Shown piece by piece: positions 1-64,000 of a stretch of DNA of 64,000 nucleotides. The DNA lies in the IMG/VR virus record IMGVR_UViG_3300032213_001850, positions 17,380 through 81,379 of that record. One strand, 5' to 3'. Position numbers and translations under genes: made by a program. Each line of letters starts with the position of its first letter. The first letter of the stretch is position 1. Under the pieces are notes generated by a model. The model made no database searches. It was not told the DNA's origin and worked only from the letters and a program-made list of their open reading frames with translations. The stretch is from a virus.

Positions 1-102
1 GATACTCGTCAAATGTTTGAGAAGGATGATGAAGTAGGTTCTATATTTTATCAAATAAAAGAAACTATCGAAAAATTCAAAACAAAACAAAATGCCAATT
101 AG
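1..102 (+). CDS. 3' end of a hypothetical phage protein (partial, runs off the window)
   Basis: Frame 1 is open from base 1 (DTRQMFEKDDEVGSIFYQIKETIEKFKTKQNAN*), with TAG at 100-102 overlapping the next start; not in the ORF track. Confidence 0.65.
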   Translation, partial: DTRQMFEKDDEVGSIFYQIKETIEKFKTKQNAN

Positions 103-790
103 AAAAAAAAGGGGCCCTAATAGACAATACTTTACGAAGGATACGGAAGATGCTATCATTGAATATAATCTTACAACCGACCAATATATTAAAGATAAAT
201 TGTATAGAGAAAGAATTGCATCTGCATTTGACAAACTTGCAGAGATAGTTTACAACAAATGGAAGTTTACTTATTTCGATGATGACCCAAAAGATGTAAT
301 GGCAGAGGTTGTTGCATTTATGATTGAAAAAATTCATATGTATAAAAATGGTAAAGGTAAAGCTTTCTCATACTTTACAATTGTTGCAAGAAACTATCTT
401 ATCTTAAATAATAATGCAAACTACAAAAGATACAAAGATACGGATATAATGTCTGGTTTACCCGAATCGTTTGATACTGAAAATAATTTTAGAGAAGAGG
501 AGAGAAACGAAGAGCATAGAACATTTAATGTTAGAATGTTACAATATTGGGATAAACATTTAGAAAACTATTTTCCTAAAAAAAGAGACATGCAAATTGC
601 AGATTCTGTTTTGGAATTATTTAGAAGAGCAAATTATATAGAAAACTTTAATAAAAAATCATTATATTTACTTATTAGAGAAATGACCGGACATCCGACT
701 CATTACATAACCAAAGTTGTCAACAAAATGAAAGAAAGACAAATGGAGTTATATAATGAATTTGATAAAGAAGGTGATATAAAAATTTAA
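92..790 (+). CDS. Phage late-transcription sigma factor (T4 gp55-like)
   Basis: KAFSYFTIVARNYLI resembles the gp55 region-2 motif (NPFAYFTQI...); size and context fit. Confidence 0.75.
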   Translation: MPIRKKRGPNRQYFTKDTEDAIIEYNLTTDQYIKDKLYRERIASAFDKLAEIVYNKWKFTYFDDDPKDVMAEVVAFMIEKIHMYKNGKGKAFSYFTIVARNYLILNNNANYKRYKDTDIMSGLPESFDTENNFREEERNEEHRTFNVRMLQYWDKHLENYFPKKRDMQIADSVLELFRRANYIENFNKKSLYLLIREMTGHPTHYITKVVNKMKERQMELYNEFDKEGDIKI

Positions 791-793
791 TTT

Positions 794-2491
794 ATGATAC
801 AATTAGGTTTATCAGGATTTTACCACGATTCAGCAGCAGCTTTAGTTATAGATGGTAAAGTTATATGTGCAATTGAAGAAGAAAAACTATCCGGCGAAAA
901 GCATGATAGTTCTTTTCCGTTTAAAGCAATTCAATGGTGTTTAGAATACGCAAAGATAACAATTGATGAAGTTGATATGGTTTGTTGGTATGAAAACCCA
1001 AACGATAAATTTGAAAGAGTTAGAGAAACGATTGGTAAGTGGGGTGGTTTAAGATACCCAATGAAATGGAGACAATTCTTAAAAAGATGGAATCAATCGG
1101 AAGGTAATTTAAAAGGAATATTAAAATCAATTGGATATGATGGAGAAATTTTATATTCATTACACCATCATTCACATTTAGCACTATCTTACTACACATC
1201 ACCATTTGATAAAGCAATAGGTTTGTCAATTGATGGAGTTGGTGAATCACATACGATATATGCAGCAATGTGTGATGAGTTTGGTTTTCATAAAATACAA
1301 ACATTACACTTTCCACATTCATTGGGATTGATTTATTCAGCATTTACTGCTTATTTAGGATTTAAACCAAACGAAGGTGAGTATAAAGTAATGGGCCTTG
1401 CTCCATATGGTGATAATGAAAAATATAATAAGATATTTGATAAAGTTGTTACTACCGGTGGTGAAATAGACATTGTAAAGATGGATATGTCTTACTTTAC
1501 ATGGCATACATCGGATAACGATATGTTTAATGATAAGTTGATTGATTTAATTGGATTTCCACCAAGATTCAAAGATGAACCAATAGAACAACATCATAAA
1601 GACTTAGCTGCTTCATTACAAAGATGGTATGAAGCTGCGTTATACTTTATTATCAATAGAATTACAAATACTTGGGAATGTGAGAATTTAGTATTAGGTG
1701 GTGGTTGTGCATATAATGGAACTGCTAATGGTAAAATTAAACAATTCACTGCAATTAAGAATGTATTCATTCCATTTGCTCCATCGGATAGTGGTTCTGC
1801 AATTGGTGCATGTTTATATCATTATCATCAAACATTTGGCAATCCCAAAGTAAAAGGTGGAGATAACCAATCACCATATTTGGGTGAGGAGTGGAGTAAT
1901 CCTGAATTACTTAAAATTATATTACAAAATCATAGAAGTAAGGTTGTAATGTATGATACCAATGATGTATTATGTAAAGAAGTTGCAAAGTTAATCAATG
2001 AAGGTAATATTGTAGGATGGTTTCAAGGTAGAACTGAATTTGGTGCAAGAGCATTGGGTAATCGTTCTATATTAGGTAATCCACATTTGTCCGACATTAG
2101 AGATAGAATTAATAAGGTTGTCAAAAAGAGAGAGATGTTTAGACCATTTGCTCCATCGGTTACAATTGAAGATTATCAAAAGTATTTCCTATCAGAAGAA
2201 GATGTTCCTTATATGAATCAGGTTGTCAAAGTTAAAAAAGGAGTAAACATTCCGTCAGTAACCCATGTTGACAATTCTGCAAGGATACAGACACTTAAAA
2301 GAGAGGATAATCCACTTTACTATGACTTATTAAAGGAGTTCGAAAAACTAACAGGAACACCCATTCTATTGAATACATCATTTAACTTAAAAGACCACAC
2401 AATGACAAATGACCCACAAAAAGCAATTTGGACATTTAATAATTGTGATATGAATTATTTAGTATTAGGTAAATTTTTAATTAGCAAATAA
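794..2491 (+). CDS. O-carbamoyltransferase (NodU/CmcH/TobZ family)
   Basis: HDSAAAL, EEEK, HHHSH, DGVGE, EYKVMGLAPYG, GGCAYN, DSGSAIG, EFGARALGNRS, FRPFAP, LNTSFN motifs. Confidence 0.95.
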   Translation: MIQLGLSGFYHDSAAALVIDGKVICAIEEEKLSGEKHDSSFPFKAIQWCLEYAKITIDEVDMVCWYENPNDKFERVRETIGKWGGLRYPMKWRQFLKRWNQSEGNLKGILKSIGYDGEILYSLHHHSHLALSYYTSPFDKAIGLSIDGVGESHTIYAAMCDEFGFHKIQTLHFPHSLGLIYSAFTAYLGFKPNEGEYKVMGLAPYGDNEKYNKIFDKVVTTGGEIDIVKMDMSYFTWHTSDNDMFNDKLIDLIGFPPRFKDEPIEQHHKDLAASLQRWYEAALYFIINRITNTWECENLVLGGGCAYNGTANGKIKQFTAIKNVFIPFAPSDSGSAIGACLYHYHQTFGNPKVKGGDNQSPYLGEEWSNPELLKIILQNHRSKVVMYDTNDVLCKEVAKLINEGNIVGWFQGRTEFGARALGNRSILGNPHLSDIRDRINKVVKKREMFRPFAPSVTIEDYQKYFLSEEDVPYMNQVVKVKKGVNIPSVTHVDNSARIQTLKREDNPLYYDLLKEFEKLTGTPILLNTSFNLKDHTMTNDPQKAIWTFNNCDMNYLVLGKFLISK

Positions 2492-3267
2492 TGAAAATAC
2501 ATGCATTTGGAGATAGTTGGACAGAAGGAGAAGGAACTAACTGGTCCATAGAACAATCATTTAAAGACAGAAAACAATTACAACTATTCAGAAATGAAAG
2601 TAGTTGGGTAAACATTCTTGCCAATAAATTAGGATTAGAACCTGTAAATAATGGGTGGAGTGGTAAAGCAAATAATGTTATTTTTAATGAGGTTATAAAT
2701 GATTTAAGAAATGGTAAAATTCATAAAGATGATTTTATTGTTATCATGTGGAGTTCATCGTTAAGAGATTATGTTCCATTTTTACCAAAAGGTGAATGGA
2801 TAAGTTGGGGACAAATGGAATTATCAGCCTTACCACATAAGTTTACAGAATCATATACATACGGAGATGAGAAGTTTAATAATTTTTTGGCTGAGTATAA
2901 AAAATTCTTTTTAGGAAATTTATTTACACAAAATTATTATAATATAATAAATCAAAATTATATAATTTATTTACAACATATGTTAAATGAATATGGTGTA
3001 AAATATATTATGTGTGATGCATTTGACTTAATGATTCAAAATTTAGATAAAAAAGATGATAACACTTATTTAATTGATAAATCAACATATTGGGGTTTTG
3101 CAAACGAATCTTTGGAATCATGGTTAATGAAAAATTATAAAGGTAAAGATGTTTGGGAAAAGAAAATTCCAAACCCAATGAAAGTTGCACAACATCCAAA
3201 TAAAGAAGGTTACAATCTAATAAGTCAGGAACTTTATAATTATATAATAAAGAACAACATAATATAA
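2491..3267 (+). CDS. SGNH/GDSL-fold hydrolase or acyltransferase-like protein
   Basis: N-terminal FGDSWTEG block I; C-terminal QHPNKEGY. Confidence 0.7.
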   Translation: MKIHAFGDSWTEGEGTNWSIEQSFKDRKQLQLFRNESSWVNILANKLGLEPVNNGWSGKANNVIFNEVINDLRNGKIHKDDFIVIMWSSSLRDYVPFLPKGEWISWGQMELSALPHKFTESYTYGDEKFNNFLAEYKKFFLGNLFTQNYYNIINQNYIIYLQHMLNEYGVKYIMCDAFDLMIQNLDKKDDNTYLIDKSTYWGFANESLESWLMKNYKGKDVWEKKIPNPMKVAQHPNKEGYNLISQELYNYIIKNNII

Positions 3268-3674
3268 TGTCAAACGAATTTCAATTATTTGATGGTAAAA
3301 ACTTATCATCATTATTTAAAGATATATACGAAAACCAACAAAACAAAAAGAAAAACATTTCCGATTTGATTGAATCACTTCGTAAATTGATTAAAAATGT
3401 TGGTGAAGCAACGGTCATTGCACCTATCATAAAAGATTTAATTGAGGTATCGGTTAAAAATGATGACCATTTAATTAAACTTGCAACAATTGCACAAAGA
3501 CTTGCAGCTGCAGAAGCCAAAGGTATTGGTGAGGATGGTTGGTTAAGTGAACAAGAAAAAGAACAATTACTTGCAGATATGGAGGACGCAATAGATGCTG
3601 TTGAAGAAAAAACCAAAGAAAAAATGGTTGATTTGGAAATAGAAATTGAAGAAATAAAAACTAAAGTAAAATAA
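3267..3674 (+). CDS. Hypothetical helical/coiled-coil phage protein
   Basis: 135-aa ORF with TAATG coupling at both ends. Confidence 0.6.
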   Translation: MSNEFQLFDGKNLSSLFKDIYENQQNKKKNISDLIESLRKLIKNVGEATVIAPIIKDLIEVSVKNDDHLIKLATIAQRLAAAEAKGIGEDGWLSEQEKEQLLADMEDAIDAVEEKTKEKMVDLEIEIEEIKTKVK

Positions 3675-4900
3675 TGGAAATAAATTCATTTTTAGCAACT
3701 GTTGAAACTGTATATACATCTTTACCAACTGATAGAAAAATAGATATAGATAGTAATTTCATTCCAAAATATAATGATAATAAAAATTATATTGAATCAT
3801 TTGATAATATGGAGTATTTGGGTGCAATTAAATTCAAATCAAATAAAGTAAATTCAAAAAGTGAAAACATTGCATTTCCTTTTGATAAAAATAATATAAC
3901 ATATCCAATAACAGGTGAAACTATTGTAATTTTAAAAATACAAGATGGATATTATTGGTTACCATATAGTATTTCTTTATACCCAAATTATAGAGAAAAT
4001 GCTGCAATTTCTATATCAACTACGGATAGGGAACCAATAAGTTTAAATACATCTAATAAAAATGCAGATTATAAATCTGCAAAAGATGGTACACCAAATT
4101 CTGCACCTACTAAATCCGATTCCCAAAAATCTTTATATAAAAAAAATGAAAAGATTAAATTTTTATTACCAAAAGAAGGTGATACAATTTTACAAGGTAG
4201 AGTTGGCAATACAATTCGTTTTAGTGAGTTCTTTTTGACAGAAGATGATAAAACTTCCTCACCTGGAATTTATATTCGTAATAAACAAAATAACGAATTA
4301 GATTCTGAGCCGATTGGAACATTGGTCGAGGAGAATATTAATAAAGATGGAACTTCTGTATATTTCACATCAGGTAAAGTAAAAGTCCCATTCAAAGAAA
4401 CAATTAAAAAACAAAAAATAGCATTTACTAACTATCCAAATTCAACGGATTTGACTGGTGACCAATTATTTGTAAATTCCGATAGAATAGTGTTATCTGC
4501 AAAATCAAAAGAATTTATTATATTTGGTAAAAGTAATACGGGTATAATAACTGATGGTAAATTTAGTGTAGATTCTATTGGTGATTCACATATACATTCC
4601 AATAACAACATTATATTACAAACAAAAAGAAACGTTGTAATATCAACGGATGGTGTTGGTAATATTTGGTTAGGTGAAGTTAAAAAAACATCAGGAAAAG
4701 CCGGTGAGCCGGTTCAAAGAGCAGTATTGGCGGGAGAATTAATTGCATTAATGGAAGAAATGTTGGATGCAATCAATAAGATGGTTTTTGCAACAGGAGT
4801 AGGCCCAAGTGGAGCAGGGCCACATAATGCTGCAATTTTTACCTCAATTAAGAAAAGATTAGGTAAAATACAATCAAGTAGAACATTTTTAAGTAAATAA
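3674..4900 (+). CDS. Baseplate hub/spike protein (gp5/VgrG-like)
   Basis: N-terminal YPITGETIVI (OB-fold-like), EGDTILQGRVGNTIRFS, beta-strand-repeat C-terminal half; lies upstream of gp25/gp6-like genes. Confidence 0.55.
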   Translation: MEINSFLATVETVYTSLPTDRKIDIDSNFIPKYNDNKNYIESFDNMEYLGAIKFKSNKVNSKSENIAFPFDKNNITYPITGETIVILKIQDGYYWLPYSISLYPNYRENAAISISTTDREPISLNTSNKNADYKSAKDGTPNSAPTKSDSQKSLYKKNEKIKFLLPKEGDTILQGRVGNTIRFSEFFLTEDDKTSSPGIYIRNKQNNELDSEPIGTLVEENINKDGTSVYFTSGKVKVPFKETIKKQKIAFTNYPNSTDLTGDQLFVNSDRIVLSAKSKEFIIFGKSNTGIITDGKFSVDSIGDSHIHSNNNIILQTKRNVVISTDGVGNIWLGEVKKTSGKAGEPVQRAVLAGELIALMEEMLDAINKMVFATGVGPSGAGPHNAAIFTSIKKRLGKIQSSRTFLSK

Positions 4901-4901
4901 T

Positions 4902-6356
4902 ATGTGGGCAATTTTTAAATTGAATGTTTTGACCGCAATGGTTACAGGACAATTTAAGGCTGACCCGGATGAGTTTGCTGAATTTTATGCAAATGAATAC
5001 GATAAGGCAATAAAAAGTGGTGGTGATTTATTGTATGGAGTCAACGTTATCAATGGTAGTGTTAAAGGTATGGCAGATGCTATAAAAATTGCATTAAAAA
5101 AAGGAACGGATAGTGTTGGTAGTAATTTTAATGTATTGGCGGAAATATATCCCGCAGCATTTGATGCATATTGGTTGGGTGCAGAAATGTCACCATTACC
5201 AAACCCATTAATAAAGCCTTTGGGATGGCCTACAACACCACCTGCACCTGGTACAATACAAAATATTGGCCCGGACCCGATATCATTGGCAGCTACTGCA
5301 ACATTACATAAAGCAGAAGTGGAAATATTAAAAGCGTTGGAAGATGAGTTGAAAAAACAAACAATAACATTACCGGCAATTGCACCATTACCATCAATCA
5401 CTATTCCTGTATATGAAACTGCCCAAAAAATAATAAACAAAGAAGCAGTTGCACCGGATATAAAAAATCATCCGGTGGTTAAAGGTGCAGTTGAGATAAT
5501 AAAAAAATTAAAAGAAGCTAAAAAGAAAAAACCAGCAATAGGAAAACAAATTAAAAAGGCCTTAAAATTTGAATTTCCAAAATTACCAGATAGGAAAAAA
5601 ATAATAGAAGAAACAAAAGAAAAATTATTAGAAAAAGCAATTGAAGAGATTAAAAATCAAATTATACCTCCAATTGAAGATATCATACTACAACCAATAT
5701 ATCAGTATGTTCAAATGGCAGTTGCAATATTAGATTCTATTCCAAGTCCAAAACCAACTACATCAGAAATTAAAAAATTTGTAAAAGATACTGCAAAGGG
5801 GTTAATACCTGAAATAGATATACCAATTGAAATTCCAAATATACCAACGAAAGAAGAATTACAAGAACAAATTGATGCTAAAACTCCTACTGACGAGGAA
5901 ATAAGAGCATTAGCAGAAGAAAAAATAAAAGATTTAATTCCAGACCCACCATTCATTAGTTTTACCCCACCTAGTTTTATTTTTAGTACCAAAACAAATG
6001 TAATGATTGACCCGTTTCTTCAACTTGCACAGGTACATTTAATGGGTGTTGGTGGTAATATGATGGTGACATCACAATATACACCACCTGCACCACCTGC
6101 ACCTGCAATTATAAATTATACGGGATACCAAGTAAAATCAGGACCACCTGTGCCAGATTTTCCTTCAACGGTTGAATTTCCTCAAATTGATTTGGGTAGT
6201 ATTGAAATTCCTAGTTTTCCGGAATTACCACAATTGCCAAACATAAGTCCTGTCGATTTATTAACATCATTGGCAATATCTTTACCTGATGTAAAAATAA
6301 ATGCACCAAAGGTTGATGTAAACATTAAAATACCAACAATACCAAATGTTGGATAA
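4902..6356 (+). CDS. Proline-rich putative structural protein
   Basis: 484 aa with many PxxP tracts and a central K/E-rich helical segment, inside the baseplate module. Confidence 0.5.
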   Translation: MWAIFKLNVLTAMVTGQFKADPDEFAEFYANEYDKAIKSGGDLLYGVNVINGSVKGMADAIKIALKKGTDSVGSNFNVLAEIYPAAFDAYWLGAEMSPLPNPLIKPLGWPTTPPAPGTIQNIGPDPISLAATATLHKAEVEILKALEDELKKQTITLPAIAPLPSITIPVYETAQKIINKEAVAPDIKNHPVVKGAVEIIKKLKEAKKKKPAIGKQIKKALKFEFPKLPDRKKIIEETKEKLLEKAIEEIKNQIIPPIEDIILQPIYQYVQMAVAILDSIPSPKPTTSEIKKFVKDTAKGLIPEIDIPIEIPNIPTKEELQEQIDAKTPTDEEIRALAEEKIKDLIPDPPFISFTPPSFIFSTKTNVMIDPFLQLAQVHLMGVGGNMMVTSQYTPPAPPAPAIINYTGYQVKSGPPVPDFPSTVEFPQIDLGSIEIPSFPELPQLPNISPVDLLTSLAISLPDVKINAPKVDVNIKIPTIPNVG

Positions 6357-6369
6357 TTATTTAAATCAA

Positions 6370-6377
6370 ATATTTAT
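6370..6377 (+). promoter_or_regulatory. Putative late promoter box ATATTTAT
   Basis: Recurrent intergenic motif, 24 nt before ATG 6402. Confidence 0.6.
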
Positions 6378-6401
6378 TACTAAAACATACAAACAATTAT
6401 T

Positions 6402-6899
6402 ATGAAATCAGACATTTTATTAACTTTAATTAAAGAAGTTGTTAAAAACGAAGTTAAACAACAAGTTAAAGAAGAACTTGTTAAACTAATTAAATCTGGT
6501 GCAGTTACATTGAACTCACAAACAAAAACATCTACTCCATCGTTAAGAGAGATGACAGAAGTTACTCCTACACCGGTTAAAAGACAACAACCTGTACAAC
6601 AACCACAAAGACCACAAAGAGAATTTTCAAAAGACCCAATGATAAATGAAATTTTGAATATGACTCAACCATTTACTTCCGAACAAAGGAAAGAGGGTGC
6701 ACAGGCAGTTGGAAGTGTATTGGATATGATTAAACCAGAATTAAGGGTCGATGAAAGTGAGTGGGAAACAATGGATTTTAGAGAGGTAAATGTACCATCC
6801 AATGTCCCAAATTTTGAATCAACCGGTGATGGTTTACAAGATGCTACAATAAAAGCATTGACAAGAGATTATAGTGAATTAGTAAAAAGATTTAAATAA
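6402..6899 (+). CDS. Hypothetical virion-associated protein
   Basis: 165 aa; N-terminal LIKEVVKNEVK helix, C-terminal ALTRDYSELVK; directly before the gp25-like gene. Confidence 0.6.
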   Translation: MKSDILLTLIKEVVKNEVKQQVKEELVKLIKSGAVTLNSQTKTSTPSLREMTEVTPTPVKRQQPVQQPQRPQREFSKDPMINEILNMTQPFTSEQRKEGAQAVGSVLDMIKPELRVDESEWETMDFREVNVPSNVPNFESTGDGLQDATIKALTRDYSELVKRFK

Positions 6900-7336
6900 T
6901 GGCAATAGAGTTAGGAAAAATTAATGTAGACGACTTATCGGAAAATAATTACAAAGTATTGGGTATTGGTATTAATAGAACATCCAATTCTAATGGTATT
7001 TTTTCCGTTAATTATACTACCCTATCTCAGGCCAAAGATAATATTATAAATCTAGTAATGACCGCAAAAGGTGAAAGAGAAATGAACCCAAATTTTGGAT
7101 GTGATGTTTGGCAAGTTTTATTTGAACCAATTATAGATGAAACGATTTCTCAAAAAATAGAAGATAGTATTTTAGATGCTGTTAAAACTTGGTTACCTTA
7201 TATTGAAATTCAACAAATAATCTTTGATTATGATAGTGATGATATAGATGCAAATAAGATATTATTAGAAATACAATTTTCTTTAGCAGCAAATCCATCT
7301 CTATCGGATACGATAACCTTAAAAATAGAAAAATAA
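6899..7336 (+). CDS. Baseplate wedge subunit (T4 gp25/GPW-like)
   Basis: NLVMTAKGEREMNPNFGCDVWQVLFEP ... WLPYIEI is the gp25 family signature. Confidence 0.9.
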   Translation: MAIELGKINVDDLSENNYKVLGIGINRTSNSNGIFSVNYTTLSQAKDNIINLVMTAKGEREMNPNFGCDVWQVLFEPIIDETISQKIEDSILDAVKTWLPYIEIQQIIFDYDSDDIDANKILLEIQFSLAANPSLSDTITLKIEK

Positions 7337-7340
7337 TAAA

Positions 7341-9353
7341 ATGGCTATAAAGTCTATAAATAAAAATTGGGGAAACACCAAAAACATAAATTACTTAGGT
7401 AAGGATTTTGATGCATTAAAACAAAATCTTATTGATTTTACTAAGACATATTTTCCAAATCAATATTCGGATTTCAATGATGCATCTCCGGGTATGGTTT
7501 TCTTAGAACAAGCTGCAGCAATTGGTGATATGTTATCTTTTTATCAAGATATACAACTTAAAGAATCAATGTTATCAAATGCAACTGAAAGGAAAAATGT
7601 AATTGCATTGGCTCAATCTATGGGATACAAACCAAAAGTAACAACCCCGGCCGTAACAACATTAACTGTTTATCAATTAATTAAAAGTATTGGTTCAGGT
7701 GTAAACAACAAACCAGATGATAGCTTATTTTTAAAAATTAAAAGTGGAATGGAAGTTACATCAAAAAGTAACTCGAATGTAGTTTTTAGAACAATTGATG
7801 CAGTCGATTTTGCAAATTCAAGTAGTAGAGAAATTGACGTTTATAGTAGAGATGGAAGTGGAGAACCGACACAATATTTGATAACTAAACAAGTTCAGGC
7901 AATATCTGCTAGAGAAGTTTCTACAACTATTACGGTTTCAAATTCAACGGATTACCCAATTATAACATTATCGGATTCAAATATTATACAAATAACAAAT
8001 GTTGTTGATGAAGAAAACATTCAATATTATGAAGTCCCATATTTGGCACAAGAAACTATTTTTGTGGAACAACCAAATACACTATTAAACAATAATGAAA
8101 ATGATATATCTGCAGACGTTCCTTATATTTTAGAAGTTCAAAAAGTACCTTATAGATTTTCGACCAAAGTAAATTCAGATAATACTATTGACTTACAATT
8201 TGGAAATGGTAGTTTAAGTGAAAGTGATGAAATCCTTTTGCCAAACCCAAAAAATGTTGGATTGGGATTAGCAAATTCAATACAAAGATTAAATGAAGGT
8301 ATTGACCCATCTAACTTTTTAAAAACAAATACATTGGGTATTGCACCTAACGGAAAACAATTAACTATAAAATATTTAGTTGGTGGTGGGGTATCATCTA
8401 ATGTAAATGCAAACGATTTAACAACCATTTCAAAAATAGAATTTGAAGAAGATTTGGCATCTATAACTGATATAAATTTATATAGTTTATATAAACAATC
8501 AATTGGAGTTGAAAATTCCGATGCTGCAACTGGTGGTAGAGATAGTGAATCAATTGAAGAAATTAGACAAAATGGTTTGGCAATGTTTGGGTCTCAAAAC
8601 AGAGCAGTAACTAGACAGGATTATATTGTGAGAGCATTATCTATGCCAGAAAGATATGGCAGTGTTGCAAAAGTATATGTTAGTCCCGATGGTGAGGTGG
8701 ATAATAATTCTCCATCATCTATTTTGGCATCACCACAAAATATTAATGAATTTGTTAATTTAGTTGATGGATTAAAAAATAGTTCTAGACAAGATATACA
8801 AAAAGAATTAGTTAAATATCTTAGTCAAAAGAAAACATCTATTAGTGAAGTAAATAATCCATTTGCAATTAATATGTATGTATTGGGGTATAATTCTAAT
8901 AAAAATTTAACAATAATAAACAAATCAGTTAAACAAAATCTAAAAACGTATTTAGGAGAATATAGAATGTTAACCGATGGTGTTAATATTATTGATGGGT
9001 TTATTATTAATATTGGTGTAGACTTCGATGTAGTTGTTTATTCAAATTATAATAAGAGAGAAGTTATTACAAACTGCTTAACAGAATTGCAAACTTATTT
9101 TAATATAGATAATTGGACATTCAACAAACCAATAAATCTTTCAGAAATAGAATTGATACTAGCAAATGTGGAAGGGGTAATGAGTGTTCCATCCGTAAAA
9201 ATTTCAAACTTATGTGGTGGGGACGGTAATTATTCACCAAACAGATATAACATAGATGAGGCAACCAAAGGAAAGATTGTCTACCCTTCCTTAGACCCTT
9301 CTATATTTGAAATTAAATATCCAAACAAAGACATAAAAGGGAGGGCATTATAA
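7341..9353 (+). CDS. Baseplate wedge subunit (T4 gp6/baseplate J-like)
   Basis: DFDALKQNL, YSDFN, LAQSMGYKP, FGNG, GGRDSESIEEIR, QNRAVTRQDY motifs. Confidence 0.9.
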   Translation: MAIKSINKNWGNTKNINYLGKDFDALKQNLIDFTKTYFPNQYSDFNDASPGMVFLEQAAAIGDMLSFYQDIQLKESMLSNATERKNVIALAQSMGYKPKVTTPAVTTLTVYQLIKSIGSGVNNKPDDSLFLKIKSGMEVTSKSNSNVVFRTIDAVDFANSSSREIDVYSRDGSGEPTQYLITKQVQAISAREVSTTITVSNSTDYPIITLSDSNIIQITNVVDEENIQYYEVPYLAQETIFVEQPNTLLNNNENDISADVPYILEVQKVPYRFSTKVNSDNTIDLQFGNGSLSESDEILLPNPKNVGLGLANSIQRLNEGIDPSNFLKTNTLGIAPNGKQLTIKYLVGGGVSSNVNANDLTTISKIEFEEDLASITDINLYSLYKQSIGVENSDAATGGRDSESIEEIRQNGLAMFGSQNRAVTRQDYIVRALSMPERYGSVAKVYVSPDGEVDNNSPSSILASPQNINEFVNLVDGLKNSSRQDIQKELVKYLSQKKTSISEVNNPFAINMYVLGYNSNKNLTIINKSVKQNLKTYLGEYRMLTDGVNIIDGFIINIGVDFDVVVYSNYNKREVITNCLTELQTYFNIDNWTFNKPINLSEIELILANVEGVMSVPSVKISNLCGGDGNYSPNRYNIDEATKGKIVYPSLDPSIFEIKYPNKDIKGRAL

Positions 9354-10411
9354 TGCATATATTTTACACATCATCATATGACGCAAGTGTATATCTACAA
9401 CAACCTGAACAAAATGCAGGTAGAGATGAGATATTGGAAGTAGGTAAACTTTACTACGGAGGAGTAAAGGATATTGCTAGAACTTTTATTAAGTTTGATG
9501 TTTCTAATTTGGAAACCGGCAGTAATTGGAAAGCTTATCTTAATCTTAAATCTGCAAATTCTGAAGAAATTCCACTGGAATATACAATATATGCAAATGC
9601 AGTTTCTCAAAGTTGGACAATGGGGACTGGTACAAAATTCGATAATATAACTTCTGATGGTATTAGTTGGAAATATAGAAATGGAATAGATAGTTGGCAA
9701 GATAATGTAATAGCAGGGACTGCGGTGTTTACCAATGGAACAACGGGTTCTGCAAATGCAGAAGGAGGTACTTGGTATTTAAGTGGTTCTGCATCACAAT
9801 CATTTAATAATGAACCAGACGACATCAGAATGGATGTAACAAATATTGTAAGCCTTTGGTTGAGTGGTTCGTTGCCAAATAATGGATTTATAGTACATCA
9901 TAGTTTAAATTCGGAAAATGATTCATTAGACTATGGATTATTAAAGTTCTTTTCAAAAGAAACTAATACAATATACGAACCAAAATTAGAAGTAGTTTGG
10001 AATGATATTTCGTTTGTAACTGGAAGTTTATTACCTGTAACAGGTTCTGCAGAGGATGGATACAAGGTTGTAATTACAAATCTTAAAAACGAATACTCAT
10101 CAAATACAAAGGTAAAAATTAGAGTTAAGGGTAGAGATATGTATCCTTTAAAATCTTTTGGAACAACATTTGCATACGACCAATCAAAATATATAACAAA
10201 TATTTATTATCAATTAGAAGATTATATTACATCTGAAGTTATTTTACCTTTCGGAGATTATACAAAAGTAAGTTGTGATTCAACATCAAATTATTTTATT
10301 ATGAATTTGAATAGTCTTCCAAAAAATAGAACTTATAAATTAAAATTGAAAGTTATAGAGGGTGGTATATCAACAATAATTGATGAAAAATATATTTTTG
10401 ATTTAGTATAA
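9353..10411 (+). CDS. Putative structural protein (DNRLRE-like beta-sandwich)
   Basis: DASVY..., RTFIKFD, MDVTNIV..WL, NNGFIV, FFSKET..YEPKLEV pattern; six [ST]GS motifs. Confidence 0.55.
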   Translation: MHIFYTSSYDASVYLQQPEQNAGRDEILEVGKLYYGGVKDIARTFIKFDVSNLETGSNWKAYLNLKSANSEEIPLEYTIYANAVSQSWTMGTGTKFDNITSDGISWKYRNGIDSWQDNVIAGTAVFTNGTTGSANAEGGTWYLSGSASQSFNNEPDDIRMDVTNIVSLWLSGSLPNNGFIVHHSLNSENDSLDYGLLKFFSKETNTIYEPKLEVVWNDISFVTGSLLPVTGSAEDGYKVVITNLKNEYSSNTKVKIRVKGRDMYPLKSFGTTFAYDQSKYITNIYYQLEDYITSEVILPFGDYTKVSCDSTSNYFIMNLNSLPKNRTYKLKLKVIEGGISTIIDEKYIFDLV

Positions 10412-10412
10412 T

Positions 10413-11549
10413 ATGACAGGATTAGAAGCAATAGCAGAAAAATTACAAGAACAAAAAAAGAAACAATTCGAAGAAATTCTAAGTGTATCCGGTTCGTCTG
10501 CAATATCAAAAAATGATTATAATGTAACCATCGTTGATAATGTAAATCCCGCAACTTCATTAATATTTAAAGGGTTAGATAAACCAAAATACGATGAAAC
10601 CGAATTACTTAAAGCAGTAAATGTATCAGTCACAGAATTGGCACCGAATATACCAATAGCAAATTTGGATTTAATTCCAAAACCAATATATGATGCAGAG
10701 GTAACATCTAGTAATGAACTAAGAATTCAAAATACAAGATTACAATTAACAATAGATTCATTAAATAATACTATTACCGATTTAAGAGCACAAGTTCAAA
10801 CTGAAATAAATAATAGATTAACAATTGAACAAACAAATGATGCTTTAGTAAATCAATTAGATACTTTAAATGGAACAATTACGGATTTTACAGGTCAAAT
10901 TACTACATCATTACAAAAATCGGTAGATGAAAGTATTTTAAGAGCATCGTTACAGTCACAAAATACAGGATTTAAAGCACAGATTAAAGCACTTATTAAA
11001 CAAATTGATTCTTTAAATTCAATCATTGAAGGTTTACAAGCTCAATTGGGTGCATTACAACAACAACAAGCAATTGAACAATCTGCACAAAATGTAGCAT
11101 TTGCATCTGGTGCTGAAGTTATTAATGAGGTTGGTTTAGTTAAATTTACATCTAAAGGAAATGATACGGATGGATGGATAACTGCTGCAGTATCTACACA
11201 TCAATTAGAAAGAAAAAGACAACAAAAATGGCAATATGGTGAAACGATAGAGTTTACAAATAATGATAAGTTTCCAATTACAATCAATATAAACACTACA
11301 TTTGGGACGAAAGGTAAGTGGTTTAGCCTTACAGAAACTAGTTTCACTTTAGGAGCAGGTAGTGCAAAATCACTAAAACCCACATTATATAAGGGTAGGC
11401 CCCCATTAAAATTTGGTGATAGAGAACGTAGTTCCGATTCTATTGGTAATATAGCTATCGAAGTAGTAAGACAAGATGGTTCTAAAAAATCAAAAAGTTT
11501 TAAAACCAAATTAATGGTGAGACATCCTGATTCTTTTCCAGGATTTTAA
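10413..11549 (+). CDS. Coiled-coil putative structural protein
   Basis: Long Q/L/N heptad region (about aa 100-225) followed by a beta-rich C-terminal domain. Confidence 0.55.
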   Translation: MTGLEAIAEKLQEQKKKQFEEILSVSGSSAISKNDYNVTIVDNVNPATSLIFKGLDKPKYDETELLKAVNVSVTELAPNIPIANLDLIPKPIYDAEVTSSNELRIQNTRLQLTIDSLNNTITDLRAQVQTEINNRLTIEQTNDALVNQLDTLNGTITDFTGQITTSLQKSVDESILRASLQSQNTGFKAQIKALIKQIDSLNSIIEGLQAQLGALQQQQAIEQSAQNVAFASGAEVINEVGLVKFTSKGNDTDGWITAAVSTHQLERKRQQKWQYGETIEFTNNDKFPITININTTFGTKGKWFSLTETSFTLGAGSAKSLKPTLYKGRPPLKFGDRERSSDSIGNIAIEVVRQDGSKKSKSFKTKLMVRHPDSFPGF

Positions 11550-11559
11550 AAAATAAAAT

Positions 11560-12453
11560 ATGAGTATAAAAAAATATACAAATTTTGAAAATATAAATAA
11601 TAAAACCGAAAATTCTGGTCAATTTTTGGAAGATAAAGATTTGTTCATAGTTTCAAAAAAAGAAATACAAATAAGTGAGTTTGGTAACACTCCATATGAT
11701 GTTATGGAAATATCGGTTTATGATATTAATAATAATTTGTTACCACACAAATCTGGAAATAATGTAGCATATATAAAATCTACGGATATTAAGAACTACA
11801 TGTACGATATTACAAATAATTTAGGTAAAAAAGAAGTTGCAATTGATATTGAAAAATTATTAAGTGATTTAGGATTTACCAATGGTATATTAAAAATAAA
11901 TCTTAACTTTGTTAGAAATAGAGTTGGTAACGAAAATGAATTACAAAGGGTTTGGATACATGAAATATCACCTTCAAGAGAAGAAATTCGTATTTTGCCA
12001 TTAAAAACAAATAACGAAAGTATAAATAAACTTAATATAAACCAATTTAAGAATTTAAAAGCGTTATCTAAAGATTTTATTTTTTATAAGGAAAGTATTT
12101 TAAATACTATAAATTCTTTTGATAATTCTTTTCTATCAAAGGTGGATGATTATTTAATTTCTCAATATGGAAACGATTATATTAAAATTTTAAAAAAGGA
12201 TTTTGGTATTAATGATTTTGAAGGATACAAAAAAAGAATAGTAGAAAATTTTAAAAATTCCGTTAATTATTTTTTGACAAATAAGGAATATAAAATAGGA
12301 AATCCCAATTTTGGAAAACCATCAGAAGTTAGATTCTATGATTACGAACAATATGCATATGAATATTTACTTAATGAAATTAATAGTATGTTACTGGATT
12401 GTATAAAATACAATTCATCTATTTTTAAAAGAAGAGATATAATTGTTAAATAA
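11560..12453 (+). CDS. Hypothetical baseplate-region protein
   Basis: 297-aa ORF containing IHEISPSREEIRI. Confidence 0.55.
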   Translation: MSIKKYTNFENINNKTENSGQFLEDKDLFIVSKKEIQISEFGNTPYDVMEISVYDINNNLLPHKSGNNVAYIKSTDIKNYMYDITNNLGKKEVAIDIEKLLSDLGFTNGILKINLNFVRNRVGNENELQRVWIHEISPSREEIRILPLKTNNESINKLNINQFKNLKALSKDFIFYKESILNTINSFDNSFLSKVDDYLISQYGNDYIKILKKDFGINDFEGYKKRIVENFKNSVNYFLTNKEYKIGNPNFGKPSEVRFYDYEQYAYEYLLNEINSMLLDCIKYNSSIFKRRDIIVK

Positions 12454-12454
12454 A

Positions 12455-12462
12455 ATATTTAT
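12455..12462 (+). promoter_or_regulatory. Putative late promoter box ATATTTAT
   Basis: Located in a 24-nt intergenic gap before GTG 12478. Confidence 0.6.
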
Positions 12463-12477
12463 ATAAAATAATAAATT

Positions 12478-15400
12478 GTGCAGAATATAAATCCAGACGC
12501 TTTCGAAAATATTCAAATAAATAATGAATCAGGCCGTGCCGAAATTATTGGTGGAGGTGGTGGTGGAGGTTCATCGACATCAAATACAACGGGCACATTT
12601 AATCTATATTTAAATTGTGCTGATATTGCGGAATACTTTGATGGAAACAATACATTGGGAGTTGGTACATCTCAATATATATCATATGCACCTGTAACAA
12701 CATTTGGTTCGTCTAGAACATATACATCAAAAATAGATAATAAAGTTGCAAAAAATTACTTTGTAGTATTTTTGAACAATGAATCCAAAGGATACAACCA
12801 ACAAACCGGTGAACCAACTTATTATGAATCAATAAGAGCATCGGAATATAGATTAAAACCCGGAAGTCAAACCGAATATGAGTTTTATGAATATAAAAAT
12901 TTACCAGGAGTAGATGGTACTATGGAGTTACAATTTTTATTCGAACCGAAAAAAGTTGCAGATGACCCTATTATAACTCCTGCTACTAAAAATTACGATT
13001 TTAAATTAAATTTAAATTCAAATTTTTCAAATGAATTAGAAAATTCTTTTTCATTAAAATATGAAATTGTTAAGTTAAATCAAGTTATATTAACTGGTAA
13101 TTTAACACCAACGGTAGATAGTACAGATTTATTATCTTTGAGTGAAGAAATATTAAATTCTTCAAATGTTGTTTTTAGTGTTGTAGGAGACCTTCCGAAA
13201 AATTTTACTTTTGAAAATATAAAAATAAAAAAAGGAGCGGTTATAAGTTTTTCTCCCGATATTGCATCATCAACTGACCGAATATTAACAATACCTGCAT
13301 CCAATTTAAAAAGTGGAAATGTAGATATTGATGTTACATTTGCAAAAAACATTCCACAACCAGTTGTTAGTACAATTGATACACAATACAATGACCAGGT
13401 TAAAGATAGTGATTCCGATAAAGTAATTGAAATACCTTTTACAACATCGAATGCAAATAGTATAAACGTAACATTTCCAAATGGTAGTGTAAGAAATATA
13501 ACAACTACATCGTTTAGCGTATCATTTAAAAACGATTTAGGTGGAAGTTTTGATTTACAAAAATTAATACTAACTCCTGTTTTTGATAATATTTTAGGAG
13601 CATCTAAAGAAGTATTTGTTAAATTTGTAAGAATTAACAATACTCCCGATATTGTAAGTGTTTCATACCCTGCATCCATTGATATTCCGGCGTTTTCGGA
13701 CTACAATATTGAATATGAGGTAAAATATGAAGCATCGAATACAACTCATGTAAAAGTTGAATTATTACAAAAAGATAATACAAAAATTGTTTATTTAGAT
13801 AAATTGACACCGATTGGTTCTTTTAAGGTAAATATTAAAGCTTTAAAACAAAAATTTGTAAATTGGGAAGGAAATATATCTTTTATATTTACATCAATTA
13901 ATAATGCTGGTGATGTTACATTGAGTAGTAATACCTATTCATATACAACAAATGTTATATATCCAACAATACAAATGGATGAAGATTTAATTAATACATC
14001 TTTATTCAATGCATTTAAGAATCAAATTAAAATTCCAGATTTAGATAAAGATAGTAAATATTTAACACATCTTACTAATTTTGGAGATGATAATCAATTT
14101 TTGGTTTCAAGTTGGGAAAATGATGATTGGACATTATCAAAAAAATCCACAGATGAATTAGGTAATGAATTTGTTAGGCCAGAAGATAAGGTTGAAAGTT
14201 TAATATTAAAATTATACAAACCACTTTCGGCAAATATTACAAATAATTCAACATTATGGATTACCAAATTATTAACGAATCCATTAATTGAAACTATTGT
14301 TTTAAATCAACAAGATGATTTAAAATGTCCACCTTTAAAAGGCCCTAATTTTAATGTTGAGGTGGATTTTGTAACAGGAAAATCAACCGGATACGAATCG
14401 TTGGATGATTTAATATTGAGCGGTTCTACTTCATCTGCACAATTGGTAAATAAATATCTAAGTGGTTCCGTTATTGACACAGAATATTTAAATATAGAAT
14501 ATACAAGTGGTTCGGAATATCTTTGGGAAAACTTTGTTCATTTTAGTTCTGCAACTGAGAGAGTGGATAATTTTGTATATAAAGTTAAATTAATTGAATT
14601 ATATGAACAATTAATAATAAGTGCATCCACAAACTATACAGGAGGTTCGTCTGGGTCGTATACTGGTTCAATTTCATCATTACAAGAAGTTGATAGACAG
14701 AATACAAAGAAAAATCAAATTATCCAATCATTTGATGGGTTTGAAACATTTTTATACAACGAATCATCTTCATCTTTAAATTGGCCATATACGAATGGTA
14801 ATAGAGATTTAAGTGTATCGAATAATGTTTCCAATTGGTATGAAAATATAATAACATTGGCAGAAGATTTTGATATTGAAAATAGAAACTGGATTAATAA
14901 TAATATTCCACAATATATTGTAAATAATGAAGATAATGCAAGTTTGTTATTATTCTTTTCAATGATTGGCCAACACTTTGATAACATATATTTTCATACG
15001 AAGGCAATTGAAAAAAGTAGAGGTTTGGGATACAAACAAACAGGAAATATTTCTGATAAACTATTATTTGATATTTTAAAATCTTTTAATTGGGATGCTA
15101 AAAATTTAGCTGCAGATAATCAACTTTGGAGTTTAGTATTTGGTGTTGATAAAGCTGGAGATGAAGTAAATTCAAACCCTGCAAAACAAAGAAATTTTGA
15201 AGTTTGGAGAAGAATTGTAAACAACTTACCTTACTTATTAAAACATAAAGGTACAAGACAAGGTATTTATGCATTATTGGCTTGTTATGGTATTCCATCA
15301 TCAAACCTTTCAGTTTTAGAATTTGGCGGGCCGGAAGTGACCGAAGAACAAAAAGGTAAATTGGTAATGGATAATATTACTAATGCTCTTAAATTTAATA

Positions 15401-17448
15401 GTGGTGCTAAAATAGAAGTAGAATGGAAAAATACTGATAAAGGTAGAAGGCCAAATACAATTGAATTATTTATAAAACCAGATTCAGCACAAAGCTCTTC
15501 TATCATATCTGGAACTAATTGGGATGTTGTAGTGAGTGGTTCTACTAATAGTGAATATGGTAAAGTATTTTTTAATTATAGTGGTTCTACTAATATATCA
15601 ACATCATTATTACCAATATTTAATGGTAGATTTTTTGGTATATCAGTAAGTAGTGGTTCAACTGGGTTAAAATTAGATGTAAGACAATCGGAAAAAGAAA
15701 GAACTATATTTGAAGAATCGATTACGGGTTCTTCATTAACTAATTGGAATAATGGCTCTACATTAAATATTGGTGGTACATATGTTGGTAGTGTAGATGA
15801 ATTCCGTTTATGGAGTGAACAATTAAATACCGATGTATTTTATCAACACGTTTCATTCCCTGAAATGGTTAATGGTAATTCTTACACAGCATCAACTGAT
15901 GATTTGTATTTCCGTTTAGATTTCGAATATCCTAAAAACTTAGCTCAAACATCTTCTTTAATAAATGTAGATACAAACATATATTTTAGTAGTAGTGTTA
16001 GTAGAAATCATTTAGAAGGTGGAAATGTATCAATTATATCTGGCTCAACTATATTATCTGAAAATACAAACGCATTATATTCAGCTAGTGCTAGTGGGTT
16101 TAGTTCAAGTGTAACGTATCCATTCCAATTTGAACCAATAGATAGAACAATTGTAATGTCTTATCCAGATGGTGGTGCAAGTAGATTTCAAACATCAAAA
16201 ATTAGATTTGAAGAACAAACTTTAATTTCCGATTTATCTTCAAAAAGTAGAGCAACTAAAAAATCATTTGACCAATCTCCAACGGATTCTAATAGAGTTG
16301 GTTTATTTTTCTCTCCTACAAAGGAATTAAATATTGATATTGCAAAGTCATTGGGTGGATTAAATTTGGACAATTATATTGGTGACCCATCGGATGAATA
16401 TAAATCAAATTATGTTAGATTAGATGAATTAAGACAATATTATTTCCAAAGATTTGATAATAGAGACATATATGCATATATCAACTTAATCAAATTATAT
16501 GAGAAGTCTATGTTTGATGATATTAAAAAAATGTTACCGGCAAGGGTTAAAGCTACAACCGGTTTATTAATCGAACCTCACTTTTTAGAAAGAAGTAAAA
16601 TTGCAAGAAAAAGACCAGTTGGTGAAGATTATCAATTAAATACCGAAATAAAATATAGTGATACAACATTAACAACGGCTGAAAATAATCAATATGAAAG
16701 TATACTTGATGCAAATTTAAGTGAAAATTTAATTGGAGAAAATAATCAATATGAATCACTAATTTCAACAACCGATACACAAAGAACAATTGCAGAAAAT
16801 TATCAATATACGGCATCTTATGTATATTTTGATGATACATCGTTAACGGCTGAAAATTTGCAATATGAAGTAAGTATAGATGCCAAATTGGAGCAACCTA
16901 CTATTACAACGGAAATTGATTTAGGAGTAGAAACTTATGGTGAAACCGCGTATGAGACTATTGGATTTGGTATTTATGCACAAAATGGTAATACAATTAG
17001 AACTTATTTAGACAAAGATAATAGAAGAGTAAAAGAAAGAATTAGAGTTCAATTGATTACAGAGGAAAAAGAAAGAATGATAACTAAATTTGCAGTGACC
17101 GCATCTGCAACTGGATTTGGAGACCCACGTGGAGGATATGTTTCTGCTATTGAAACATATAATCAAACTTATTTAAACATCCAACCATTTAGTGGTTCCA
17201 CAATTCCTACAGTTCAAAATAATATAGTTGCAGTAGTACCTGTGGACGGATATTTACCGACACATTATAGAAATACATCGGATTTAACAAGAGGATTGGA
17301 AAATTCATATTATAGAGGGTCAAAAAATACTGCAGCAACTACTTTGGATGGTTCATCACCAATTGAAACATTTGTATCTAATCCAAATACATTAACGGTA
17401 AATAGAACAGGCAGAAATACATCAGAACCAATTTTGGAAGTAGAATAA
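12478..17448 (+). CDS. Large baseplate wedge/structural protein (gp7-like, with LamG-like segment)
   Basis: MIGQHFD, VWRRIVNNLPYLLKHKGT..GIYALLACYG (tail P2-I/gp7-like), GSVDEFRLWS (LamG-like), KKMLPARVKATTGLLIEPHFLERSK. Confidence 0.6.
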   Translation: MQNINPDAFENIQINNESGRAEIIGGGGGGGSSTSNTTGTFNLYLNCADIAEYFDGNNTLGVGTSQYISYAPVTTFGSSRTYTSKIDNKVAKNYFVVFLNNESKGYNQQTGEPTYYESIRASEYRLKPGSQTEYEFYEYKNLPGVDGTMELQFLFEPKKVADDPIITPATKNYDFKLNLNSNFSNELENSFSLKYEIVKLNQVILTGNLTPTVDSTDLLSLSEEILNSSNVVFSVVGDLPKNFTFENIKIKKGAVISFSPDIASSTDRILTIPASNLKSGNVDIDVTFAKNIPQPVVSTIDTQYNDQVKDSDSDKVIEIPFTTSNANSINVTFPNGSVRNITTTSFSVSFKNDLGGSFDLQKLILTPVFDNILGASKEVFVKFVRINNTPDIVSVSYPASIDIPAFSDYNIEYEVKYEASNTTHVKVELLQKDNTKIVYLDKLTPIGSFKVNIKALKQKFVNWEGNISFIFTSINNAGDVTLSSNTYSYTTNVIYPTIQMDEDLINTSLFNAFKNQIKIPDLDKDSKYLTHLTNFGDDNQFLVSSWENDDWTLSKKSTDELGNEFVRPEDKVESLILKLYKPLSANITNNSTLWITKLLTNPLIETIVLNQQDDLKCPPLKGPNFNVEVDFVTGKSTGYESLDDLILSGSTSSAQLVNKYLSGSVIDTEYLNIEYTSGSEYLWENFVHFSSATERVDNFVYKVKLIELYEQLIISASTNYTGGSSGSYTGSISSLQEVDRQNTKKNQIIQSFDGFETFLYNESSSSLNWPYTNGNRDLSVSNNVSNWYENIITLAEDFDIENRNWINNNIPQYIVNNEDNASLLLFFSMIGQHFDNIYFHTKAIEKSRGLGYKQTGNISDKLLFDILKSFNWDAKNLAADNQLWSLVFGVDKAGDEVNSNPAKQRNFEVWRRIVNNLPYLLKHKGTRQGIYALLACYGIPSSNLSVLEFGGPEVTEEQKGKLVMDNITNALKFNSGAKIEVEWKNTDKGRRPNTIELFIKPDSAQSSSIISGTNWDVVVSGSTNSEYGKVFFNYSGSTNISTSLLPIFNGRFFGISVSSGSTGLKLDVRQSEKERTIFEESITGSSLTNWNNGSTLNIGGTYVGSVDEFRLWSEQLNTDVFYQHVSFPEMVNGNSYTASTDDLYFRLDFEYPKNLAQTSSLINVDTNIYFSSSVSRNHLEGGNVSIISGSTILSENTNALYSASASGFSSSVTYPFQFEPIDRTIVMSYPDGGASRFQTSKIRFEEQTLISDLSSKSRATKKSFDQSPTDSNRVGLFFSPTKELNIDIAKSLGGLNLDNYIGDPSDEYKSNYVRLDELRQYYFQRFDNRDIYAYINLIKLYEKSMFDDIKKMLPARVKATTGLLIEPHFLERSKIARKRPVGEDYQLNTEIKYSDTTLTTAENNQYESILDANLSENLIGENNQYESLISTTDTQRTIAENYQYTASYVYFDDTSLTAENLQYEVSIDAKLEQPTITTEIDLGVETYGETAYETIGFGIYAQNGNTIRTYLDKDNRRVKERIRVQLITEEKERMITKFAVTASATGFGDPRGGYVSAIETYNQTYLNIQPFSGSTIPTVQNNIVAVVPVDGYLPTHYRNTSDLTRGLENSYYRGSKNTAATTLDGSSPIETFVSNPNTLTVNRTGRNTSEPILEVE
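16624..16908 (+). repeat. Five in-frame 57-nt (19-aa) degenerate tandem repeats, E-[ND]-x-Q-[YL]
   Basis: Glu codons at 16624, 16681, 16738, 16795 and 16852 (EDYQL, ENNQY, ENNQY, ENYQY, ENLQY). Confidence 0.8.
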
Positions 17449-17467
17449 CTAAATTTAAAAAATAATT

Positions 17468-17475
17468 ATATTTAT
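17468..17475 (+). promoter_or_regulatory. Putative late promoter box ATATTTAT
   Basis: Intergenic, 21 nt before ATG 17497. Confidence 0.6.
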
Positions 17476-17496
17476 AAACAAAGATAATATTAAACT

Positions 17497-18120
17497 ATGG
17501 GATATTTAAGTAACACAGAACTAACCGTTGACGCCATTCTTACCAAAAAAGGTAGAGAAAAATTAGCAGCAGGTCAAGGTTTAAACATTACTCAATTTGC
17601 ATTAGCGGATGATGAGATTGATTACACATTATACGAACCGGCTCACCCATTAGGTTCATCTTATTATGATGCATCTATTAAAAATATGCCTGTATTAGAA
17701 GCTAATCCAGATGAAACTCAAGTAATGAAGTATAAGTTGGTAACTTTACCTAAAAATACAACTAGAATTCCAGTTGTTGAATTTGGTGTTCCTAACATTG
17801 CAGTTAATCAAAGAAGTGGTGAGGTATCACTATCTCCAACTACATCTCCTGCAGGTAATAGAACAATGGGATATACGATTATTCTTTCTAATAAAAATGC
17901 GGGTGATATTGTAGGTGAAGGTGTGACATCAGATGCTGGAACAACTCCGGTATTCATTGGTGATAATGCATCTGCAACGGCAGCAATCGCTAAAGGATTA
18001 TCTTTCAAATTTATTCCAAACCCATCATTGACTTCGACTATCAAAACAACAATAACTGTTTATGGTAACGAAACTGGTGGTTCACAAACTATTCCAATCA
18101 CAGTAACTTACGTTCAATAA
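17497..18120 (+). CDS. Putative baseplate/tail structural protein
   Basis: MGYLSN..LTVDAILTKKGREKLA..ITQFALADDEIDY N-terminus typical of tail-fibre/baseplate proteins. Confidence 0.6.
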   Translation: MGYLSNTELTVDAILTKKGREKLAAGQGLNITQFALADDEIDYTLYEPAHPLGSSYYDASIKNMPVLEANPDETQVMKYKLVTLPKNTTRIPVVEFGVPNIAVNQRSGEVSLSPTTSPAGNRTMGYTIILSNKNAGDIVGEGVTSDAGTTPVFIGDNASATAAIAKGLSFKFIPNPSLTSTIKTTITVYGNETGGSQTIPITVTYVQ

Positions 18121-18129
18121 TAAAATACT

Positions 18130-19383
18130 ATGGCATTAATACGAGACAATAGAGGAGCCCTTTTAGCAAGTAATTTATCAAATTATTTAGCAGGTGCGTC
18201 AAACACAACGGGAACACCTGTCGATACGACACAATTGATAAGTATCATTAACCAATTTTTAGGAGCAGGTGAACAAATATCTGCCGATGTAACTACCATT
18301 ACAAATGGTATTTATAAAAAGTTTGGTTCAATCGATAAAGTAGTAAATAGAACACAAATTGTAACTTCTGGAATATGGAGTGGTGATACTGGTTCATTGG
18401 ACGCCAAAGCAACTTATACATCATCTACTCAGGCTGCATCTACAAGTGGTAGATACTATTTAGATGTATATAATGGATTACCATCATCAGGTACTTCGGA
18501 GGTTCAATTCTCAATTGCATATGGTGATGCCAACGGATTTGGTGCACCAACTATAACACAAAATGACGATTCAACCTTACCAACCAAAGCAACTTATAAT
18601 CAATTCAAAAATATATTATTAGACCCTGCAGATAATTACTTTAGTGTTTATACAGGTTCAGTTGCAGGTGGCCATGATATGAAAAATTTCTATGTATTAA
18701 ATGTTAATAGAGCAAGATACAAAGAAAGACTAGACCCAGGAAATATTTCAATAGATTTATCTGGTTCAGTTAGAAGTATTACTTTAATTGATGATAGTGG
18801 TGGTAGTGATGAAAATGTAACAACTGCGGGTAGAGTTTACAACTTAGTTAGTGGTTCATTAAATATCGGTTCGGCATTAACTGCTTCAATCGCTATAACC
18901 GGTGGATATAGTGCAGCACAAAATGGACAAGGATATGGTTTATTTTATCCAGATATGGGTATTATATTATTAAATCCATTAGCATTAGCAGCTGCATGTG
19001 ACCCAAATTTAGCACCTGCAACAAATTCAATACAATCAGTTTATCATCAAAATAATGGTAATAAGTCAGGTTCAGTTGCATTATTGATGGCCATTAGTGG
19101 TGGTGCAGACTTACAAATAAGAAGAACTGAAAATATTTCAACTTCTCATTACTTTGTAAGAGCAAATAATAGAGAATTTAATTTCTCAAATAACCCAACA
19201 TTTACAACAGGTTCAGTTGGTGCATTTGTTAACCCATTATTTGAAAGAGACCCACATGTATACATTACATCGGTAGGTTTATATGATGATGCAAATGAAT
19301 TATTAGCAGTTGCAAAAACTTCTCAACCAATTGAAAAATCTTTTGATAAAGAGATAGCAATTAAAGTTAAATTAGATTTCTAA
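18130..19383 (+). CDS. Putative baseplate/tail structural protein
   Basis: C-terminal YITSVGLYDDANELLAVAKTSQPIEK..IKVKLDF domain, shared with the next gene. Confidence 0.6.
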   Translation: MALIRDNRGALLASNLSNYLAGASNTTGTPVDTTQLISIINQFLGAGEQISADVTTITNGIYKKFGSIDKVVNRTQIVTSGIWSGDTGSLDAKATYTSSTQAASTSGRYYLDVYNGLPSSGTSEVQFSIAYGDANGFGAPTITQNDDSTLPTKATYNQFKNILLDPADNYFSVYTGSVAGGHDMKNFYVLNVNRARYKERLDPGNISIDLSGSVRSITLIDDSGGSDENVTTAGRVYNLVSGSLNIGSALTASIAITGGYSAAQNGQGYGLFYPDMGIILLNPLALAAACDPNLAPATNSIQSVYHQNNGNKSGSVALLMAISGGADLQIRRTENISTSHYFVRANNREFNFSNNPTFTTGSVGAFVNPLFERDPHVYITSVGLYDDANELLAVAKTSQPIEKSFDKEIAIKVKLDF

Positions 19384-19398
19384 TCGGAGAATAAAATA

Positions 19399-19438
19399 AA
19401 AACTATAACCCACCTTAATTTGGTGGGTTTTTAGTTTT
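19399..19438 (+). terminator. Rho-independent terminator-like hairpin
   Basis: AACCCACC (19407-14) / GGTGGGTT (19422-29) stem with 7-nt loop, extended by AAAACTA/TAGTTTT and followed by a T-rich tract. Confidence 0.75.
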
Positions 19439-19441
19439 AGA

Positions 19442-19449
19442 ATATTTAT
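19442..19449 (+). promoter_or_regulatory. Putative late promoter box ATATTTAT
   Basis: Immediately after the terminator and 7 nt before ATG 19457. Confidence 0.65.
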
Positions 19450-19456
19450 ATACGAT

Positions 19457-20650
19457 ATGTTAAAAAGAATACCAAAGTCAGATATTAGTATTAGGCCGTT
19501 TAAGGCATACAAAGAATGGAGTTTCAATAACTTTGATTCTGGTTCAATTACTATGTTAGATGCAAATGAAGCTTCAACGGATTTAAATTTAATTACAACG
19601 GGTAGCTTAACAGGTTCTACATATCCTAAAAATTCATTATTCGGTCAATTAAGAGCTCAATTTTACAATGATTTAGGAGATAATCCATTTTTAAGAACCG
19701 GAGAAAAAACAAATTATTATTCAAATAAACCAAAAGCTCAAGAAAGATTTTTAAGTGGTTCGGCAAAAGTAATATCAATTCCAAACATTTATGTAGGTGA
19801 GGGGATTAAAAAGGGTTCTTTAATATTGATAGATAATGGAACAACTTATTTTGATGATACATATGGTAATTTAGTTGGTGATGTTCCTGATAGAATTTAT
19901 TTTGGAAAAATAGATGTGGAAAACCAAACAATTAATTTTACCGATATTGCAGATAATGCATATAGTGGAACAATTGATTCTTATTTTTTAGATATTGAAA
20001 ACAATGAATTTACAATGTCGTATTCAGGAACAGAATATGATATGGTAATAGTGTCTTTTGATATAGAATCTGGATTAATGTTGGTTGATGATATACCATT
20101 TTTAGAACCAGAAGCACAGATAATTAGATTTGGTAATGTTTTTTATAATCAAGGATTAATAGTAATGACACGTGAATTTGATTCTTTATTAAATTCAAAT
20201 TGGGATTTATCATTTAAATCAACTAAAACAATTTATGAACACGAATATTTGTTAATAGCCGAACAAGATGAGTTCAATGTATCACAAAACCCATCTGCAA
20301 TTATTAATGTAGGTAGACAATCACAGAGATATATAACATCGGATGGTAAATCTATGAGTATTATTACAAATCCAGGAGTAAATTATATCAAAAAGAAAAC
20401 TATACTAGAAAATGGAAATATATTAGATTATAGATTTACATCATCTTACAATGAAACGACATTGGCTGGGTTTGAACATTATTTTGAAAGTGGTTCTGCA
20501 GATACTACCGGTTCTTTTTTAACACCATTTATTACAACAATAGGATTATATGATGACGATTGTAATTTGGTTGCAGTAGCAAAATTACCACAACCAATAA
20601 AATCGGAACATGATTTGACTGTAAACTTTATTGTACGATTTGACACATAA
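19457..20650 (+). CDS. Putative baseplate/tail structural protein (paralogous C-terminus to 18130..19383)
   Basis: FITTIGLYDDDCNLVAVAKLPQPIK..FIVRFD; EFNVSQNPS versus EFNFSNNPT in the previous gene. Confidence 0.6.
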   Translation: MLKRIPKSDISIRPFKAYKEWSFNNFDSGSITMLDANEASTDLNLITTGSLTGSTYPKNSLFGQLRAQFYNDLGDNPFLRTGEKTNYYSNKPKAQERFLSGSAKVISIPNIYVGEGIKKGSLILIDNGTTYFDDTYGNLVGDVPDRIYFGKIDVENQTINFTDIADNAYSGTIDSYFLDIENNEFTMSYSGTEYDMVIVSFDIESGLMLVDDIPFLEPEAQIIRFGNVFYNQGLIVMTREFDSLLNSNWDLSFKSTKTIYEHEYLLIAEQDEFNVSQNPSAIINVGRQSQRYITSDGKSMSIITNPGVNYIKKKTILENGNILDYRFTSSYNETTLAGFEHYFESGSADTTGSFLTPFITTIGLYDDDCNLVAVAKLPQPIKSEHDLTVNFIVRFDT

Positions 20651-20654
20651 TCTT

Positions 20655-20662
20655 ATATTTAT
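20655..20662 (+). promoter_or_regulatory. Putative late promoter box ATATTTAT
   Basis: Intergenic, 19 nt before ATG 20682. Confidence 0.55.
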
Positions 20663-20681
20663 ATTTAAAAAAACAAACACA

Positions 20682-20927
20682 ATGGCAAGTATTATAGAAA
20701 TGTATAATGAGGATAAAAAATTACAAGTAGCTACGACATCCGATAAAACACCATACTATTCAGAAGGAACCGATGGTAAAACTGCAAATTTAGTAGATGA
20801 AAAATCTATATCCGAATTGGAGAAAAAATTATCTACCAAAAGATATGGTGCTGGTGTGGGAGATTGGGGTGCAGTATATAGTGATGCAACGGGGAAAAAT
20901 TATAGCAAAGTAGTAAAAAAGGATTAA
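20682..20927 (+). CDS. Hypothetical protein (81 aa)
   Basis: Start moved from 20631 to ATG 20682, which follows the promoter box and an A-rich leader and avoids overlap. Confidence 0.6.
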   Translation: MASIIEMYNEDKKLQVATTSDKTPYYSEGTDGKTANLVDEKSISELEKKLSTKRYGAGVGDWGAVYSDATGKNYSKVVKKD

Positions 20928-20935
20928 TTAATTTA

Positions 20936-21361
20936 ATGGCTAAAAAAGTTACAAAAAAGAACAATTCAAAATGGGTTGCTAAAAAGTATGGATTTAAGTC
21001 TGGTTTAGAAGAAACCATATCATCCCAAATTGAAAGTAGAGGTATAGTCGTAGAATATGAAACGGAAAAGGTTGCATATATCATACCGGCATCAGAACAC
21101 AACTATCATCCAGATTTTAAATTACCGAATGGTATAAGAGTTGAGACCAAAGGTAGATTTGTTGCCGCAGACCGTAAGAAACACCAATTGGTAAAAGAAC
21201 AAAATCCCAATTTGGACATTCGTTTCGTATTTTCCAATTCAAAGAACAAAATCAGCAAAAACTCTAAAACTACATACGGAATGTGGTGTGAAAAGAACGG
21301 ATTTAAGTATTCGGACAAATTCATCCCAGAAGAGTGGTTTTTAGAGGAAAATAGACCGTAA
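20936..21361 (+). CDS. Endonuclease I / Holliday junction resolvase (T7 gp3-like)
   Basis: FKSGLE, YHPDFKLPNGIRVETKGRF, DRKKH, LDIRFVFSNSKNKISKNSKTTYGMWCEKNGF, IPEEW. Confidence 0.92.
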   Translation: MAKKVTKKNNSKWVAKKYGFKSGLEETISSQIESRGIVVEYETEKVAYIIPASEHNYHPDFKLPNGIRVETKGRFVAADRKKHQLVKEQNPNLDIRFVFSNSKNKISKNSKTTYGMWCEKNGFKYSDKFIPEEWFLEENRP

Positions 21362-21365
21362 ATTA

Positions 21366-21397
21366 TTTGGTAATATCAAATATTTGTCGTATATTTA
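21366..21397 (+). promoter_or_regulatory. Bacteroidota-type housekeeping promoter (-33 TTTG, -7 TATATTTA)
   Basis: TTTG 21366-69, 20-nt spacer, TATATTTA 21390-97; matches TTTG-N19-21-TAnnTTTG at 7 of 8 positions of the -7 box. Confidence 0.65.
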
Positions 21398-21401
21398 GGG
21401 G

Positions 21402-22343
21402 GTGTTGAAGCAAAATGATAAGAATATAGTCGTATCTACCCTAAGTGGCGTTTTGGGTAGTCACCTCACTCTTAAAGGGAATGAGTTGGCATTTTACTGT
21501 CCTTTCTGCAATCATCACAAACCAAAACTTCAAGTCAATACCGAAACTCAAAAGTGGCATTGTTGGACTTGCAATAGTGGTGGTAAGAAATTGACCTCAT
21601 TATTAAAAAAGTTAGATGTTGATAGAAAGACTATTTCAATCATTAGAGAAATCTACGGAGATAACAATTATAACCCACAATTAGAGGACGCCGATACAAA
21701 GGTGTTCATTTCCCTACCAAAAGAATTTATCAGTCTTAGTGAGACTCCAAAGGGGTTTAATCCAGAATTTAAACATGCAATACATTACCTTACTCAAAGA
21801 GGTATTACTGAAAAGGACATAATCAAATATAACATAGGATATTGTAAAGAAGGGTTGTATGGACAAAGAGTAATTATACCATCATACAATTCCGATGGTA
21901 CATTAAATTACTTTGTTTCTCGTTCGTATTATCCGGAGAACAAAATGAAATACAAAAATCCTCCAATCAGTAAAAATATAATATGTTTTGACTCTCAAGT
22001 AAATTGGAGTGAACCGATTATACTTTGTGAGGGTGTATTTGATGCAATCACAATTAAAAGAAATGCAATTCCACTTTTAGGTAAATTTCCATCAAGAATA
22101 TTGGTTGAAAAAATCTTTATGAGCGGTATTACCGATATTATTATTTCATTAGACAACGATGCAATAAATGAGGCACTTAAAGCTGCCGAATATTTTAGAA
22201 AACAAGGTATTCATGTAAAAATGATGTATCTTAAAGACAAAGATGCCGCCGATATGGGGTATGAAAAATTCTATGAGGAATTAAAGAAAACCAAAGAGTT
22301 TTCTCCCGAAGAATTATTATTAAACAAAATAAACTCACTATGA
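21402..22343 (+). CDS. DNA primase (Zn finger plus TOPRIM)
   Basis: CPFC..H and HCWTC zinc ribbon, YLTQRGI, KYKNP, CEGVFDA, LDND, KDAAD. Confidence 0.9.
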   Translation: MLKQNDKNIVVSTLSGVLGSHLTLKGNELAFYCPFCNHHKPKLQVNTETQKWHCWTCNSGGKKLTSLLKKLDVDRKTISIIREIYGDNNYNPQLEDADTKVFISLPKEFISLSETPKGFNPEFKHAIHYLTQRGITEKDIIKYNIGYCKEGLYGQRVIIPSYNSDGTLNYFVSRSYYPENKMKYKNPPISKNIICFDSQVNWSEPIILCEGVFDAITIKRNAIPLLGKFPSRILVEKIFMSGITDIIISLDNDAINEALKAAEYFRKQGIHVKMMYLKDKDAADMGYEKFYEELKKTKEFSPEELLLNKINSL

Positions 22344-22963
22344 AAGGGAATGAACAAATAGAGGTTTTTGGAGAAAAAATTGAAATTCAAAATACAAAAA
22401 AGAATGGTAACAATGTCATTATGCATATTGGAGAAAAATATTTAATGACTAAACTTGCAGAAATTGTTACAAAAAACGGAGGTGACATATTAGAAATTGG
22501 ATTTGGAATGCATTTATCTGCCGATGCTATACAATCAAATGCAAATGTGACATCACATACCATAATAGAAATTCATCCAGTACAATATGAAAGAGCATTA
22601 GAATGGGCAAAGTTACAAAAAATAAAAACAACAGTTATATTAGGTGATTGGATTGAATTATTACCATTGACTAATATGAAGTTTGATGGAGTATTACATG
22701 ATACACATTTAGACCCGAATATACCTAAATTTTTAGATTATATAGTAGATAATTGTAAAAAAGGTACAATTGTAGGTTTTTTTGAATTTCAAAAATTTGA
22801 CGCTCGTTTAAATGGATATAGGGTTAATATACCTGAGGCAGAGTATCAAACGATTCCATATAAAGAAAATTTATCTTTTAAAGACAATCAATTTGAACTA
22901 AAATACACCACATTTGATGGTGATGAATTTTATAGTGAAAAGAATATAAATAAACTATTATGA
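22340..22963 (+). CDS. Class I SAM-dependent methyltransferase, GAMT/Rmt2-like
   Basis: GGDILEIGFGM, HTIIEIHP, GDW, FDGVLHDT. Confidence 0.8.
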   Translation: MKGNEQIEVFGEKIEIQNTKKNGNNVIMHIGEKYLMTKLAEIVTKNGGDILEIGFGMHLSADAIQSNANVTSHTIIEIHPVQYERALEWAKLQKIKTTVILGDWIELLPLTNMKFDGVLHDTHLDPNIPKFLDYIVDNCKKGTIVGFFEFQKFDARLNGYRVNIPEAEYQTIPYKENLSFKDNQFELKYTTFDGDEFYSEKNINKLL

Positions 22964-25900
22964 GTTTAAAAACAATTTACCACATTGCCGATGTTCACAT
23001 CCGTAATGTAAAAAGACACAAAGAGTATAGACAGGTATTTGAAAAAATGTTTGAGGAAATCCGTAAAAGAGGAACCGAAGATGCAATCATTTATTTAGCA
23101 GGTGATATTGCCCACGCTAAATTAGAAATGTCTCCTGAATTAGTCAACGAAATAAGTTGGTTATTCAAAGAGTGTGCTAAAACTTGTCCTACAATTCTTA
23201 TTACTGGAAATCACGATTGTAATATGAACAATATGGATAGAATGGATGTTCTTACTCCATTGGTTGATGCATTAGAATTAGAAAACTTTTATTATTTAAG
23301 AGACACACAAGTATTTTCTATTGGTGGTATTGATTTTTCAGTATTTTCAATTTTAGATAACAAAGACAATTGGATTAGTGCTGACAAAATGTTTGGTAAT
23401 AAAAAGATTGCTTTATTCCACGGGCCTGTTGATAATTCACAAACTGATATAGGTTATGTGGTAAGTAGTAGACATTTTACAACGGATATATTTGATGGAT
23501 TTGATTTAGCCTTATTAGGTGATATTCATAAGCGTCAAGAAATGATAAGTCCGAAAGGTTGTAAGGTAGTTTACGCAGGTTCTCTATTACAACAAAACTT
23601 TGGTGAGACATTGGATAGACATGGTTTTTTAGCTTGGGATTTAGATACAATGACCTATGAGGAAATTGACATTCAAAATGACTATGGTTATTATACTATG
23701 GATATTGACAATGGTAAGGTTCCAGTTGTAAACGATATGCCAAAACATCCTCGTTTGAGAGTAAGATTGTCAAACACCGATACTGCGGACACTAAAAAGG
23801 TAATTGCAGAAATCAAAATGAAATATGGTGTTGATGACTTTACAATTATTAGAACGGACTCTCTATCAAAAAAGAAAACAGGAGATAGAAGTAATAAATT
23901 AGACTTTGAAAACATTGCAGATATAAACTATCAAAACTCTTTAATAAATGAGTATGTGGAAAGAATGATGCCGTTTGTTGATGCAAAAGACTTAGGTGAA
24001 TTGGAAAAGATAAATAGAGATGTTAATAGTAGAATTACACATGAGGAAACTTTAAGAAACATTTATTGGAAACCGATTAGATTTGAGTTTTCTAATATGT
24101 TTAGTTATGGTGAGGACAATAAGATTGATTTTAGTAAGTTAAACGGATTGATGGGATTGTTTGCACCAAATGCACAAGGTAAATCATCTATATTTGATGC
24201 AATTTCATTCTGTCTTTATGATAAGAGTAGTAGAGCATTCAAAGCACAAAATATCTTAAACAATAGAAAGCAAGATTTTAGTTGTCATTTACATTTTCAA
24301 ATTGAAGGTATAGATTATCATATTGAAAGAACTGCAAAAACTATAAACAAAGGAAAAAATGTAAAAGTTGATGTTCAGTTTTATAGACAAGATGGTGATG
24401 ACAAAACTTCTTTGAACGGAACCGAAAGGAGAGACACAAATACAGTAATTGAACAATATGTTGGTAAGTATGAAGATTTCGTATTGACTGCATTATCGTT
24501 ACAAGGTAATAACTCCATATTCATTGACAAATCACAAAGTGAGAGAAAAGACTTACTTGCTCAATTTATGGGATTGAATGTTTTTGACAAATTATACGAT
24601 ACGGCAATTGAAGATATCAAAGAAGTTTCGGTATTGATTAAAAACTTTAAGAAAAACGACTTTACTACCGAACTTGCGGATAAAGCAAATGACTTAAAAG
24701 AAAAGAAAGGTGAGTTAAAAGAATTAGATAAAGAATTAGCTAGATTGAATGGTGATAAGGATGGATTAGATAGTGTTATATTAGAATTAAGTAGAAACCT
24801 TACTCCAATTGATGGTAATTCAAATATTGATGATTTAAATACTCGTAAAGAAAAATTAAAAAGTGACATTGAAATAAATGAAATTTATATAGAAAACAAA
24901 GTTGGTAATATTAACGCCATAACTGAAAAGATGGTTGAGTTATTACAAAGTGTAAACGAAAAGAAACAATCAAATGGTATTGATATAGAAATTGTCTATT
25001 CAAACTATCAACGAGAACAAAAATCTTTAATTGAAGCAGAGAAAGTATATTCAAATGCAAAGTTATATTTAAGTTTAGCTGAAGAAAAAATAAAACATTT
25101 GGATAAACATGAGTATGACCCAAATTGTAAATATTGTTGTGATAATACATTTGTTAAAGATGCGATGGTTGCAAAAAATGCATTACCTGAATTGGAAGCA
25201 ATAGTTAAACAAGCAATGATTGATTGTGTTGGTATTCAACAAACTCTGGATACTATGGAGGACATTGAAGAACAATATAATGAATGGAATGACTTTAAAA
25301 ATAAATTGGAACAATCTAAATCTATTCATAAAACTTATGTATTAGAATTTGATGGTTTGAATACTAAAAAAGAATTATTAGAAACCCAATTAGACAATGT
25401 AGAGGATGATATTGAAAAGTATTATGAGAATGAGGACACTATTCAAAGCAATAAAGAGTTAGAAAAACAAATCAAAGACTTAGAAATTGCAAAGAAAGGA
25501 TTTGAGTCGGACATTAAAGATATTACTAAACAAATAGCAACTACAAATGGTTCTATATCATCATTACAGACTTATATAGACAACATCAAACAAAAGATGA
25601 ATGAGGTTAAGGACTTAGAGGAAAAGAACCGATTATACACCTATTATTTAGATGCCGTAAAGAGAGATGGTATTCCATATGAATTGATTTCAAAAGCTTT
25701 ACCTGTTATTGAGAATGAGGTAAACAATATCCTTGCACAAGTTGTAGACTTTGGTGTTACAATGGAAATGGATGGTAAATCAATAAATGCAAAAATAGTT
25801 TACGAAGACCAGGAATGGCCATTGGAGATGTGTAGTGGAATGGAGAAGTTCGTTAGTGGACTTGCTATTAGAGTTGCACTTATTAATGTATGTAACTTAC

Positions 25901-26103
25901 CTCGTCCGAATTTCTTAGTAGTAGACGAAGGATTTGGAACATTGGATGCAGATAATTTATCATCTTTATTTATGATGATGCAATATCTTAAAACTCAATT
26001 TGATTTCATTTGGGTTATTTCTCACTTAGAACAAATGAGAGATATCGTAGATGGATTGATAGAAATAAAAAAAGAGAATGGATTTAGTAAGATTGATTTC
26101 TAA
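22960..26103 (+). CDS. Fused Mre11/SbcD nuclease - Rad50/SbcC ATPase (gp47-gp46-like)
   Basis: ADVH, AGD, GNHD, GDIH, YAGS phosphoesterase motifs; Walker A APNAQGKS, coiled coil with CKYC hook, CSGME signature, VVDEGFGTLD, ISH. Confidence 0.92.
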   Translation: MSLKTIYHIADVHIRNVKRHKEYRQVFEKMFEEIRKRGTEDAIIYLAGDIAHAKLEMSPELVNEISWLFKECAKTCPTILITGNHDCNMNNMDRMDVLTPLVDALELENFYYLRDTQVFSIGGIDFSVFSILDNKDNWISADKMFGNKKIALFHGPVDNSQTDIGYVVSSRHFTTDIFDGFDLALLGDIHKRQEMISPKGCKVVYAGSLLQQNFGETLDRHGFLAWDLDTMTYEEIDIQNDYGYYTMDIDNGKVPVVNDMPKHPRLRVRLSNTDTADTKKVIAEIKMKYGVDDFTIIRTDSLSKKKTGDRSNKLDFENIADINYQNSLINEYVERMMPFVDAKDLGELEKINRDVNSRITHEETLRNIYWKPIRFEFSNMFSYGEDNKIDFSKLNGLMGLFAPNAQGKSSIFDAISFCLYDKSSRAFKAQNILNNRKQDFSCHLHFQIEGIDYHIERTAKTINKGKNVKVDVQFYRQDGDDKTSLNGTERRDTNTVIEQYVGKYEDFVLTALSLQGNNSIFIDKSQSERKDLLAQFMGLNVFDKLYDTAIEDIKEVSVLIKNFKKNDFTTELADKANDLKEKKGELKELDKELARLNGDKDGLDSVILELSRNLTPIDGNSNIDDLNTRKEKLKSDIEINEIYIENKVGNINAITEKMVELLQSVNEKKQSNGIDIEIVYSNYQREQKSLIEAEKVYSNAKLYLSLAEEKIKHLDKHEYDPNCKYCCDNTFVKDAMVAKNALPELEAIVKQAMIDCVGIQQTLDTMEDIEEQYNEWNDFKNKLEQSKSIHKTYVLEFDGLNTKKELLETQLDNVEDDIEKYYENEDTIQSNKELEKQIKDLEIAKKGFESDIKDITKQIATTNGSISSLQTYIDNIKQKMNEVKDLEEKNRLYTYYLDAVKRDGIPYELISKALPVIENEVNNILAQVVDFGVTMEMDGKSINAKIVYEDQEWPLEMCSGMEKFVSGLAIRVALINVCNLPRPNFLVVDEGFGTLDADNLSSLFMMMQYLKTQFDFIWVISHLEQMRDIVDGLIEIKKENGFSKIDF

Positions 26104-26269
26104 GAACTACCTTATCAGCCTTCAACACACTAGATTGTGGTTTTGAGACACCGATGTGTTTCTTAATTAGATTTTCAACTAGGCTACCCATTTTAAACCC
26201 GTGTTCTTCACAATACCCTTTGAGAAGTTCATGGGTTTCTTTTTTGATTTGTAACATTGCGTATTTCAT
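26084..26269 (-). CDS. Ribbon-helix-helix (Arc/CopG-like) DNA-binding protein
   Basis: KYAMLQI beta strand, KETHELLKGYCEEHG helix, KMGSLVENLIKKH helix; only credible minus-strand gene; has its own ATATTTAT box. Confidence 0.7.
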   Translation of the reverse strand: MKYAMLQIKKETHELLKGYCEEHGFKMGSLVENLIKKHIGVSKPQSSVLKADKVVLRNQSY

Positions 26270-26277
26270 AACTTATT

Positions 26278-26326
26278 TAGTTTTCTTTAGTTTTCTATAA
26301 TACATTAAAGTATTTATTAGTTTTCT
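26278..26326. promoter_or_regulatory. Putative RHH operator: TAGTTTTCT x3
   Basis: Copies at 26278-86, 26288-96 and 26318-26, between the RHH promoter and its start codon. Confidence 0.55.
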
Positions 26327-26330
26327 TTAT

Positions 26331-26338
26331 ATAAATAT
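26331..26338 (-). promoter_or_regulatory. Putative late promoter box ATATTTAT on the minus strand, driving the RHH gene
   Basis: ATAAATAT on the + strand, upstream of the minus-strand gene. Confidence 0.6.
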
Positions 26339-26359
26339 GTGATAATAATTTTTTTGAAG

Positions 26360-26367
26360 ATATTTAT
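26360..26367 (+). promoter_or_regulatory. Putative late promoter box ATATTTAT, driving the tail fibre gene
   Basis: 13 nt before ATG 26381; divergent from the box at 26331-38. Confidence 0.6.
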
Positions 26368-26380
26368 TTAAAAAGATTAA

Positions 26381-29300
26381 ATGGCTGTTATAAAGAAAAC
26401 CTTATTTGCAAAAAATTTAGATAAATATGCGGTATTAGTAAATGATACTCAACCGGATAGTAAATATTTTAAAATAAGTGAACTATCCGACACATTCACA
26501 GGTGGTAAAAATGCATTTTTAATTGCAGGTTCGGAATACTTAGTTCCTGATACAAAAATACAAATTGAATTAAAGGATTCGGCTGGTAATGTTATTTATC
26601 ACGAACCAGGTGAAGGTATGATATCATCATCAATTAATGGTGAATCATTTGTTGCAGAATATTATGAAGGTGTTTCTAAGGTAGTTGCAGTTTATGTATA
26701 CCCGGATACTGCATATGGCCCTTGTACTCTTACAATATTAGGTGAATTAAACCAATATGTAGATGGAAATGGTTTTACTAAACCCGTATCTTTAGATTGG
26801 GAAAATAAGTATAATGTAAAATGGCAAAAACAAATTAATGTAAATCCATCATTAGCAAACACAACTAAAATTAGATTTTATAAAAGGCCAATTGTAAGTA
26901 TTACCGAATTGTTGGAACCAGTTTATAGAATAGAAAGTGGTTCTAAGGTAAGTTCGGGGATAAATCAATCTTTTGCAAACATAAAAATATCCAATTTAGA
27001 AACTTTTGCAGGTGATGTAAAAAGAGTAAAAGTATTTAGAACATCATTTGGTGATATATCCGATTTTAGTTTGATACAAGATATATTGGTTGAATCAAAA
27101 GAACTATTAACCACATTTGAATTATCAGGAAGTGTTGTAGGAAATACCGGAATATTTACATCGGAAACTCTTAAAAATTACTGGAATACGAGTTCATTAA
27201 ATGTAGAATTATCAAATAATAGAGTTGAGAGTGGTATAAAAATGATTGGTAGTGGAAAATTAACATATACCTCATCTTTAGATATAAGAAGTGCAAATAC
27301 ATATGAATTAAATTTAGATGCATTTTATTCTGCATCCACATCTAGCAATTTAGGAATATATTTAAATTATGTGTCTCAATCTACAACATTTACAAGTAGT
27401 ATTGGAACATTGGTAGGAACACAGCCAACTAAAAATTTATTAGACACCACTATACCATTTAAAATAGATAAAGATTATCCATCTGCTAGTTTATATTTTT
27501 CACAATCTCAAGGTGAATGGCATTTAGGAAATATAAGTTTAAAATTATCACAAGATACTGCTTTTTCTCCTGATGAGGTTTCTTTTATTACAACAATGCC
27601 TACTGTGATTGGTAATGAAGATTTTAATTTTAAGTTTGAATTTTATGATGTTAATAATAACTATGTACCTGTATTTGTTACACAAAGTGCAAATTTTACA
27701 GGTGGTTCAAATACAATTACAAAATTATTAACATTTGAGTCCGATAGAACTGCATTTAGATTTTCAACTGGGTCTTTTGCAAATCCACCAAATCAATCGG
27801 TAAGATTTAAAACTATAAAAACTAATTTCACAGGTTCTATAACATATGCATCATCTGCATTTGATGTTGGTGGTAATTACATTCAACCATCAACTTACGC
27901 TGGAACATATCCAGGTGCATTTGTATCTCAAAATGATAATGGTGCACTTTTAAATATAGCCAGTTTTAGTGGAAGTGTTGCAAGTGTATTAGTTGGTTCA
28001 ATTGTTTATACCGCATCATGTGAAGGTTTTACTGAATTTGAAACCATTTATAGATTTGAAGATGGTGATAATGCACCCGGTGTATTCGTAACTGCAAATA
28101 CAAATCAATTTATTTATAAGGCAACCGACTTATCTCTTAACCCAACGGGTCAAGTTATTACAATAGAAGCAAAACGTAAAAACTTAGCATCAGCTTCAAC
28201 TCCATTGACTATAAATTCTGGAAGTGGGAAACCACCTCTAACATATGTTTCTACAAATACTACAAATGGTGTAGATACTTATACAATATCCGGAACTTCA
28301 TATCCATATTCAACCAATGAAACAATTTATTCCATTTCCGGTTCTGACCAATTTGGTAACGTTTTTTCTGATGCAATTAAAATAAGTCCTGTAAAAATAT
28401 TAGACGGTTTTTCGGTTGCAACCAGTAATGAGAATACATCGTTCCCTGCTAATTCAGCGGGTTCGGTGATTGGTGGGTTTGCTGCAAGTAGTGGTTCTAT
28501 AACTGTTAAAGTTGGTAACGAAGTTATAAGTTATGCATCACCTATTGCTAATAACAAATTTAGTGCAAGTATTTCTGCAACTTCTGGATTAACTGCTAAT
28601 ACATTTAATGGAACAAATTATTCAATAAATGCTTTAAGCCAAGATAGTGGTTCCTTAACGTTATTAGTAAAATATCAAGATGGTGGTGGTACTATAATAA
28701 GTTCTTCAAAAGAAGTAACATATTCAAAGGTTAAAAAGGCTGCACCGGTATTATCTTTTGTAATTGGTAATAATAATCAAACTGTAACTGCAAAATCAAC
28801 GGGTGCACAAATTGACGCATTTGTAACTGCAAGTTTATCTGTAATTGAAACATATGATGGTATTAGTTCTACTAAAACATTAACTGCGTCACCTACCACT
28901 ACTGCTACCAATTCATATACAATTGGTAATAAAACAACTACAACAATTGCATTACCAAATATGGCAAACGGAACCGATTCGGTTGATATTACAATAACAG
29001 GTTCGGTAGTTGATTCGGAAAATACAACAAGATTGGTTTATGGTAATATTTCATTAGCAAAAAGTAAAAAGGCCGTTCCAAATATAGTAATAACTGCTAC
29101 ACCACAGGCACAATCGGTGTTGGCAAATTCATCAGGTGTCCAAACTGGAACATTATCAAATGTTACAATTGAAGCACTGGAAGGTAGTACGAGTCGATTT
29201 ACATCAATGACTGGGACATATAGTGGATTTTCTACTAATCCAACAATTAGTGATAATATTTTAACTATGACATCTGCCGTTATGAACGCTGCAGAAGCGT

Positions 29301-31555
29301 CGGTAACATTGACGGTAACTCATACTGATAGTGAAGGAACCACCGGTCAAACTAAAACAATAGTAGTAAGGACAACAAAGGTAAACGTTGGAACAAATGG
29401 AACTAATGGTGACCCCGGTGCACCTGGTAGTACCGGTGTAACTGGACCCGGTGTAGTTCATACCGGAGTTTGGACAAGTGGTAGAACATATCAATTTTCA
29501 AATGGGTTAACGGATGGTACAGGTAGGAGAGATACGGTTTTATGGAGTTCAACTGGAAATGCACCTTATAATACATACTATGCGTCCACCAGACAACATC
29601 TTTCAGCAACAGGTAACGTAATAAATGGTGCACCACACCAATCATCACAAACGGCTTGGACTTCTTTAGGTGCACAAGATTTTTTTGTAGCTGCTAAAGT
29701 AGGTATATTTGAAGACTCTTTTGTTCAAAACACGTTAAACATTGGTACGAATTCGAATGGAGCGTTGTCATCCGCAAATATTACTTTGGCGGGTGGTAGT
29801 GCGTATCCGTATATATCCATCGGTCAAAGTTCAACTGCAGGTGAACAAGGATACAATGTAAATGGTATTTTTATTGGAGTGGTCAATGTTAGTGATTCAC
29901 CTGTGTATAGATTATCTTTAAAATCTGCCAGTAATTCTTTATTATGGAATGGTACATCTTTGACTATAAATGGTGGAGGAACATTTAGTGGTGACATATC
30001 AGCAGCTACTGGTACATTTACAGGAGGAGTTTCAGGAACAGGATATAGCTTAAATAATTCGGGATTAAGTTTAACAAATGCCGGTTCATCTATATCATTG
30101 GGTAATGGTGTTACATTAAATAGTAGTGGGTTAAGTGGAACGGGATTTAGTTTAACCACAACGGGTGTGGTTGCAAATACTGGTACAATTGCTGGATGGG
30201 GAATCACCGGTGCCGAATTATTCAAATCCAATGGTGTACATACCATTAGCTTAAATTCGACAGATGCTGCATATTATATTACAAGAAATAGTACCAATCA
30301 AACAAAAGTAAAAATATCACCGGCCACCTACTATAACAAAATAACTGTTTCTTCTTCTGACTTTGTTAATTTTACATATGCATATACCACAAGATTGACA
30401 GGTACCGGTAATAGTTCTCAAGAAGAAACTAGAACATTACCCGCAACAAGTGGAAGACACGATGCTGCCGGTGGGCCAGGAACTGATGGGCCCACATTTG
30501 GTGTTATACAATTAATATATCCCACCGAAGAAATTTGGGTTGATTCTGATGGTGTAAATGGTTTAGATTTTTTAGGATTTATAGCAACTATTGCTGCTAG
30601 TGGTGGAACGATTAATAATGATGATGGGGTGGATGCAAAGTATAGATTAACATTGGTTGCGGAAAAATTTGCAAATTATACCGATGCTGCCAATAGAACC
30701 AATATAATTCAAACATATAGGTCAACTATTGTTGAAAATACTTTAAAAAAACCTGCAGGTGAAACTTTTACTTATGCCGATTATTCATTTGGTCTTTCTG
30801 GTGGTGGTTTTCAAGTAGATAGTAATTTAAACTGGTTTTATGTTTATTTAGAACAATACGTTAGTTGTACAACTACCAATGGTGTACCAGAAGAAGACTC
30901 TGCATTGATTGAGGTGCGCGATTTTGGTGGAACTGTAAAAGTACAGTTTGGTAGAGTAGATAATGGATTTTCACAATTGGCACCTGCAGGTTTGCAAGTG
31001 TATACGGGTGTTAGAACTTATATGAATGCATCGGTGTCGGGTGTAAGTGGAGACAACTTTTTTGAAGTTAAAGGTAAATCTGCATTTTTATCAGGATTAG
31101 CTGTTAATGGTACATTTTCTGCGACTACTAAACAATTCCAAATTACACACCCATTAAATGAAAATAAATGGTTATATCATACTGCAATTGAGGGCCCTCA
31201 AGCAGACTTGATTTATAGAGGTAAATTAAATTTAATAAATGGTGAAGGTAGTTGTAATATAGATGTTTCTTCAAGATTAACAAATGGAACATTTAATTCA
31301 TTAACAAGAAATCCACAATTATTTTTGCAAAACAATGATTCATTTGATAGAATAAAAGGTAAAATTGAAAATGGAAATGTATATGTTGTTAGTGAAAACG
31401 AAAACTCTTCTGCATCGGTTGATTGGACAGTTATTGCTGAAAGATGTGATACGGAAATATTGATGGGTGGTACATATGGTGGTGATGGTAAATATAAAAC
31501 CGAAAAGTGGAAAAGGGAATTTCGTGATACTTTAATGATAACGGGTTCTGTATGA
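26381..31555 (+). CDS. Long tail fibre / receptor-binding protein
   Basis: 1724 aa, S/T/G-rich; ~110-aa Ig-like repeats, collagen-like GTNGTNGDPGAPGSTGVTGPG, GTFSGDISAATGTFTG fibre motif, C-terminal KQFQITHP..LYHTAIEGP chaperone-like domain. Confidence 0.75.
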   Translation: MAVIKKTLFAKNLDKYAVLVNDTQPDSKYFKISELSDTFTGGKNAFLIAGSEYLVPDTKIQIELKDSAGNVIYHEPGEGMISSSINGESFVAEYYEGVSKVVAVYVYPDTAYGPCTLTILGELNQYVDGNGFTKPVSLDWENKYNVKWQKQINVNPSLANTTKIRFYKRPIVSITELLEPVYRIESGSKVSSGINQSFANIKISNLETFAGDVKRVKVFRTSFGDISDFSLIQDILVESKELLTTFELSGSVVGNTGIFTSETLKNYWNTSSLNVELSNNRVESGIKMIGSGKLTYTSSLDIRSANTYELNLDAFYSASTSSNLGIYLNYVSQSTTFTSSIGTLVGTQPTKNLLDTTIPFKIDKDYPSASLYFSQSQGEWHLGNISLKLSQDTAFSPDEVSFITTMPTVIGNEDFNFKFEFYDVNNNYVPVFVTQSANFTGGSNTITKLLTFESDRTAFRFSTGSFANPPNQSVRFKTIKTNFTGSITYASSAFDVGGNYIQPSTYAGTYPGAFVSQNDNGALLNIASFSGSVASVLVGSIVYTASCEGFTEFETIYRFEDGDNAPGVFVTANTNQFIYKATDLSLNPTGQVITIEAKRKNLASASTPLTINSGSGKPPLTYVSTNTTNGVDTYTISGTSYPYSTNETIYSISGSDQFGNVFSDAIKISPVKILDGFSVATSNENTSFPANSAGSVIGGFAASSGSITVKVGNEVISYASPIANNKFSASISATSGLTANTFNGTNYSINALSQDSGSLTLLVKYQDGGGTIISSSKEVTYSKVKKAAPVLSFVIGNNNQTVTAKSTGAQIDAFVTASLSVIETYDGISSTKTLTASPTTTATNSYTIGNKTTTTIALPNMANGTDSVDITITGSVVDSENTTRLVYGNISLAKSKKAVPNIVITATPQAQSVLANSSGVQTGTLSNVTIEALEGSTSRFTSMTGTYSGFSTNPTISDNILTMTSAVMNAAEASVTLTVTHTDSEGTTGQTKTIVVRTTKVNVGTNGTNGDPGAPGSTGVTGPGVVHTGVWTSGRTYQFSNGLTDGTGRRDTVLWSSTGNAPYNTYYASTRQHLSATGNVINGAPHQSSQTAWTSLGAQDFFVAAKVGIFEDSFVQNTLNIGTNSNGALSSANITLAGGSAYPYISIGQSSTAGEQGYNVNGIFIGVVNVSDSPVYRLSLKSASNSLLWNGTSLTINGGGTFSGDISAATGTFTGGVSGTGYSLNNSGLSLTNAGSSISLGNGVTLNSSGLSGTGFSLTTTGVVANTGTIAGWGITGAELFKSNGVHTISLNSTDAAYYITRNSTNQTKVKISPATYYNKITVSSSDFVNFTYAYTTRLTGTGNSSQEETRTLPATSGRHDAAGGPGTDGPTFGVIQLIYPTEEIWVDSDGVNGLDFLGFIATIAASGGTINNDDGVDAKYRLTLVAEKFANYTDAANRTNIIQTYRSTIVENTLKKPAGETFTYADYSFGLSGGGFQVDSNLNWFYVYLEQYVSCTTTNGVPEEDSALIEVRDFGGTVKVQFGRVDNGFSQLAPAGLQVYTGVRTYMNASVSGVSGDNFFEVKGKSAFLSGLAVNGTFSATTKQFQITHPLNENKWLYHTAIEGPQADLIYRGKLNLINGEGSCNIDVSSRLTNGTFNSLTRNPQLFLQNNDSFDRIKGKIENGNVYVVSENENSSASVDWTVIAERCDTEILMGGTYGGDGKYKTEKWKREFRDTLMITGSV

Positions 31556-32535
31556 TAGTTTTTATTACAACAGGTTACGGAAAAAATGTTATTGGGGGGG
31601 CCGATTTATGGTGCAATAACTTTATTGAAAATGTTTTACCATTAGTCAAAGAAGATTACAAAATTATAATTGATGGTAGACCTTTGATTAGAGAAATTGA
31701 TGCAATATACACTTTTGGAAACGAAAAAGAAGTTGATAAAATATTAGACGAATGTGATAAGATTATTTTCTTACACCATTCTTACAAACAAAATCCTATC
31801 ATTAAAAACTATTTACACAAAACTTATCTTACATTTGTCCATGCTTTTATTCCTGACATGTTGGGTTTAAATTCTGATTATGAAAATATAATGACAAAAG
31901 TTGATTGGGAATGGCAAAAAGAAATATTAGATAATTCCGACAATATAGTTTGGATAGGTTATGAAAAAGATTCGATACATAAACAATATCCTAAAACAAA
32001 AACTATCACAAATTATTATGAGTGGAAACATAATAAACCATTTACAGGAATAATAACTAATAAAATTGGATATGCTGCAAGATGTGAGACCAGAAAGAAT
32101 GCACACTATTTAGATTATATTCCATCGATTATCTTTTCAAACAAATACGATTACAAAAGAATGTTGGAGGGGTCAAAAACCAATTCCGACTATCATAGGT
32201 TTATGGAATTTGATTATACATTTCATAATAAATTTTTTGAAGGTAATTTTCAAATATTTCATGGATGTTATACAAAAGAACCATTTGGATATGCAATTTT
32301 CGATGCAGTTGATAATGGTAAAGTTCCAATCATACATACCGATTGGATGACACATATTGATTACAAATATAGAGCAAGTAGTAAAGGAGAATTTCATCAA
32401 AGATATTTAGAAATACAAGAAGATAGTTTTGAAAAAATAAATTTAGAATTTTGTAAATTAAGAGACGGATTAACAAAATATACAAATAAACAAAATTGGA
32501 TTAAAAAAATATGCAGTTACTTAATCAAAAATTAA
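31552..32535 (+). CDS. Glycosyltransferase, GT-B fold (GT4-like)
   Basis: N-terminal GG loop, YAARCETRKN, EPFGYAIFDAVDNGKVPI (E-x7-E-like). Confidence 0.7.
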   Translation: MIVFITTGYGKNVIGGADLWCNNFIENVLPLVKEDYKIIIDGRPLIREIDAIYTFGNEKEVDKILDECDKIIFLHHSYKQNPIIKNYLHKTYLTFVHAFIPDMLGLNSDYENIMTKVDWEWQKEILDNSDNIVWIGYEKDSIHKQYPKTKTITNYYEWKHNKPFTGIITNKIGYAARCETRKNAHYLDYIPSIIFSNKYDYKRMLEGSKTNSDYHRFMEFDYTFHNKFFEGNFQIFHGCYTKEPFGYAIFDAVDNGKVPIIHTDWMTHIDYKYRASSKGEFHQRYLEIQEDSFEKINLEFCKLRDGLTKYTNKQNWIKKICSYLIKN

Positions 32536-33266
32536 TAAAAGAATATCTTACCAACAATCACACCATTGATGAAAACGGAAACATGATTTTGGAACCAGTA
32601 AAATATCGTTGGTCACATGGTGCAACCGATTTACACTTAGGAGATGGATTGCTGATATATTCACTCATAATGTTTAATAGAGCAAAGATATGTGTATGTA
32701 TTGGGTCAGGAGGTGGATTTATACCACGTCTTATGACACAAGCTAGAAAAGATTTATGGGAACAAAAGATATTTGAAGGAAATCCACAACAAGAATGGGG
32801 AGATATTGGAACTACAATTATAGTGGATGCTGCAAATGGTATTGGGGGACATACTGATTGGTTAAATGAAGATTCTTTTTTAAGATATCATTTTACACCA
32901 CAAATAATTTTAGAAACATCGGAAAAATCATTTTATGATTATTTTGTAAGACAAGATATTAAAATAGATTATTTGCATATCGATGGTGACCATTCTTATG
33001 AGGGAGTTAAAAAAGATTTTGAATTATATTCAACAATTATGTCTGAAAATTCAATTATTACTATTCATGATAGTGACCAAAATTACCATGATACACTTAT
33101 AGTTACTGAAAATTCTAAAAAAGATTTTGTTCCTTTTGAAGGGCCTGCAAGGTTTATTAAAGATTTAGAAAAAAATGAGGATTGGAATTTGGTAAATTTA
33201 AAAAATTTCCGTATGTTTGATAAAAAAGTTACAAGTACAGGTTTAACACTGTTAACTAGAAAATAA
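32511..33266 (+). CDS. Class I SAM methyltransferase (Methyltransf_24-like)
   Basis: CIGSGGG, IDYLHIDGDHSYEGVKKDF, IITIHD. Confidence 0.85.
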   Translation: MQLLNQKLIKEYLTNNHTIDENGNMILEPVKYRWSHGATDLHLGDGLLIYSLIMFNRAKICVCIGSGGGFIPRLMTQARKDLWEQKIFEGNPQQEWGDIGTTIIVDAANGIGGHTDWLNEDSFLRYHFTPQIILETSEKSFYDYFVRQDIKIDYLHIDGDHSYEGVKKDFELYSTIMSENSIITIHDSDQNYHDTLIVTENSKKDFVPFEGPARFIKDLEKNEDWNLVNLKNFRMFDKKVTSTGLTLLTRK

Positions 33267-33275
33267 AAAAACTAA

Positions 33276-34118
33276 ATGAAAAAAACAAGATTAGTAACAG
33301 TTACAGGTTCAAGAACATTAACACTTTGGCATATGTTAAATCATTATAAAAATATGGTGGATGAAATGTATGTCGTAGTTTATGAGTGGGATGGTACAAA
33401 TATTTTAAAAGAAGTTGGTAGAATATTAGAAAATTTTCCAACTGCTAAGATTGTTAAAGTAGAAAGGAGGGAAAAGTTTAATTGGGAAGTTGTTACACAA
33501 TTATATAATGAAACTAAATTGATGCATCCTGATGATTGGTGGGTTGTTTCTGATGATGATGAATTTCATGTATATCAAATGCCTTTACCATTTATGATTG
33601 AAGATTGTGAAGAAAATAATTGGGATATGATAAGAGGTGGGTTTATTGATAGAATTGGTGAAGATGGTAGTTTTCCTGAAATACAACCATATAAAAATAT
33701 ATTTGAACAATTTCCACTTGCAGGATTTTTTAGATATCCATTATCAGGTGCTTGTCCTAATAAAGTGTGTGTTATGAAAGGATATGTTGAGATAACTCCT
33801 GGCCAACACTATGCTAAATTAAATGGTGAAACTACTTGGGGTTTGCAAGACAACAATAAATTAATAGCACCTATTGATAGATATTCTACTCAGGTCCACC
33901 ATTTTAAATGGGATAGTACGTGTATAGAAAGAATTAAAGCTGTAGCAGATATTAAAAAAGATTATGCATATTCAAAAGAATATCTAAAAATGTATCAAGC
34001 AATTAGAAGTAATAATTTTCAAATTGATATTACTAATCCGGAATTTATGATGGAGAATATAGGTGAAGGAGAATATTCTCAATGGAAAAATCTTTTTGCA
34101 AAAATTGTTACAATATAG
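33276..34118 (+). CDS. Glycosyltransferase, GT-A fold (GT2-like)
   Basis: HMLNHY, WWVVSDDDEF (DxD), GGFIDR, GQH, VHHFKW. Confidence 0.7.
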   Translation: MKKTRLVTVTGSRTLTLWHMLNHYKNMVDEMYVVVYEWDGTNILKEVGRILENFPTAKIVKVERREKFNWEVVTQLYNETKLMHPDDWWVVSDDDEFHVYQMPLPFMIEDCEENNWDMIRGGFIDRIGEDGSFPEIQPYKNIFEQFPLAGFFRYPLSGACPNKVCVMKGYVEITPGQHYAKLNGETTWGLQDNNKLIAPIDRYSTQVHHFKWDSTCIERIKAVADIKKDYAYSKEYLKMYQAIRSNNFQIDITNPEFMMENIGEGEYSQWKNLFAKIVTI

Positions 34119-34150
34119 TTTGGTAATTTGAATAAAAAATCATATATTTA
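34119..34150 (+). promoter_or_regulatory. Bacteroidota-type housekeeping promoter
   Basis: TTTG 34119-22, 20-nt spacer, TATATTTA 34143-50. Confidence 0.65.
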
Positions 34151-34165
34151 AAAAAATAAGTTATT

Positions 34166-34381
34166 ATGGCAAAAACAACAACAAAAACAGAAACAACGGC
34201 AACTAATCAAAATGAATTATTTTTATTAGAACAAAGAAAAGTAAAAGCTTTAGAAAAAATAGGCAATTCTTTGGATGCTTTAGTTATTTGGTTTGAAGAA
34301 ATTAATAAAGATGAGTGGAGTGAAAGAACTCAATATTATTTATCCGAATTCCATAGAAAGATTATAAATAATGAGGATTAG
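34166..34381 (+). CDS. Small hypothetical protein
   Basis: 71-aa ORF directly after the promoter. Confidence 0.6.
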   Translation: MAKTTTKTETTATNQNELFLLEQRKVKALEKIGNSLDALVIWFEEINKDEWSERTQYYLSEFHRKIINNED

Positions 34382-35789
34382 TCCATATAGATTGGGAGTA
34401 ATAGTACCTTACAGAAATCGTTATGAACATTTAGAAAGATTTAAAACGGTAATGACTACCTATTTAGATTATCTAAAAATAAAATACGAATTGATTATTG
34501 TCGAGCAAGATGATGCAAAACAATTTAATAGAGGTATGTTATTAAACATTGGTTTTAAAATTGCAAAAGAAAAAAAATGTCACTATGTTGTATTTCACGA
34601 TGTAGATATGCTTCCGGTTGGTGTTGATTATTCTTATTCGGAAATTCCATTACATTTATCAACAAACTTTATTACGGAACCTGGTGAAAAAGAAAGAATT
34701 TTATTTGATACTTACTTTGGAGGTGTTACATTATTTCCTGTAAAAGATTTCGAAGAAATTGATGGATATTCTAATAAATACTGGGGATGGGGATATGAAG
34801 ATGATGATTTACTATTTAGATGTAAGGAAAAAATGATTCCATTAAATACACTAAAAATTAAAAATTTGGGTAAAAAAGGAAAAGCATTAAAATTTAATGG
34901 AATAAATTCATATGTTAAATCTAAAAATATAATTGATTTTAATTCAAATTTTACAATTTTTGTATCGTTTTATCCCGATGAATTAGAGTTAAATTATTTA
35001 AAAGAATGGGACGAGTTTACTATATTCAGTATACCTGGATATGATTTTGCAATTAGTTATAGTTCTTTTAAAAGATATAATTTTTGTACATTTGACAATA
35101 AAAAAAATGCATTATATGTTAATTCAAATATAAAAACAAATTATAAAACAAACTTTACAATTACATCGGATATAAAATCAAAAACGTTCAAAGTATATCA
35201 GGATGGAAAATTCATAGGAGAAACAAATTCATATAAAAAGTTATATAATTATTCCGAACAACCGAATTTTTATTTAGGTGTAGGTAATCCGGAAAGAGAA
35301 GGTGACGAAAGATTTTTTAAAGGACATATGGATTCATTTGCTTATTATGATTCTTTATTATCAGATGAACAAATTTTAGAAATATCAACTACTCAAGAAA
35401 ATTTTAGAAAATTAGAATCCAATTTTAATTTAAAAACTTATTATAATGCAAATGATATGATTGATTATAAATTAAAAGATTTATCAAGAAATAAAAATAT
35501 TGGAGAAATATTTGGATGTGAAATAGTTGATTTGGATTTTGATGAATATACTGAAATACAAATACCACATAGAAGACCATCTACATTTCATTCTTTAAAA
35601 CACGAAGAAAATGGATTTGTTACCAATAGTTGGAAAGATAAAGCAACAAGATGGAATCAATTAAGATTTGAAAATGAAGTAACAAAACATTCATCATTAA
35701 TAACAAGAGATGGAATTTCTACATTAGATTATGCTGTTCATGGTATTGTAGAAAACGGAAAAATAACACAAGTAAATGTAGCAATATAA
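34371..35789 (+). CDS. GT7 (beta-1,4-galactosyltransferase-like) with inserted LamG/ConA domain
   Basis: VPYRNR, FNRGMLLN, FHDVDMLP, YFGGV, SNKYWGWGYEDDD; LamG insert ALKFNG...FFKGHMD..YYD..LS; GT7 tail LKH...RDGISTL. Confidence 0.88.
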   Translation: MRISPYRLGVIVPYRNRYEHLERFKTVMTTYLDYLKIKYELIIVEQDDAKQFNRGMLLNIGFKIAKEKKCHYVVFHDVDMLPVGVDYSYSEIPLHLSTNFITEPGEKERILFDTYFGGVTLFPVKDFEEIDGYSNKYWGWGYEDDDLLFRCKEKMIPLNTLKIKNLGKKGKALKFNGINSYVKSKNIIDFNSNFTIFVSFYPDELELNYLKEWDEFTIFSIPGYDFAISYSSFKRYNFCTFDNKKNALYVNSNIKTNYKTNFTITSDIKSKTFKVYQDGKFIGETNSYKKLYNYSEQPNFYLGVGNPEREGDERFFKGHMDSFAYYDSLLSDEQILEISTTQENFRKLESNFNLKTYYNANDMIDYKLKDLSRNKNIGEIFGCEIVDLDFDEYTEIQIPHRRPSTFHSLKHEENGFVTNSWKDKATRWNQLRFENEVTKHSSLITRDGISTLDYAVHGIVENGKITQVNVAI

Positions 35790-37192
35790 TGAAATTAGGA
35801 GTTTGTGTCCCATATCGTAACAGAGAAGAGCATATGAATATATTTGTTCCTCATGTATCAAAGTTCTTAGAAGAAAGAGGAATTGAACACACAATATATC
35901 TTGCACACCAATGTGACGATAAATTATTCAATAGAGGTTTAATGAAAAACATTGCAGCAAAGTATGCATTTGACGATGGGTGTGATTATATAGTATGGCA
36001 CGATATTGATATGGTTCCTGAAGATGATAGTTGTGATTATTCATTTCCAAAAGATAATCCACAACACATAGCAGTTCGAATTTCACAATCTGATTATCAA
36101 TTAAAATATGAGGAATACTTTGGAGGTGCAGTTGTATTCTCAAAAGAACAAGTTGAAAAAACAAATGGTTATTCAAATGATTATTGGGATTGGGGTATGG
36201 AAGATGATGATTTGTTTTGGAGATGTGTAATGGAGGGATATGCAGAAAAAACTAAATTGGATTATAATGTAGAAAAATTTGTAGGATACTTTAATGGTAC
36301 GGATGCAAAGATAAGTTATAAACCTTCTAGAGAACAAAAAGATTGTTTACATGAATCACATACGGTATCAATATTGGTAAAATCAGACCAACAAATAGAA
36401 AAAGCACCAATTTGGTTAATAGGTGACGCCGATAGACAATTTATAGAATACCCAATATTCAGAAAACCTGGTTATGATTGGGGATTATCTTTTAATAATA
36501 GTAGAGCATATACAATGCAACTTTGGGATAGAATGCGAAATCATTTATATCAATGGATTAAACGATATGAAAATCAATGGAGTTGGATAACAATGGCCGT
36601 TGATGCTGAGAATAAAAAAATACATTTCTATCTAAATGGTAGAGAAAGTGATGCAAGATTAGGAACAGGTACACAATCACCATTGAAATATGATGAATCT
36701 TTAAAAAGATATGCAATGGAACCATTCAATATTGGTTATTCTAAATCTCCTGTTGAAATATTTTTTAAAGGATACATTTCTGATATTAAAATGTGGAATA
36801 GATACTTAACTGCAAATGAAATAAAAAATTTACACAAGAAAACTCCACAAGAAAATTTGATATTAGATTTTGACTTTGACAATGAAGTAGATAATTTAGA
36901 AAATGTAGAAATTTTAAAAGAAAAAATAGAAATACCACATACAATATTACCTTATAGAAAAGATGGTAAATTTTTATGTTTACCACATCAAACTGAGGGA
37001 TTGATTAACGAAGGCGGAATTGATAAATGGGCAAAAGGTAAAACAACGGCAGAAAATGAAAGAAGATATGTGCTTCAAATGCAACAAGGTAAAATAAATT
37101 ATAAAAAAGATGGAATCAATAGTATGAAATACGAATTTATTTCAATAGACACTATTTATAATAAGCACAAAATGATAAATGTAAAAGCATAG
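35789..37192 (+). CDS. Second GT7 with inserted LamG/ConA domain
   Basis: VPYRNR, FNRGLMKN, WHDIDMVP, YFGGA, SNDYWDWGMEDDD; insert YFNG...FYLNG...FFKGYISDIKMWNRYLT; tail LPH...KDGINSM. Confidence 0.88.
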   Translation: MKLGVCVPYRNREEHMNIFVPHVSKFLEERGIEHTIYLAHQCDDKLFNRGLMKNIAAKYAFDDGCDYIVWHDIDMVPEDDSCDYSFPKDNPQHIAVRISQSDYQLKYEEYFGGAVVFSKEQVEKTNGYSNDYWDWGMEDDDLFWRCVMEGYAEKTKLDYNVEKFVGYFNGTDAKISYKPSREQKDCLHESHTVSILVKSDQQIEKAPIWLIGDADRQFIEYPIFRKPGYDWGLSFNNSRAYTMQLWDRMRNHLYQWIKRYENQWSWITMAVDAENKKIHFYLNGRESDARLGTGTQSPLKYDESLKRYAMEPFNIGYSKSPVEIFFKGYISDIKMWNRYLTANEIKNLHKKTPQENLILDFDFDNEVDNLENVEILKEKIEIPHTILPYRKDGKFLCLPHQTEGLINEGGIDKWAKGKTTAENERRYVLQMQQGKINYKKDGINSMKYEFISIDTIYNKHKMINVKA

Positions 37193-37194
37193 TT

Positions 37195-38595
37195 ATGGCA
37201 TATAAAAAACCTCTTTACGAAGATGTAAAGAATACTTTGGATGGAGTTGGTAAAGGGATGTGTTTGGCAAAATGGACACAAGTAACAGCCCACTTACACA
37301 CAGGACACAATCATAGTTGTCACCACCCAAATACACATAAAATATCAGAACAAGAAATTAAAAGAAACCCATCTGCAATTCATAACACTTTGTTTAAAAA
37401 ACAGAGAAGAAAAGAAATGATGAATGGTGCAAGACCTACTGAATGTGATTATTGTTGGGGTGTAGAAGATAATTCCGATTTATATTCTGATAGAGTTTTT
37501 AAATCATCCGAAGATTGGAGTTGGCCATTGGCAGACCAAATTATTAATTCAAATTGGAGAGATGATTTTAACCCACGTTATGTGGAAGTTGCATTCTCTA
37601 ATACTTGTAATTTTAAATGCTCTTATTGTTCACCAACATTCTCTACAACTTGGATGGATGAGATTCAACAATTTGGTGGTTATAATACAACTGACCATTT
37701 TAATGATTTGAAACACCTTGCTGCGGAACAAAAAATGCCAATACCAAATAGAGAACACAATCCATATGTAGAAGCATTTTGGAAATGGTGGCCGGATTTA
37801 TATAGGGATTTACACACATTTAGAATTACAGGTGGTGAACCATTATTATCAAAAGATACTTGGAAAGTATTGGATTATATTATTGATGAACCAAACCCAA
37901 ACAAAAATTTAGATTTTTCAATAAACACTAACTTAGGTGTACCTGATGAACTAATTACTAAATTAATTGAAAAATTAAAAAGAATTACTGAAGAAGATAA
38001 AGTAAAAGGATTTGTATTATTTACATCTTGTGATGCATGGGGTGAACAAGCTGAATACATTCGTAATGGTTTAGAGTTTCCTAGATTTTGGAATAATGTA
38101 AATAGAATTTTAAGAGAAGTTCCAAGAATCACTATTACATTTATGGTAACTTATAATATGTTATCTGTATTTAGTTTTGATAAATTAATTAAAGGTGTAT
38201 ATCAATTAAAAAATGATTATGCAGGAGACGATAGATATTGGTTATCACCGGTATTATTAGATACATCGTATTTAAGACACCCTCGTCATCAAACGGTTCA
38301 AATACTTCCACATCAATTTAAACAAAACATATTTGACCAAGCTCAGTTAGCATTCTATCATGGTATTCCATATTATTCAAAAGGATATGTTGGGTATTCC
38401 GATTTAGAAATTCAAAAACTAAAAAGAACATACGATTGGGCAATATCACCAATAAAAGATGAAGAATTACACAAAGCAAGATATAATTTTTATCAATTCT
38501 TTAGTGAACATGATAAAAGAAGAGGAACAAACTTTTGTAAAACATTCCCAGAATTAGAAGAATTTTATCATTTCACAAAAACAATACAGTTATAA
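37195..38595 (+). CDS. Radical SAM protein with N-terminal twitch/SPASM-like domain
   Basis: CNFKCSYC, ITGGEPLL, INTN; N-terminal CLAKW..HSCHH..ECDYCW. Confidence 0.88.
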   Translation: MAYKKPLYEDVKNTLDGVGKGMCLAKWTQVTAHLHTGHNHSCHHPNTHKISEQEIKRNPSAIHNTLFKKQRRKEMMNGARPTECDYCWGVEDNSDLYSDRVFKSSEDWSWPLADQIINSNWRDDFNPRYVEVAFSNTCNFKCSYCSPTFSTTWMDEIQQFGGYNTTDHFNDLKHLAAEQKMPIPNREHNPYVEAFWKWWPDLYRDLHTFRITGGEPLLSKDTWKVLDYIIDEPNPNKNLDFSINTNLGVPDELITKLIEKLKRITEEDKVKGFVLFTSCDAWGEQAEYIRNGLEFPRFWNNVNRILREVPRITITFMVTYNMLSVFSFDKLIKGVYQLKNDYAGDDRYWLSPVLLDTSYLRHPRHQTVQILPHQFKQNIFDQAQLAFYHGIPYYSKGYVGYSDLEIQKLKRTYDWAISPIKDEELHKARYNFYQFFSEHDKRRGTNFCKTFPELEEFYHFTKTIQL

Positions 38596-38596
38596 T

Positions 38597-39331
38597 ATGC
38601 ACAAAATAGAACATAAAAAACCTTTAATAATGGCAGATTTGCCATGGTGGCCACATAATGCATATGGTATTATAGATACCGCTGCATTCTATGTTATGAA
38701 TGAAAATGATTGGACAATAAGTGGTACATGGAAAAGAAGTGAGAATTCCGATAATGCCGACGAAATGGCAGGTATTTTTATTCGTAGGGGATTACATACG
38801 GGTATTGTTTATAGAAAACCTGATATGATTATGATAAATTTTTGGTATATTGAAAACGATGAAGAAAAATATGCCGATAGAATTTTATTTTACAAAGACC
38901 AAAAGTTTTGGGATAAACCACATTTATTTACATTAAATTGGGATTCTAAAACATTTACATATGAATTATGGATTGATAATGAAATGGTTAATACCGAAAC
39001 ATTGGGTGGTAAATTGAGAGATTATGTAAATTCACCATATTTTATTGGAGCGGCAGATACAAAAGGAGAATTCAGTTGGGCCCAAGAATGTTATACGGAT
39101 TTCTTTATGGTATCTAAGAAAAAATTAGATGGTAAAACTTGCAACAATTTTAGAAGAAATATAAAAAAATATACAAAACCAAATAAATATGGGTTTAATA
39201 TAGTTGATAAAGAACCATTAGGATTATTGGCATGTTTTGATTTCCAAAACGAAACACCATATAAATTTTGGGATGTAACGGGAAATAATAATCATTTAAT
39301 GAAACATTGTAAAGCCTTAGAAATGTTATAA
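38597..39331 (+). CDS. Stand-alone LamG/ConA-like domain protein
   Basis: WTISGTW, YELWIDNE, YFIGA, FDF..WDVTGNNNH. Confidence 0.55.
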   Translation: MHKIEHKKPLIMADLPWWPHNAYGIIDTAAFYVMNENDWTISGTWKRSENSDNADEMAGIFIRRGLHTGIVYRKPDMIMINFWYIENDEEKYADRILFYKDQKFWDKPHLFTLNWDSKTFTYELWIDNEMVNTETLGGKLRDYVNSPYFIGAADTKGEFSWAQECYTDFFMVSKKKLDGKTCNNFRRNIKKYTKPNKYGFNIVDKEPLGLLACFDFQNETPYKFWDVTGNNNHLMKHCKALEML

Positions 39332-39332
39332 T

Positions 39333-40304
39333 ATGAAAATACTAATTACAGGAGGAGCTGGTTATCTTGGTTCGGTTATAACCGGCCATATGTTAAAAGA
39401 AGGTTATAAAGTAATTGTTTTGGATAAATTAATTTTTAACCAAACATCATTACTCCAATATACTTCAAATAATAATTTTAAATTTATTCATGGTGATGTG
39501 CGTAATGAAAAATTATTAGAAAAACTTTGCAATGAAGTGGATGTAATAATTCCTCTTGCTGCAATTGTAGGATTTCCTGCATGTGCATCTGAACCTGATT
39601 TGGCAAGAGAAATTAATTTCCAACAAATAGTAAACATAGTTAAATTTACAAACGGAAAAGGTAAAAAGATTTTATATCCAAATACAAATAGTGGATATGG
39701 TTTAAGTACAGGACAATTAGAATGTACCGAAGAATCACCACTAACTCCAATATCAGTTTATGGTACTACTAAATGTGAAGCTGAAAACTTTTTAAGAACT
39801 GCAACCGATTCAATTATATTTAGATTAGCAACTGTATTTGGTGTCTCACAAAGAATGAGAACAGATTTATTAATTAATGATTTTACTTATAAAGCAATTA
39901 CCGACAAATATATTGTTGTATTTGAAAAAACATTTAAAAGAAATTTTATTCATATAGAAGATGTTGCAAATGCATTTGTGTTTATGTTAAAAAATTATGA
40001 TAAATATAAAGGTGAAGTTTTCAATGTAGGATTAAGTGATGCAAATCTTTCAAAGCAAGAATTGCTCGAAAAAATACAGACACATGTAAAAGATTTTGCA
40101 GTAGTATATGATGATTATTATGAAGACCCGGATAAACGAAATTATATTGTATCTAATGAAAAAATAGAAGCAACTGGTTGGAAACCGGAATGGAATTTAG
40201 ATAGAGGTATTGAACAATTAATAATGGCTTACCAAATGATTGTACCAAAAATGGGTGCAGAATTTAGAAATGGATTTCCTTTGGGATACGCAAATCAAAC
40301 ATAG
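39333..40304 (+). CDS. NAD-dependent nucleotide-sugar epimerase/dehydratase (extended SDR)
   Basis: TGGAGYLG, LAAIVG, YGTTK (YxxxK), FRLATVFG. Confidence 0.92.
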   Translation: MKILITGGAGYLGSVITGHMLKEGYKVIVLDKLIFNQTSLLQYTSNNNFKFIHGDVRNEKLLEKLCNEVDVIIPLAAIVGFPACASEPDLAREINFQQIVNIVKFTNGKGKKILYPNTNSGYGLSTGQLECTEESPLTPISVYGTTKCEAENFLRTATDSIIFRLATVFGVSQRMRTDLLINDFTYKAITDKYIVVFEKTFKRNFIHIEDVANAFVFMLKNYDKYKGEVFNVGLSDANLSKQELLEKIQTHVKDFAVVYDDYYEDPDKRNYIVSNEKIEATGWKPEWNLDRGIEQLIMAYQMIVPKMGAEFRNGFPLGYANQT

Positions 40305-40305
40305 T

Positions 40306-40851
40306 ATGAGTAATAAATGGGATGAGTTTCAAATTACTCCATCAAAAAAATTTGGTTATGAAGTACCAACATATACTCCATCAATTTATAGAGAATATAG
40401 AGGTGAGATATTTACAACCTTTCATTCGGAGGAACATCCAGTAATGACACAAATACATTATGATAAAAGTGAGATTAGTATTCATGGTAGATTTTCAAAA
40501 TCATACAAAGGTGTATTAAGAGGATTACATTGGGATAGTAAAACGTGGAAATTAGTACAAGCTGCAGTGGGTGATATCTATTTAGTCGTTTTAGATATGA
40601 GACTAAACTCACCAACATCAGGAGAGTGGGAGTCTTTTATTATATCCGAAAGAAATAGAAATCAAGTATTAGTTCCACCAGGCTTTGCAAATGGACATTA
40701 CGCATTAACTGATTGTATGTTTCATTATAACTTATTTTACAAAGATGGTTATGTTGATGCAGATGAGCAAGGTGTAGTTAAATGGAATGACCCGGAATAT
40801 CAAATGGAATGGCCAACTACAAATCCAATACTACAAAAAAGAGATAGATAA
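40306..40851 (+). CDS. rmlC: dTDP-4-dehydrorhamnose 3,5-epimerase family
   Basis: RG.IF, SKSYKGVLRGLHW, KLV, VLDMR..SPT, VPPGFANGH, WNDP....WP; start moved to ATG 40306. Confidence 0.88.
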   Translation: MSNKWDEFQITPSKKFGYEVPTYTPSIYREYRGEIFTTFHSEEHPVMTQIHYDKSEISIHGRFSKSYKGVLRGLHWDSKTWKLVQAAVGDIYLVVLDMRLNSPTSGEWESFIISERNRNQVLVPPGFANGHYALTDCMFHYNLFYKDGYVDADEQGVVKWNDPEYQMEWPTTNPILQKRDR

Positions 40852-41582
40852 TGTATGATTTAATAATAGGTTTTGGTTGTTCTTTTATGGAAGGTGGAGG
40901 ACTTGATAATCCAGAAATTCATAAAAGAATAAATAAATTAAATAAAGTGGCAGAATTGGAAGATGCTATTATTTTTAAACATAAAAATAATTTTATTGCA
41001 TATTTGGGAGAAATTTATAAATGTGAATATATCAATTTAGCAGAATCTAGATGTCCAAATGATTTGATTTTTCAAAATATATACAATTATTTTAACAATA
41101 AAAAAATTGATAAAAAAATATTAATGGTCGGCCAAATTAGTTTATTTAGTCGTTTATATCTTTATTATGAAAAAACAAAAGAATATTTAAAATTAAATAG
41201 TTTAGATTTTAATTTACCACCATTTAATAGTGAAGATAGATATAAAGAATTATATCAATATTATCAAAATTATTTATCATATGTATACAATGAAAATTTG
41301 GTATATAATAAAATTATTAGAGATATTGTAACATACACAAAATGGTTAGAATCCATTGGAATTAGTTGTATTTGGTTGTCGTATGATGGAACACCACATC
41401 AATTTTCAGAATCAAAAAATTTTATAAAATTCAACGGAGATAATTTAGGTGCATGGATTGAAAAAAATAAATTAAGATTGTGTGATATTTCTGAATTAGA
41501 AACGGGAGATTTGCATATGTCAATTGAAGGGCATGAGTTGGTAGCAAAAAAAATATATGAACATTTAAATAAAAATATATGA
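40851..41582 (+). CDS. SGNH-fold hydrolase/acyltransferase-like protein
   Basis: FGCSFMEG, INLA, DLHMSIEGH. Confidence 0.65.
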   Translation: MYDLIIGFGCSFMEGGGLDNPEIHKRINKLNKVAELEDAIIFKHKNNFIAYLGEIYKCEYINLAESRCPNDLIFQNIYNYFNNKKIDKKILMVGQISLFSRLYLYYEKTKEYLKLNSLDFNLPPFNSEDRYKELYQYYQNYLSYVYNENLVYNKIIRDIVTYTKWLESIGISCIWLSYDGTPHQFSESKNFIKFNGDNLGAWIEKNKLRLCDISELETGDLHMSIEGHELVAKKIYEHLNKNI

Positions 41583-42217
41583 TAAAAAATTTAGAACAAT
41601 ATCCAATAGTAAGAACTGAGACCGAAATTGGTTGGACACCGGAAAAATTAATCAGATTTGAAAATAGAATAGTAGAACATTGGGAAAATGCAAAAATCAC
41701 AGGCCCTATACACTTATCAAATGGTAATGAAGAACAATTGATTGAAATATTCAAAAGAGTTTCTGAAAATGATTGGGTATTCAGTACTTGGCGTTCACAC
41801 TACCATTGGTTGTTAAAAGGAATATCGTCCGATTATGCAGAGGAACTTATTTTGCAAGGTAAATCTATTACTTTATGTGATATAGACCATAAATTCTATG
41901 CTTCTGCAATTGTAGGAGGTACTCTATCAATTGCATTGGGAGTTGCAATGGGAATTAAGCAAAAAGGAACTGACGAAAAAGTATTTGTATTCATTGGTGA
42001 TATGTCATTTGAAAGTGGTATATTTTATGAAGTTCATAAATATGCAAGAAACTTTGACTTACCAATTGTATTTGTTGTAGAAGATAATGATGTTTCAACT
42101 TATACACCAACCGAAGCAACTTGGAATACAAAAAGAGAAATCCCATCGGATGTAATTCATTATACATATAAATCAAAATTCCCACATTATGGAACTGGAA
42201 AGTGGATTGCCTTTTAA
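41579..42217 (+). CDS. Short TPP-dependent E1 alpha-like subunit
   Basis: PIHLS.GNE, STWRSHYH, AIVGG, GDMSFESG...EDN TPP-binding motif; only 212 aa. Confidence 0.85.
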   Translation: MIKNLEQYPIVRTETEIGWTPEKLIRFENRIVEHWENAKITGPIHLSNGNEEQLIEIFKRVSENDWVFSTWRSHYHWLLKGISSDYAEELILQGKSITLCDIDHKFYASAIVGGTLSIALGVAMGIKQKGTDEKVFVFIGDMSFESGIFYEVHKYARNFDLPIVFVVEDNDVSTYTPTEATWNTKREIPSDVIHYTYKSKFPHYGTGKWIAF

Positions 42218-43511
42218 GTTTTACTTTGAAAACATAGATTCTTATGGAAGAACTTTGCCAAATAATTTATCTAAAAAAGAATTAGAAGAATATAACTCTC
42301 TATGCTCTGAAGAATATAATTGGAATTCACATATAGAAAGTGGAAGAACCCAAAAATTAATTAATACATTTTATAGTTGGTTATCAGATAATAATGCAAT
42401 TGCAAAAAATATCAACGATTCAAATTTAGTATATTTGTGTGAATCATATACTCCCCCCGCATATTATAAAAATTTATTCGTAGAAAATTTAAGCACGGAA
42501 GTATATAATAAAATTAAAAACGGAGAAATTATTGTTATTTTTAGTTGGTTTAGTGAACCATTATATGATTCCGATTTTAATGAAAACATAGAAAAAATTT
42601 GTGAAGAAAATAATTTTGATGTTAATAAATTTTTTGTTTTTACTAGTGGAAATAATATAAAAAATACCTCGAAAATTAAACACATATCCGACCATTTCTT
42701 TCTAAAAAATTCAGCTGAGTTTTTAAAATATTTTTTACAAAATAAAATTTTCAAACCAAATACATTTGATTATGTTTGTGAAATTGTTAATCAAAATATA
42801 TTTCAACAAAAGAAAGAAAAACATTTTTTATGTTTAAATAGAAGTGCAGATAGACCACATAGATTTGGATTAGGAATGTTTATTGAAAAACATAATCTAT
42901 GGGATAAAGGTGAATTTACTTTTTTATTATGTGACAAGAAAAAAGAAGATGATGAACTTGTTGAAGCATTTAGTTGTGAAACATTGAAAGAATATACTGA
43001 ATATAAGGATTCTTTTTATAATAAATTACCAATGGAAATTGACACTAAATTTTTAATGAAAGGTAATGAACTTTTTAACTTTGGAACATCTAGAATTTAT
43101 TACAAACCAATATATGAAAAAACTGCAATCAATATTGTAACAGAAACCACATTTACAAAAAATAAAGTTTTTATATCAGAAAAAACATTTCATCCAATAA
43201 TTAACTTACAACCATTTATAATGTTTGCATCAAACGGACAATTACAAGAACTTCGTAATTTAGGATTTAAAACCTATGGCCATATAATTGATGAAAGTTA
43301 TGATGATGAAGAAAATAATCACATAAGATTTAAAATGGTATGTGATGAAATATTAAGATTATCAGAAATGTCTATTGATGAAATAAATAAATTATTTTTA
43401 TCCTGTAAAGATATATGTATTTATAATAGAAATCATTTATTAAGTTTTACAAAATATGATGTTTTCAAAAATAGTTTAGAAAAATTAAATAAAATTTGTT
43501 ATGGAATTTAA
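42189..43511 (+). CDS. Hypothetical phage protein, possibly glycosyltransferase-related (paralog of 50891..52366)
   Basis: FLCLNR..RPHR, NIVTET, ISEKTFHPI, QPFI, GFKTY..IDESYD. Confidence 0.55.
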   Translation: MELESGLPFKFYFENIDSYGRTLPNNLSKKELEEYNSLCSEEYNWNSHIESGRTQKLINTFYSWLSDNNAIAKNINDSNLVYLCESYTPPAYYKNLFVENLSTEVYNKIKNGEIIVIFSWFSEPLYDSDFNENIEKICEENNFDVNKFFVFTSGNNIKNTSKIKHISDHFFLKNSAEFLKYFLQNKIFKPNTFDYVCEIVNQNIFQQKKEKHFLCLNRSADRPHRFGLGMFIEKHNLWDKGEFTFLLCDKKKEDDELVEAFSCETLKEYTEYKDSFYNKLPMEIDTKFLMKGNELFNFGTSRIYYKPIYEKTAINIVTETTFTKNKVFISEKTFHPIINLQPFIMFASNGQLQELRNLGFKTYGHIIDESYDDEENNHIRFKMVCDEILRLSEMSIDEINKLFLSCKDICIYNRNHLLSFTKYDVFKNSLEKLNKICYGI

Positions 43512-44502
43512 AGGAAAAAAAGTTATTATAACCGGTGCAAACGGTTTAGTTGGATTACCAACAGTTAAAAAGTGTTTAGATGAAGGTGCTGAAACAGTAT
43601 ATGCAGTAGACCTTAGAATTGGAGACAATCTTAAATTTTTACAAACAATGTATGGTGCCAATAAATTGGCATTGGTTACAACTGACCTAACATATCTTTC
43701 TCATTGTGAAAATTTATTTAAACAAGAAAAAATAGATATAGTTCTTCACATTGCAGGTGTTAAAGGTTCACCGGCTAGGTCATCAACTCAACCTGCAGAT
43801 TATTTATTCCCAATGTTGATGTTTAATACAAATATGATTAAAGCATCATTTGAAGCAAAAGTAGATTGGTTCGTGTATCTTTCATCGGTTGGAGTTTATA
43901 ACCCATCAGAGATAATGAATGAAGAAGACATTTGGTCACAAGAAGAAACTTGGGCATCAACTCCATCTCGTTTAGATTGGCATCCAGGTTGGACAAAAAG
44001 AATGGGTGAATTAACTTTAGATTCTTTAAGAGTTCAATATGGTTGGAAAAACTATACAGTTATTAGACCTTCAAACATCTATGGTGTAAATGACAACTTT
44101 GCAGAAGATGCAACTGTTATTAGTTCCAACATTTGGAAATTATTTAATGTAGAAGGTGACGACATGGTATGTTGGGGTAATGGTTCTTCTCGTAGAGACT
44201 TTGTATTTGGTGACGATGTTGCACAAGCTGCAATTGATGTAGTTAAAAAAGAAGTTAGTGATATTATTAATTTTGGATGTGCAGAAGCAGTCACTATTAA
44301 AGAAACAATTGAAACTATTGTTGAATGTTATACAGAACTTACAGGAAAAACTAAAAATATTGTTTGGGATGAAAGTAAAACAAATGGTGACCCCATCAGA
44401 TGTTTAGGTTCTAAGAAACAAAAACAATATGGTATTTTACCACAAACCACTTTAAAAGATGGTATCATGCAATCAATTAAACAATATAAGAGTAGATTAT
44501 AA
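43501..44502 (+). CDS. Atypical extended SDR (GDP-fucose synthase/epimerase-like)
   Basis: TGANGLVG, LSSVGVY, HPGWTKRMGE, RPSNIYG, WGNGSSRRDF. Confidence 0.85.
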   Translation: MEFKGKKVIITGANGLVGLPTVKKCLDEGAETVYAVDLRIGDNLKFLQTMYGANKLALVTTDLTYLSHCENLFKQEKIDIVLHIAGVKGSPARSSTQPADYLFPMLMFNTNMIKASFEAKVDWFVYLSSVGVYNPSEIMNEEDIWSQEETWASTPSRLDWHPGWTKRMGELTLDSLRVQYGWKNYTVIRPSNIYGVNDNFAEDATVISSNIWKLFNVEGDDMVCWGNGSSRRDFVFGDDVAQAAIDVVKKEVSDIINFGCAEAVTIKETIETIVECYTELTGKTKNIVWDESKTNGDPIRCLGSKKQKQYGILPQTTLKDGIMQSIKQYKSRL

Positions 44503-45524
44503 TGAAACATTTAATAACTGCAGGATGTTCATTTACAAGTTTAACAAAACCAAATGTAGATTTTTCTGTTGAAATTGAAATACCCCTAAGGCATAAGAAT
44601 GTAAATATGTGGACGTGGGTTGATTGGGTTAGACATTATAATACAGAAACTCATATAGTATATAATTACGGTTGCCCTACAAATGATAATACAACTATAA
44701 CAGAAAGTGCTTTATATGGTATTAATAAATTAATTAAAGCAGGTGCAAATCCAAAAGATATTGAACTTGTAATCCAGTGGTCATGTGCAACCAGAAATTC
44801 TTTTTTTATACCAAATGGAGTTGTTGATAGAGAAAAATTACAAAGAGAACATCTTAACGATTTTGTTTCTGAAAAAAAATATAATTTTGAAAACGGATTT
44901 AAATATCTAACAGGTGGATATAATAAAACGTCCCAACCAGATGAATTGAATGATATTTCTTTTAGTTATCTTGCAAATCAATTTTCACATGAAGAAAGAA
45001 TAATTAATTGGTTAAAAAATATTATTCTAATTTCTTCATTCTGTAAAAATTTGGGAATTAAGTATAAGTTTTTTCAACTTAATAATAATATTTCATCTTT
45101 CTTTTATACATCATATAAAGAAATGAATAAAGTAGAGAAAAGAAATTCAGAACCAGGAATACCAGCATCGGAAAATTTCCTAAAAACAAAAGAAATACAA
45201 AATACTTGGGAAGATAGTATATTTTTGGATAACCCATATATAAATTATTTATTAGAGTTAGTTGATTTAAAAAACGATTTTTGGTTTTATGAAAGAGAAA
45301 ATCATCACAAATTTGGTGGTTCTTTAGAATGGACAATCGATGCATGGGAAGATGATTTAAAAAATGATAGTGAATTTTCTTTATCAAATGTAATCTATTA
45401 TGAATTAGAAGGTATGACCGAAAAAGAACAAAAAGCTTATTTTAAAAAAACAACATACGGACACCCCTCATCTTTGATGTGGAGAAAATTTTATTTAGAA
45501 GTTATAAAACCTAAATTTTTATGA
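44502..45524 (+). CDS. SGNH-fold protein
   Basis: AGCSFT, IQWS, YGHPS. Confidence 0.6.
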   Translation: MKHLITAGCSFTSLTKPNVDFSVEIEIPLRHKNVNMWTWVDWVRHYNTETHIVYNYGCPTNDNTTITESALYGINKLIKAGANPKDIELVIQWSCATRNSFFIPNGVVDREKLQREHLNDFVSEKKYNFENGFKYLTGGYNKTSQPDELNDISFSYLANQFSHEERIINWLKNIILISSFCKNLGIKYKFFQLNNNISSFFYTSYKEMNKVEKRNSEPGIPASENFLKTKEIQNTWEDSIFLDNPYINYLLELVDLKNDFWFYERENHHKFGGSLEWTIDAWEDDLKNDSEFSLSNVIYYELEGMTEKEQKAYFKKTTYGHPSSLMWRKFYLEVIKPKFL

Positions 45525-46621
45525 AGTATTTAATTTGCAATGGTTGTTCATTTACAAGAGCTGGTAGATTGAACATAGATGTTACCGATGATAATTTTTT
45601 AACCGAAGATAATACTGCATCACATTCATCAACAAATTCAAATGAATTTTATTATTATCCACATCAAATTCAATTATTACATCCTGAAATAAAAGTTATT
45701 AATTTAGGAAATGTTACAAACGATAATCAAGTAATAGCTAGAAATATTATTTATAAAATTGAAAAACTAAAAAAAGAAGGATTTGATACGAAAGATATTT
45801 CCGTAATTGTTCAATGGTCATCCTTTTACAGAAACTCATATTTTGTATCTCCATCAAAAATAGAAGAAAATAAAAAATTAAAATTAACACAACATAGAAA
45901 AAGATGGGATGATGATTATGCACATATAAACGATTTTGCAGAAGAAAAAACTGAAGTTGGTGAAAATGGATATTATTTTTTATCTGGTAATTTTGGAATG
46001 GAACATGTTAAAAATCCTATGAAAGATTTTGCACATTTATATTTGGGACATTTGCATTCACACGAAGAACGATTATTGGTATTTTTGGAAACAATTATGA
46101 TGTTACAATTGTATTTAAAATCTAATGGTATTAAATATAAAATGTTTAATATAGCAAACAATTTTTCAGATACATATGTTTATAATTCTAATAAAGGTTC
46201 TGGATTTCCAATATTCAAACCAGAAAATTCTAAGAATAATGAAATGTATGAAATTATAAAAAATAAACATATACCAAATACTTGGAATGATAAAATGGAA
46301 TATTTTAATAATCCTTATTTAAATTATTATTGGAATATTATCGATTGGAATGATTTTTGGTTTTATGAAGAAAATGGATTACATAAATATGGTGGTGTAA
46401 CTGAGTGGGCTATTAGAAATTTTAATATAAATGACCCAATAAGAGATTTGAATTATAAAAATACTTTATTTTTAGAACAAGAATTAAAAAACGGAAAAGA
46501 ATATACGGAAGATAATTTGATAGATATTTATCAACAAGGTATGTGTCCATTAGGTCATGTATCGGCTAGAATGTATAAAATATTTGTGGATAAAATTGTA
46601 TCAAAATGGGAACTATATTAA
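45521..46621 (+). CDS. SGNH-fold protein (tandem paralog of 44502..45524)
   Basis: NGCSFT, VQWS, LGHVS; shares SHEER, NPY.NY and NDFWFYE..N..HK.GG..EW with the previous gene. Confidence 0.6.
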   Translation: MKYLICNGCSFTRAGRLNIDVTDDNFLTEDNTASHSSTNSNEFYYYPHQIQLLHPEIKVINLGNVTNDNQVIARNIIYKIEKLKKEGFDTKDISVIVQWSSFYRNSYFVSPSKIEENKKLKLTQHRKRWDDDYAHINDFAEEKTEVGENGYYFLSGNFGMEHVKNPMKDFAHLYLGHLHSHEERLLVFLETIMMLQLYLKSNGIKYKMFNIANNFSDTYVYNSNKGSGFPIFKPENSKNNEMYEIIKNKHIPNTWNDKMEYFNNPYLNYYWNIIDWNDFWFYEENGLHKYGGVTEWAIRNFNINDPIRDLNYKNTLFLEQELKNGKEYTEDNLIDIYQQGMCPLGHVSARMYKIFVDKIVSKWELY

Positions 46622-47265
46622 AAGAAGAATTATTTCAAAATGGATTTGTTTCTTTTAATTTAAAAAACTTTGATGAAAATTTATATAATAAATTAAAAGT
46701 ATTTTTTCCAAAAGAAAATTTAAAACCTGAAATGTTCAATCATTTGAAGAATTCTATAATAGGAGTTGAACATGAATATCCAAATTCAGCATTAATGGGA
46801 AAACCATTTACCGAATTAGATAAAATAAAATATGATATTATACAAAAATATGAATATACATGTGACCAACTTTGGTTTTTTGATTGGCCTTATGATGTAA
46901 AAATAGAAAAAACCCCATATACTGAAATAATAAAACCATTGTTTAAATATTTTTACGATGAAGAATGTAAAGGTGCAAATTCACAAGTAACTATGTATAA
47001 TGATGGTTGTTATTTAAAAAATCATACGGACGGAAACGGTGGATATACTGGTGATAGACATTGTGCAATTTTAATATATCTTTCAACTGAATATCAAAAA
47101 GGAAAAGGTGGAGAAATGGTGTTGAGTAAAGATAAAAAGGAAGAAGTTTGGGTAGAACCAATATATGGCAATGTTGCTATATTTGATTTTACAAAACATG
47201 ATATTTGGCATAGAGTAGAAAAAGTAAAAGAATATAACAGATATTGTTTTATTAATTTTTGTTAA
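46606..47265 (+). CDS. 2OG-Fe(II) oxygenase (prolyl-hydroxylase-like family)
   Basis: YLKNHTD, AILIYL, GGEM, WHRV, NRY. Confidence 0.85.
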   Translation: MGTILKEELFQNGFVSFNLKNFDENLYNKLKVFFPKENLKPEMFNHLKNSIIGVEHEYPNSALMGKPFTELDKIKYDIIQKYEYTCDQLWFFDWPYDVKIEKTPYTEIIKPLFKYFYDEECKGANSQVTMYNDGCYLKNHTDGNGGYTGDRHCAILIYLSTEYQKGKGGEMVLSKDKKEEVWVEPIYGNVAIFDFTKHDIWHRVEKVKEYNRYCFINFC

Positions 47266-47294
47266 TTTGAAAAAAAATCATTATATTGTATAGT

Positions 47295-48911
47295 ATGAAA
47301 AAAGAAGCATTTAAAACATTTGTTATATCTGATAAACAAAAACAAATTGTAAATAAGTTAGTAGAAACACCTTTACAAATTAAAGGATTAAGAGCTGCAT
47401 TGGAACATATTGGAAATCCACCAGTACCCTTGCCAGAAAATTTTGTAAAAACAAATGAAAATTTTGATAATTTTAAAAAAGAAATTTTAAAAACACATAC
47501 CGATAATGTATATCAGGCTTGGTATTCCTTAGAAGTAAATAAACTCATAAAACCTGAAATAACAAATGTATTACAGGAAATATTTACACAAAATTATCCA
47601 GAAATAACTGAACCTGTTGAGGTAATGTGGGAATTTACAATGTTTGATGAGGGATGTTATATAAAAGACCATTTGGATGGTAGAGACCCAAAAAGAATTG
47701 CCGGTATATTAATTTACCTTAATAAAGATTATGATGAAAACAATGGTGGATTATTGAAAGTTGTTCATCCTGATACAAATGAAGAAAGTTATGTTATTCC
47801 TGAATTTGGAAATGCAATTTTAGTAGATTATACACAAAACGAAGTCGCACATGAAGTTACCGAAGTTAAAAAAGAAAAAAGGTTGGCAATTTGCGCATTT
47901 ATACACAAAATAAATTTTATGGACAAAAACAAAAAAGTACTGGTTACAGGAGCAAGTGGATTTATAGGTTCACAATTAGTTAAAACATTATTAGATAAAG
48001 GATATACAAACATTAGAACAACTTCTTTTGGCAGAGATTTACCAGTATCTTTAAACAATTATAAATGGTTAGAACACATTAAAGGTGATTTGAGAGATGC
48101 TGAATTTTGTGAAAAGATTAGTAAAGATGTTGATGTTGTATTTCATTTAGCAGCAAATACTTCAAACGCATTAGATACCAAATTTAACCCATTATTACAT
48201 GTTACTCCAAATGTGGAGATGAATGTAAACTTAATGGAACAAAGTTGGAGGAACGGAGTTAAGAAATTTATGTTTATATCATCTAATACAGTTTATCCAG
48301 ATATGAGAGATAAATTTTGTAGAGAAAATTTAGATATACACGGAACACCATTGGTACCGATATATAAGGCAGTTGGTGGTATGAAGAGATATGGTGAAAT
48401 GTTATGTGATTTCTTTTCAAATCAGATTCATAACCCTATGCAATGTGTAATTATTAGACCATCTAATGCATTTGGCCCTAATGATAAATTTGATTTTGAA
48501 AAATGTCATGTTACTCCTGCAAACATCAGAAAAGTGGCAGATGGGTTGAATCCAATACCATTGTGGGGTGACGGAACTGAAATCAGAGATTTATTACATG
48601 TTGAAGATATGGCAGAAGGATTTTTATGGGTTGCTGAAAAATGTGCAAGATATGATATTGTAAATGTTTGTTATGGTGAAGGATTTAGTGTAAACCAAGT
48701 ATTAGAATGGTTAAGAGAAATGGAAGGAAATACAAACCCCATCGAACATACCAATAATAAAGCTCCTATGATTCCTGTAAGATTATTATCTTCAGAAAAA
48801 ATAAATAAAATGGGATGGAAACCAAAGAGAGATTTAAAACAAGCTCTTAAAGAAACTATGGATTGGTATAAAGAAAATAAACATTTATATAATCCAAATT
48901 CAAAACCTTAA
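47295..48911 (+). CDS. 2OG-Fe(II) oxygenase fused in frame to an atypical extended SDR (internal ATG at 47919)
   Basis: YIKDHLD, GILIYLN, AHEV, KR; then MDKNKKVLVTGASGFIG, ISSNTVY, VGGMKRYGE, WGDGTEIRD. Confidence 0.8.
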   Translation: MKKEAFKTFVISDKQKQIVNKLVETPLQIKGLRAALEHIGNPPVPLPENFVKTNENFDNFKKEILKTHTDNVYQAWYSLEVNKLIKPEITNVLQEIFTQNYPEITEPVEVMWEFTMFDEGCYIKDHLDGRDPKRIAGILIYLNKDYDENNGGLLKVVHPDTNEESYVIPEFGNAILVDYTQNEVAHEVTEVKKEKRLAICAFIHKINFMDKNKKVLVTGASGFIGSQLVKTLLDKGYTNIRTTSFGRDLPVSLNNYKWLEHIKGDLRDAEFCEKISKDVDVVFHLAANTSNALDTKFNPLLHVTPNVEMNVNLMEQSWRNGVKKFMFISSNTVYPDMRDKFCRENLDIHGTPLVPIYKAVGGMKRYGEMLCDFFSNQIHNPMQCVIIRPSNAFGPNDKFDFEKCHVTPANIRKVADGLNPIPLWGDGTEIRDLLHVEDMAEGFLWVAEKCARYDIVNVCYGEGFSVNQVLEWLREMEGNTNPIEHTNNKAPMIPVRLLSSEKINKMGWKPKRDLKQALKETMDWYKENKHLYNPNSKP

Positions 48912-49726
48912 TGAAAAATATAGTATTTGGTGGATGTTCTTTAACTTGGGGCCAAAGTTTGTGGTATGAAGGTAATTTTCCCAATGATAAACACCCTAGA
49001 GATGGATTTTTTTATGAACCACAAATTTGTAAAGAATGTTATGAATATATGTTTGAGCATAGATGGCCACGACAAGTATCCAAACATTTCAATAAAGAAG
49101 AAAAAGTAAATGCACTTAATGGTGGAAATAATATGGGTATAAAAGCATTTATACAAAATAGTATAAATGAAAACACCCAATTAGTTGTATTTCAAACTAC
49201 TCAATTTGTAAGATATCCACAATATGTAGATTATCAGGTAGAAAGAATTGAAGAATTTGTATTAGAAACAGAAAAAAAAGGAATACCTGTTAGATTTATT
49301 CATTGGATGTGGCCTGATATAACCGATGAAGAAATGAAAATATTTTTAGGTAATAAAAAATATGATGCAGATGCAAATAGATTAAAATTTCCTCCTGGTG
49401 GAAAAAGTGCCGAAAATAATAAAGCAGAAGTTCCAAAAATCAAATTTCAATTACCACCATATGATGGAAATTTATTAACATCTAAAATTGTAAGAGACAG
49501 AACAATTTATATTTTAGATAAATTCAATTTTTCAGAAATAGTAGAGTGGCAGTATCCAGCTGGAACTGATTTTCAAAAAAAATATACAATTGCAGGAAAA
49601 TTTGGTGTTCCTGAGACTGCATCCGCACCAGATACACATTTTAATATGGAAGGCCACAATTTAATTGCAAATGAAATAATTAAACATTTAGAAAAAGAAA
49701 TCAAAGACGGAACACTTAAATTATAA
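48911..49726 (+). CDS. SGNH-fold protein
   Basis: FGGCSLTWG, GGNN, DTHFNMEGH. Confidence 0.65.
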   Translation: MKNIVFGGCSLTWGQSLWYEGNFPNDKHPRDGFFYEPQICKECYEYMFEHRWPRQVSKHFNKEEKVNALNGGNNMGIKAFIQNSINENTQLVVFQTTQFVRYPQYVDYQVERIEEFVLETEKKGIPVRFIHWMWPDITDEEMKIFLGNKKYDADANRLKFPPGGKSAENNKAEVPKIKFQLPPYDGNLLTSKIVRDRTIYILDKFNFSEIVEWQYPAGTDFQKKYTIAGKFGVPETASAPDTHFNMEGHNLIANEIIKHLEKEIKDGTLKL

Positions 49727-49729
49727 AAT

Positions 49730-50269
49730 ATGAATACACCACAATTTTCTCCATATAAAGATGCATTAACAAATGCAATGACAGAATTGGCAAAATTAGA
49801 TAATACAATTTTTATAGGCCAACAAATAGTATATGCTGGAAATCCTATGAGTACAACATTAGGTGAAGTACCAAAAGAAAAGATGATTGAAGTACCTGTT
49901 ATGGAAGAAACTCAAATGGGTATGACTTTAGGATTGGCCATAACTGGAAAACAAGTTGTAAGTTTTTACCCGCGTTGGGATTTCATAGTATCGGCTGCAA
50001 ATCAATTAATAAATCATGTTGATAAATTTGAAGTAATGACTGGTAAAAAATTAAATATTATAATTCGTTTAGGAAAAGGTTCGGATAAACCATTAGACCC
50101 TGGCCATCAACATAAAGGAAACTATTTGGAAGAATTTAAATCTCTATGTAAGAATATAGAATTTCACGATTTAAAAACACCAACCGATATTGAACTGGCC
50201 TATAAATATGCAACCAAAGAAGGTGGCATTCATGTACTTGTAGAATATCCTGAACTATATTATAGTTAA
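49730..50269 (+). CDS. Short TPP-dependent E1 beta-like subunit (pyrimidine-binding domain only)
   Basis: IFIGQ, EVPVMEETQMGMTLGLA, AANQLINH, GHQH; 179 aa, no C-terminal domain. Confidence 0.85.
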   Translation: MNTPQFSPYKDALTNAMTELAKLDNTIFIGQQIVYAGNPMSTTLGEVPKEKMIEVPVMEETQMGMTLGLAITGKQVVSFYPRWDFIVSAANQLINHVDKFEVMTGKKLNIIIRLGKGSDKPLDPGHQHKGNYLEEFKSLCKNIEFHDLKTPTDIELAYKYATKEGGIHVLVEYPELYYS

Positions 50270-50898
50270 TGAAAGAATTAATTTTAGATAATGGTAAAAT
50301 CATATATGATGAAATATATGATGGTGGTGGCAGTGTATTTGGAATAAATGCATTAAAAGATGAACGTGTTATAAATGTTATAAAAAAAGGTAACATATTA
50401 GAAATGTGTTCTGGACCTGGATTTATGGGATTTTTTCTAAATTTACAAGGATTTGCAAACGATTTAGTTTTATCCGATATTAATGAATCACATGGTTTTT
50501 ATATTAGAGAAACCATTTTACAAAATAATTTAATGAATACTAAATTTATCCAATCGGATGGATTTAAATCATTTGAAATTCATACTATGTTTGATACAAT
50601 TATTATGAATGCACCACATTATTCATCTCCAAGAGAAGGTGGATATGTTAGTAAAGAAGAAGAACTTATTTGTTTAGACCAAGATTTACAATTTCATAAA
50701 CATTTTTTGAAATATGCAAAAAATTATCTAAAAAAAGATGGAGTTATTGTGTTGATTGGAAATATGGGTGGTATTCAACCACAACAAATAATTGATGTAG
50801 CAGGGGATGGATATATATGTAATGTAATATCTTGTGAAAGATATGGGTGGATTAGAGATTCTAGATTTTATGTTTTAGAAATAAAATTAAATGGATAA
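50269..50898 (+). CDS. Class I SAM methyltransferase (MTS/PrmC-like)
   Basis: LEMCSGPG, SDIN, SDGF, FDTIIMNAPHY (NPPY-like), LKKDG. Confidence 0.8.
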   Translation: MKELILDNGKIIYDEIYDGGGSVFGINALKDERVINVIKKGNILEMCSGPGFMGFFLNLQGFANDLVLSDINESHGFYIRETILQNNLMNTKFIQSDGFKSFEIHTMFDTIIMNAPHYSSPREGGYVSKEEELICLDQDLQFHKHFLKYAKNYLKKDGVIVLIGNMGGIQPQQIIDVAGDGYICNVISCERYGWIRDSRFYVLEIKLNG

Positions 50899-52366
50899 TA
50901 AATTAAAAAAATTAATTTTAGGATATGATGTGATATTTCCATATTGTGAAGTTCCAAATGCATTAAATCCAAAATATTTGAGTTTTGCAGAACATTGTGA
51001 TTGGACTTTTGATAAATCAGAACAGTATTTTTTAAATGAACTAAAAATTGCATGGCCTGTATTTAATGGTAGATTTATGGTTCAACTCAATGATGAATCT
51101 GGTAATCCCGGATATTTTGCAGCAGATAAAAAATTAGTATACGATATAATAAAAGATAGAGAAAGAGGAAAACCTGCATATGATTGGTATTATTTAATTG
51201 AACCCTATGGCCATATTGATAATTTTTTAGGATTAAGAAAGGAATTCAAAAATGAATATTTTGATAGATTTATTCCAAAAAAGACTTTAGAAGAAATACG
51301 AGATGGCCATGGTAAATTGATTATCAATTATGCAATCGATGGTGGATTTGAAACACACAATGTGATACAATTAAAGAAATCTTTAGATAATTTAAATTTA
51401 CCTAAAGAAAAAATTATTATCATCCATAATGATATTAATTTAGAAAATATGATGAAACCATTATTTGGTGAAAATATGCCTAAATTAATTCATTATTGTT
51501 TTTCGTTAAATTCAAAATCACAAGAATATTATAAAAAAGAAACTCAAAAAGAATATTATTTTTGGAAAGATGAAGCCAGACAAAAAAAATACGATTTTCA
51601 AAATAAACAAGAATCTCTTAATTTGAATAACAAAACACATAAGTTTTTAAATTTAAATAGGAGATTAAGAAAGCATAGATTTGATATATTAAAATTTTTT
51701 TGGGATGAGAATATGATTGATGATGTTTTAATAAGTTATGATTATAAATTATTGGTTGGGGATACTGTAGAACATTCTATACAAAAATATGGAATAGATG
51801 AATTTAATAGATTTATAAATTATTTAAATGAAAACCCCAAAAAAACACTTGATTATGATGATTTAGAATCGGTATGGGGATATGGGTATGAGACAAAAGA
51901 AATATACAATCAATCTTTAATATCAATTTTATCAGAAACTAATTTCTATGAAGAAACTGGTTATTTAAGTGAAAAAATTTGGAAACCAATTGCACATGGC
52001 CACCCATTTATATTAGTAGGGCCTTATAATTCTTTAAAATCATTGAGAGAAGATTTTGGTTTTAAAACATTTTCTCCTTTTATAGATGAAAGTTATGATG
52101 AAGAAAAAGACCCAAATGTTAGAATGAAAATGATTAAAACCGAAATTAAAAGATTAAATAATTATACATTAGATGAATTAAAACAAATCGTTAAAGAATT
52201 AAAAACTATATTATTACATAATAGAAATTTACTTTTTAAATATGGTTCAAAATCTCACATATGTTTAGATTATTTACATTATTTAAGAATATCCGATAAA
52301 GACGAAGAGGCAAATGAAATATTAAAATTATTTTTACAAAATTTAAACCAAACAAAATTAATATGA
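50891..52366 (+). CDS. Hypothetical phage protein (paralog of 42189..43511)
   Basis: FLNLNRR.RKHR, SILSET, LSEKIWKPI, HPFI, GFKTF..IDESYD. Confidence 0.55.
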   Translation: MDNKLKKLILGYDVIFPYCEVPNALNPKYLSFAEHCDWTFDKSEQYFLNELKIAWPVFNGRFMVQLNDESGNPGYFAADKKLVYDIIKDRERGKPAYDWYYLIEPYGHIDNFLGLRKEFKNEYFDRFIPKKTLEEIRDGHGKLIINYAIDGGFETHNVIQLKKSLDNLNLPKEKIIIIHNDINLENMMKPLFGENMPKLIHYCFSLNSKSQEYYKKETQKEYYFWKDEARQKKYDFQNKQESLNLNNKTHKFLNLNRRLRKHRFDILKFFWDENMIDDVLISYDYKLLVGDTVEHSIQKYGIDEFNRFINYLNENPKKTLDYDDLESVWGYGYETKEIYNQSLISILSETNFYEETGYLSEKIWKPIAHGHPFILVGPYNSLKSLREDFGFKTFSPFIDESYDEEKDPNVRMKMIKTEIKRLNNYTLDELKQIVKELKTILLHNRNLLFKYGSKSHICLDYLHYLRISDKDEEANEILKLFLQNLNQTKLI

Positions 52367-52482
52367 TAAACCCAATCAAAATCATCAAAAAGTGGTATGA
52401 AAACTATAAGATGAAAAAAAGAATAAAGAAAAAGTTAGAAGAACTTAAAAAAAGAGACCCATTTGTTTATAAGAATTTCTAA
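52363..52482 (+). CDS. Small basic peptide (39 aa)
   Basis: MINPIKIIKKWYENYKMKKRIKKKLEELKKRDPFVYKNF*; ATGA overlap with the upstream stop and fills the gap up to the next promoter; below the ORF-track cutoff. Confidence 0.65.
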   Translation: MINPIKIIKKWYENYKMKKRIKKKLEELKKRDPFVYKNF

Positions 52483-52491
52483 TATTTTAAG

Positions 52492-52499
52492 ATATTTAT
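52492..52499 (+). promoter_or_regulatory. Putative late promoter box ATATTTAT
   Basis: 4 nt before ATG 52504. Confidence 0.6.
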
Positions 52500-52503
52500 A
52501 TAC

Positions 52504-54753
52504 ATGAATTTAAATCAATTACAATTTAATGAAGAATTTCCTGGAGGAATAGGTACCGGATTAGTTTTACCTGGTGGATATATTAATGGTGCACCCAGTG
52601 AATCGGTTTCAAAAATAATGACTTCAAATGAAGAAGAGAAAATATTTGAAGAATTTGTAAATAAATATTTTGTCATAAAAGAAGGAGGAGCTGCAGGACA
52701 TTTGGCACATCCATTTGAAGATGAAAATCTAAGGTTCTCCGATATGAAATCCATGCTTAATAAGGGATTATTGGGAGGACTGGATTCAGAAGCTCCTGTT
52801 AGTGAAAAACTAGACGGACAGAATATTGCATTTACTGTAAAGGATGGTAATATAAGATTTGGTAGAAACAAAGGCCATGTTAAAAATAGTGGAGAAAATT
52901 CATTGGATGTTCAAGGAATTGCAAAACAATTTGCCGGAAGAGGTGGAATTGAAAAAGCTTTCACCGGTGCAGCTGAAGATTTACATGCGGCCGTTTCTAA
53001 ATTAAAACCAGAACAAGTTAGAAAAATGTTTGGTAATGGTTCTAAATTTATGAGTTTAGAAATTATATTACCTGATACCACAAATGTAATCCCATATGGT
53101 AGAAGTGTATTGGTAATGCATGGAACAATTCAATATGATAAAGAGGGAAATGAGGTAGGTCGTTCTAATGAAGATGCACAATTATTTGCAACAGCAGTTC
53201 AAAAAGTTGGAGCTGATAAACAAAAAACATTTGGTATTGAAGGGCCCAAAACAATTGCATTTTCCGATGAACCAACAAAGGAATATTTGGATAAATACAA
53301 ATTATATGATAAGCAATTATCCAATTTACAAAAACAATATGGTTTAACTGATAAATCTAAATTAGAAGATTACAGAAGAAAATGGTGGGAAAATGAAATT
53401 AATAACCAAGAAAAACAATTAGGTGTTAAATTTTCTCCATCACAAAAGAAAGGTTTAATTAAAAGGTTTGCAGATGGTGATAAAACATTTGGAGTAAAAA
53501 ACTTAGAACAACCAGCACAACAACAGTGGTTTAGAGATTTTGAAACAAACAAATTACAGGCATCTCAAAAACAAATGATTAAACCAATTGAAAGTGTATT
53601 TTTAAACGCAGGTGCACAGACATTAAAAAGAGTAACAAACTTTTTAGCAGCAAACAATCCTGGTGCAGCTGATGCACTAAGAAAGGAAACCTTACAATCA
53701 ATTAAAGGAATTAAAGATAGTAAAGATGTCGATAAAATTGCAAAATTACAAATTGAATTAGAAAGATTAAATAATATCGGTATGGATAATATTGTCCCAT
53801 CCGAAGGAGTTGTATTTCAATATAAAGGAAAACCATACAAATTTACAGGAGCATTTGCACCTATAAATCAAATACAAGGAACTTTTAAATTTGACAAACC
53901 AAAAAAGAAAGAAGAAACTCCTGTATCTGGAAAAGAACAACCAAAAGAAACTAACAAAAAAACAATAGCTATTTTTTCTGGTAGATTCCAACCATTCCAT
54001 GCAGGACATTATAGTATTTACAAATCATTGGTTGATAAGTTTGGTAAAGATAATGTATATGTTGCAACCTCAAATATTGTTGACCCAATTAAGTCTCCAT
54101 TCTCATTTAAGGATAAGAAACAAATTATGACTACAATGTTTGATATACCAAAAAACAAAGTAGTACAGGTTAAAAATCCATATGCACCGGTTGAGATTTT
54201 AGAAAAATTTCCACCAGAAACTTCATATGTTACTGCAGTTTCAGAAAAAGATGCAGAAAGACTTCAAAGAAATGATAAATATTTTAAAAATATAGAAGAT
54301 GTTCCATCACAAAAAAGAAAAGGATATGGTGATGAGGGATATTTTATAATTGCACCTGAAATGCAGTTAAAAGTAAATAGAAAAAATATTAGTGGTACTC
54401 AATTGAGAGCAACTTTTGGAAATGATATGATGTCCGCAGCTGAAAAGAAAAAAATATTTACACAAATATATCCTAAATTTGATAAAGATGTTTTTGCAAA
54501 TATTGTAAATACAACCAAAAAAGCAGAAGCATTAAAAAAATCAAAACAAGTTACCAAAGATACAGCTTTAAAATCAAAATTAAAATCATTAGACCCTAAA
54601 ACTAAAAAGAAAGTACAAAAAACTTTACAAACTAAAATTAAAAATCCTGTTACTGGAAATGTAATATTAGTTAAATCTGCATTAAAATATGATGATAGTC
54701 AAGCAGTAAAAAAACTTGCAGTTGGTTTAATAAAACAAGCTATGAAAAAATAA
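52504..54753 (+). CDS. Ligase-like (KxDG) nucleotidyltransferase domain fused to an HxGH NadM/cytidylyltransferase-like domain
   Basis: SEKLDGQN, EGVVF, YKFTG; then FSGRFQPFHAGH, SPFS, ISGTQLR; Lys-rich tail. Confidence 0.7.
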   Translation: MNLNQLQFNEEFPGGIGTGLVLPGGYINGAPSESVSKIMTSNEEEKIFEEFVNKYFVIKEGGAAGHLAHPFEDENLRFSDMKSMLNKGLLGGLDSEAPVSEKLDGQNIAFTVKDGNIRFGRNKGHVKNSGENSLDVQGIAKQFAGRGGIEKAFTGAAEDLHAAVSKLKPEQVRKMFGNGSKFMSLEIILPDTTNVIPYGRSVLVMHGTIQYDKEGNEVGRSNEDAQLFATAVQKVGADKQKTFGIEGPKTIAFSDEPTKEYLDKYKLYDKQLSNLQKQYGLTDKSKLEDYRRKWWENEINNQEKQLGVKFSPSQKKGLIKRFADGDKTFGVKNLEQPAQQQWFRDFETNKLQASQKQMIKPIESVFLNAGAQTLKRVTNFLAANNPGAADALRKETLQSIKGIKDSKDVDKIAKLQIELERLNNIGMDNIVPSEGVVFQYKGKPYKFTGAFAPINQIQGTFKFDKPKKKEETPVSGKEQPKETNKKTIAIFSGRFQPFHAGHYSIYKSLVDKFGKDNVYVATSNIVDPIKSPFSFKDKKQIMTTMFDIPKNKVVQVKNPYAPVEILEKFPPETSYVTAVSEKDAERLQRNDKYFKNIEDVPSQKRKGYGDEGYFIIAPEMQLKVNRKNISGTQLRATFGNDMMSAAEKKKIFTQIYPKFDKDVFANIVNTTKKAEALKKSKQVTKDTALKSKLKSLDPKTKKKVQKTLQTKIKNPVTGNVILVKSALKYDDSQAVKKLAVGLIKQAMKK

Positions 54754-54821
54754 AAAATTTATTTTTGATAGATTATTTTGATATATATAATATAAAGAAA
54801 CGGTTATAAAAGTATAGAAAT

Positions 54822-55490
54822 ATGGCAAAAAGAAAAAGTTTTGATGAGAAATCAAAAGGGATGCACAAATCTCGTAAACTCATTATAGACACGGTTTTTG
54901 GAAGAGAGGACAACACACAACGAGTACATGGTTATGAAGGTGAGGTTGAACAAAAAAGAGAAGTGGGTGAAAGATGGGTTGACAAAGATGATAAAGAGTG
55001 GGAACAAAAAGAAGGTTTCAAAGTTGCAGTCACTCAAATGGATGATGTTAGACAATTTTTACAAAAGCTGAGCACATGTTCAGTTGAAGATTGTAAAACG
55101 GAAACATATAGTAGTGCAGACAAAAAACTAATTCGCAAAACAGGAATGTGTATAGTTTGTCTTGCAAAATTTGAACAAGGTTTAAAACAAGATGGAACAT
55201 ATCCTTTCTATGAAGATTATAAGATAACAAGAAACAAACTTGCTTATGTTAGAGAATTAAAAGATAGATATGAAGAAGCCTTAGGTGGTATTAAAAAACA
55301 AATGGAAATTATCACCGAAGATGGCAGAACTGAAACTTGGACATGGGATGTTGATATTGAAAAAGTAAAACAAGATTTAAAAAATGATATAGATGGTGCA
55401 TATGAGGCCATCGAATTATTAATAGAAAGAAAGAGGTTATTAGAAGAAAAATTGGTTGAGTTAAATCATCCAGAATTAATTAAAAAATAA
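54822..55490 (+). CDS. Hypothetical protein with a probable Zn-binding Cys cluster
   Basis: CSVEDC...MCIVC; lies just upstream of the terminase region. Confidence 0.6.
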   Translation: MAKRKSFDEKSKGMHKSRKLIIDTVFGREDNTQRVHGYEGEVEQKREVGERWVDKDDKEWEQKEGFKVAVTQMDDVRQFLQKLSTCSVEDCKTETYSSADKKLIRKTGMCIVCLAKFEQGLKQDGTYPFYEDYKITRNKLAYVRELKDRYEEALGGIKKQMEIITEDGRTETWTWDVDIEKVKQDLKNDIDGAYEAIELLIERKRLLEEKLVELNHPELIKK

Positions 55491-55495
55491 AAATT

Positions 55496-56143
55496 ATGAA
55501 AAAATTCTTAAATTTAAAAAACATTGCAATTGCAGTATTAGTAGTAATCGTATTATTAGAGTATTTTAACCCAGGTGGAAAGATGCCAGGTAGAACTGTT
55601 AGAATTGATGGTAAAAAATACGAAGTTATTAAACATGACATAGATACATTTGAAGTTGTTAAAACGAAAGTAGTAACTAAAAAAGGTTCGGACATCTATC
55701 ATGAAACAATTGTAGAAAAAGAAGTAGTAATCCCTGCAATAGTGGATACTCAAGCTTTATTAAAAGATTACTATTCAAAAGTATTATACAAAGATGTATT
55801 AGTATTACCTGATTCATTAGGAACAGTTTCAGTAACGGATACAATTTCACAAAACAAAATTATGGGTAGAACTTTCGATGCTAAAGTAAAAGAAAGAACT
55901 ATTAAAGAAACTCTTATTGTTAAAGAATTGCCTAAAACACAAGTGTATTATGGTTTTACTGGTGGATTTAACAAAGCTGATGTAGTTTCAAATATTGGTG
56001 GTGGGTTGTTGATAAAAACTAAAAAAGATAAAATCTACCAAGTTGGTGTGGGTGTTGCAAATAGAGTAACAGACGGAACTAACGGAACATTATCACCATA
56101 TGTTGGTGCAGGTGTATATTGGAAGATTAAATTCAAAAAATAA
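55496..56143 (+). CDS. Membrane-anchored protein, possibly spanin-like
   Basis: Basic N-terminus plus IAIAVLVVIVLL transmembrane segment; amphipathic C-terminal beta strands ending YVGAGVYWKIKF. Confidence 0.5.
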   Translation: MKKFLNLKNIAIAVLVVIVLLEYFNPGGKMPGRTVRIDGKKYEVIKHDIDTFEVVKTKVVTKKGSDIYHETIVEKEVVIPAIVDTQALLKDYYSKVLYKDVLVLPDSLGTVSVTDTISQNKIMGRTFDAKVKERTIKETLIVKELPKTQVYYGFTGGFNKADVVSNIGGGLLIKTKKDKIYQVGVGVANRVTDGTNGTLSPYVGAGVYWKIKFKK

Positions 56144-57753
56144 TGGGAGTTCAGGGGCAACCTAAGAAAACATTAAAAGAGATAATTGCTGAAGAATATC
56201 GCAAGTGTGCGTTAGACCCAATTTACTTTATGAAAAAGTATTGTGTCATTCAGCATCCGGTGAGAGGAAAAATACCCTTTCACCTTTATCCTTTCCAGGA
56301 AGATTGTTTAACAGACTTTAAAGATAATCGTTTTAACATTATTCTTAAATCTCGTCAGTTGGGTCTATCGACTTTATCTGCAGGATTTATTTTATGGAAG
56401 ATGTTATTCAACCAAGATTTCAATGCGTTGGTAATTGCAACGAAAGTCACTGTAGCAAAGAATCTGGTAGAGAAGGTAAGAGTTATGCACGATTTACTTC
56501 CTGTTTGGTTGAGAGATGGTGGTAGTTCATCGGTAGAAGATAACAAACTATCACTTAAATTAAAAAATGGTTCACAAGTAAAAGCAATCGCAAGTTCTCC
56601 AGACGCAGGCCGTTCGGAAGCCTTATCATTGTTAGTTGTGGATGAAGCTGCATTCATTAGAGATATTGATGAGATTTGGTTATCTGCACAATCTACATTA
56701 TCAACGGGTGGTTCTGCAATTGTATTATCTACTCCAAATGGCGTTGGTAACTGGTTCCATAAAATGTGGGTAGAAGGAGAAAGTGGTGCAAACGGATTTA
56801 ATTGTATTAACCTACATTGGACAAAACATCCAGAAAGAAATCAAGCATGGAGAGATGAACAAACTCGTATTTTGGGAATTAAAGGAGCAGCACAAGAATG
56901 TGATTGTGACTTTGTTGGTTCTGGTGATACGGTATTTGAACCGGCATTATTGACATGGTATAAAGATACATATGTGATGGACCCGGTTGAAAAAAGAGGA
57001 TTTGATAGTAATTTGTGGGTTTGGGAACATCCTAATTATAATAGAGCATATATGATATCCGCCGATGTCGCTAGAGGTGACGGAGCCGATTATTCTACTG
57101 CACAAGTTATAGACATAGAAGATTCATCACAGGTTGCAGAATATAGAGGTAAAATAGACACAAAAGATTTCGGAAACTTTTTAACATCATTGGCAACCGA
57201 ATATAATAACGCACTATTAGTTGTGGAGAACTCAAATGTGGGTTGGGCTTGTATTCAACAAATTATCAATAGAGGATATCAAAACTTATTTTATATGAGT
57301 AATGATTTAAAGTATATTGATACCGAAAGACAAATGTCAAACAAATATTATAGAGACGAAAGACAAATGGTTGCGGGATTTTCAACAACAACCAAAACTC
57401 GTCCTCTTATCATATCAGCATTGGACACATATATGAATGACAAAGATATTCTAATTCGTTCAAGTAGATTGATAGATGAAATGTTTACATTCATTTGGCA
57501 GAGTGGTAGGGCAGAAGCAATGAAAGGTTATAATGATGACCTTATTATGGCATTAGGTATTGGACTTTGGGTTCGTAATACTGCACTTCGTTTAAAACAA
57601 GAGGGAATTGATTTGACAAAAAATATGTTAAATGCAACATCAATTAATCCAAATCAGGGAGTTTATTCTTCAAATTGGCAAAATCATAAAAATCCATATG
57701 AAATGGAGCTGGGAAAAGGTGAAGTAGAAAACCTAACTTGGTTGCTAAAGTAA
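56143..57753 (+). CDS. terL: Terminase large subunit (T4 gp17-like)
   Basis: LYPFQ, ILKSRQLGLST, LVVDEAAF, STPNG, QECDCDF, ADVARG..DYS, VENSNVG, NDDLIMA. Confidence 0.95.
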   Translation: MGVQGQPKKTLKEIIAEEYRKCALDPIYFMKKYCVIQHPVRGKIPFHLYPFQEDCLTDFKDNRFNIILKSRQLGLSTLSAGFILWKMLFNQDFNALVIATKVTVAKNLVEKVRVMHDLLPVWLRDGGSSSVEDNKLSLKLKNGSQVKAIASSPDAGRSEALSLLVVDEAAFIRDIDEIWLSAQSTLSTGGSAIVLSTPNGVGNWFHKMWVEGESGANGFNCINLHWTKHPERNQAWRDEQTRILGIKGAAQECDCDFVGSGDTVFEPALLTWYKDTYVMDPVEKRGFDSNLWVWEHPNYNRAYMISADVARGDGADYSTAQVIDIEDSSQVAEYRGKIDTKDFGNFLTSLATEYNNALLVVENSNVGWACIQQIINRGYQNLFYMSNDLKYIDTERQMSNKYYRDERQMVAGFSTTTKTRPLIISALDTYMNDKDILIRSSRLIDEMFTFIWQSGRAEAMKGYNDDLIMALGIGLWVRNTALRLKQEGIDLTKNMLNATSINPNQGVYSSNWQNHKNPYEMELGKGEVENLTWLLK

Positions 57754-57760
57754 TTTTTAT

Positions 57761-57768
57761 ATATTTAT
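57761..57768 (+). promoter_or_regulatory. Putative late promoter box ATATTTAT
   Basis: Intergenic, 19 nt before ATG 57788. Confidence 0.6.
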
Positions 57769-57787
57769 ATGTTGAAACTATTATAAT

Positions 57788-58351
57788 ATGAAACTAATTA
57801 ATTTAATTCCAAGTAATTTTACAGACATCAAAATTCTTACAAAAGAAGAATTTATGCAAGAAATGGAAAACCCGTGTTGGAAAGGATATGAAATGGTAGG
57901 TACTAAGAAAAAAAATGGTAGAGAAGTGCCTAATTGTGTTCCTAAAAATGAAAATATAGAAGAAGATATCAATAGTGATGACGATATTAATTATGGTAAA
58001 GTAGAACCTGAAGAATATGATGTAGATAATTATGATGATTTCAAAGACTTTATATCATACATAAAAGAATACAATAAAGAATTATCAGAAGCAACTTGCC
58101 CATGCATGACCGAAGGTGAATATCAAGGTAGAGATGTTCCGTTGGGCAAACCAATGAGAGGTGATGTAAAGAAATTTAAAGTATATGTAAAAAATCCTGC
58201 AGGCAATGTTGTTAAGGTAAACTTTGGTGACCCGAATATGAGAATTAAAAAATCAAATCCTGCAAGAAGAAAATCCTTTAGAGCAAGACATAATTGTGCA
58301 AACCCAGGACCAAGAACAAAAGCAAGATATTGGAGTTGTAGAAAGTGGTAA
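57788..58351 (+). CDS. Putative head-associated protein with acidic linker and basic C-terminal domain
   Basis: PCWKGYEMVGTKKKNGREVPNCVP module; KFKVYVK..VNFGD..RRKSFRARHNC..ARYWSC module. Confidence 0.6.
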   Translation: MKLINLIPSNFTDIKILTKEEFMQEMENPCWKGYEMVGTKKKNGREVPNCVPKNENIEEDINSDDDINYGKVEPEEYDVDNYDDFKDFISYIKEYNKELSEATCPCMTEGEYQGRDVPLGKPMRGDVKKFKVYVKNPAGNVVKVNFGDPNMRIKKSNPARRKSFRARHNCANPGPRTKARYWSCRKW

Positions 58352-58352
58352 A

Positions 58353-58384
58353 TTTGGAAAAGTGGAAAATTTTTCATATATTTA
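58353..58384 (+). promoter_or_regulatory. Bacteroidota-type housekeeping promoter
   Basis: TTTG 58353-56, 20-nt spacer, TATATTTA 58377-84. Confidence 0.6.
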
Positions 58385-58405
58385 GAAAAATAGAATTATA
58401 TAAAA

Positions 58406-60151
58406 ATGGCAGATAAATCAATATTTAGTAGGTTACAAAAATTATTTTCAACAAATACTATTGTCAGAAAAACGGCAAAAGGAATCAAAGTCGTAGATAC
58501 CGATGAGTATCAAAATATGACTACGAACCTAGTTGACCGTTTTATGAAACTAAAAGTTACAAATTATGGAACTGGACAAGTAGAATCTTCATTAGCATAT
58601 CAACAAGTTAGAATTGACCTATTTAGAGATTACGACTCAATGGATACAGACCCAATTTTATCATCGGCATTAAATGTGTATGCAGACGAATGTACTGCTA
58701 GAAATGAAATGGGTAGTGTATTAAAAATACATCACGAAGACGACCAAATCAAACAAGTATTAGAAAATTTATTTTACGATACACTTAATGTTGAATTTAA
58801 CTTATGGCCATGGGTTAGAAATTTAGTAAAATATGGTGATTTTTACTTACAATTAGAAATGGCAGATGAATTAGGTATTGTGAATACAAACCCATTATCT
58901 ACTTACGAAATGAGTAGAGTTGAAGGATTTGACCCACAAAACCCACAAAGAGTTAAATTTGTATATGCACCATATCAAAATCCAAATAGTGGATATTCTC
59001 AAAATAATAAAAAAGAATACGAAAACTATGAAATTGCACACTTTAGATTAAATGGTGATGCAAACTTCTTACCATATGGAAAATCTATGTTAGAAGGTGG
59101 TAGAAGAGTTTGGAAACAATTAATGTTGATGGAAGATGCAATGTTAATTCATAGAGTAATGAGAGCTCCTGAAAAGAGAATCTTTAAAGTGGATGTTGGT
59201 AATATCCCACCAAACGAAGTGGATAACTACATGCAGAAGATTATCAACTCATCTAAAAAAGTTCCCTTCGTTGATGAAAGAACTGGTGAGTATAACTTAA
59301 AATACAATATGCAAAACTTAATTGAAGATTATTATATGCCAGTTCGTGGTAGTGATAATGGAACTTCAATTGATACTTTAAAAGGTTTGGAATATAATAT
59401 GATTGATGATATCAACTATTTAAAAAATAAGTTGATGGCTGCTTTACAAATTCCAAAAGCATATTTAGGATATGAAGAAGATACAAATGGTAAAGCAACT
59501 CTTGCAGCAATGGATGTTAGATTTGCAAAAACAATTGAAAGAATACAAAGAGTTATCATTTCGGAATTAACTAAAATTGCAATCGTTCACTTATATGCAC
59601 AAGGAATTGAAGATGATAGATTAACTAGTTTCACATTAGAATTAACTATTCCATCTAAAATATATGAACAAGAAAAGGTTGAATTATATACATCAAAAAT
59701 AGCATTGATTCAACAAATGCAACAAACCAAAATGGTTTCAAAAGAATGGATGTATAAGGCTATATTAAATATGGCTAAAGATGAACAAGATGAAATGACA
59801 ATGCAAGTATTAGATGATACAAAACAATCATTCCGTTTAACTTCTATTGAAACACAGGGTATGGACCCGGCTAAACCAACCGGAACCGAAGGTACGACAA
59901 ATGTTGAAGAAGAAATAGATAATATCAATTCCGAATTGTCAAATGAAGATGAAGGTGGAAGACCAAAAGACCTTACAAGATATGGTAAAGATGACCACCC
60001 ACAAGGTAGAGACCCGTTGGGTGTTAAAACACTTAAAGCAAAAGAAGGTTCTGTAAAATATAAACCTAGAGAATCATATACTGAAATATTTAAAGATATG
60101 AAAGGTAATAAAAAAAAGATTTTAACAGAGAATTTAACAAAAAAGCAATAA
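58406..60151 (+). CDS. Portal protein (T4 gp20-like)
   Basis: KYGDFY, QLMLMEDAMLIHRVMRAPEKRIFKVDVGNIP, EDYYMPVRG, IDTLKG, AALQIP. Confidence 0.95.
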   Translation: MADKSIFSRLQKLFSTNTIVRKTAKGIKVVDTDEYQNMTTNLVDRFMKLKVTNYGTGQVESSLAYQQVRIDLFRDYDSMDTDPILSSALNVYADECTARNEMGSVLKIHHEDDQIKQVLENLFYDTLNVEFNLWPWVRNLVKYGDFYLQLEMADELGIVNTNPLSTYEMSRVEGFDPQNPQRVKFVYAPYQNPNSGYSQNNKKEYENYEIAHFRLNGDANFLPYGKSMLEGGRRVWKQLMLMEDAMLIHRVMRAPEKRIFKVDVGNIPPNEVDNYMQKIINSSKKVPFVDERTGEYNLKYNMQNLIEDYYMPVRGSDNGTSIDTLKGLEYNMIDDINYLKNKLMAALQIPKAYLGYEEDTNGKATLAAMDVRFAKTIERIQRVIISELTKIAIVHLYAQGIEDDRLTSFTLELTIPSKIYEQEKVELYTSKIALIQQMQQTKMVSKEWMYKAILNMAKDEQDEMTMQVLDDTKQSFRLTSIETQGMDPAKPTGTEGTTNVEEEIDNINSELSNEDEGGRPKDLTRYGKDDHPQGRDPLGVKTLKAKEGSVKYKPRESYTEIFKDMKGNKKKILTENLTKKQ

Positions 60152-60165
60152 ACTAATATAAAAAC

Positions 60166-60173
60166 ATATTTAT
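60166..60173 (+). promoter_or_regulatory. Putative late promoter box ATATTTAT
   Basis: Intergenic, 22 nt before ATG 60196. Confidence 0.6.
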
Positions 60174-60195
60174 ATCTGATAAATAATATCAATTG

Positions 60196-61068
60196 ATGAA
60201 AAAAATAAAGCATTCAAAGTTTAAAAATACCGGATTTATATTCGAATTATTAGTAAGACAAATTACGTCCGAAATAATGTCTAATAACAAATCTGTTGCA
60301 GAAAAAATTTTAAAAGAACATTTTAATTCAAAAAAAGAATTATCTAAAGAATTGAAATTATATCAATATCTTGTTAATGAAAAATATAATTCAGAATCTA
60401 AAGCTGAACAATTCATCAACACAATATTAGAAGCTCGTAAAAGATTAGATGAAACTAAACTTACAAGAGAGAAATACAATCTTATTAAAGAAATTAAAGA
60501 AACTTATAATTTAGATGAATTTATAAAATCATCTATTTCAAATTATAAAACTCTTGCATCTATTTACAAAATATTTGAAACCGTTACATCTGAAGAACAA
60601 TTTGACCCAACTGATATCGTTTCATCTCGTTTTACAATTGCAGAAAATATAATCAACTCATCTATTGAAAATAAAGATGTAAAAATTAAAGATGCAGTTT
60701 TAGAAGAATATAGAAAACAAGATGAAGATTTAAGAGCAGTATCTTATAAATTATTAGTAGAATCATTTAATAACAAATATAAAAATCTTACAAACGACCA
60801 AAAAGGATTATTAAGAGAATATATTAATAATATTAATAATACTGGTAAGTTAAATGAATATGTTGGAAATGAAGTAACTAATTTGGTTACTGCATTGAAA
60901 GAAGTAGGTTCTAAAATATCTGACAAAGTTACAAAAATTAAATTAGCAGAAACAATTTCAAATGTTAAAAAAATTAAATCGGTTAAGAAAATAAGAGAAC
61001 AACACCTATCAGCAATGATGATGACATATGAATTATTAAATGAATTAAAGGAATCTTTAAAAAAATAA
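60196..61068 (+). CDS. Conserved hypothetical head-module protein
   Basis: KHSKFKNTGFIFELLVRQ N-terminus; lies between portal and protease; start placed at ATG 60196. Confidence 0.6.
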   Translation: MKKIKHSKFKNTGFIFELLVRQITSEIMSNNKSVAEKILKEHFNSKKELSKELKLYQYLVNEKYNSESKAEQFINTILEARKRLDETKLTREKYNLIKEIKETYNLDEFIKSSISNYKTLASIYKIFETVTSEEQFDPTDIVSSRFTIAENIINSSIENKDVKIKDAVLEEYRKQDEDLRAVSYKLLVESFNNKYKNLTNDQKGLLREYINNINNTGKLNEYVGNEVTNLVTALKEVGSKISDKVTKIKLAETISNVKKIKSVKKIREQHLSAMMMTYELLNELKESLKK

Positions 61069-61071
61069 AAA

Positions 61072-61383
61072 ATGACAAATTATAGAATATTTAACGCAAA
61101 AGAAATCACAACAGGACAATCTGGTTCGTTGGATAGAGCGTGGGGTATAATGGTTAATACATCAATATGTACTGGTACTTTATATTTGGAAGGATTTACA
61201 GGTACATCCCATACTACTATGAGTTTGGCATATTTACCAAAAAATACACCAATACCAATATATCCTGCAAATTTACTAATATATAGTGCATCTGCTGCAC
61301 AACAATCATCTGGTTCAGCTGGTGTTGCAACAACAATGTATAGTGTTCAAGTAACATCTGGTTCAGTATATTTATTAGCTTAA
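61072..61383 (+). CDS. Small beta-rich protein, possibly capsid decoration
   Basis: 103 aa with three SGS motifs; in the head module. Confidence 0.45.
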   Translation: MTNYRIFNAKEITTGQSGSLDRAWGIMVNTSICTGTLYLEGFTGTSHTTMSLAYLPKNTPIPIYPANLLIYSASAAQQSSGSAGVATTMYSVQVTSGSVYLLA

Positions 61384-61393
61384 TATTATCAAA

Positions 61394-61978
61394 ATGCCAG
61401 CAGTATCAAAAGCACAACAGAGATTTATGGGTATGGTTCACGCCGCTCAAAAGGGTGATATGGAAAATCCATCTCCGGAAGTTGAAAAAGCAGCAGACTC
61501 AATGTCTGATAAAGATGCTAAAGATTTTGCATCAACTAAACATAAAGGATTACCAAATAAAGTAAAAAGTGAATCAATCAATAAACTTAAAGAAATAATC
61601 AAAGGAATGGTTGATGAGATGAATGTTACGGGTAATGTACAAGGATATGATACTCCAAAAGCATTTGCTAAACCTGGAAATGAAAAAAAGAAAGGTAAAA
61701 AACAAGCAGACCTTACTGGATATAGTGTAGTAAACGAAAATAGATGGTTAGCATTAAAACAAGACGAATCAACTGCACAATCTAAAATTGGTAGAGGTAT
61801 ATCTAATATCAATAAACAATTAAGAGAAATGGAAAGATTTCTTAATTGGTATGGTAAGATTAAGAATGAAAGTGGTGTTAGTAACAAATCTTATTGGAAA
61901 AGGACAAATAGTCATATTTATAGTATACAAGAGAGATTATTAAAATTAGACCAAAAAATCAGACAAATATCAGAATAA
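61394..61978 (+). CDS. Hypothetical head-associated protein (DUF3008-like N-terminus)
   Basis: MPAVSKAQQRFMGMV...KDFASTKHKGLP. Confidence 0.55.
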   Translation: MPAVSKAQQRFMGMVHAAQKGDMENPSPEVEKAADSMSDKDAKDFASTKHKGLPNKVKSESINKLKEIIKGMVDEMNVTGNVQGYDTPKAFAKPGNEKKKGKKQADLTGYSVVNENRWLALKQDESTAQSKIGRGISNINKQLREMERFLNWYGKIKNESGVSNKSYWKRTNSHIYSIQERLLKLDQKIRQISE

Positions 61979-62271
61979 TGAAATTAGAACAATTAAAACA
62001 AATTGTAAGAGAAGTAATAGATGAATCTCATGATGATTATGAGAAATTTTTCAAACACATGCTTACTAAAACTGGCCATTCATTGAAAAACATGTCACCA
62101 ACGGCTAAAAGTAAATTTTTTATTGCAATCGATAAAGCATATAAAGCTAAGAACGAAGGTAAATTGAGAGGATATAACGAAGACTTACCTGGAAATCAAG
62201 ATGTATTGGATGTAGATAAAGATGGTGAAATCGAAGCTTCTGATTTGGCAAAATTGAGAAACAAGAAATAA
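61978..62271 (+). CDS. Hypothetical head-associated protein with an EF-hand-like loop
   Basis: DVDKDGEIEASD at the C-terminus. Confidence 0.55.
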   Translation: MKLEQLKQIVREVIDESHDDYEKFFKHMLTKTGHSLKNMSPTAKSKFFIAIDKAYKAKNEGKLRGYNEDLPGNQDVLDVDKDGEIEASDLAKLRNKK

Positions 62272-62861
62272 TGAGTAAAGGATTATTGATAGAAACACAT
62301 TTGTTTGAAGCAAAACTTCAAAAAGAAGAAAATGGAACTTATTTGGTTAAGGGAATTCTTCAACGTGCAGGTGCTCCAAATCAAAATCACAGAAGATATC
62401 CTAAAGAGATATTAGAAAGGGAGTGTAAAAAATACAATCAACTTATTCAAGAAAGAAGAGCATTGGGTGAATTAGACCATCCTGAGTCTCCAGTTATCAA
62501 CCTAAAAAATGTATCACATAATATTAGAGAAATTTGGTGGGAAGGTGATGATGTTTGTGGTGTGGTAGAAATTCTTTCAACTCCATCTGGTAATATCTTA
62601 AAAGAATTATTGAAGAATAATATTCGTTTGGGTATTTCATCAAGAGGATTGGGTTCGGTAAAAAATATGAATGATGGGACTGTAATGGTTCAGGAAGACT
62701 TTGAATTAGTAGGATGGGACTTTGTATCAAATCCATCAACACATGGTGCATTTATGGCTCCTATGAACGAATCTAAACAATGGGCACAACAAGCTGAAGA
62801 ATGTGGTAAATGGTGTAAGTCACAAGATTTAATGAGAGAAATTATAATAGAATTAAACTAA
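62271..62861 (+). CDS. Prohead protease (T4 gp21-like)
   Basis: NQNHRRYP, ALGELDHP, VSH, TPSG, LGISSRGLGS, DFVSNPS. Confidence 0.95.
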   Translation: MSKGLLIETHLFEAKLQKEENGTYLVKGILQRAGAPNQNHRRYPKEILERECKKYNQLIQERRALGELDHPESPVINLKNVSHNIREIWWEGDDVCGVVEILSTPSGNILKELLKNNIRLGISSRGLGSVKNMNDGTVMVQEDFELVGWDFVSNPSTHGAFMAPMNESKQWAQQAEECGKWCKSQDLMREIIIELN

Positions 62862-62865
62862 TAAG

Positions 62866-63291
62866 ATGATAAAGTTAAAAGATTTAATGAAAGAAAATGA
62901 GGAATTTCAAAAATTGCCTTCAAATTTAAAGAAGCATTTTTTGGAAATCATTTCAACATATGGTCAACATAGAGAAGGAATAAGTAGAAAATCGGACATT
63001 AGACAAGTTGCAGAAACATTGGGTGCAATTGCAGATGCTGCACAAGAATACACTTTAAGAGAAGGTGATGATTGGTTTGATAGAGTGACTATTAAAAGAA
63101 ATATGGGTGAGTTGAAAAAACTACAAAGTTCGTTTGAAAAAGAAGCATTAGAAGCTTCTGCACAACAACAAAGATTGGAAGCTCTTTACGAAGATATGGG
63201 ACATGTATTAGGTAGATATTTTGAAATAGCAGATATTACTGAAGATGTTATGAAAAAAAGATTGGGTATCAGAGAAAATAAAAATAAATAA
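62866..63291 (+). CDS. Hypothetical helical head-associated protein
   Basis: MIKLKDLMKE N-terminus; DWFD..T, LYEDMG..LGRYF. Confidence 0.55.
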   Translation: MIKLKDLMKENEEFQKLPSNLKKHFLEIISTYGQHREGISRKSDIRQVAETLGAIADAAQEYTLREGDDWFDRVTIKRNMGELKKLQSSFEKEALEASAQQQRLEALYEDMGHVLGRYFEIADITEDVMKKRLGIRENKNK

Positions 63292-63663
63292 ATGGAACAA
63301 TTGGCATCATTATTATTACATAGTAGAACACAGGCACATGCATTCCATTGGGGACAAAAAGGTGTTGGGTCATTATCCGCACACTTAGCATTGGGAACTT
63401 ATTATGAAACAATTGGTGGATTAATTGATGGATTAGTTGAAGCATATCAAGGACAATATGGTTTAATTAAAATACAAGGAATTGGAACTATTGATACTAA
63501 TAATGACATCAAAAATGTTATTGCATATTTTGAAAAATTATGTAAATTAGTTGATAAGTTAAGAAAAGACGAAAAATTACAAATGAGTTGGTTACAAAAC
63601 GATATAGATACGGTTGTAACTTTATTATACTCTACAAAATATAAATTGGTTAATTTACAATAA
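63292..63663 (+). CDS. Ferritin/Dps-like four-helix protein
   Basis: AHAFHW, AHLALGTYYE, DGLVEAYQG, LQNDID..TKYKL. Confidence 0.65.
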   Translation: MEQLASLLLHSRTQAHAFHWGQKGVGSLSAHLALGTYYETIGGLIDGLVEAYQGQYGLIKIQGIGTIDTNNDIKNVIAYFEKLCKLVDKLRKDEKLQMSWLQNDIDTVVTLLYSTKYKLVNLQ

Positions 63664-63665
63664 GG

Positions 63666-63842
63666 ATGTTAATAGTTAGTGTTAAGGGTGGAAATATAGA
63701 GTGGGCATTAAAGGATTATAAAAGAAAGGTTCAGTCCACAAAACAAATAGAAGAACTTAGAGATAGAAAGAATTTTACTAAACCCTCTAAGAGAAAAAGG
63801 TTACAAAGAGAAGAAACTATAAGAAAAAACAAATTATTTTAG
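63666..63842 (+). CDS. rpsU: Ribosomal protein bS21 (phage-encoded, 58 aa)
   Basis: MLIVSVKGGNIEWALKDYKRKVQSTKQIEELRDRKNFTKPSKRKRLQREETIRKNKLF*, with the I..ALK.YKRK and LR.R..F.KPS signatures; below the ORF-track cutoff. Confidence 0.88.
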   Translation: MLIVSVKGGNIEWALKDYKRKVQSTKQIEELRDRKNFTKPSKRKRLQREETIRKNKLF

Positions 63843-63862
63843 TAGTTTTCTTTAGTTTTCTA
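63843..63862. promoter_or_regulatory. Second copy of the putative RHH operator TAGTTTTCTTTAGTTTTCTA
   Basis: 20/20 identical to 26278-26297. Confidence 0.55.
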
Positions 63863-63872
63863 AAAAATTTAC

Positions 63873-63880
63873 ATATTTAT
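63873..63880 (+). promoter_or_regulatory. Putative late promoter box ATATTTAT
   Basis: 10 nt after the operator copy, at the start of a long non-coding leader. Confidence 0.6.
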
Positions 63881-64000
63881 TATCAAATATCTTATTTTTT
63901 ATTATAAGATTACAAGACATCGTTGGTTAATGAATACCCTTCTCTATAAGGTGTGACCGAACAATCAACATAATTACATTGGAGTTTCTTATACGAAATA

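What the first reader, a model, noticed from the sequence alone, without database searches (positions are those of the whole stretch)
9353..52482. Candidate phage-encoded virion O-glycosylation system: [S/T]-G-S motif in structural proteins plus an adjacent 21-kb glycan island
Seen (manual count): [ST]GS occurs 6x in 9353..10411, 1x in 10413..11549, 11x in 12478..17448, 6x in 18130..19383, 6x in 19457..20650, 11x in the tail fibre and 3x in 61072..61383. That is 44 sites in about 5,000 aa, versus about 2 in all other proteins of the window (about 15,000 aa). Internal control: the very G/S/T-rich distal ~700 aa of the tail fibre has only one (the terminal ITGSV), so composition alone does not obviously explain it. 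Directly coupled to the tail fibre gene is an island with four glycosyltransferases, NDP-sugar enzymes and tailoring enzymes. Established: GT7 includes beta4GalT7, which extends Xyl-O-Ser at Ser-Gly sites; some actinobacteriophages glycosylate their virions; the Bacteroidota host sequon D-[ST]-hydrophobic is different. Inference: [ST]GS is a phage-specific sequon receiving a complex methylated/acylated/carbamoylated glycan that shields the virion or tunes adsorption.
Basis: partly seen in the sequence, partly recalled or inferred. Interest (0 to 1): 0.9.

Follow-up and report, generated by a model that had tools for sequence, protein, structure and literature searches.

The report
Ser/Thr-Gly-Ser tag on phage tail proteins
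The outer tail, baseplate and fibre proteins of this uncultured aquatic T4-like phage carry the ordered tripeptide Ser/Thr-Gly-Ser about five times too often; the tag is shared by a very large clade of phages and may mark where the phage attaches its own sugars, but no chemistry shows this, and the neighbouring 21-kb sugar island is not what defines the tag.

Summary
There are 44 [ST]GS sites in the seven named ORFs against about 9 expected (z about 12), and 2 sites in all other ORFs against about 6 expected. SGS and TGS are the two most enriched tripeptides. Anagrams (SSG, GSS) and near-equivalents (SGT, NGS, [ST]GN) are not enriched. The signal is in-frame only, and the flanks are not repeated units.

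The same excess occurs in Microcystis phage Mel-JY01, Flavobacterium phage immuto, Rhodothermus phage RM378 and about 110 IMG/VR loci. It is absent from T4, three Kyanoviridae isolates and the syntenic baseplate module of huge phage LR756508.

The island is real. It holds only soluble enzymes and at least four glycosyltransferases, one translationally coupled to the fibre gene. It is variable, however: Mel-JY01, immuto and RM378 lack it, and the complete, motif-richest relative G006 lacks the GT7 pair.

A conserved three-glycosyltransferase cassette outside this contig tracks the motif better. It is in all six complete motif-positive genomes and in none of five negatives, but this amounts to essentially one independent contrast.

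Best reading (about 0.45): the motif is an acceptor tag for cytoplasmic phage-encoded O-glycosylation, and the island is a variable elaboration module. The main rival is a purely structural strand-end motif. This scan has reported the same motif on other DNA more than 100 times.

The parts
6899..9353 (+). Inner baseplate wedge genes (gp25-like 6899..7336, gp6/J-like 7341..9353). They anchor the module and are motif-free (0 sites in 815 aa).
   Evidence: PHROG 261/43 and 219/6; counts.
9353..10411 (+). Peripheral baseplate protein, 352 aa, 6 [ST]GS (exp 0.50).
   Evidence: Homologues have 6 (G001), 4 (Mel-JY01), 3 (immuto) and 0 (LR756508) sites.
10413..11549 (+). 378-aa module protein, 1 site (exp 0.33). 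Not individually enriched.
12478..17448 (+). Giant baseplate/fibre protein, 1656 aa, 11 sites (exp 2.0).
   Evidence: Homologues have 13 (G001), 11 (Mel-JY01), 5 (immuto) and 2 (LR756508) sites.
18130..19383 (+). 417-aa baseplate/fibre-attachment protein, 6 sites (exp 0.75). Member of a very large family.
   Evidence: 1882 clusters at 50% identity. 526 sites vs 81 expected in 121 diverse members, with four core columns 40-70% occupied. AF2 pLDDT 87, with five of the six sites in loops at or next to strand ends or hairpin turns and the sixth (313-315) entering a helix. Motif residues 0.953 conserved vs 0.817 for other S/T/G in 120 close homologues.
19457..20650 (+). 397-aa module protein, 6 sites (exp 0.42). 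Site turnover is fast: G001 has 2, immuto 5, LR756508 0.
26381..31555 (+). Tail fibre, 1724 aa, 11 sites. Ten lie in residues 1-900 (exp 2.1); the last is the C-terminal ITGSV.
31552..32535 (+). GT-B (GT4-like) glycosyltransferase, translationally coupled to the fibre gene by an ATGA overlap.
   Evidence: AF2 pLDDT 86.7. Foldseek E 3e-9 to 1e-6 against tll1591, BshA, PimA, WaaG and T4 BGT/AGT. A paralogue in G001 follows two giant fibre genes.
32511..34118 (+). Methyltransf_24 methyltransferase (32511..33266) and a weak GT2-like protein (33276..34118).
   Evidence: Pfam, (the GT2_4 hit is below the curated cut-off).
34371..37192 (+). Tandem GT7 (7N+7C) glycosyltransferases, each with a Laminin_G_3 / ConA-like domain.
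   Evidence: Pfam. Present in close relatives G001-G004 and G012; absent from Mel-JY01, immuto and the complete G006.
37195..52366 (+). Sugar-nucleotide and tailoring enzymes: twitch radical SAM, three SDR epimerase/dehydratases, an RmlC-like epimerase, split ThDP E1-like alpha and beta halves, two 2OG-Fe oxygenases, a methyltransferase, and eight unassigned ORFs (38597..39331, 40851..41582, 42189..43511, 44502..45524, 45521..46621, 48911..49726, 50891..52366). None is a membrane protein.
   Evidence: Pfam; NCBIfam NF033640; Kyte-Doolittle scan found no TM helix.
794..3267 (+). Nol-like O-carbamoyltransferase (794..2491) and an SGNH/GDSL-like protein (2491..3267), inserted in the baseplate module.
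   Evidence: PHROG 1601, E 9e-117; Pfam GDSL. Neither has a homologue anywhere in Mel-JY01 or immuto; both are present in G001.
52504..54753 (+). 749-aa protein with a cytidylyltransferase-like domain. It is the conserved right border of the variable slot.
   Evidence: Pfam PF01467. Syntenic homologues in Mel-JY01 (11243..13162), G001 and LR756508.
61072..61383 (+). 103-aa S/T/G-rich head-module protein between the portal and prohead protease genes, 3 sites (exp 0.29).

Best explanation
The motif, more precisely hydrophobic-[S/T]-G-S-hydrophobic/small, is a protein-level signal under purifying selection. It is written into the outward-facing tail, baseplate and fibre proteins of a very large clade of aquatic T4-like phages: this phage, Flavobacterium phage immuto, Microcystis phage Mel-JY01, Rhodothermus phage RM378 and thousands of metagenomic relatives.

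The most likely mechanism is that it serves as the acceptor tag for a soluble, phage-encoded protein O-glycosyltransferase. That enzyme would act in the cytoplasm on folded or folding virion proteins before assembly.

The priming enzyme is more likely one of a clade-conserved, syntenic three-GT cassette than an enzyme of the adjacent island. The cassette has a GT-B protein of about 460 aa, a GT-B protein of about 420 aa and a GT2 protein of about 207 aa. It lies outside this 81-kb contig fragment.

The 21-kb island has a GT-B gene coupled to the fibre gene, a GT7-LamG pair, NDP-sugar enzymes and methyl, carbamoyl and oxidative tailoring enzymes. It is best read as the strain-variable 'host recognition cluster' slot. 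It would extend or diversify the glycan on the fibres, giving shielding or tuning adsorption.

Shown: the enrichment, its order specificity, its restriction to outer proteins, its conservation with S/T swaps, its clade distribution, the island's content and solubility, and the co-occurrence with the cassette.

Inferred: that Ser is glycosylated, which enzyme does it, and what the glycan does.
For: Specificity: 44 vs 9.2 sites, z 11.8, with SGS and TGS the top tripeptides and SGT, NGS, SSG and GSS flat. Such order specificity fits recognition by an enzyme better than it fits a generic turn.

Level and independence: the signal is in-frame only, and the sites have non-homologous flanks.

Placement: sites occur in several unrelated outer proteins. 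They are absent from the gp6/gp25 wedge, portal and terminase here, and G001's likely major capsid protein has 2 sites vs 0.67 expected, so it is not enriched.

Homologue contrast: homologous proteins with the same folds in LR756508 carry 5 sites where the window has 29. The folds therefore do not need most sites.

Turnover and selection: non-core sites turn over between relatives while density is kept. Within 120 close homologues, motif residues are 0.953 conserved vs 0.817 for other S/T/G, and T<->S swaps at position 1 preserve the motif.

Clade distribution: all of about 110 IMG/VR loci with this module show a 2.3-6.6x excess. T4, HTVC008M, S-PM2 and P-SSM2 do not.

Cassette: of all G001 ORFs, the 207-aa GT2 is the only one with homologues in Mel-JY01, immuto and RM378 and none in LR756508 or T4. 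Cassette synteny is shown. It is present in 3 of 3 complete IMG/VR genomes. Among 50,697 phage records it is found only in immuto and Mel-JY01.

Island: at least 4 GTs, no membrane protein, flippase, polymerase or initiating transferase, and an ATGA coupling to the fibre gene. The slot between fibre and cytidylyltransferase-like gene also holds a motif-rich structural protein beside a giant GT1/FkbM enzyme in Mel-JY01.
Against: No chemical evidence of any glycan on any of these virions was found in the literature searched.

Four core sites in the 417-aa family are positionally conserved, have hydrophobic flanks and sit at strand ends. LR756508 keeps two of them without the cassette, so at least part of the signal is structural.

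Co-occurrence with the cassette rests on essentially one phylogenetically independent contrast (LR756508). The other negatives are distant families.

Large phages often carry GTs for DNA or host-surface modification. The GT-B fold of 31552..32535 also matches T4 DNA glucosyltransferases.

Surface exposure could not be computed.
Confidence: 0.45

Rival explanations
1. The motif is purely structural. Hydrophobic-S-G-S-hydrophobic would be a strand-end or hairpin cap, or a tight inter-subunit packing motif, of the beta-rich fibre and baseplate folds used by this clade, with no modification. The glycan genes would act on something else.
For: Core columns in the 417-aa family are 40-70% occupied across members at 35-45% identity. 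They have V/I/L before and I/L/A/V after, and G is nearly invariant. In the AF2 model five of the six sites lie in loops at or next to strand ends or hairpin turns; the sixth (313-315) enters a helix. LR756508 keeps two core sites though it lacks the 421-aa GT-B and the GT2. immuto fibres show period-4 '[ST]GSF' runs typical of fibrous repeats.
Against: Structurally near-equivalent turns (SGT, NGS, DGS, [ST]GN) are not enriched. Homologous folds in LR756508 and fibres of T4 and Kyanoviridae lack the excess. Sites are gained and lost at non-homologous loop positions while density is maintained. The motif appears in several unrelated proteins, including the sheath (immuto) and a small head-module protein.
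Confidence: 0.3
2. The motif is functional but not a glycosylation site. It could be a site for another modification (phosphorylation, acylation or similar), or a serine 'ladder' that directly binds host polysaccharide or water/ions on the fibre surface.
For: The same specificity, selection and outer-protein restriction as above. No enzyme-substrate link is demonstrated. Tailoring enzymes (methyl-, carbamoyl-, SGNH-type) are present nearby.
Against: No clade-conserved kinase or acyltransferase emerged from the phyletic profile. The only positive-specific enzyme found in all four genomes is a GT2. A binding role would be expected mainly on distal receptor-binding tips, yet the distal 824 aa of the fibre are depleted.
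Confidence: 0.12
3. One reading: [ST]GS is the sequon of the adjacent island itself. In this reading the GT7-LamG enzymes recognise Ser-Gly as in proteoglycan linker synthesis.
For: The island is coupled to the fibre gene. The GT7 pair carries lectin-like LamG domains. Close relatives G001-G004 and G012 keep both the motif and the pair.
Against: Mel-JY01, immuto and RM378 have the motif but no island genes. The complete G006 has the highest motif ratio (6.6) and no GT7. Flanks are hydrophobic, not acidic. No candidate initiating xylosyltransferase turned up in the Pfam/NCBIfam scans of the island ORFs; GT14 itself was not searched for specifically.
Confidence: 0.08
4. The excess is a composition or low-complexity artefact, or chance.
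For: The proteins are rich in S, T and G.
Against: z is 11.8-15.7 against per-protein shuffles in three phages. The anagram control gives 34 vs 8 and 8. The G/S/T-richest part of the fibre is depleted.
Confidence: 0.01

Closest known systems
Virion glycosylation of mycobacteriophages by phage-encoded glycosyltransferases (Freeman et al. 2023, Cell Host Microbe; seen here only as cited in PMC12619734)
   Same: Phage-encoded soluble GTs are proposed to decorate the phage's own virion proteins in the cytoplasm, giving a shield-like function.
   Different: In mycobacteriophages the glycans sit at the C-termini of the capsid and tail-tube subunits and are experimentally shown. Here the candidate sites are internal, sequon-like tripeptides on baseplate, fibre and some sheath proteins. 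The capsid protein is not enriched, the GT families differ, and nothing is shown chemically.
Host recognition cluster (HRC) / 'LPS-gene' islands of pelagimyophages and cyanomyophages (Zaragoza-Solas et al. 2020, PMC7029224)
   Same: A hypervariable island inside the structural region that combines tail-fibre genes with many glycosyltransferases and deoxysugar enzymes. Its content differs between close relatives.
   Different: That paper interprets the GTs as host O-chain modifiers and reports no motif. The Kyanoviridae isolates tested here (HTVC008M, S-PM2, P-SSM2) lack the strong SGS excess and the GT cassette. This island has no membrane or export component.
Bacteroidota general protein O-glycosylation sequon D-[S/T]-[A/I/L/V/M/T] (established knowledge)
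   Same: A short three-residue Ser/Thr sequon followed by a hydrophobic or small residue, on surface-exposed proteins.
   Different: That system is periplasmic, lipid-linked and flippase-dependent, and needs Asp at -1. Here position -1 is hydrophobic, Gly is obligatory, and all candidate enzymes are soluble. Cyanobacterial and Rhodothermus phages share the motif.
Bacterial autotransporter heptosyltransferases (TibC/TibA, Aah/AIDA-I; a lead from earlier scan notes, from general knowledge)
   Same: Cytoplasmic GT-B-like enzymes that multiply O-glycosylate Ser residues of folded beta-helical adhesins, without a lipid carrier.
   Different: No BAHT (TIGR04414-type) match was found among the ten island ORFs scanned. 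The donor sugar and enzyme families differ.
Animal GT7 beta4GalT7 / proteoglycan linker at Ser-Gly
   Same: GT7 catalytic domains are present (Pfam 7N+7C), and the motif contains Ser-Gly.
   Different: Proteoglycan sites have acidic flanks and need a GT14 xylosyltransferase. Here flanks are hydrophobic and no candidate initiating xylosyltransferase turned up in the domain scans of the island (GT14 was not searched for specifically). The GT7 genes carry LamG domains and are dispensable for the motif.

Membership tests
Phage virion glycosylation system (mycobacteriophage type) | Phage genome encodes its own glycosyltransferases. | tested here: met
   31552..32535 has a GT-B fold. The GT7 pair and a GT2-like protein are in the island. 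The conserved cassette in relatives holds two GT-B proteins and a GT2.
Phage virion glycosylation system (mycobacteriophage type) | Glycan demonstrated on virion proteins (mass spectrometry or glycostain). | not testable with these tools
   No proteomic or chemical data are available. Literature searches found none for immuto, Mel-JY01 or RM378.
Phage virion glycosylation system (mycobacteriophage type) | Target sites at the C-termini of capsid and tail-tube subunits. | tested here: not met
   Sites are internal and lie in baseplate and fibre proteins. The likely major capsid protein of G001 has 2 vs 0.67 expected, and the portal and wedge have none.
Host recognition cluster of aquatic T4-like myophages | Hypervariable island in the structural region combining tail-fibre genes with GTs and sugar enzymes. 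| tested here: met
   Fibre plus island lie between SbcCD and the cytidylyltransferase-like gene. The same slot holds different content in Mel-JY01, LR756508 and G001. The definition is in PMC7029224.
Sequon-directed protein O-glycosylation (generic) | A short, order-specific motif statistically over-represented on exposed substrates. | tested here: met
   Exposure itself is inferred only from secondary structure.
Sequon-directed protein O-glycosylation (generic) | The motif co-varies with a specific transferase across genomes. | tested here: inconclusive
   The GT2 and GT-B cassette is in 6 of 6 complete positives and 0 of 5 negatives. Only LR756508 is a close, independent contrast.
Bacteroidota D-[ST]-[AILVMT] O-glycosylation | Asp at -1 of the modified Ser/Thr. 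| tested here: not met
   Position -1 is L/T/V/S/I (window) or I/F/V (immuto); D is not among the common residues.
GT7 / proteoglycan-linker pathway | GT7 enzyme needed wherever Ser-Gly sites are used. | tested here: not met
   G006 (100% complete, motif ratio 6.6), Mel-JY01 and immuto lack GT7N/7C above the cut-off.
BAHT (TibC/Aah) protein heptosyltransferases | Homology to the TibC/Aah family. | tested here: not met
   An NCBIfam scan of ten island ORFs gave no such hit. The cassette proteins hit PF00534, PF20706 and PF00535 only.

The most novel reading that the evidence does not exclude
A sequon-based virion O-glycosylation code is used by one of the most abundant clades of aquatic T4-like phages. 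A conserved soluble GT triad would prime Ser in hydrophobic-[S/T]-G-S-hydrophobic on every outward-facing tail protein. Hypervariable fibre-linked islands such as this 21-kb one would then build strain-specific glycans on that primer, shaping host range, aggregation, or escape from defence and grazing.
Probability: 0.4. Interest if true: 0.9.

Novelty: new variant of a known kind. Interest (0 to 1): 0.7.

Why it matters
If the tag is a sugar-attachment code, it would be the first sequon described for phage virion glycosylation. It would also give a function to the large 'LPS-like' GT islands next to tail fibres in aquatic myophages, which are currently assumed to modify the host surface (PMC7029224).

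The protein family that carries the tag is very large: 1,882 clusters at 50% identity for one baseplate protein alone. The trait would therefore affect how a major fraction of freshwater and marine phages present their adsorption apparatus.

It is directly testable, because three cultured phages (immuto, Mel-JY01, RM378) carry both the motif and the GT cassette. If the motif instead proves purely structural, it is still a sharply defined and unusual signature of this clade's fibre folds.

Tried and rejected
- Composition or low-complexity artefact: rejected by shuffles and the anagram control.
- DNA-level word: rejected. GGTTC is in frame in 49 of 50 cases and the reverse complement is flat.
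- Duplicated repeat units: rejected, since flanks are unrelated.
- Universal tail-fibre property: rejected by T4, HTVC008M, S-PM2 and P-SSM2.
- The GT7-LamG pair as the sequon enzyme: rejected by distribution.
- Search for motif-negative lineages inside the family, to obtain more independent contrasts. Two family members have no site. P0147 gave no IMG/VR locus, and all P0232 relatives were positive. Queries from the LR756508 homologue gave only distant loci, all positive.
- Fold identification of the 417-aa protein: no PDB match by Foldseek, and no solved homologue by sequence for the 417-aa, 1656-aa or 1724-aa proteins.
- Solvent exposure of the sites: not computable, because model coordinates are not returned.
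- The 'moraphage' paper (PMC12619734) was checked as a possible description of this lineage. It describes a different, non-T4 group.


Full report
**Setting**

The window is 64 kb of an 81,379-bp IMG/VR viral contig that CheckV rates 43% complete. GC is about 29% and all genes lie on the + strand. It is a T4-like myovirus. It has gp25-like and gp6/J-like baseplate wedge genes at 6899..9353. It also has a primase, a fused SbcD-SbcC, the terminase large subunit (56143..57753), the portal (58406..60151) and the prohead protease (62271..62861).

The closest isolates are Microcystis phage Mel-JY01, Flavobacterium phage vB_FspM_immuto and Rhodothermus phage RM378. The closest large metagenomic record is the 484-kb phage LR756508. 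A complete close relative is held as G001 (IMGVR_UViG_3300021962_000021, 238,219 bp, 78% identity in the 417-aa protein).

**Observation**

The seven ORFs carry 6, 1, 11, 6, 6, 11 and 3 sites, giving 44 [ST]GS in 5,027 aa. Only 2 sites occur in all other ORFs, where composition predicts about 5.9.

- Per-protein shuffles give 9.2 +/- 2.9 sites (z 11.8).
- SGS and TGS are the two most enriched of all tripeptides.
- [ST]GT, NGS, DGS, AGS and [ST]G[N/D/A] sit at expectation. [ST]AS is mildly raised.
- Anagrams of the same residues are flat: SGS 34, SSG 8, GSS 8.
- The fibre's own control holds: 10 sites vs 2.1 expected in residues 1-900, and 1 vs 2.5 in the G/S/T-richer residues 901-1724.
- The signal is translational. 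GGTTC is in frame 0 in 49 of 50 occurrences in these genes, and the reverse complement is not enriched. Nine, four and six different codons are used at the three positions.
- The sites are not copies of a repeat. Flank identity is 1.16 of 16, against 1.11 for random controls.
- The context is hydrophobic at -1 and hydrophobic or small at +3.

**Where the sites sit**

All motif-bearing ORFs except the 103-aa head-module protein lie downstream of the wedge genes or are fibres. The wedge, portal, terminase and replication proteins have none.

In G001 the same module is enriched. So are a 299-aa protein after the likely MCP (10 sites), two giant fibres (24 and 20 sites), and to a lesser degree sheath-region proteins. 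In immuto the tail sheath (7 vs 1.3) and a 373-aa protein (12 vs 1.3) are also enriched.

An AlphaFold2 model of the 417-aa protein has pLDDT 87. Five of its six sites lie in loops at or next to strand ends or hairpin turns, and the sixth (313-315) enters a helix. No solved fold matches it. Solvent exposure could not be computed, because coordinates are not returned.

**Distribution**

The excess is not specific to this phage.

- Mel-JY01 has 45 vs 6.1 sites (z 15.7) and immuto 61 vs 13.2 (z 13.1) in the syntenic module. The tripeptide specificity is the same.
- RM378 is positive: SGS 28 vs SSG 10 and GSS 10.
- Every one of about 110 IMG/VR loci carrying the 417-aa family shows a 2.3-6.6-fold excess.
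- The 417-aa family has 1,882 clusters at 50% identity. Its 121 diverse members carry 526 sites vs 81 expected.
- T4 is negative (19 vs 28 genome-wide, no enriched ORF).
- The Kyanoviridae isolates HTVC008M, S-PM2 and P-SSM2 are flat in the anagram control.

LR756508 is the informative case. Its baseplate module is syntenic and as similar to the window's as immuto's is, at about 38% identity in gp6. Yet its four homologues carry 5 sites where the window's carry 29. Three of those 5 lie in the 417-aa homologue, at or next to conserved core positions.

**Constraint and turnover**

Four columns of the 417-aa family are occupied by the motif in 40-70% of members (G-SGS-[ALV], V-SGS-[IL], L-SGS-x, [VTI]-TGS-x). 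Replacements there are SGT, SGA, TSS and SSS.

Other sites move. Between the window, G001, Mel-JY01 and immuto, sites appear and vanish in the same loops, while the total stays high.

In 120 close homologues (82-97% identity), motif residues are 95.3% conserved against 81.7% for other S/T/G. At one site, 69 homologues have TGS and 51 have SGS, so the change preserves the motif.

This pattern suggests two classes of site. A few are probably structural core sites. A larger set is selected for the motif as such.

**The island**

- ORF 31552..32535 overlaps the fibre stop codon. It has no Pfam hit but folds as a GT-B/GT4-like transferase, with pLDDT 86.7 and Foldseek E 3e-9 to tll1591, BshA, PimA and WaaG. 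It also resembles T4 BGT/AGT.
- A Methyltransf_24 enzyme and a weak GT2-like protein follow.
- Next are two GT7 (7N+7C) enzymes with Laminin_G_3 domains.
- Then come a twitch radical SAM enzyme and three SDR epimerase/dehydratases.
- These are joined by an RmlC-like epimerase and split ThDP E1-like halves.
- The rest are two 2OG-Fe oxygenases and a second methyltransferase.
- A Nol-like carbamoyltransferase and an SGNH-like gene sit inside the baseplate module.
- No island protein has a credible transmembrane helix. There is no flippase, polymerase or initiating phosphoglycosyl transferase. This points to a soluble acceptor.

So 'four glycosyltransferases plus NDP-sugar and tailoring enzymes' is correct.

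**Does the island explain the motif?**

It does not explain it on its own.

- No island gene except a generic SDR has a homologue in Mel-JY01 or immuto.
- GT7N/7C are absent from Mel-JY01, immuto and RM378.
- GT7 is also absent from G006, a 274-kb, 100%-complete relative whose module has the highest ratio (6.6).
- The slot is conserved, though. In Mel-JY01 the order SbcCD, fibre, [variable], cytidylyltransferase-like gene, terminase is kept. There the variable part holds a 508-aa structural protein with 13 sites beside a 1,226-aa FkbM-methyltransferase/GT1 enzyme.
- This matches the published 'host recognition cluster' of aquatic T4-like myophages, which was interpreted as host O-chain modification (PMC7029224).

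**A better-tracking candidate**

I ran a phyletic profile of all G001 ORFs against three positives (Mel-JY01, immuto, RM378) and two negatives (LR756508, T4). Exactly one ORF is present in all three positives and in neither negative: a 207-aa GT2.

- It lies in a syntenic cassette with two GT-B (Glycos_transf_1) proteins of about 460 and about 420 aa.
- The GT2 and the 421-aa GT-B are in 3 of 3 complete IMG/VR genomes (G001, G006, G007), and in Mel-JY01 and immuto. RM378 has them in diverged form.
- They are absent from LR756508, T4, HTVC008M, S-PM2 and P-SSM2.
- Among 50,697 phage records they occur only in immuto and Mel-JY01.
- LR756508 keeps only the 460-aa homologue.
- The cassette maps at 19-24 kb in G001, well outside the region that corresponds to this contig.

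This agrees with leads in earlier notes of this scan. I stress that it amounts to one close independent contrast. Clade-specific genes co-occur with clade-specific traits by descent.

**Verdict**

A phage-encoded virion O-glycosylation tag is the best single explanation (about 0.45). The order specificity, the outer-protein restriction, the selection for the motif as such, the loss of sites in homologous folds of LR756508, and the soluble GT machinery all fit it.

The tag is older than the adjacent island and independent of it. The GT7 / Ser-Gly analogy does not hold, and part of the signal is probably structural. A purely structural motif (about 0.30) and a different function or modification (about 0.12) remain open.

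No chemistry exists. Three cultured phages make the question directly testable. The same motif has been reported by this scan on other DNA more than 100 times. I found no published description of it in the library searches.

Noticed in passing
window 31552..32535: An ORF with no Pfam, PHROG or NCBIfam hit that overlaps the fibre stop codon (ATGA). It folds as a GT-B/GT4-like glycosyltransferase. A paralogue in G001 (214869..215867) directly follows two giant motif-rich fibre genes, and LR756508 also has a homologue.
   Followed up: yes
window 794..3267: A Nol-like O-carbamoyltransferase and an SGNH/GDSL-like gene lie between two conserved baseplate-module genes (92..790 and 3267..3674). Neither has a homologue anywhere in Mel-JY01 or immuto; both are present in G001.
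   Followed up: partly
window 41579..42217 and 49730..50269: ThDP-dependent E1-alpha-like and transketolase-pyrimidine (E1-beta-like) halves are encoded 7.5 kb apart. Together with RmlC-like and SDR genes, this suggests synthesis of a branched-chain or two-carbon-extended NDP-sugar.
   Followed up: no
window 37195..38595: A twitch-domain radical SAM protein (NCBIfam NF033640, E 3e-106) lies inside the glycan island. Its substrate is unknown.
   Followed up: no
window, the 44 motif sites: Codon asymmetry within the motif. The first Ser is mostly AGT (15 of 28 Ser; AGT is about 27% of Ser codons in these genes). The third Ser is TCN in 38 of 44 sites. Gly is GGT in 36 of 44 (60% overall). This is unexplained.
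   Followed up: partly
G001 (L135-L136) 199237..200136 and 206958..214864: In the complete relative, a 299-aa protein just after the likely major capsid gene has 10 sites (exp 0.6). Two fibres of about 1,300 aa have 24 and 20 sites. These genes lie beyond the end of this contig.
   Followed up: partly
L045 (Mel-JY01) 3065..8430: A 508-aa 'structural protein' with 13 [ST]GS sites lies directly upstream of a 1,226-aa FkbM-methyltransferase/GT1 fusion. Both occupy the slot that holds the 21-kb island in this phage.
   Followed up: partly
L022 (RM378) locus 11800..16341: In RM378 the homologue of the 417-aa protein lies about 2 kb upstream of a gene annotated as similar to UDP-galactopyranose mutase.
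   Followed up: no
window 22960..26103: SbcD-like nuclease and SbcC-like ATPase are fused in one 1,047-aa ORF. In LR756508 the homologous region is split into two ORFs.
   Followed up: no
L002 (immuto) 32835..38454: immuto tail-spike N-termini carry period-4 runs such as SGSFTGSFSGS followed by GDGSGL, plus repeated SHAEG motifs. This is a distinct repeat architecture, and it contributes many of the phage's sites.
   Followed up: no
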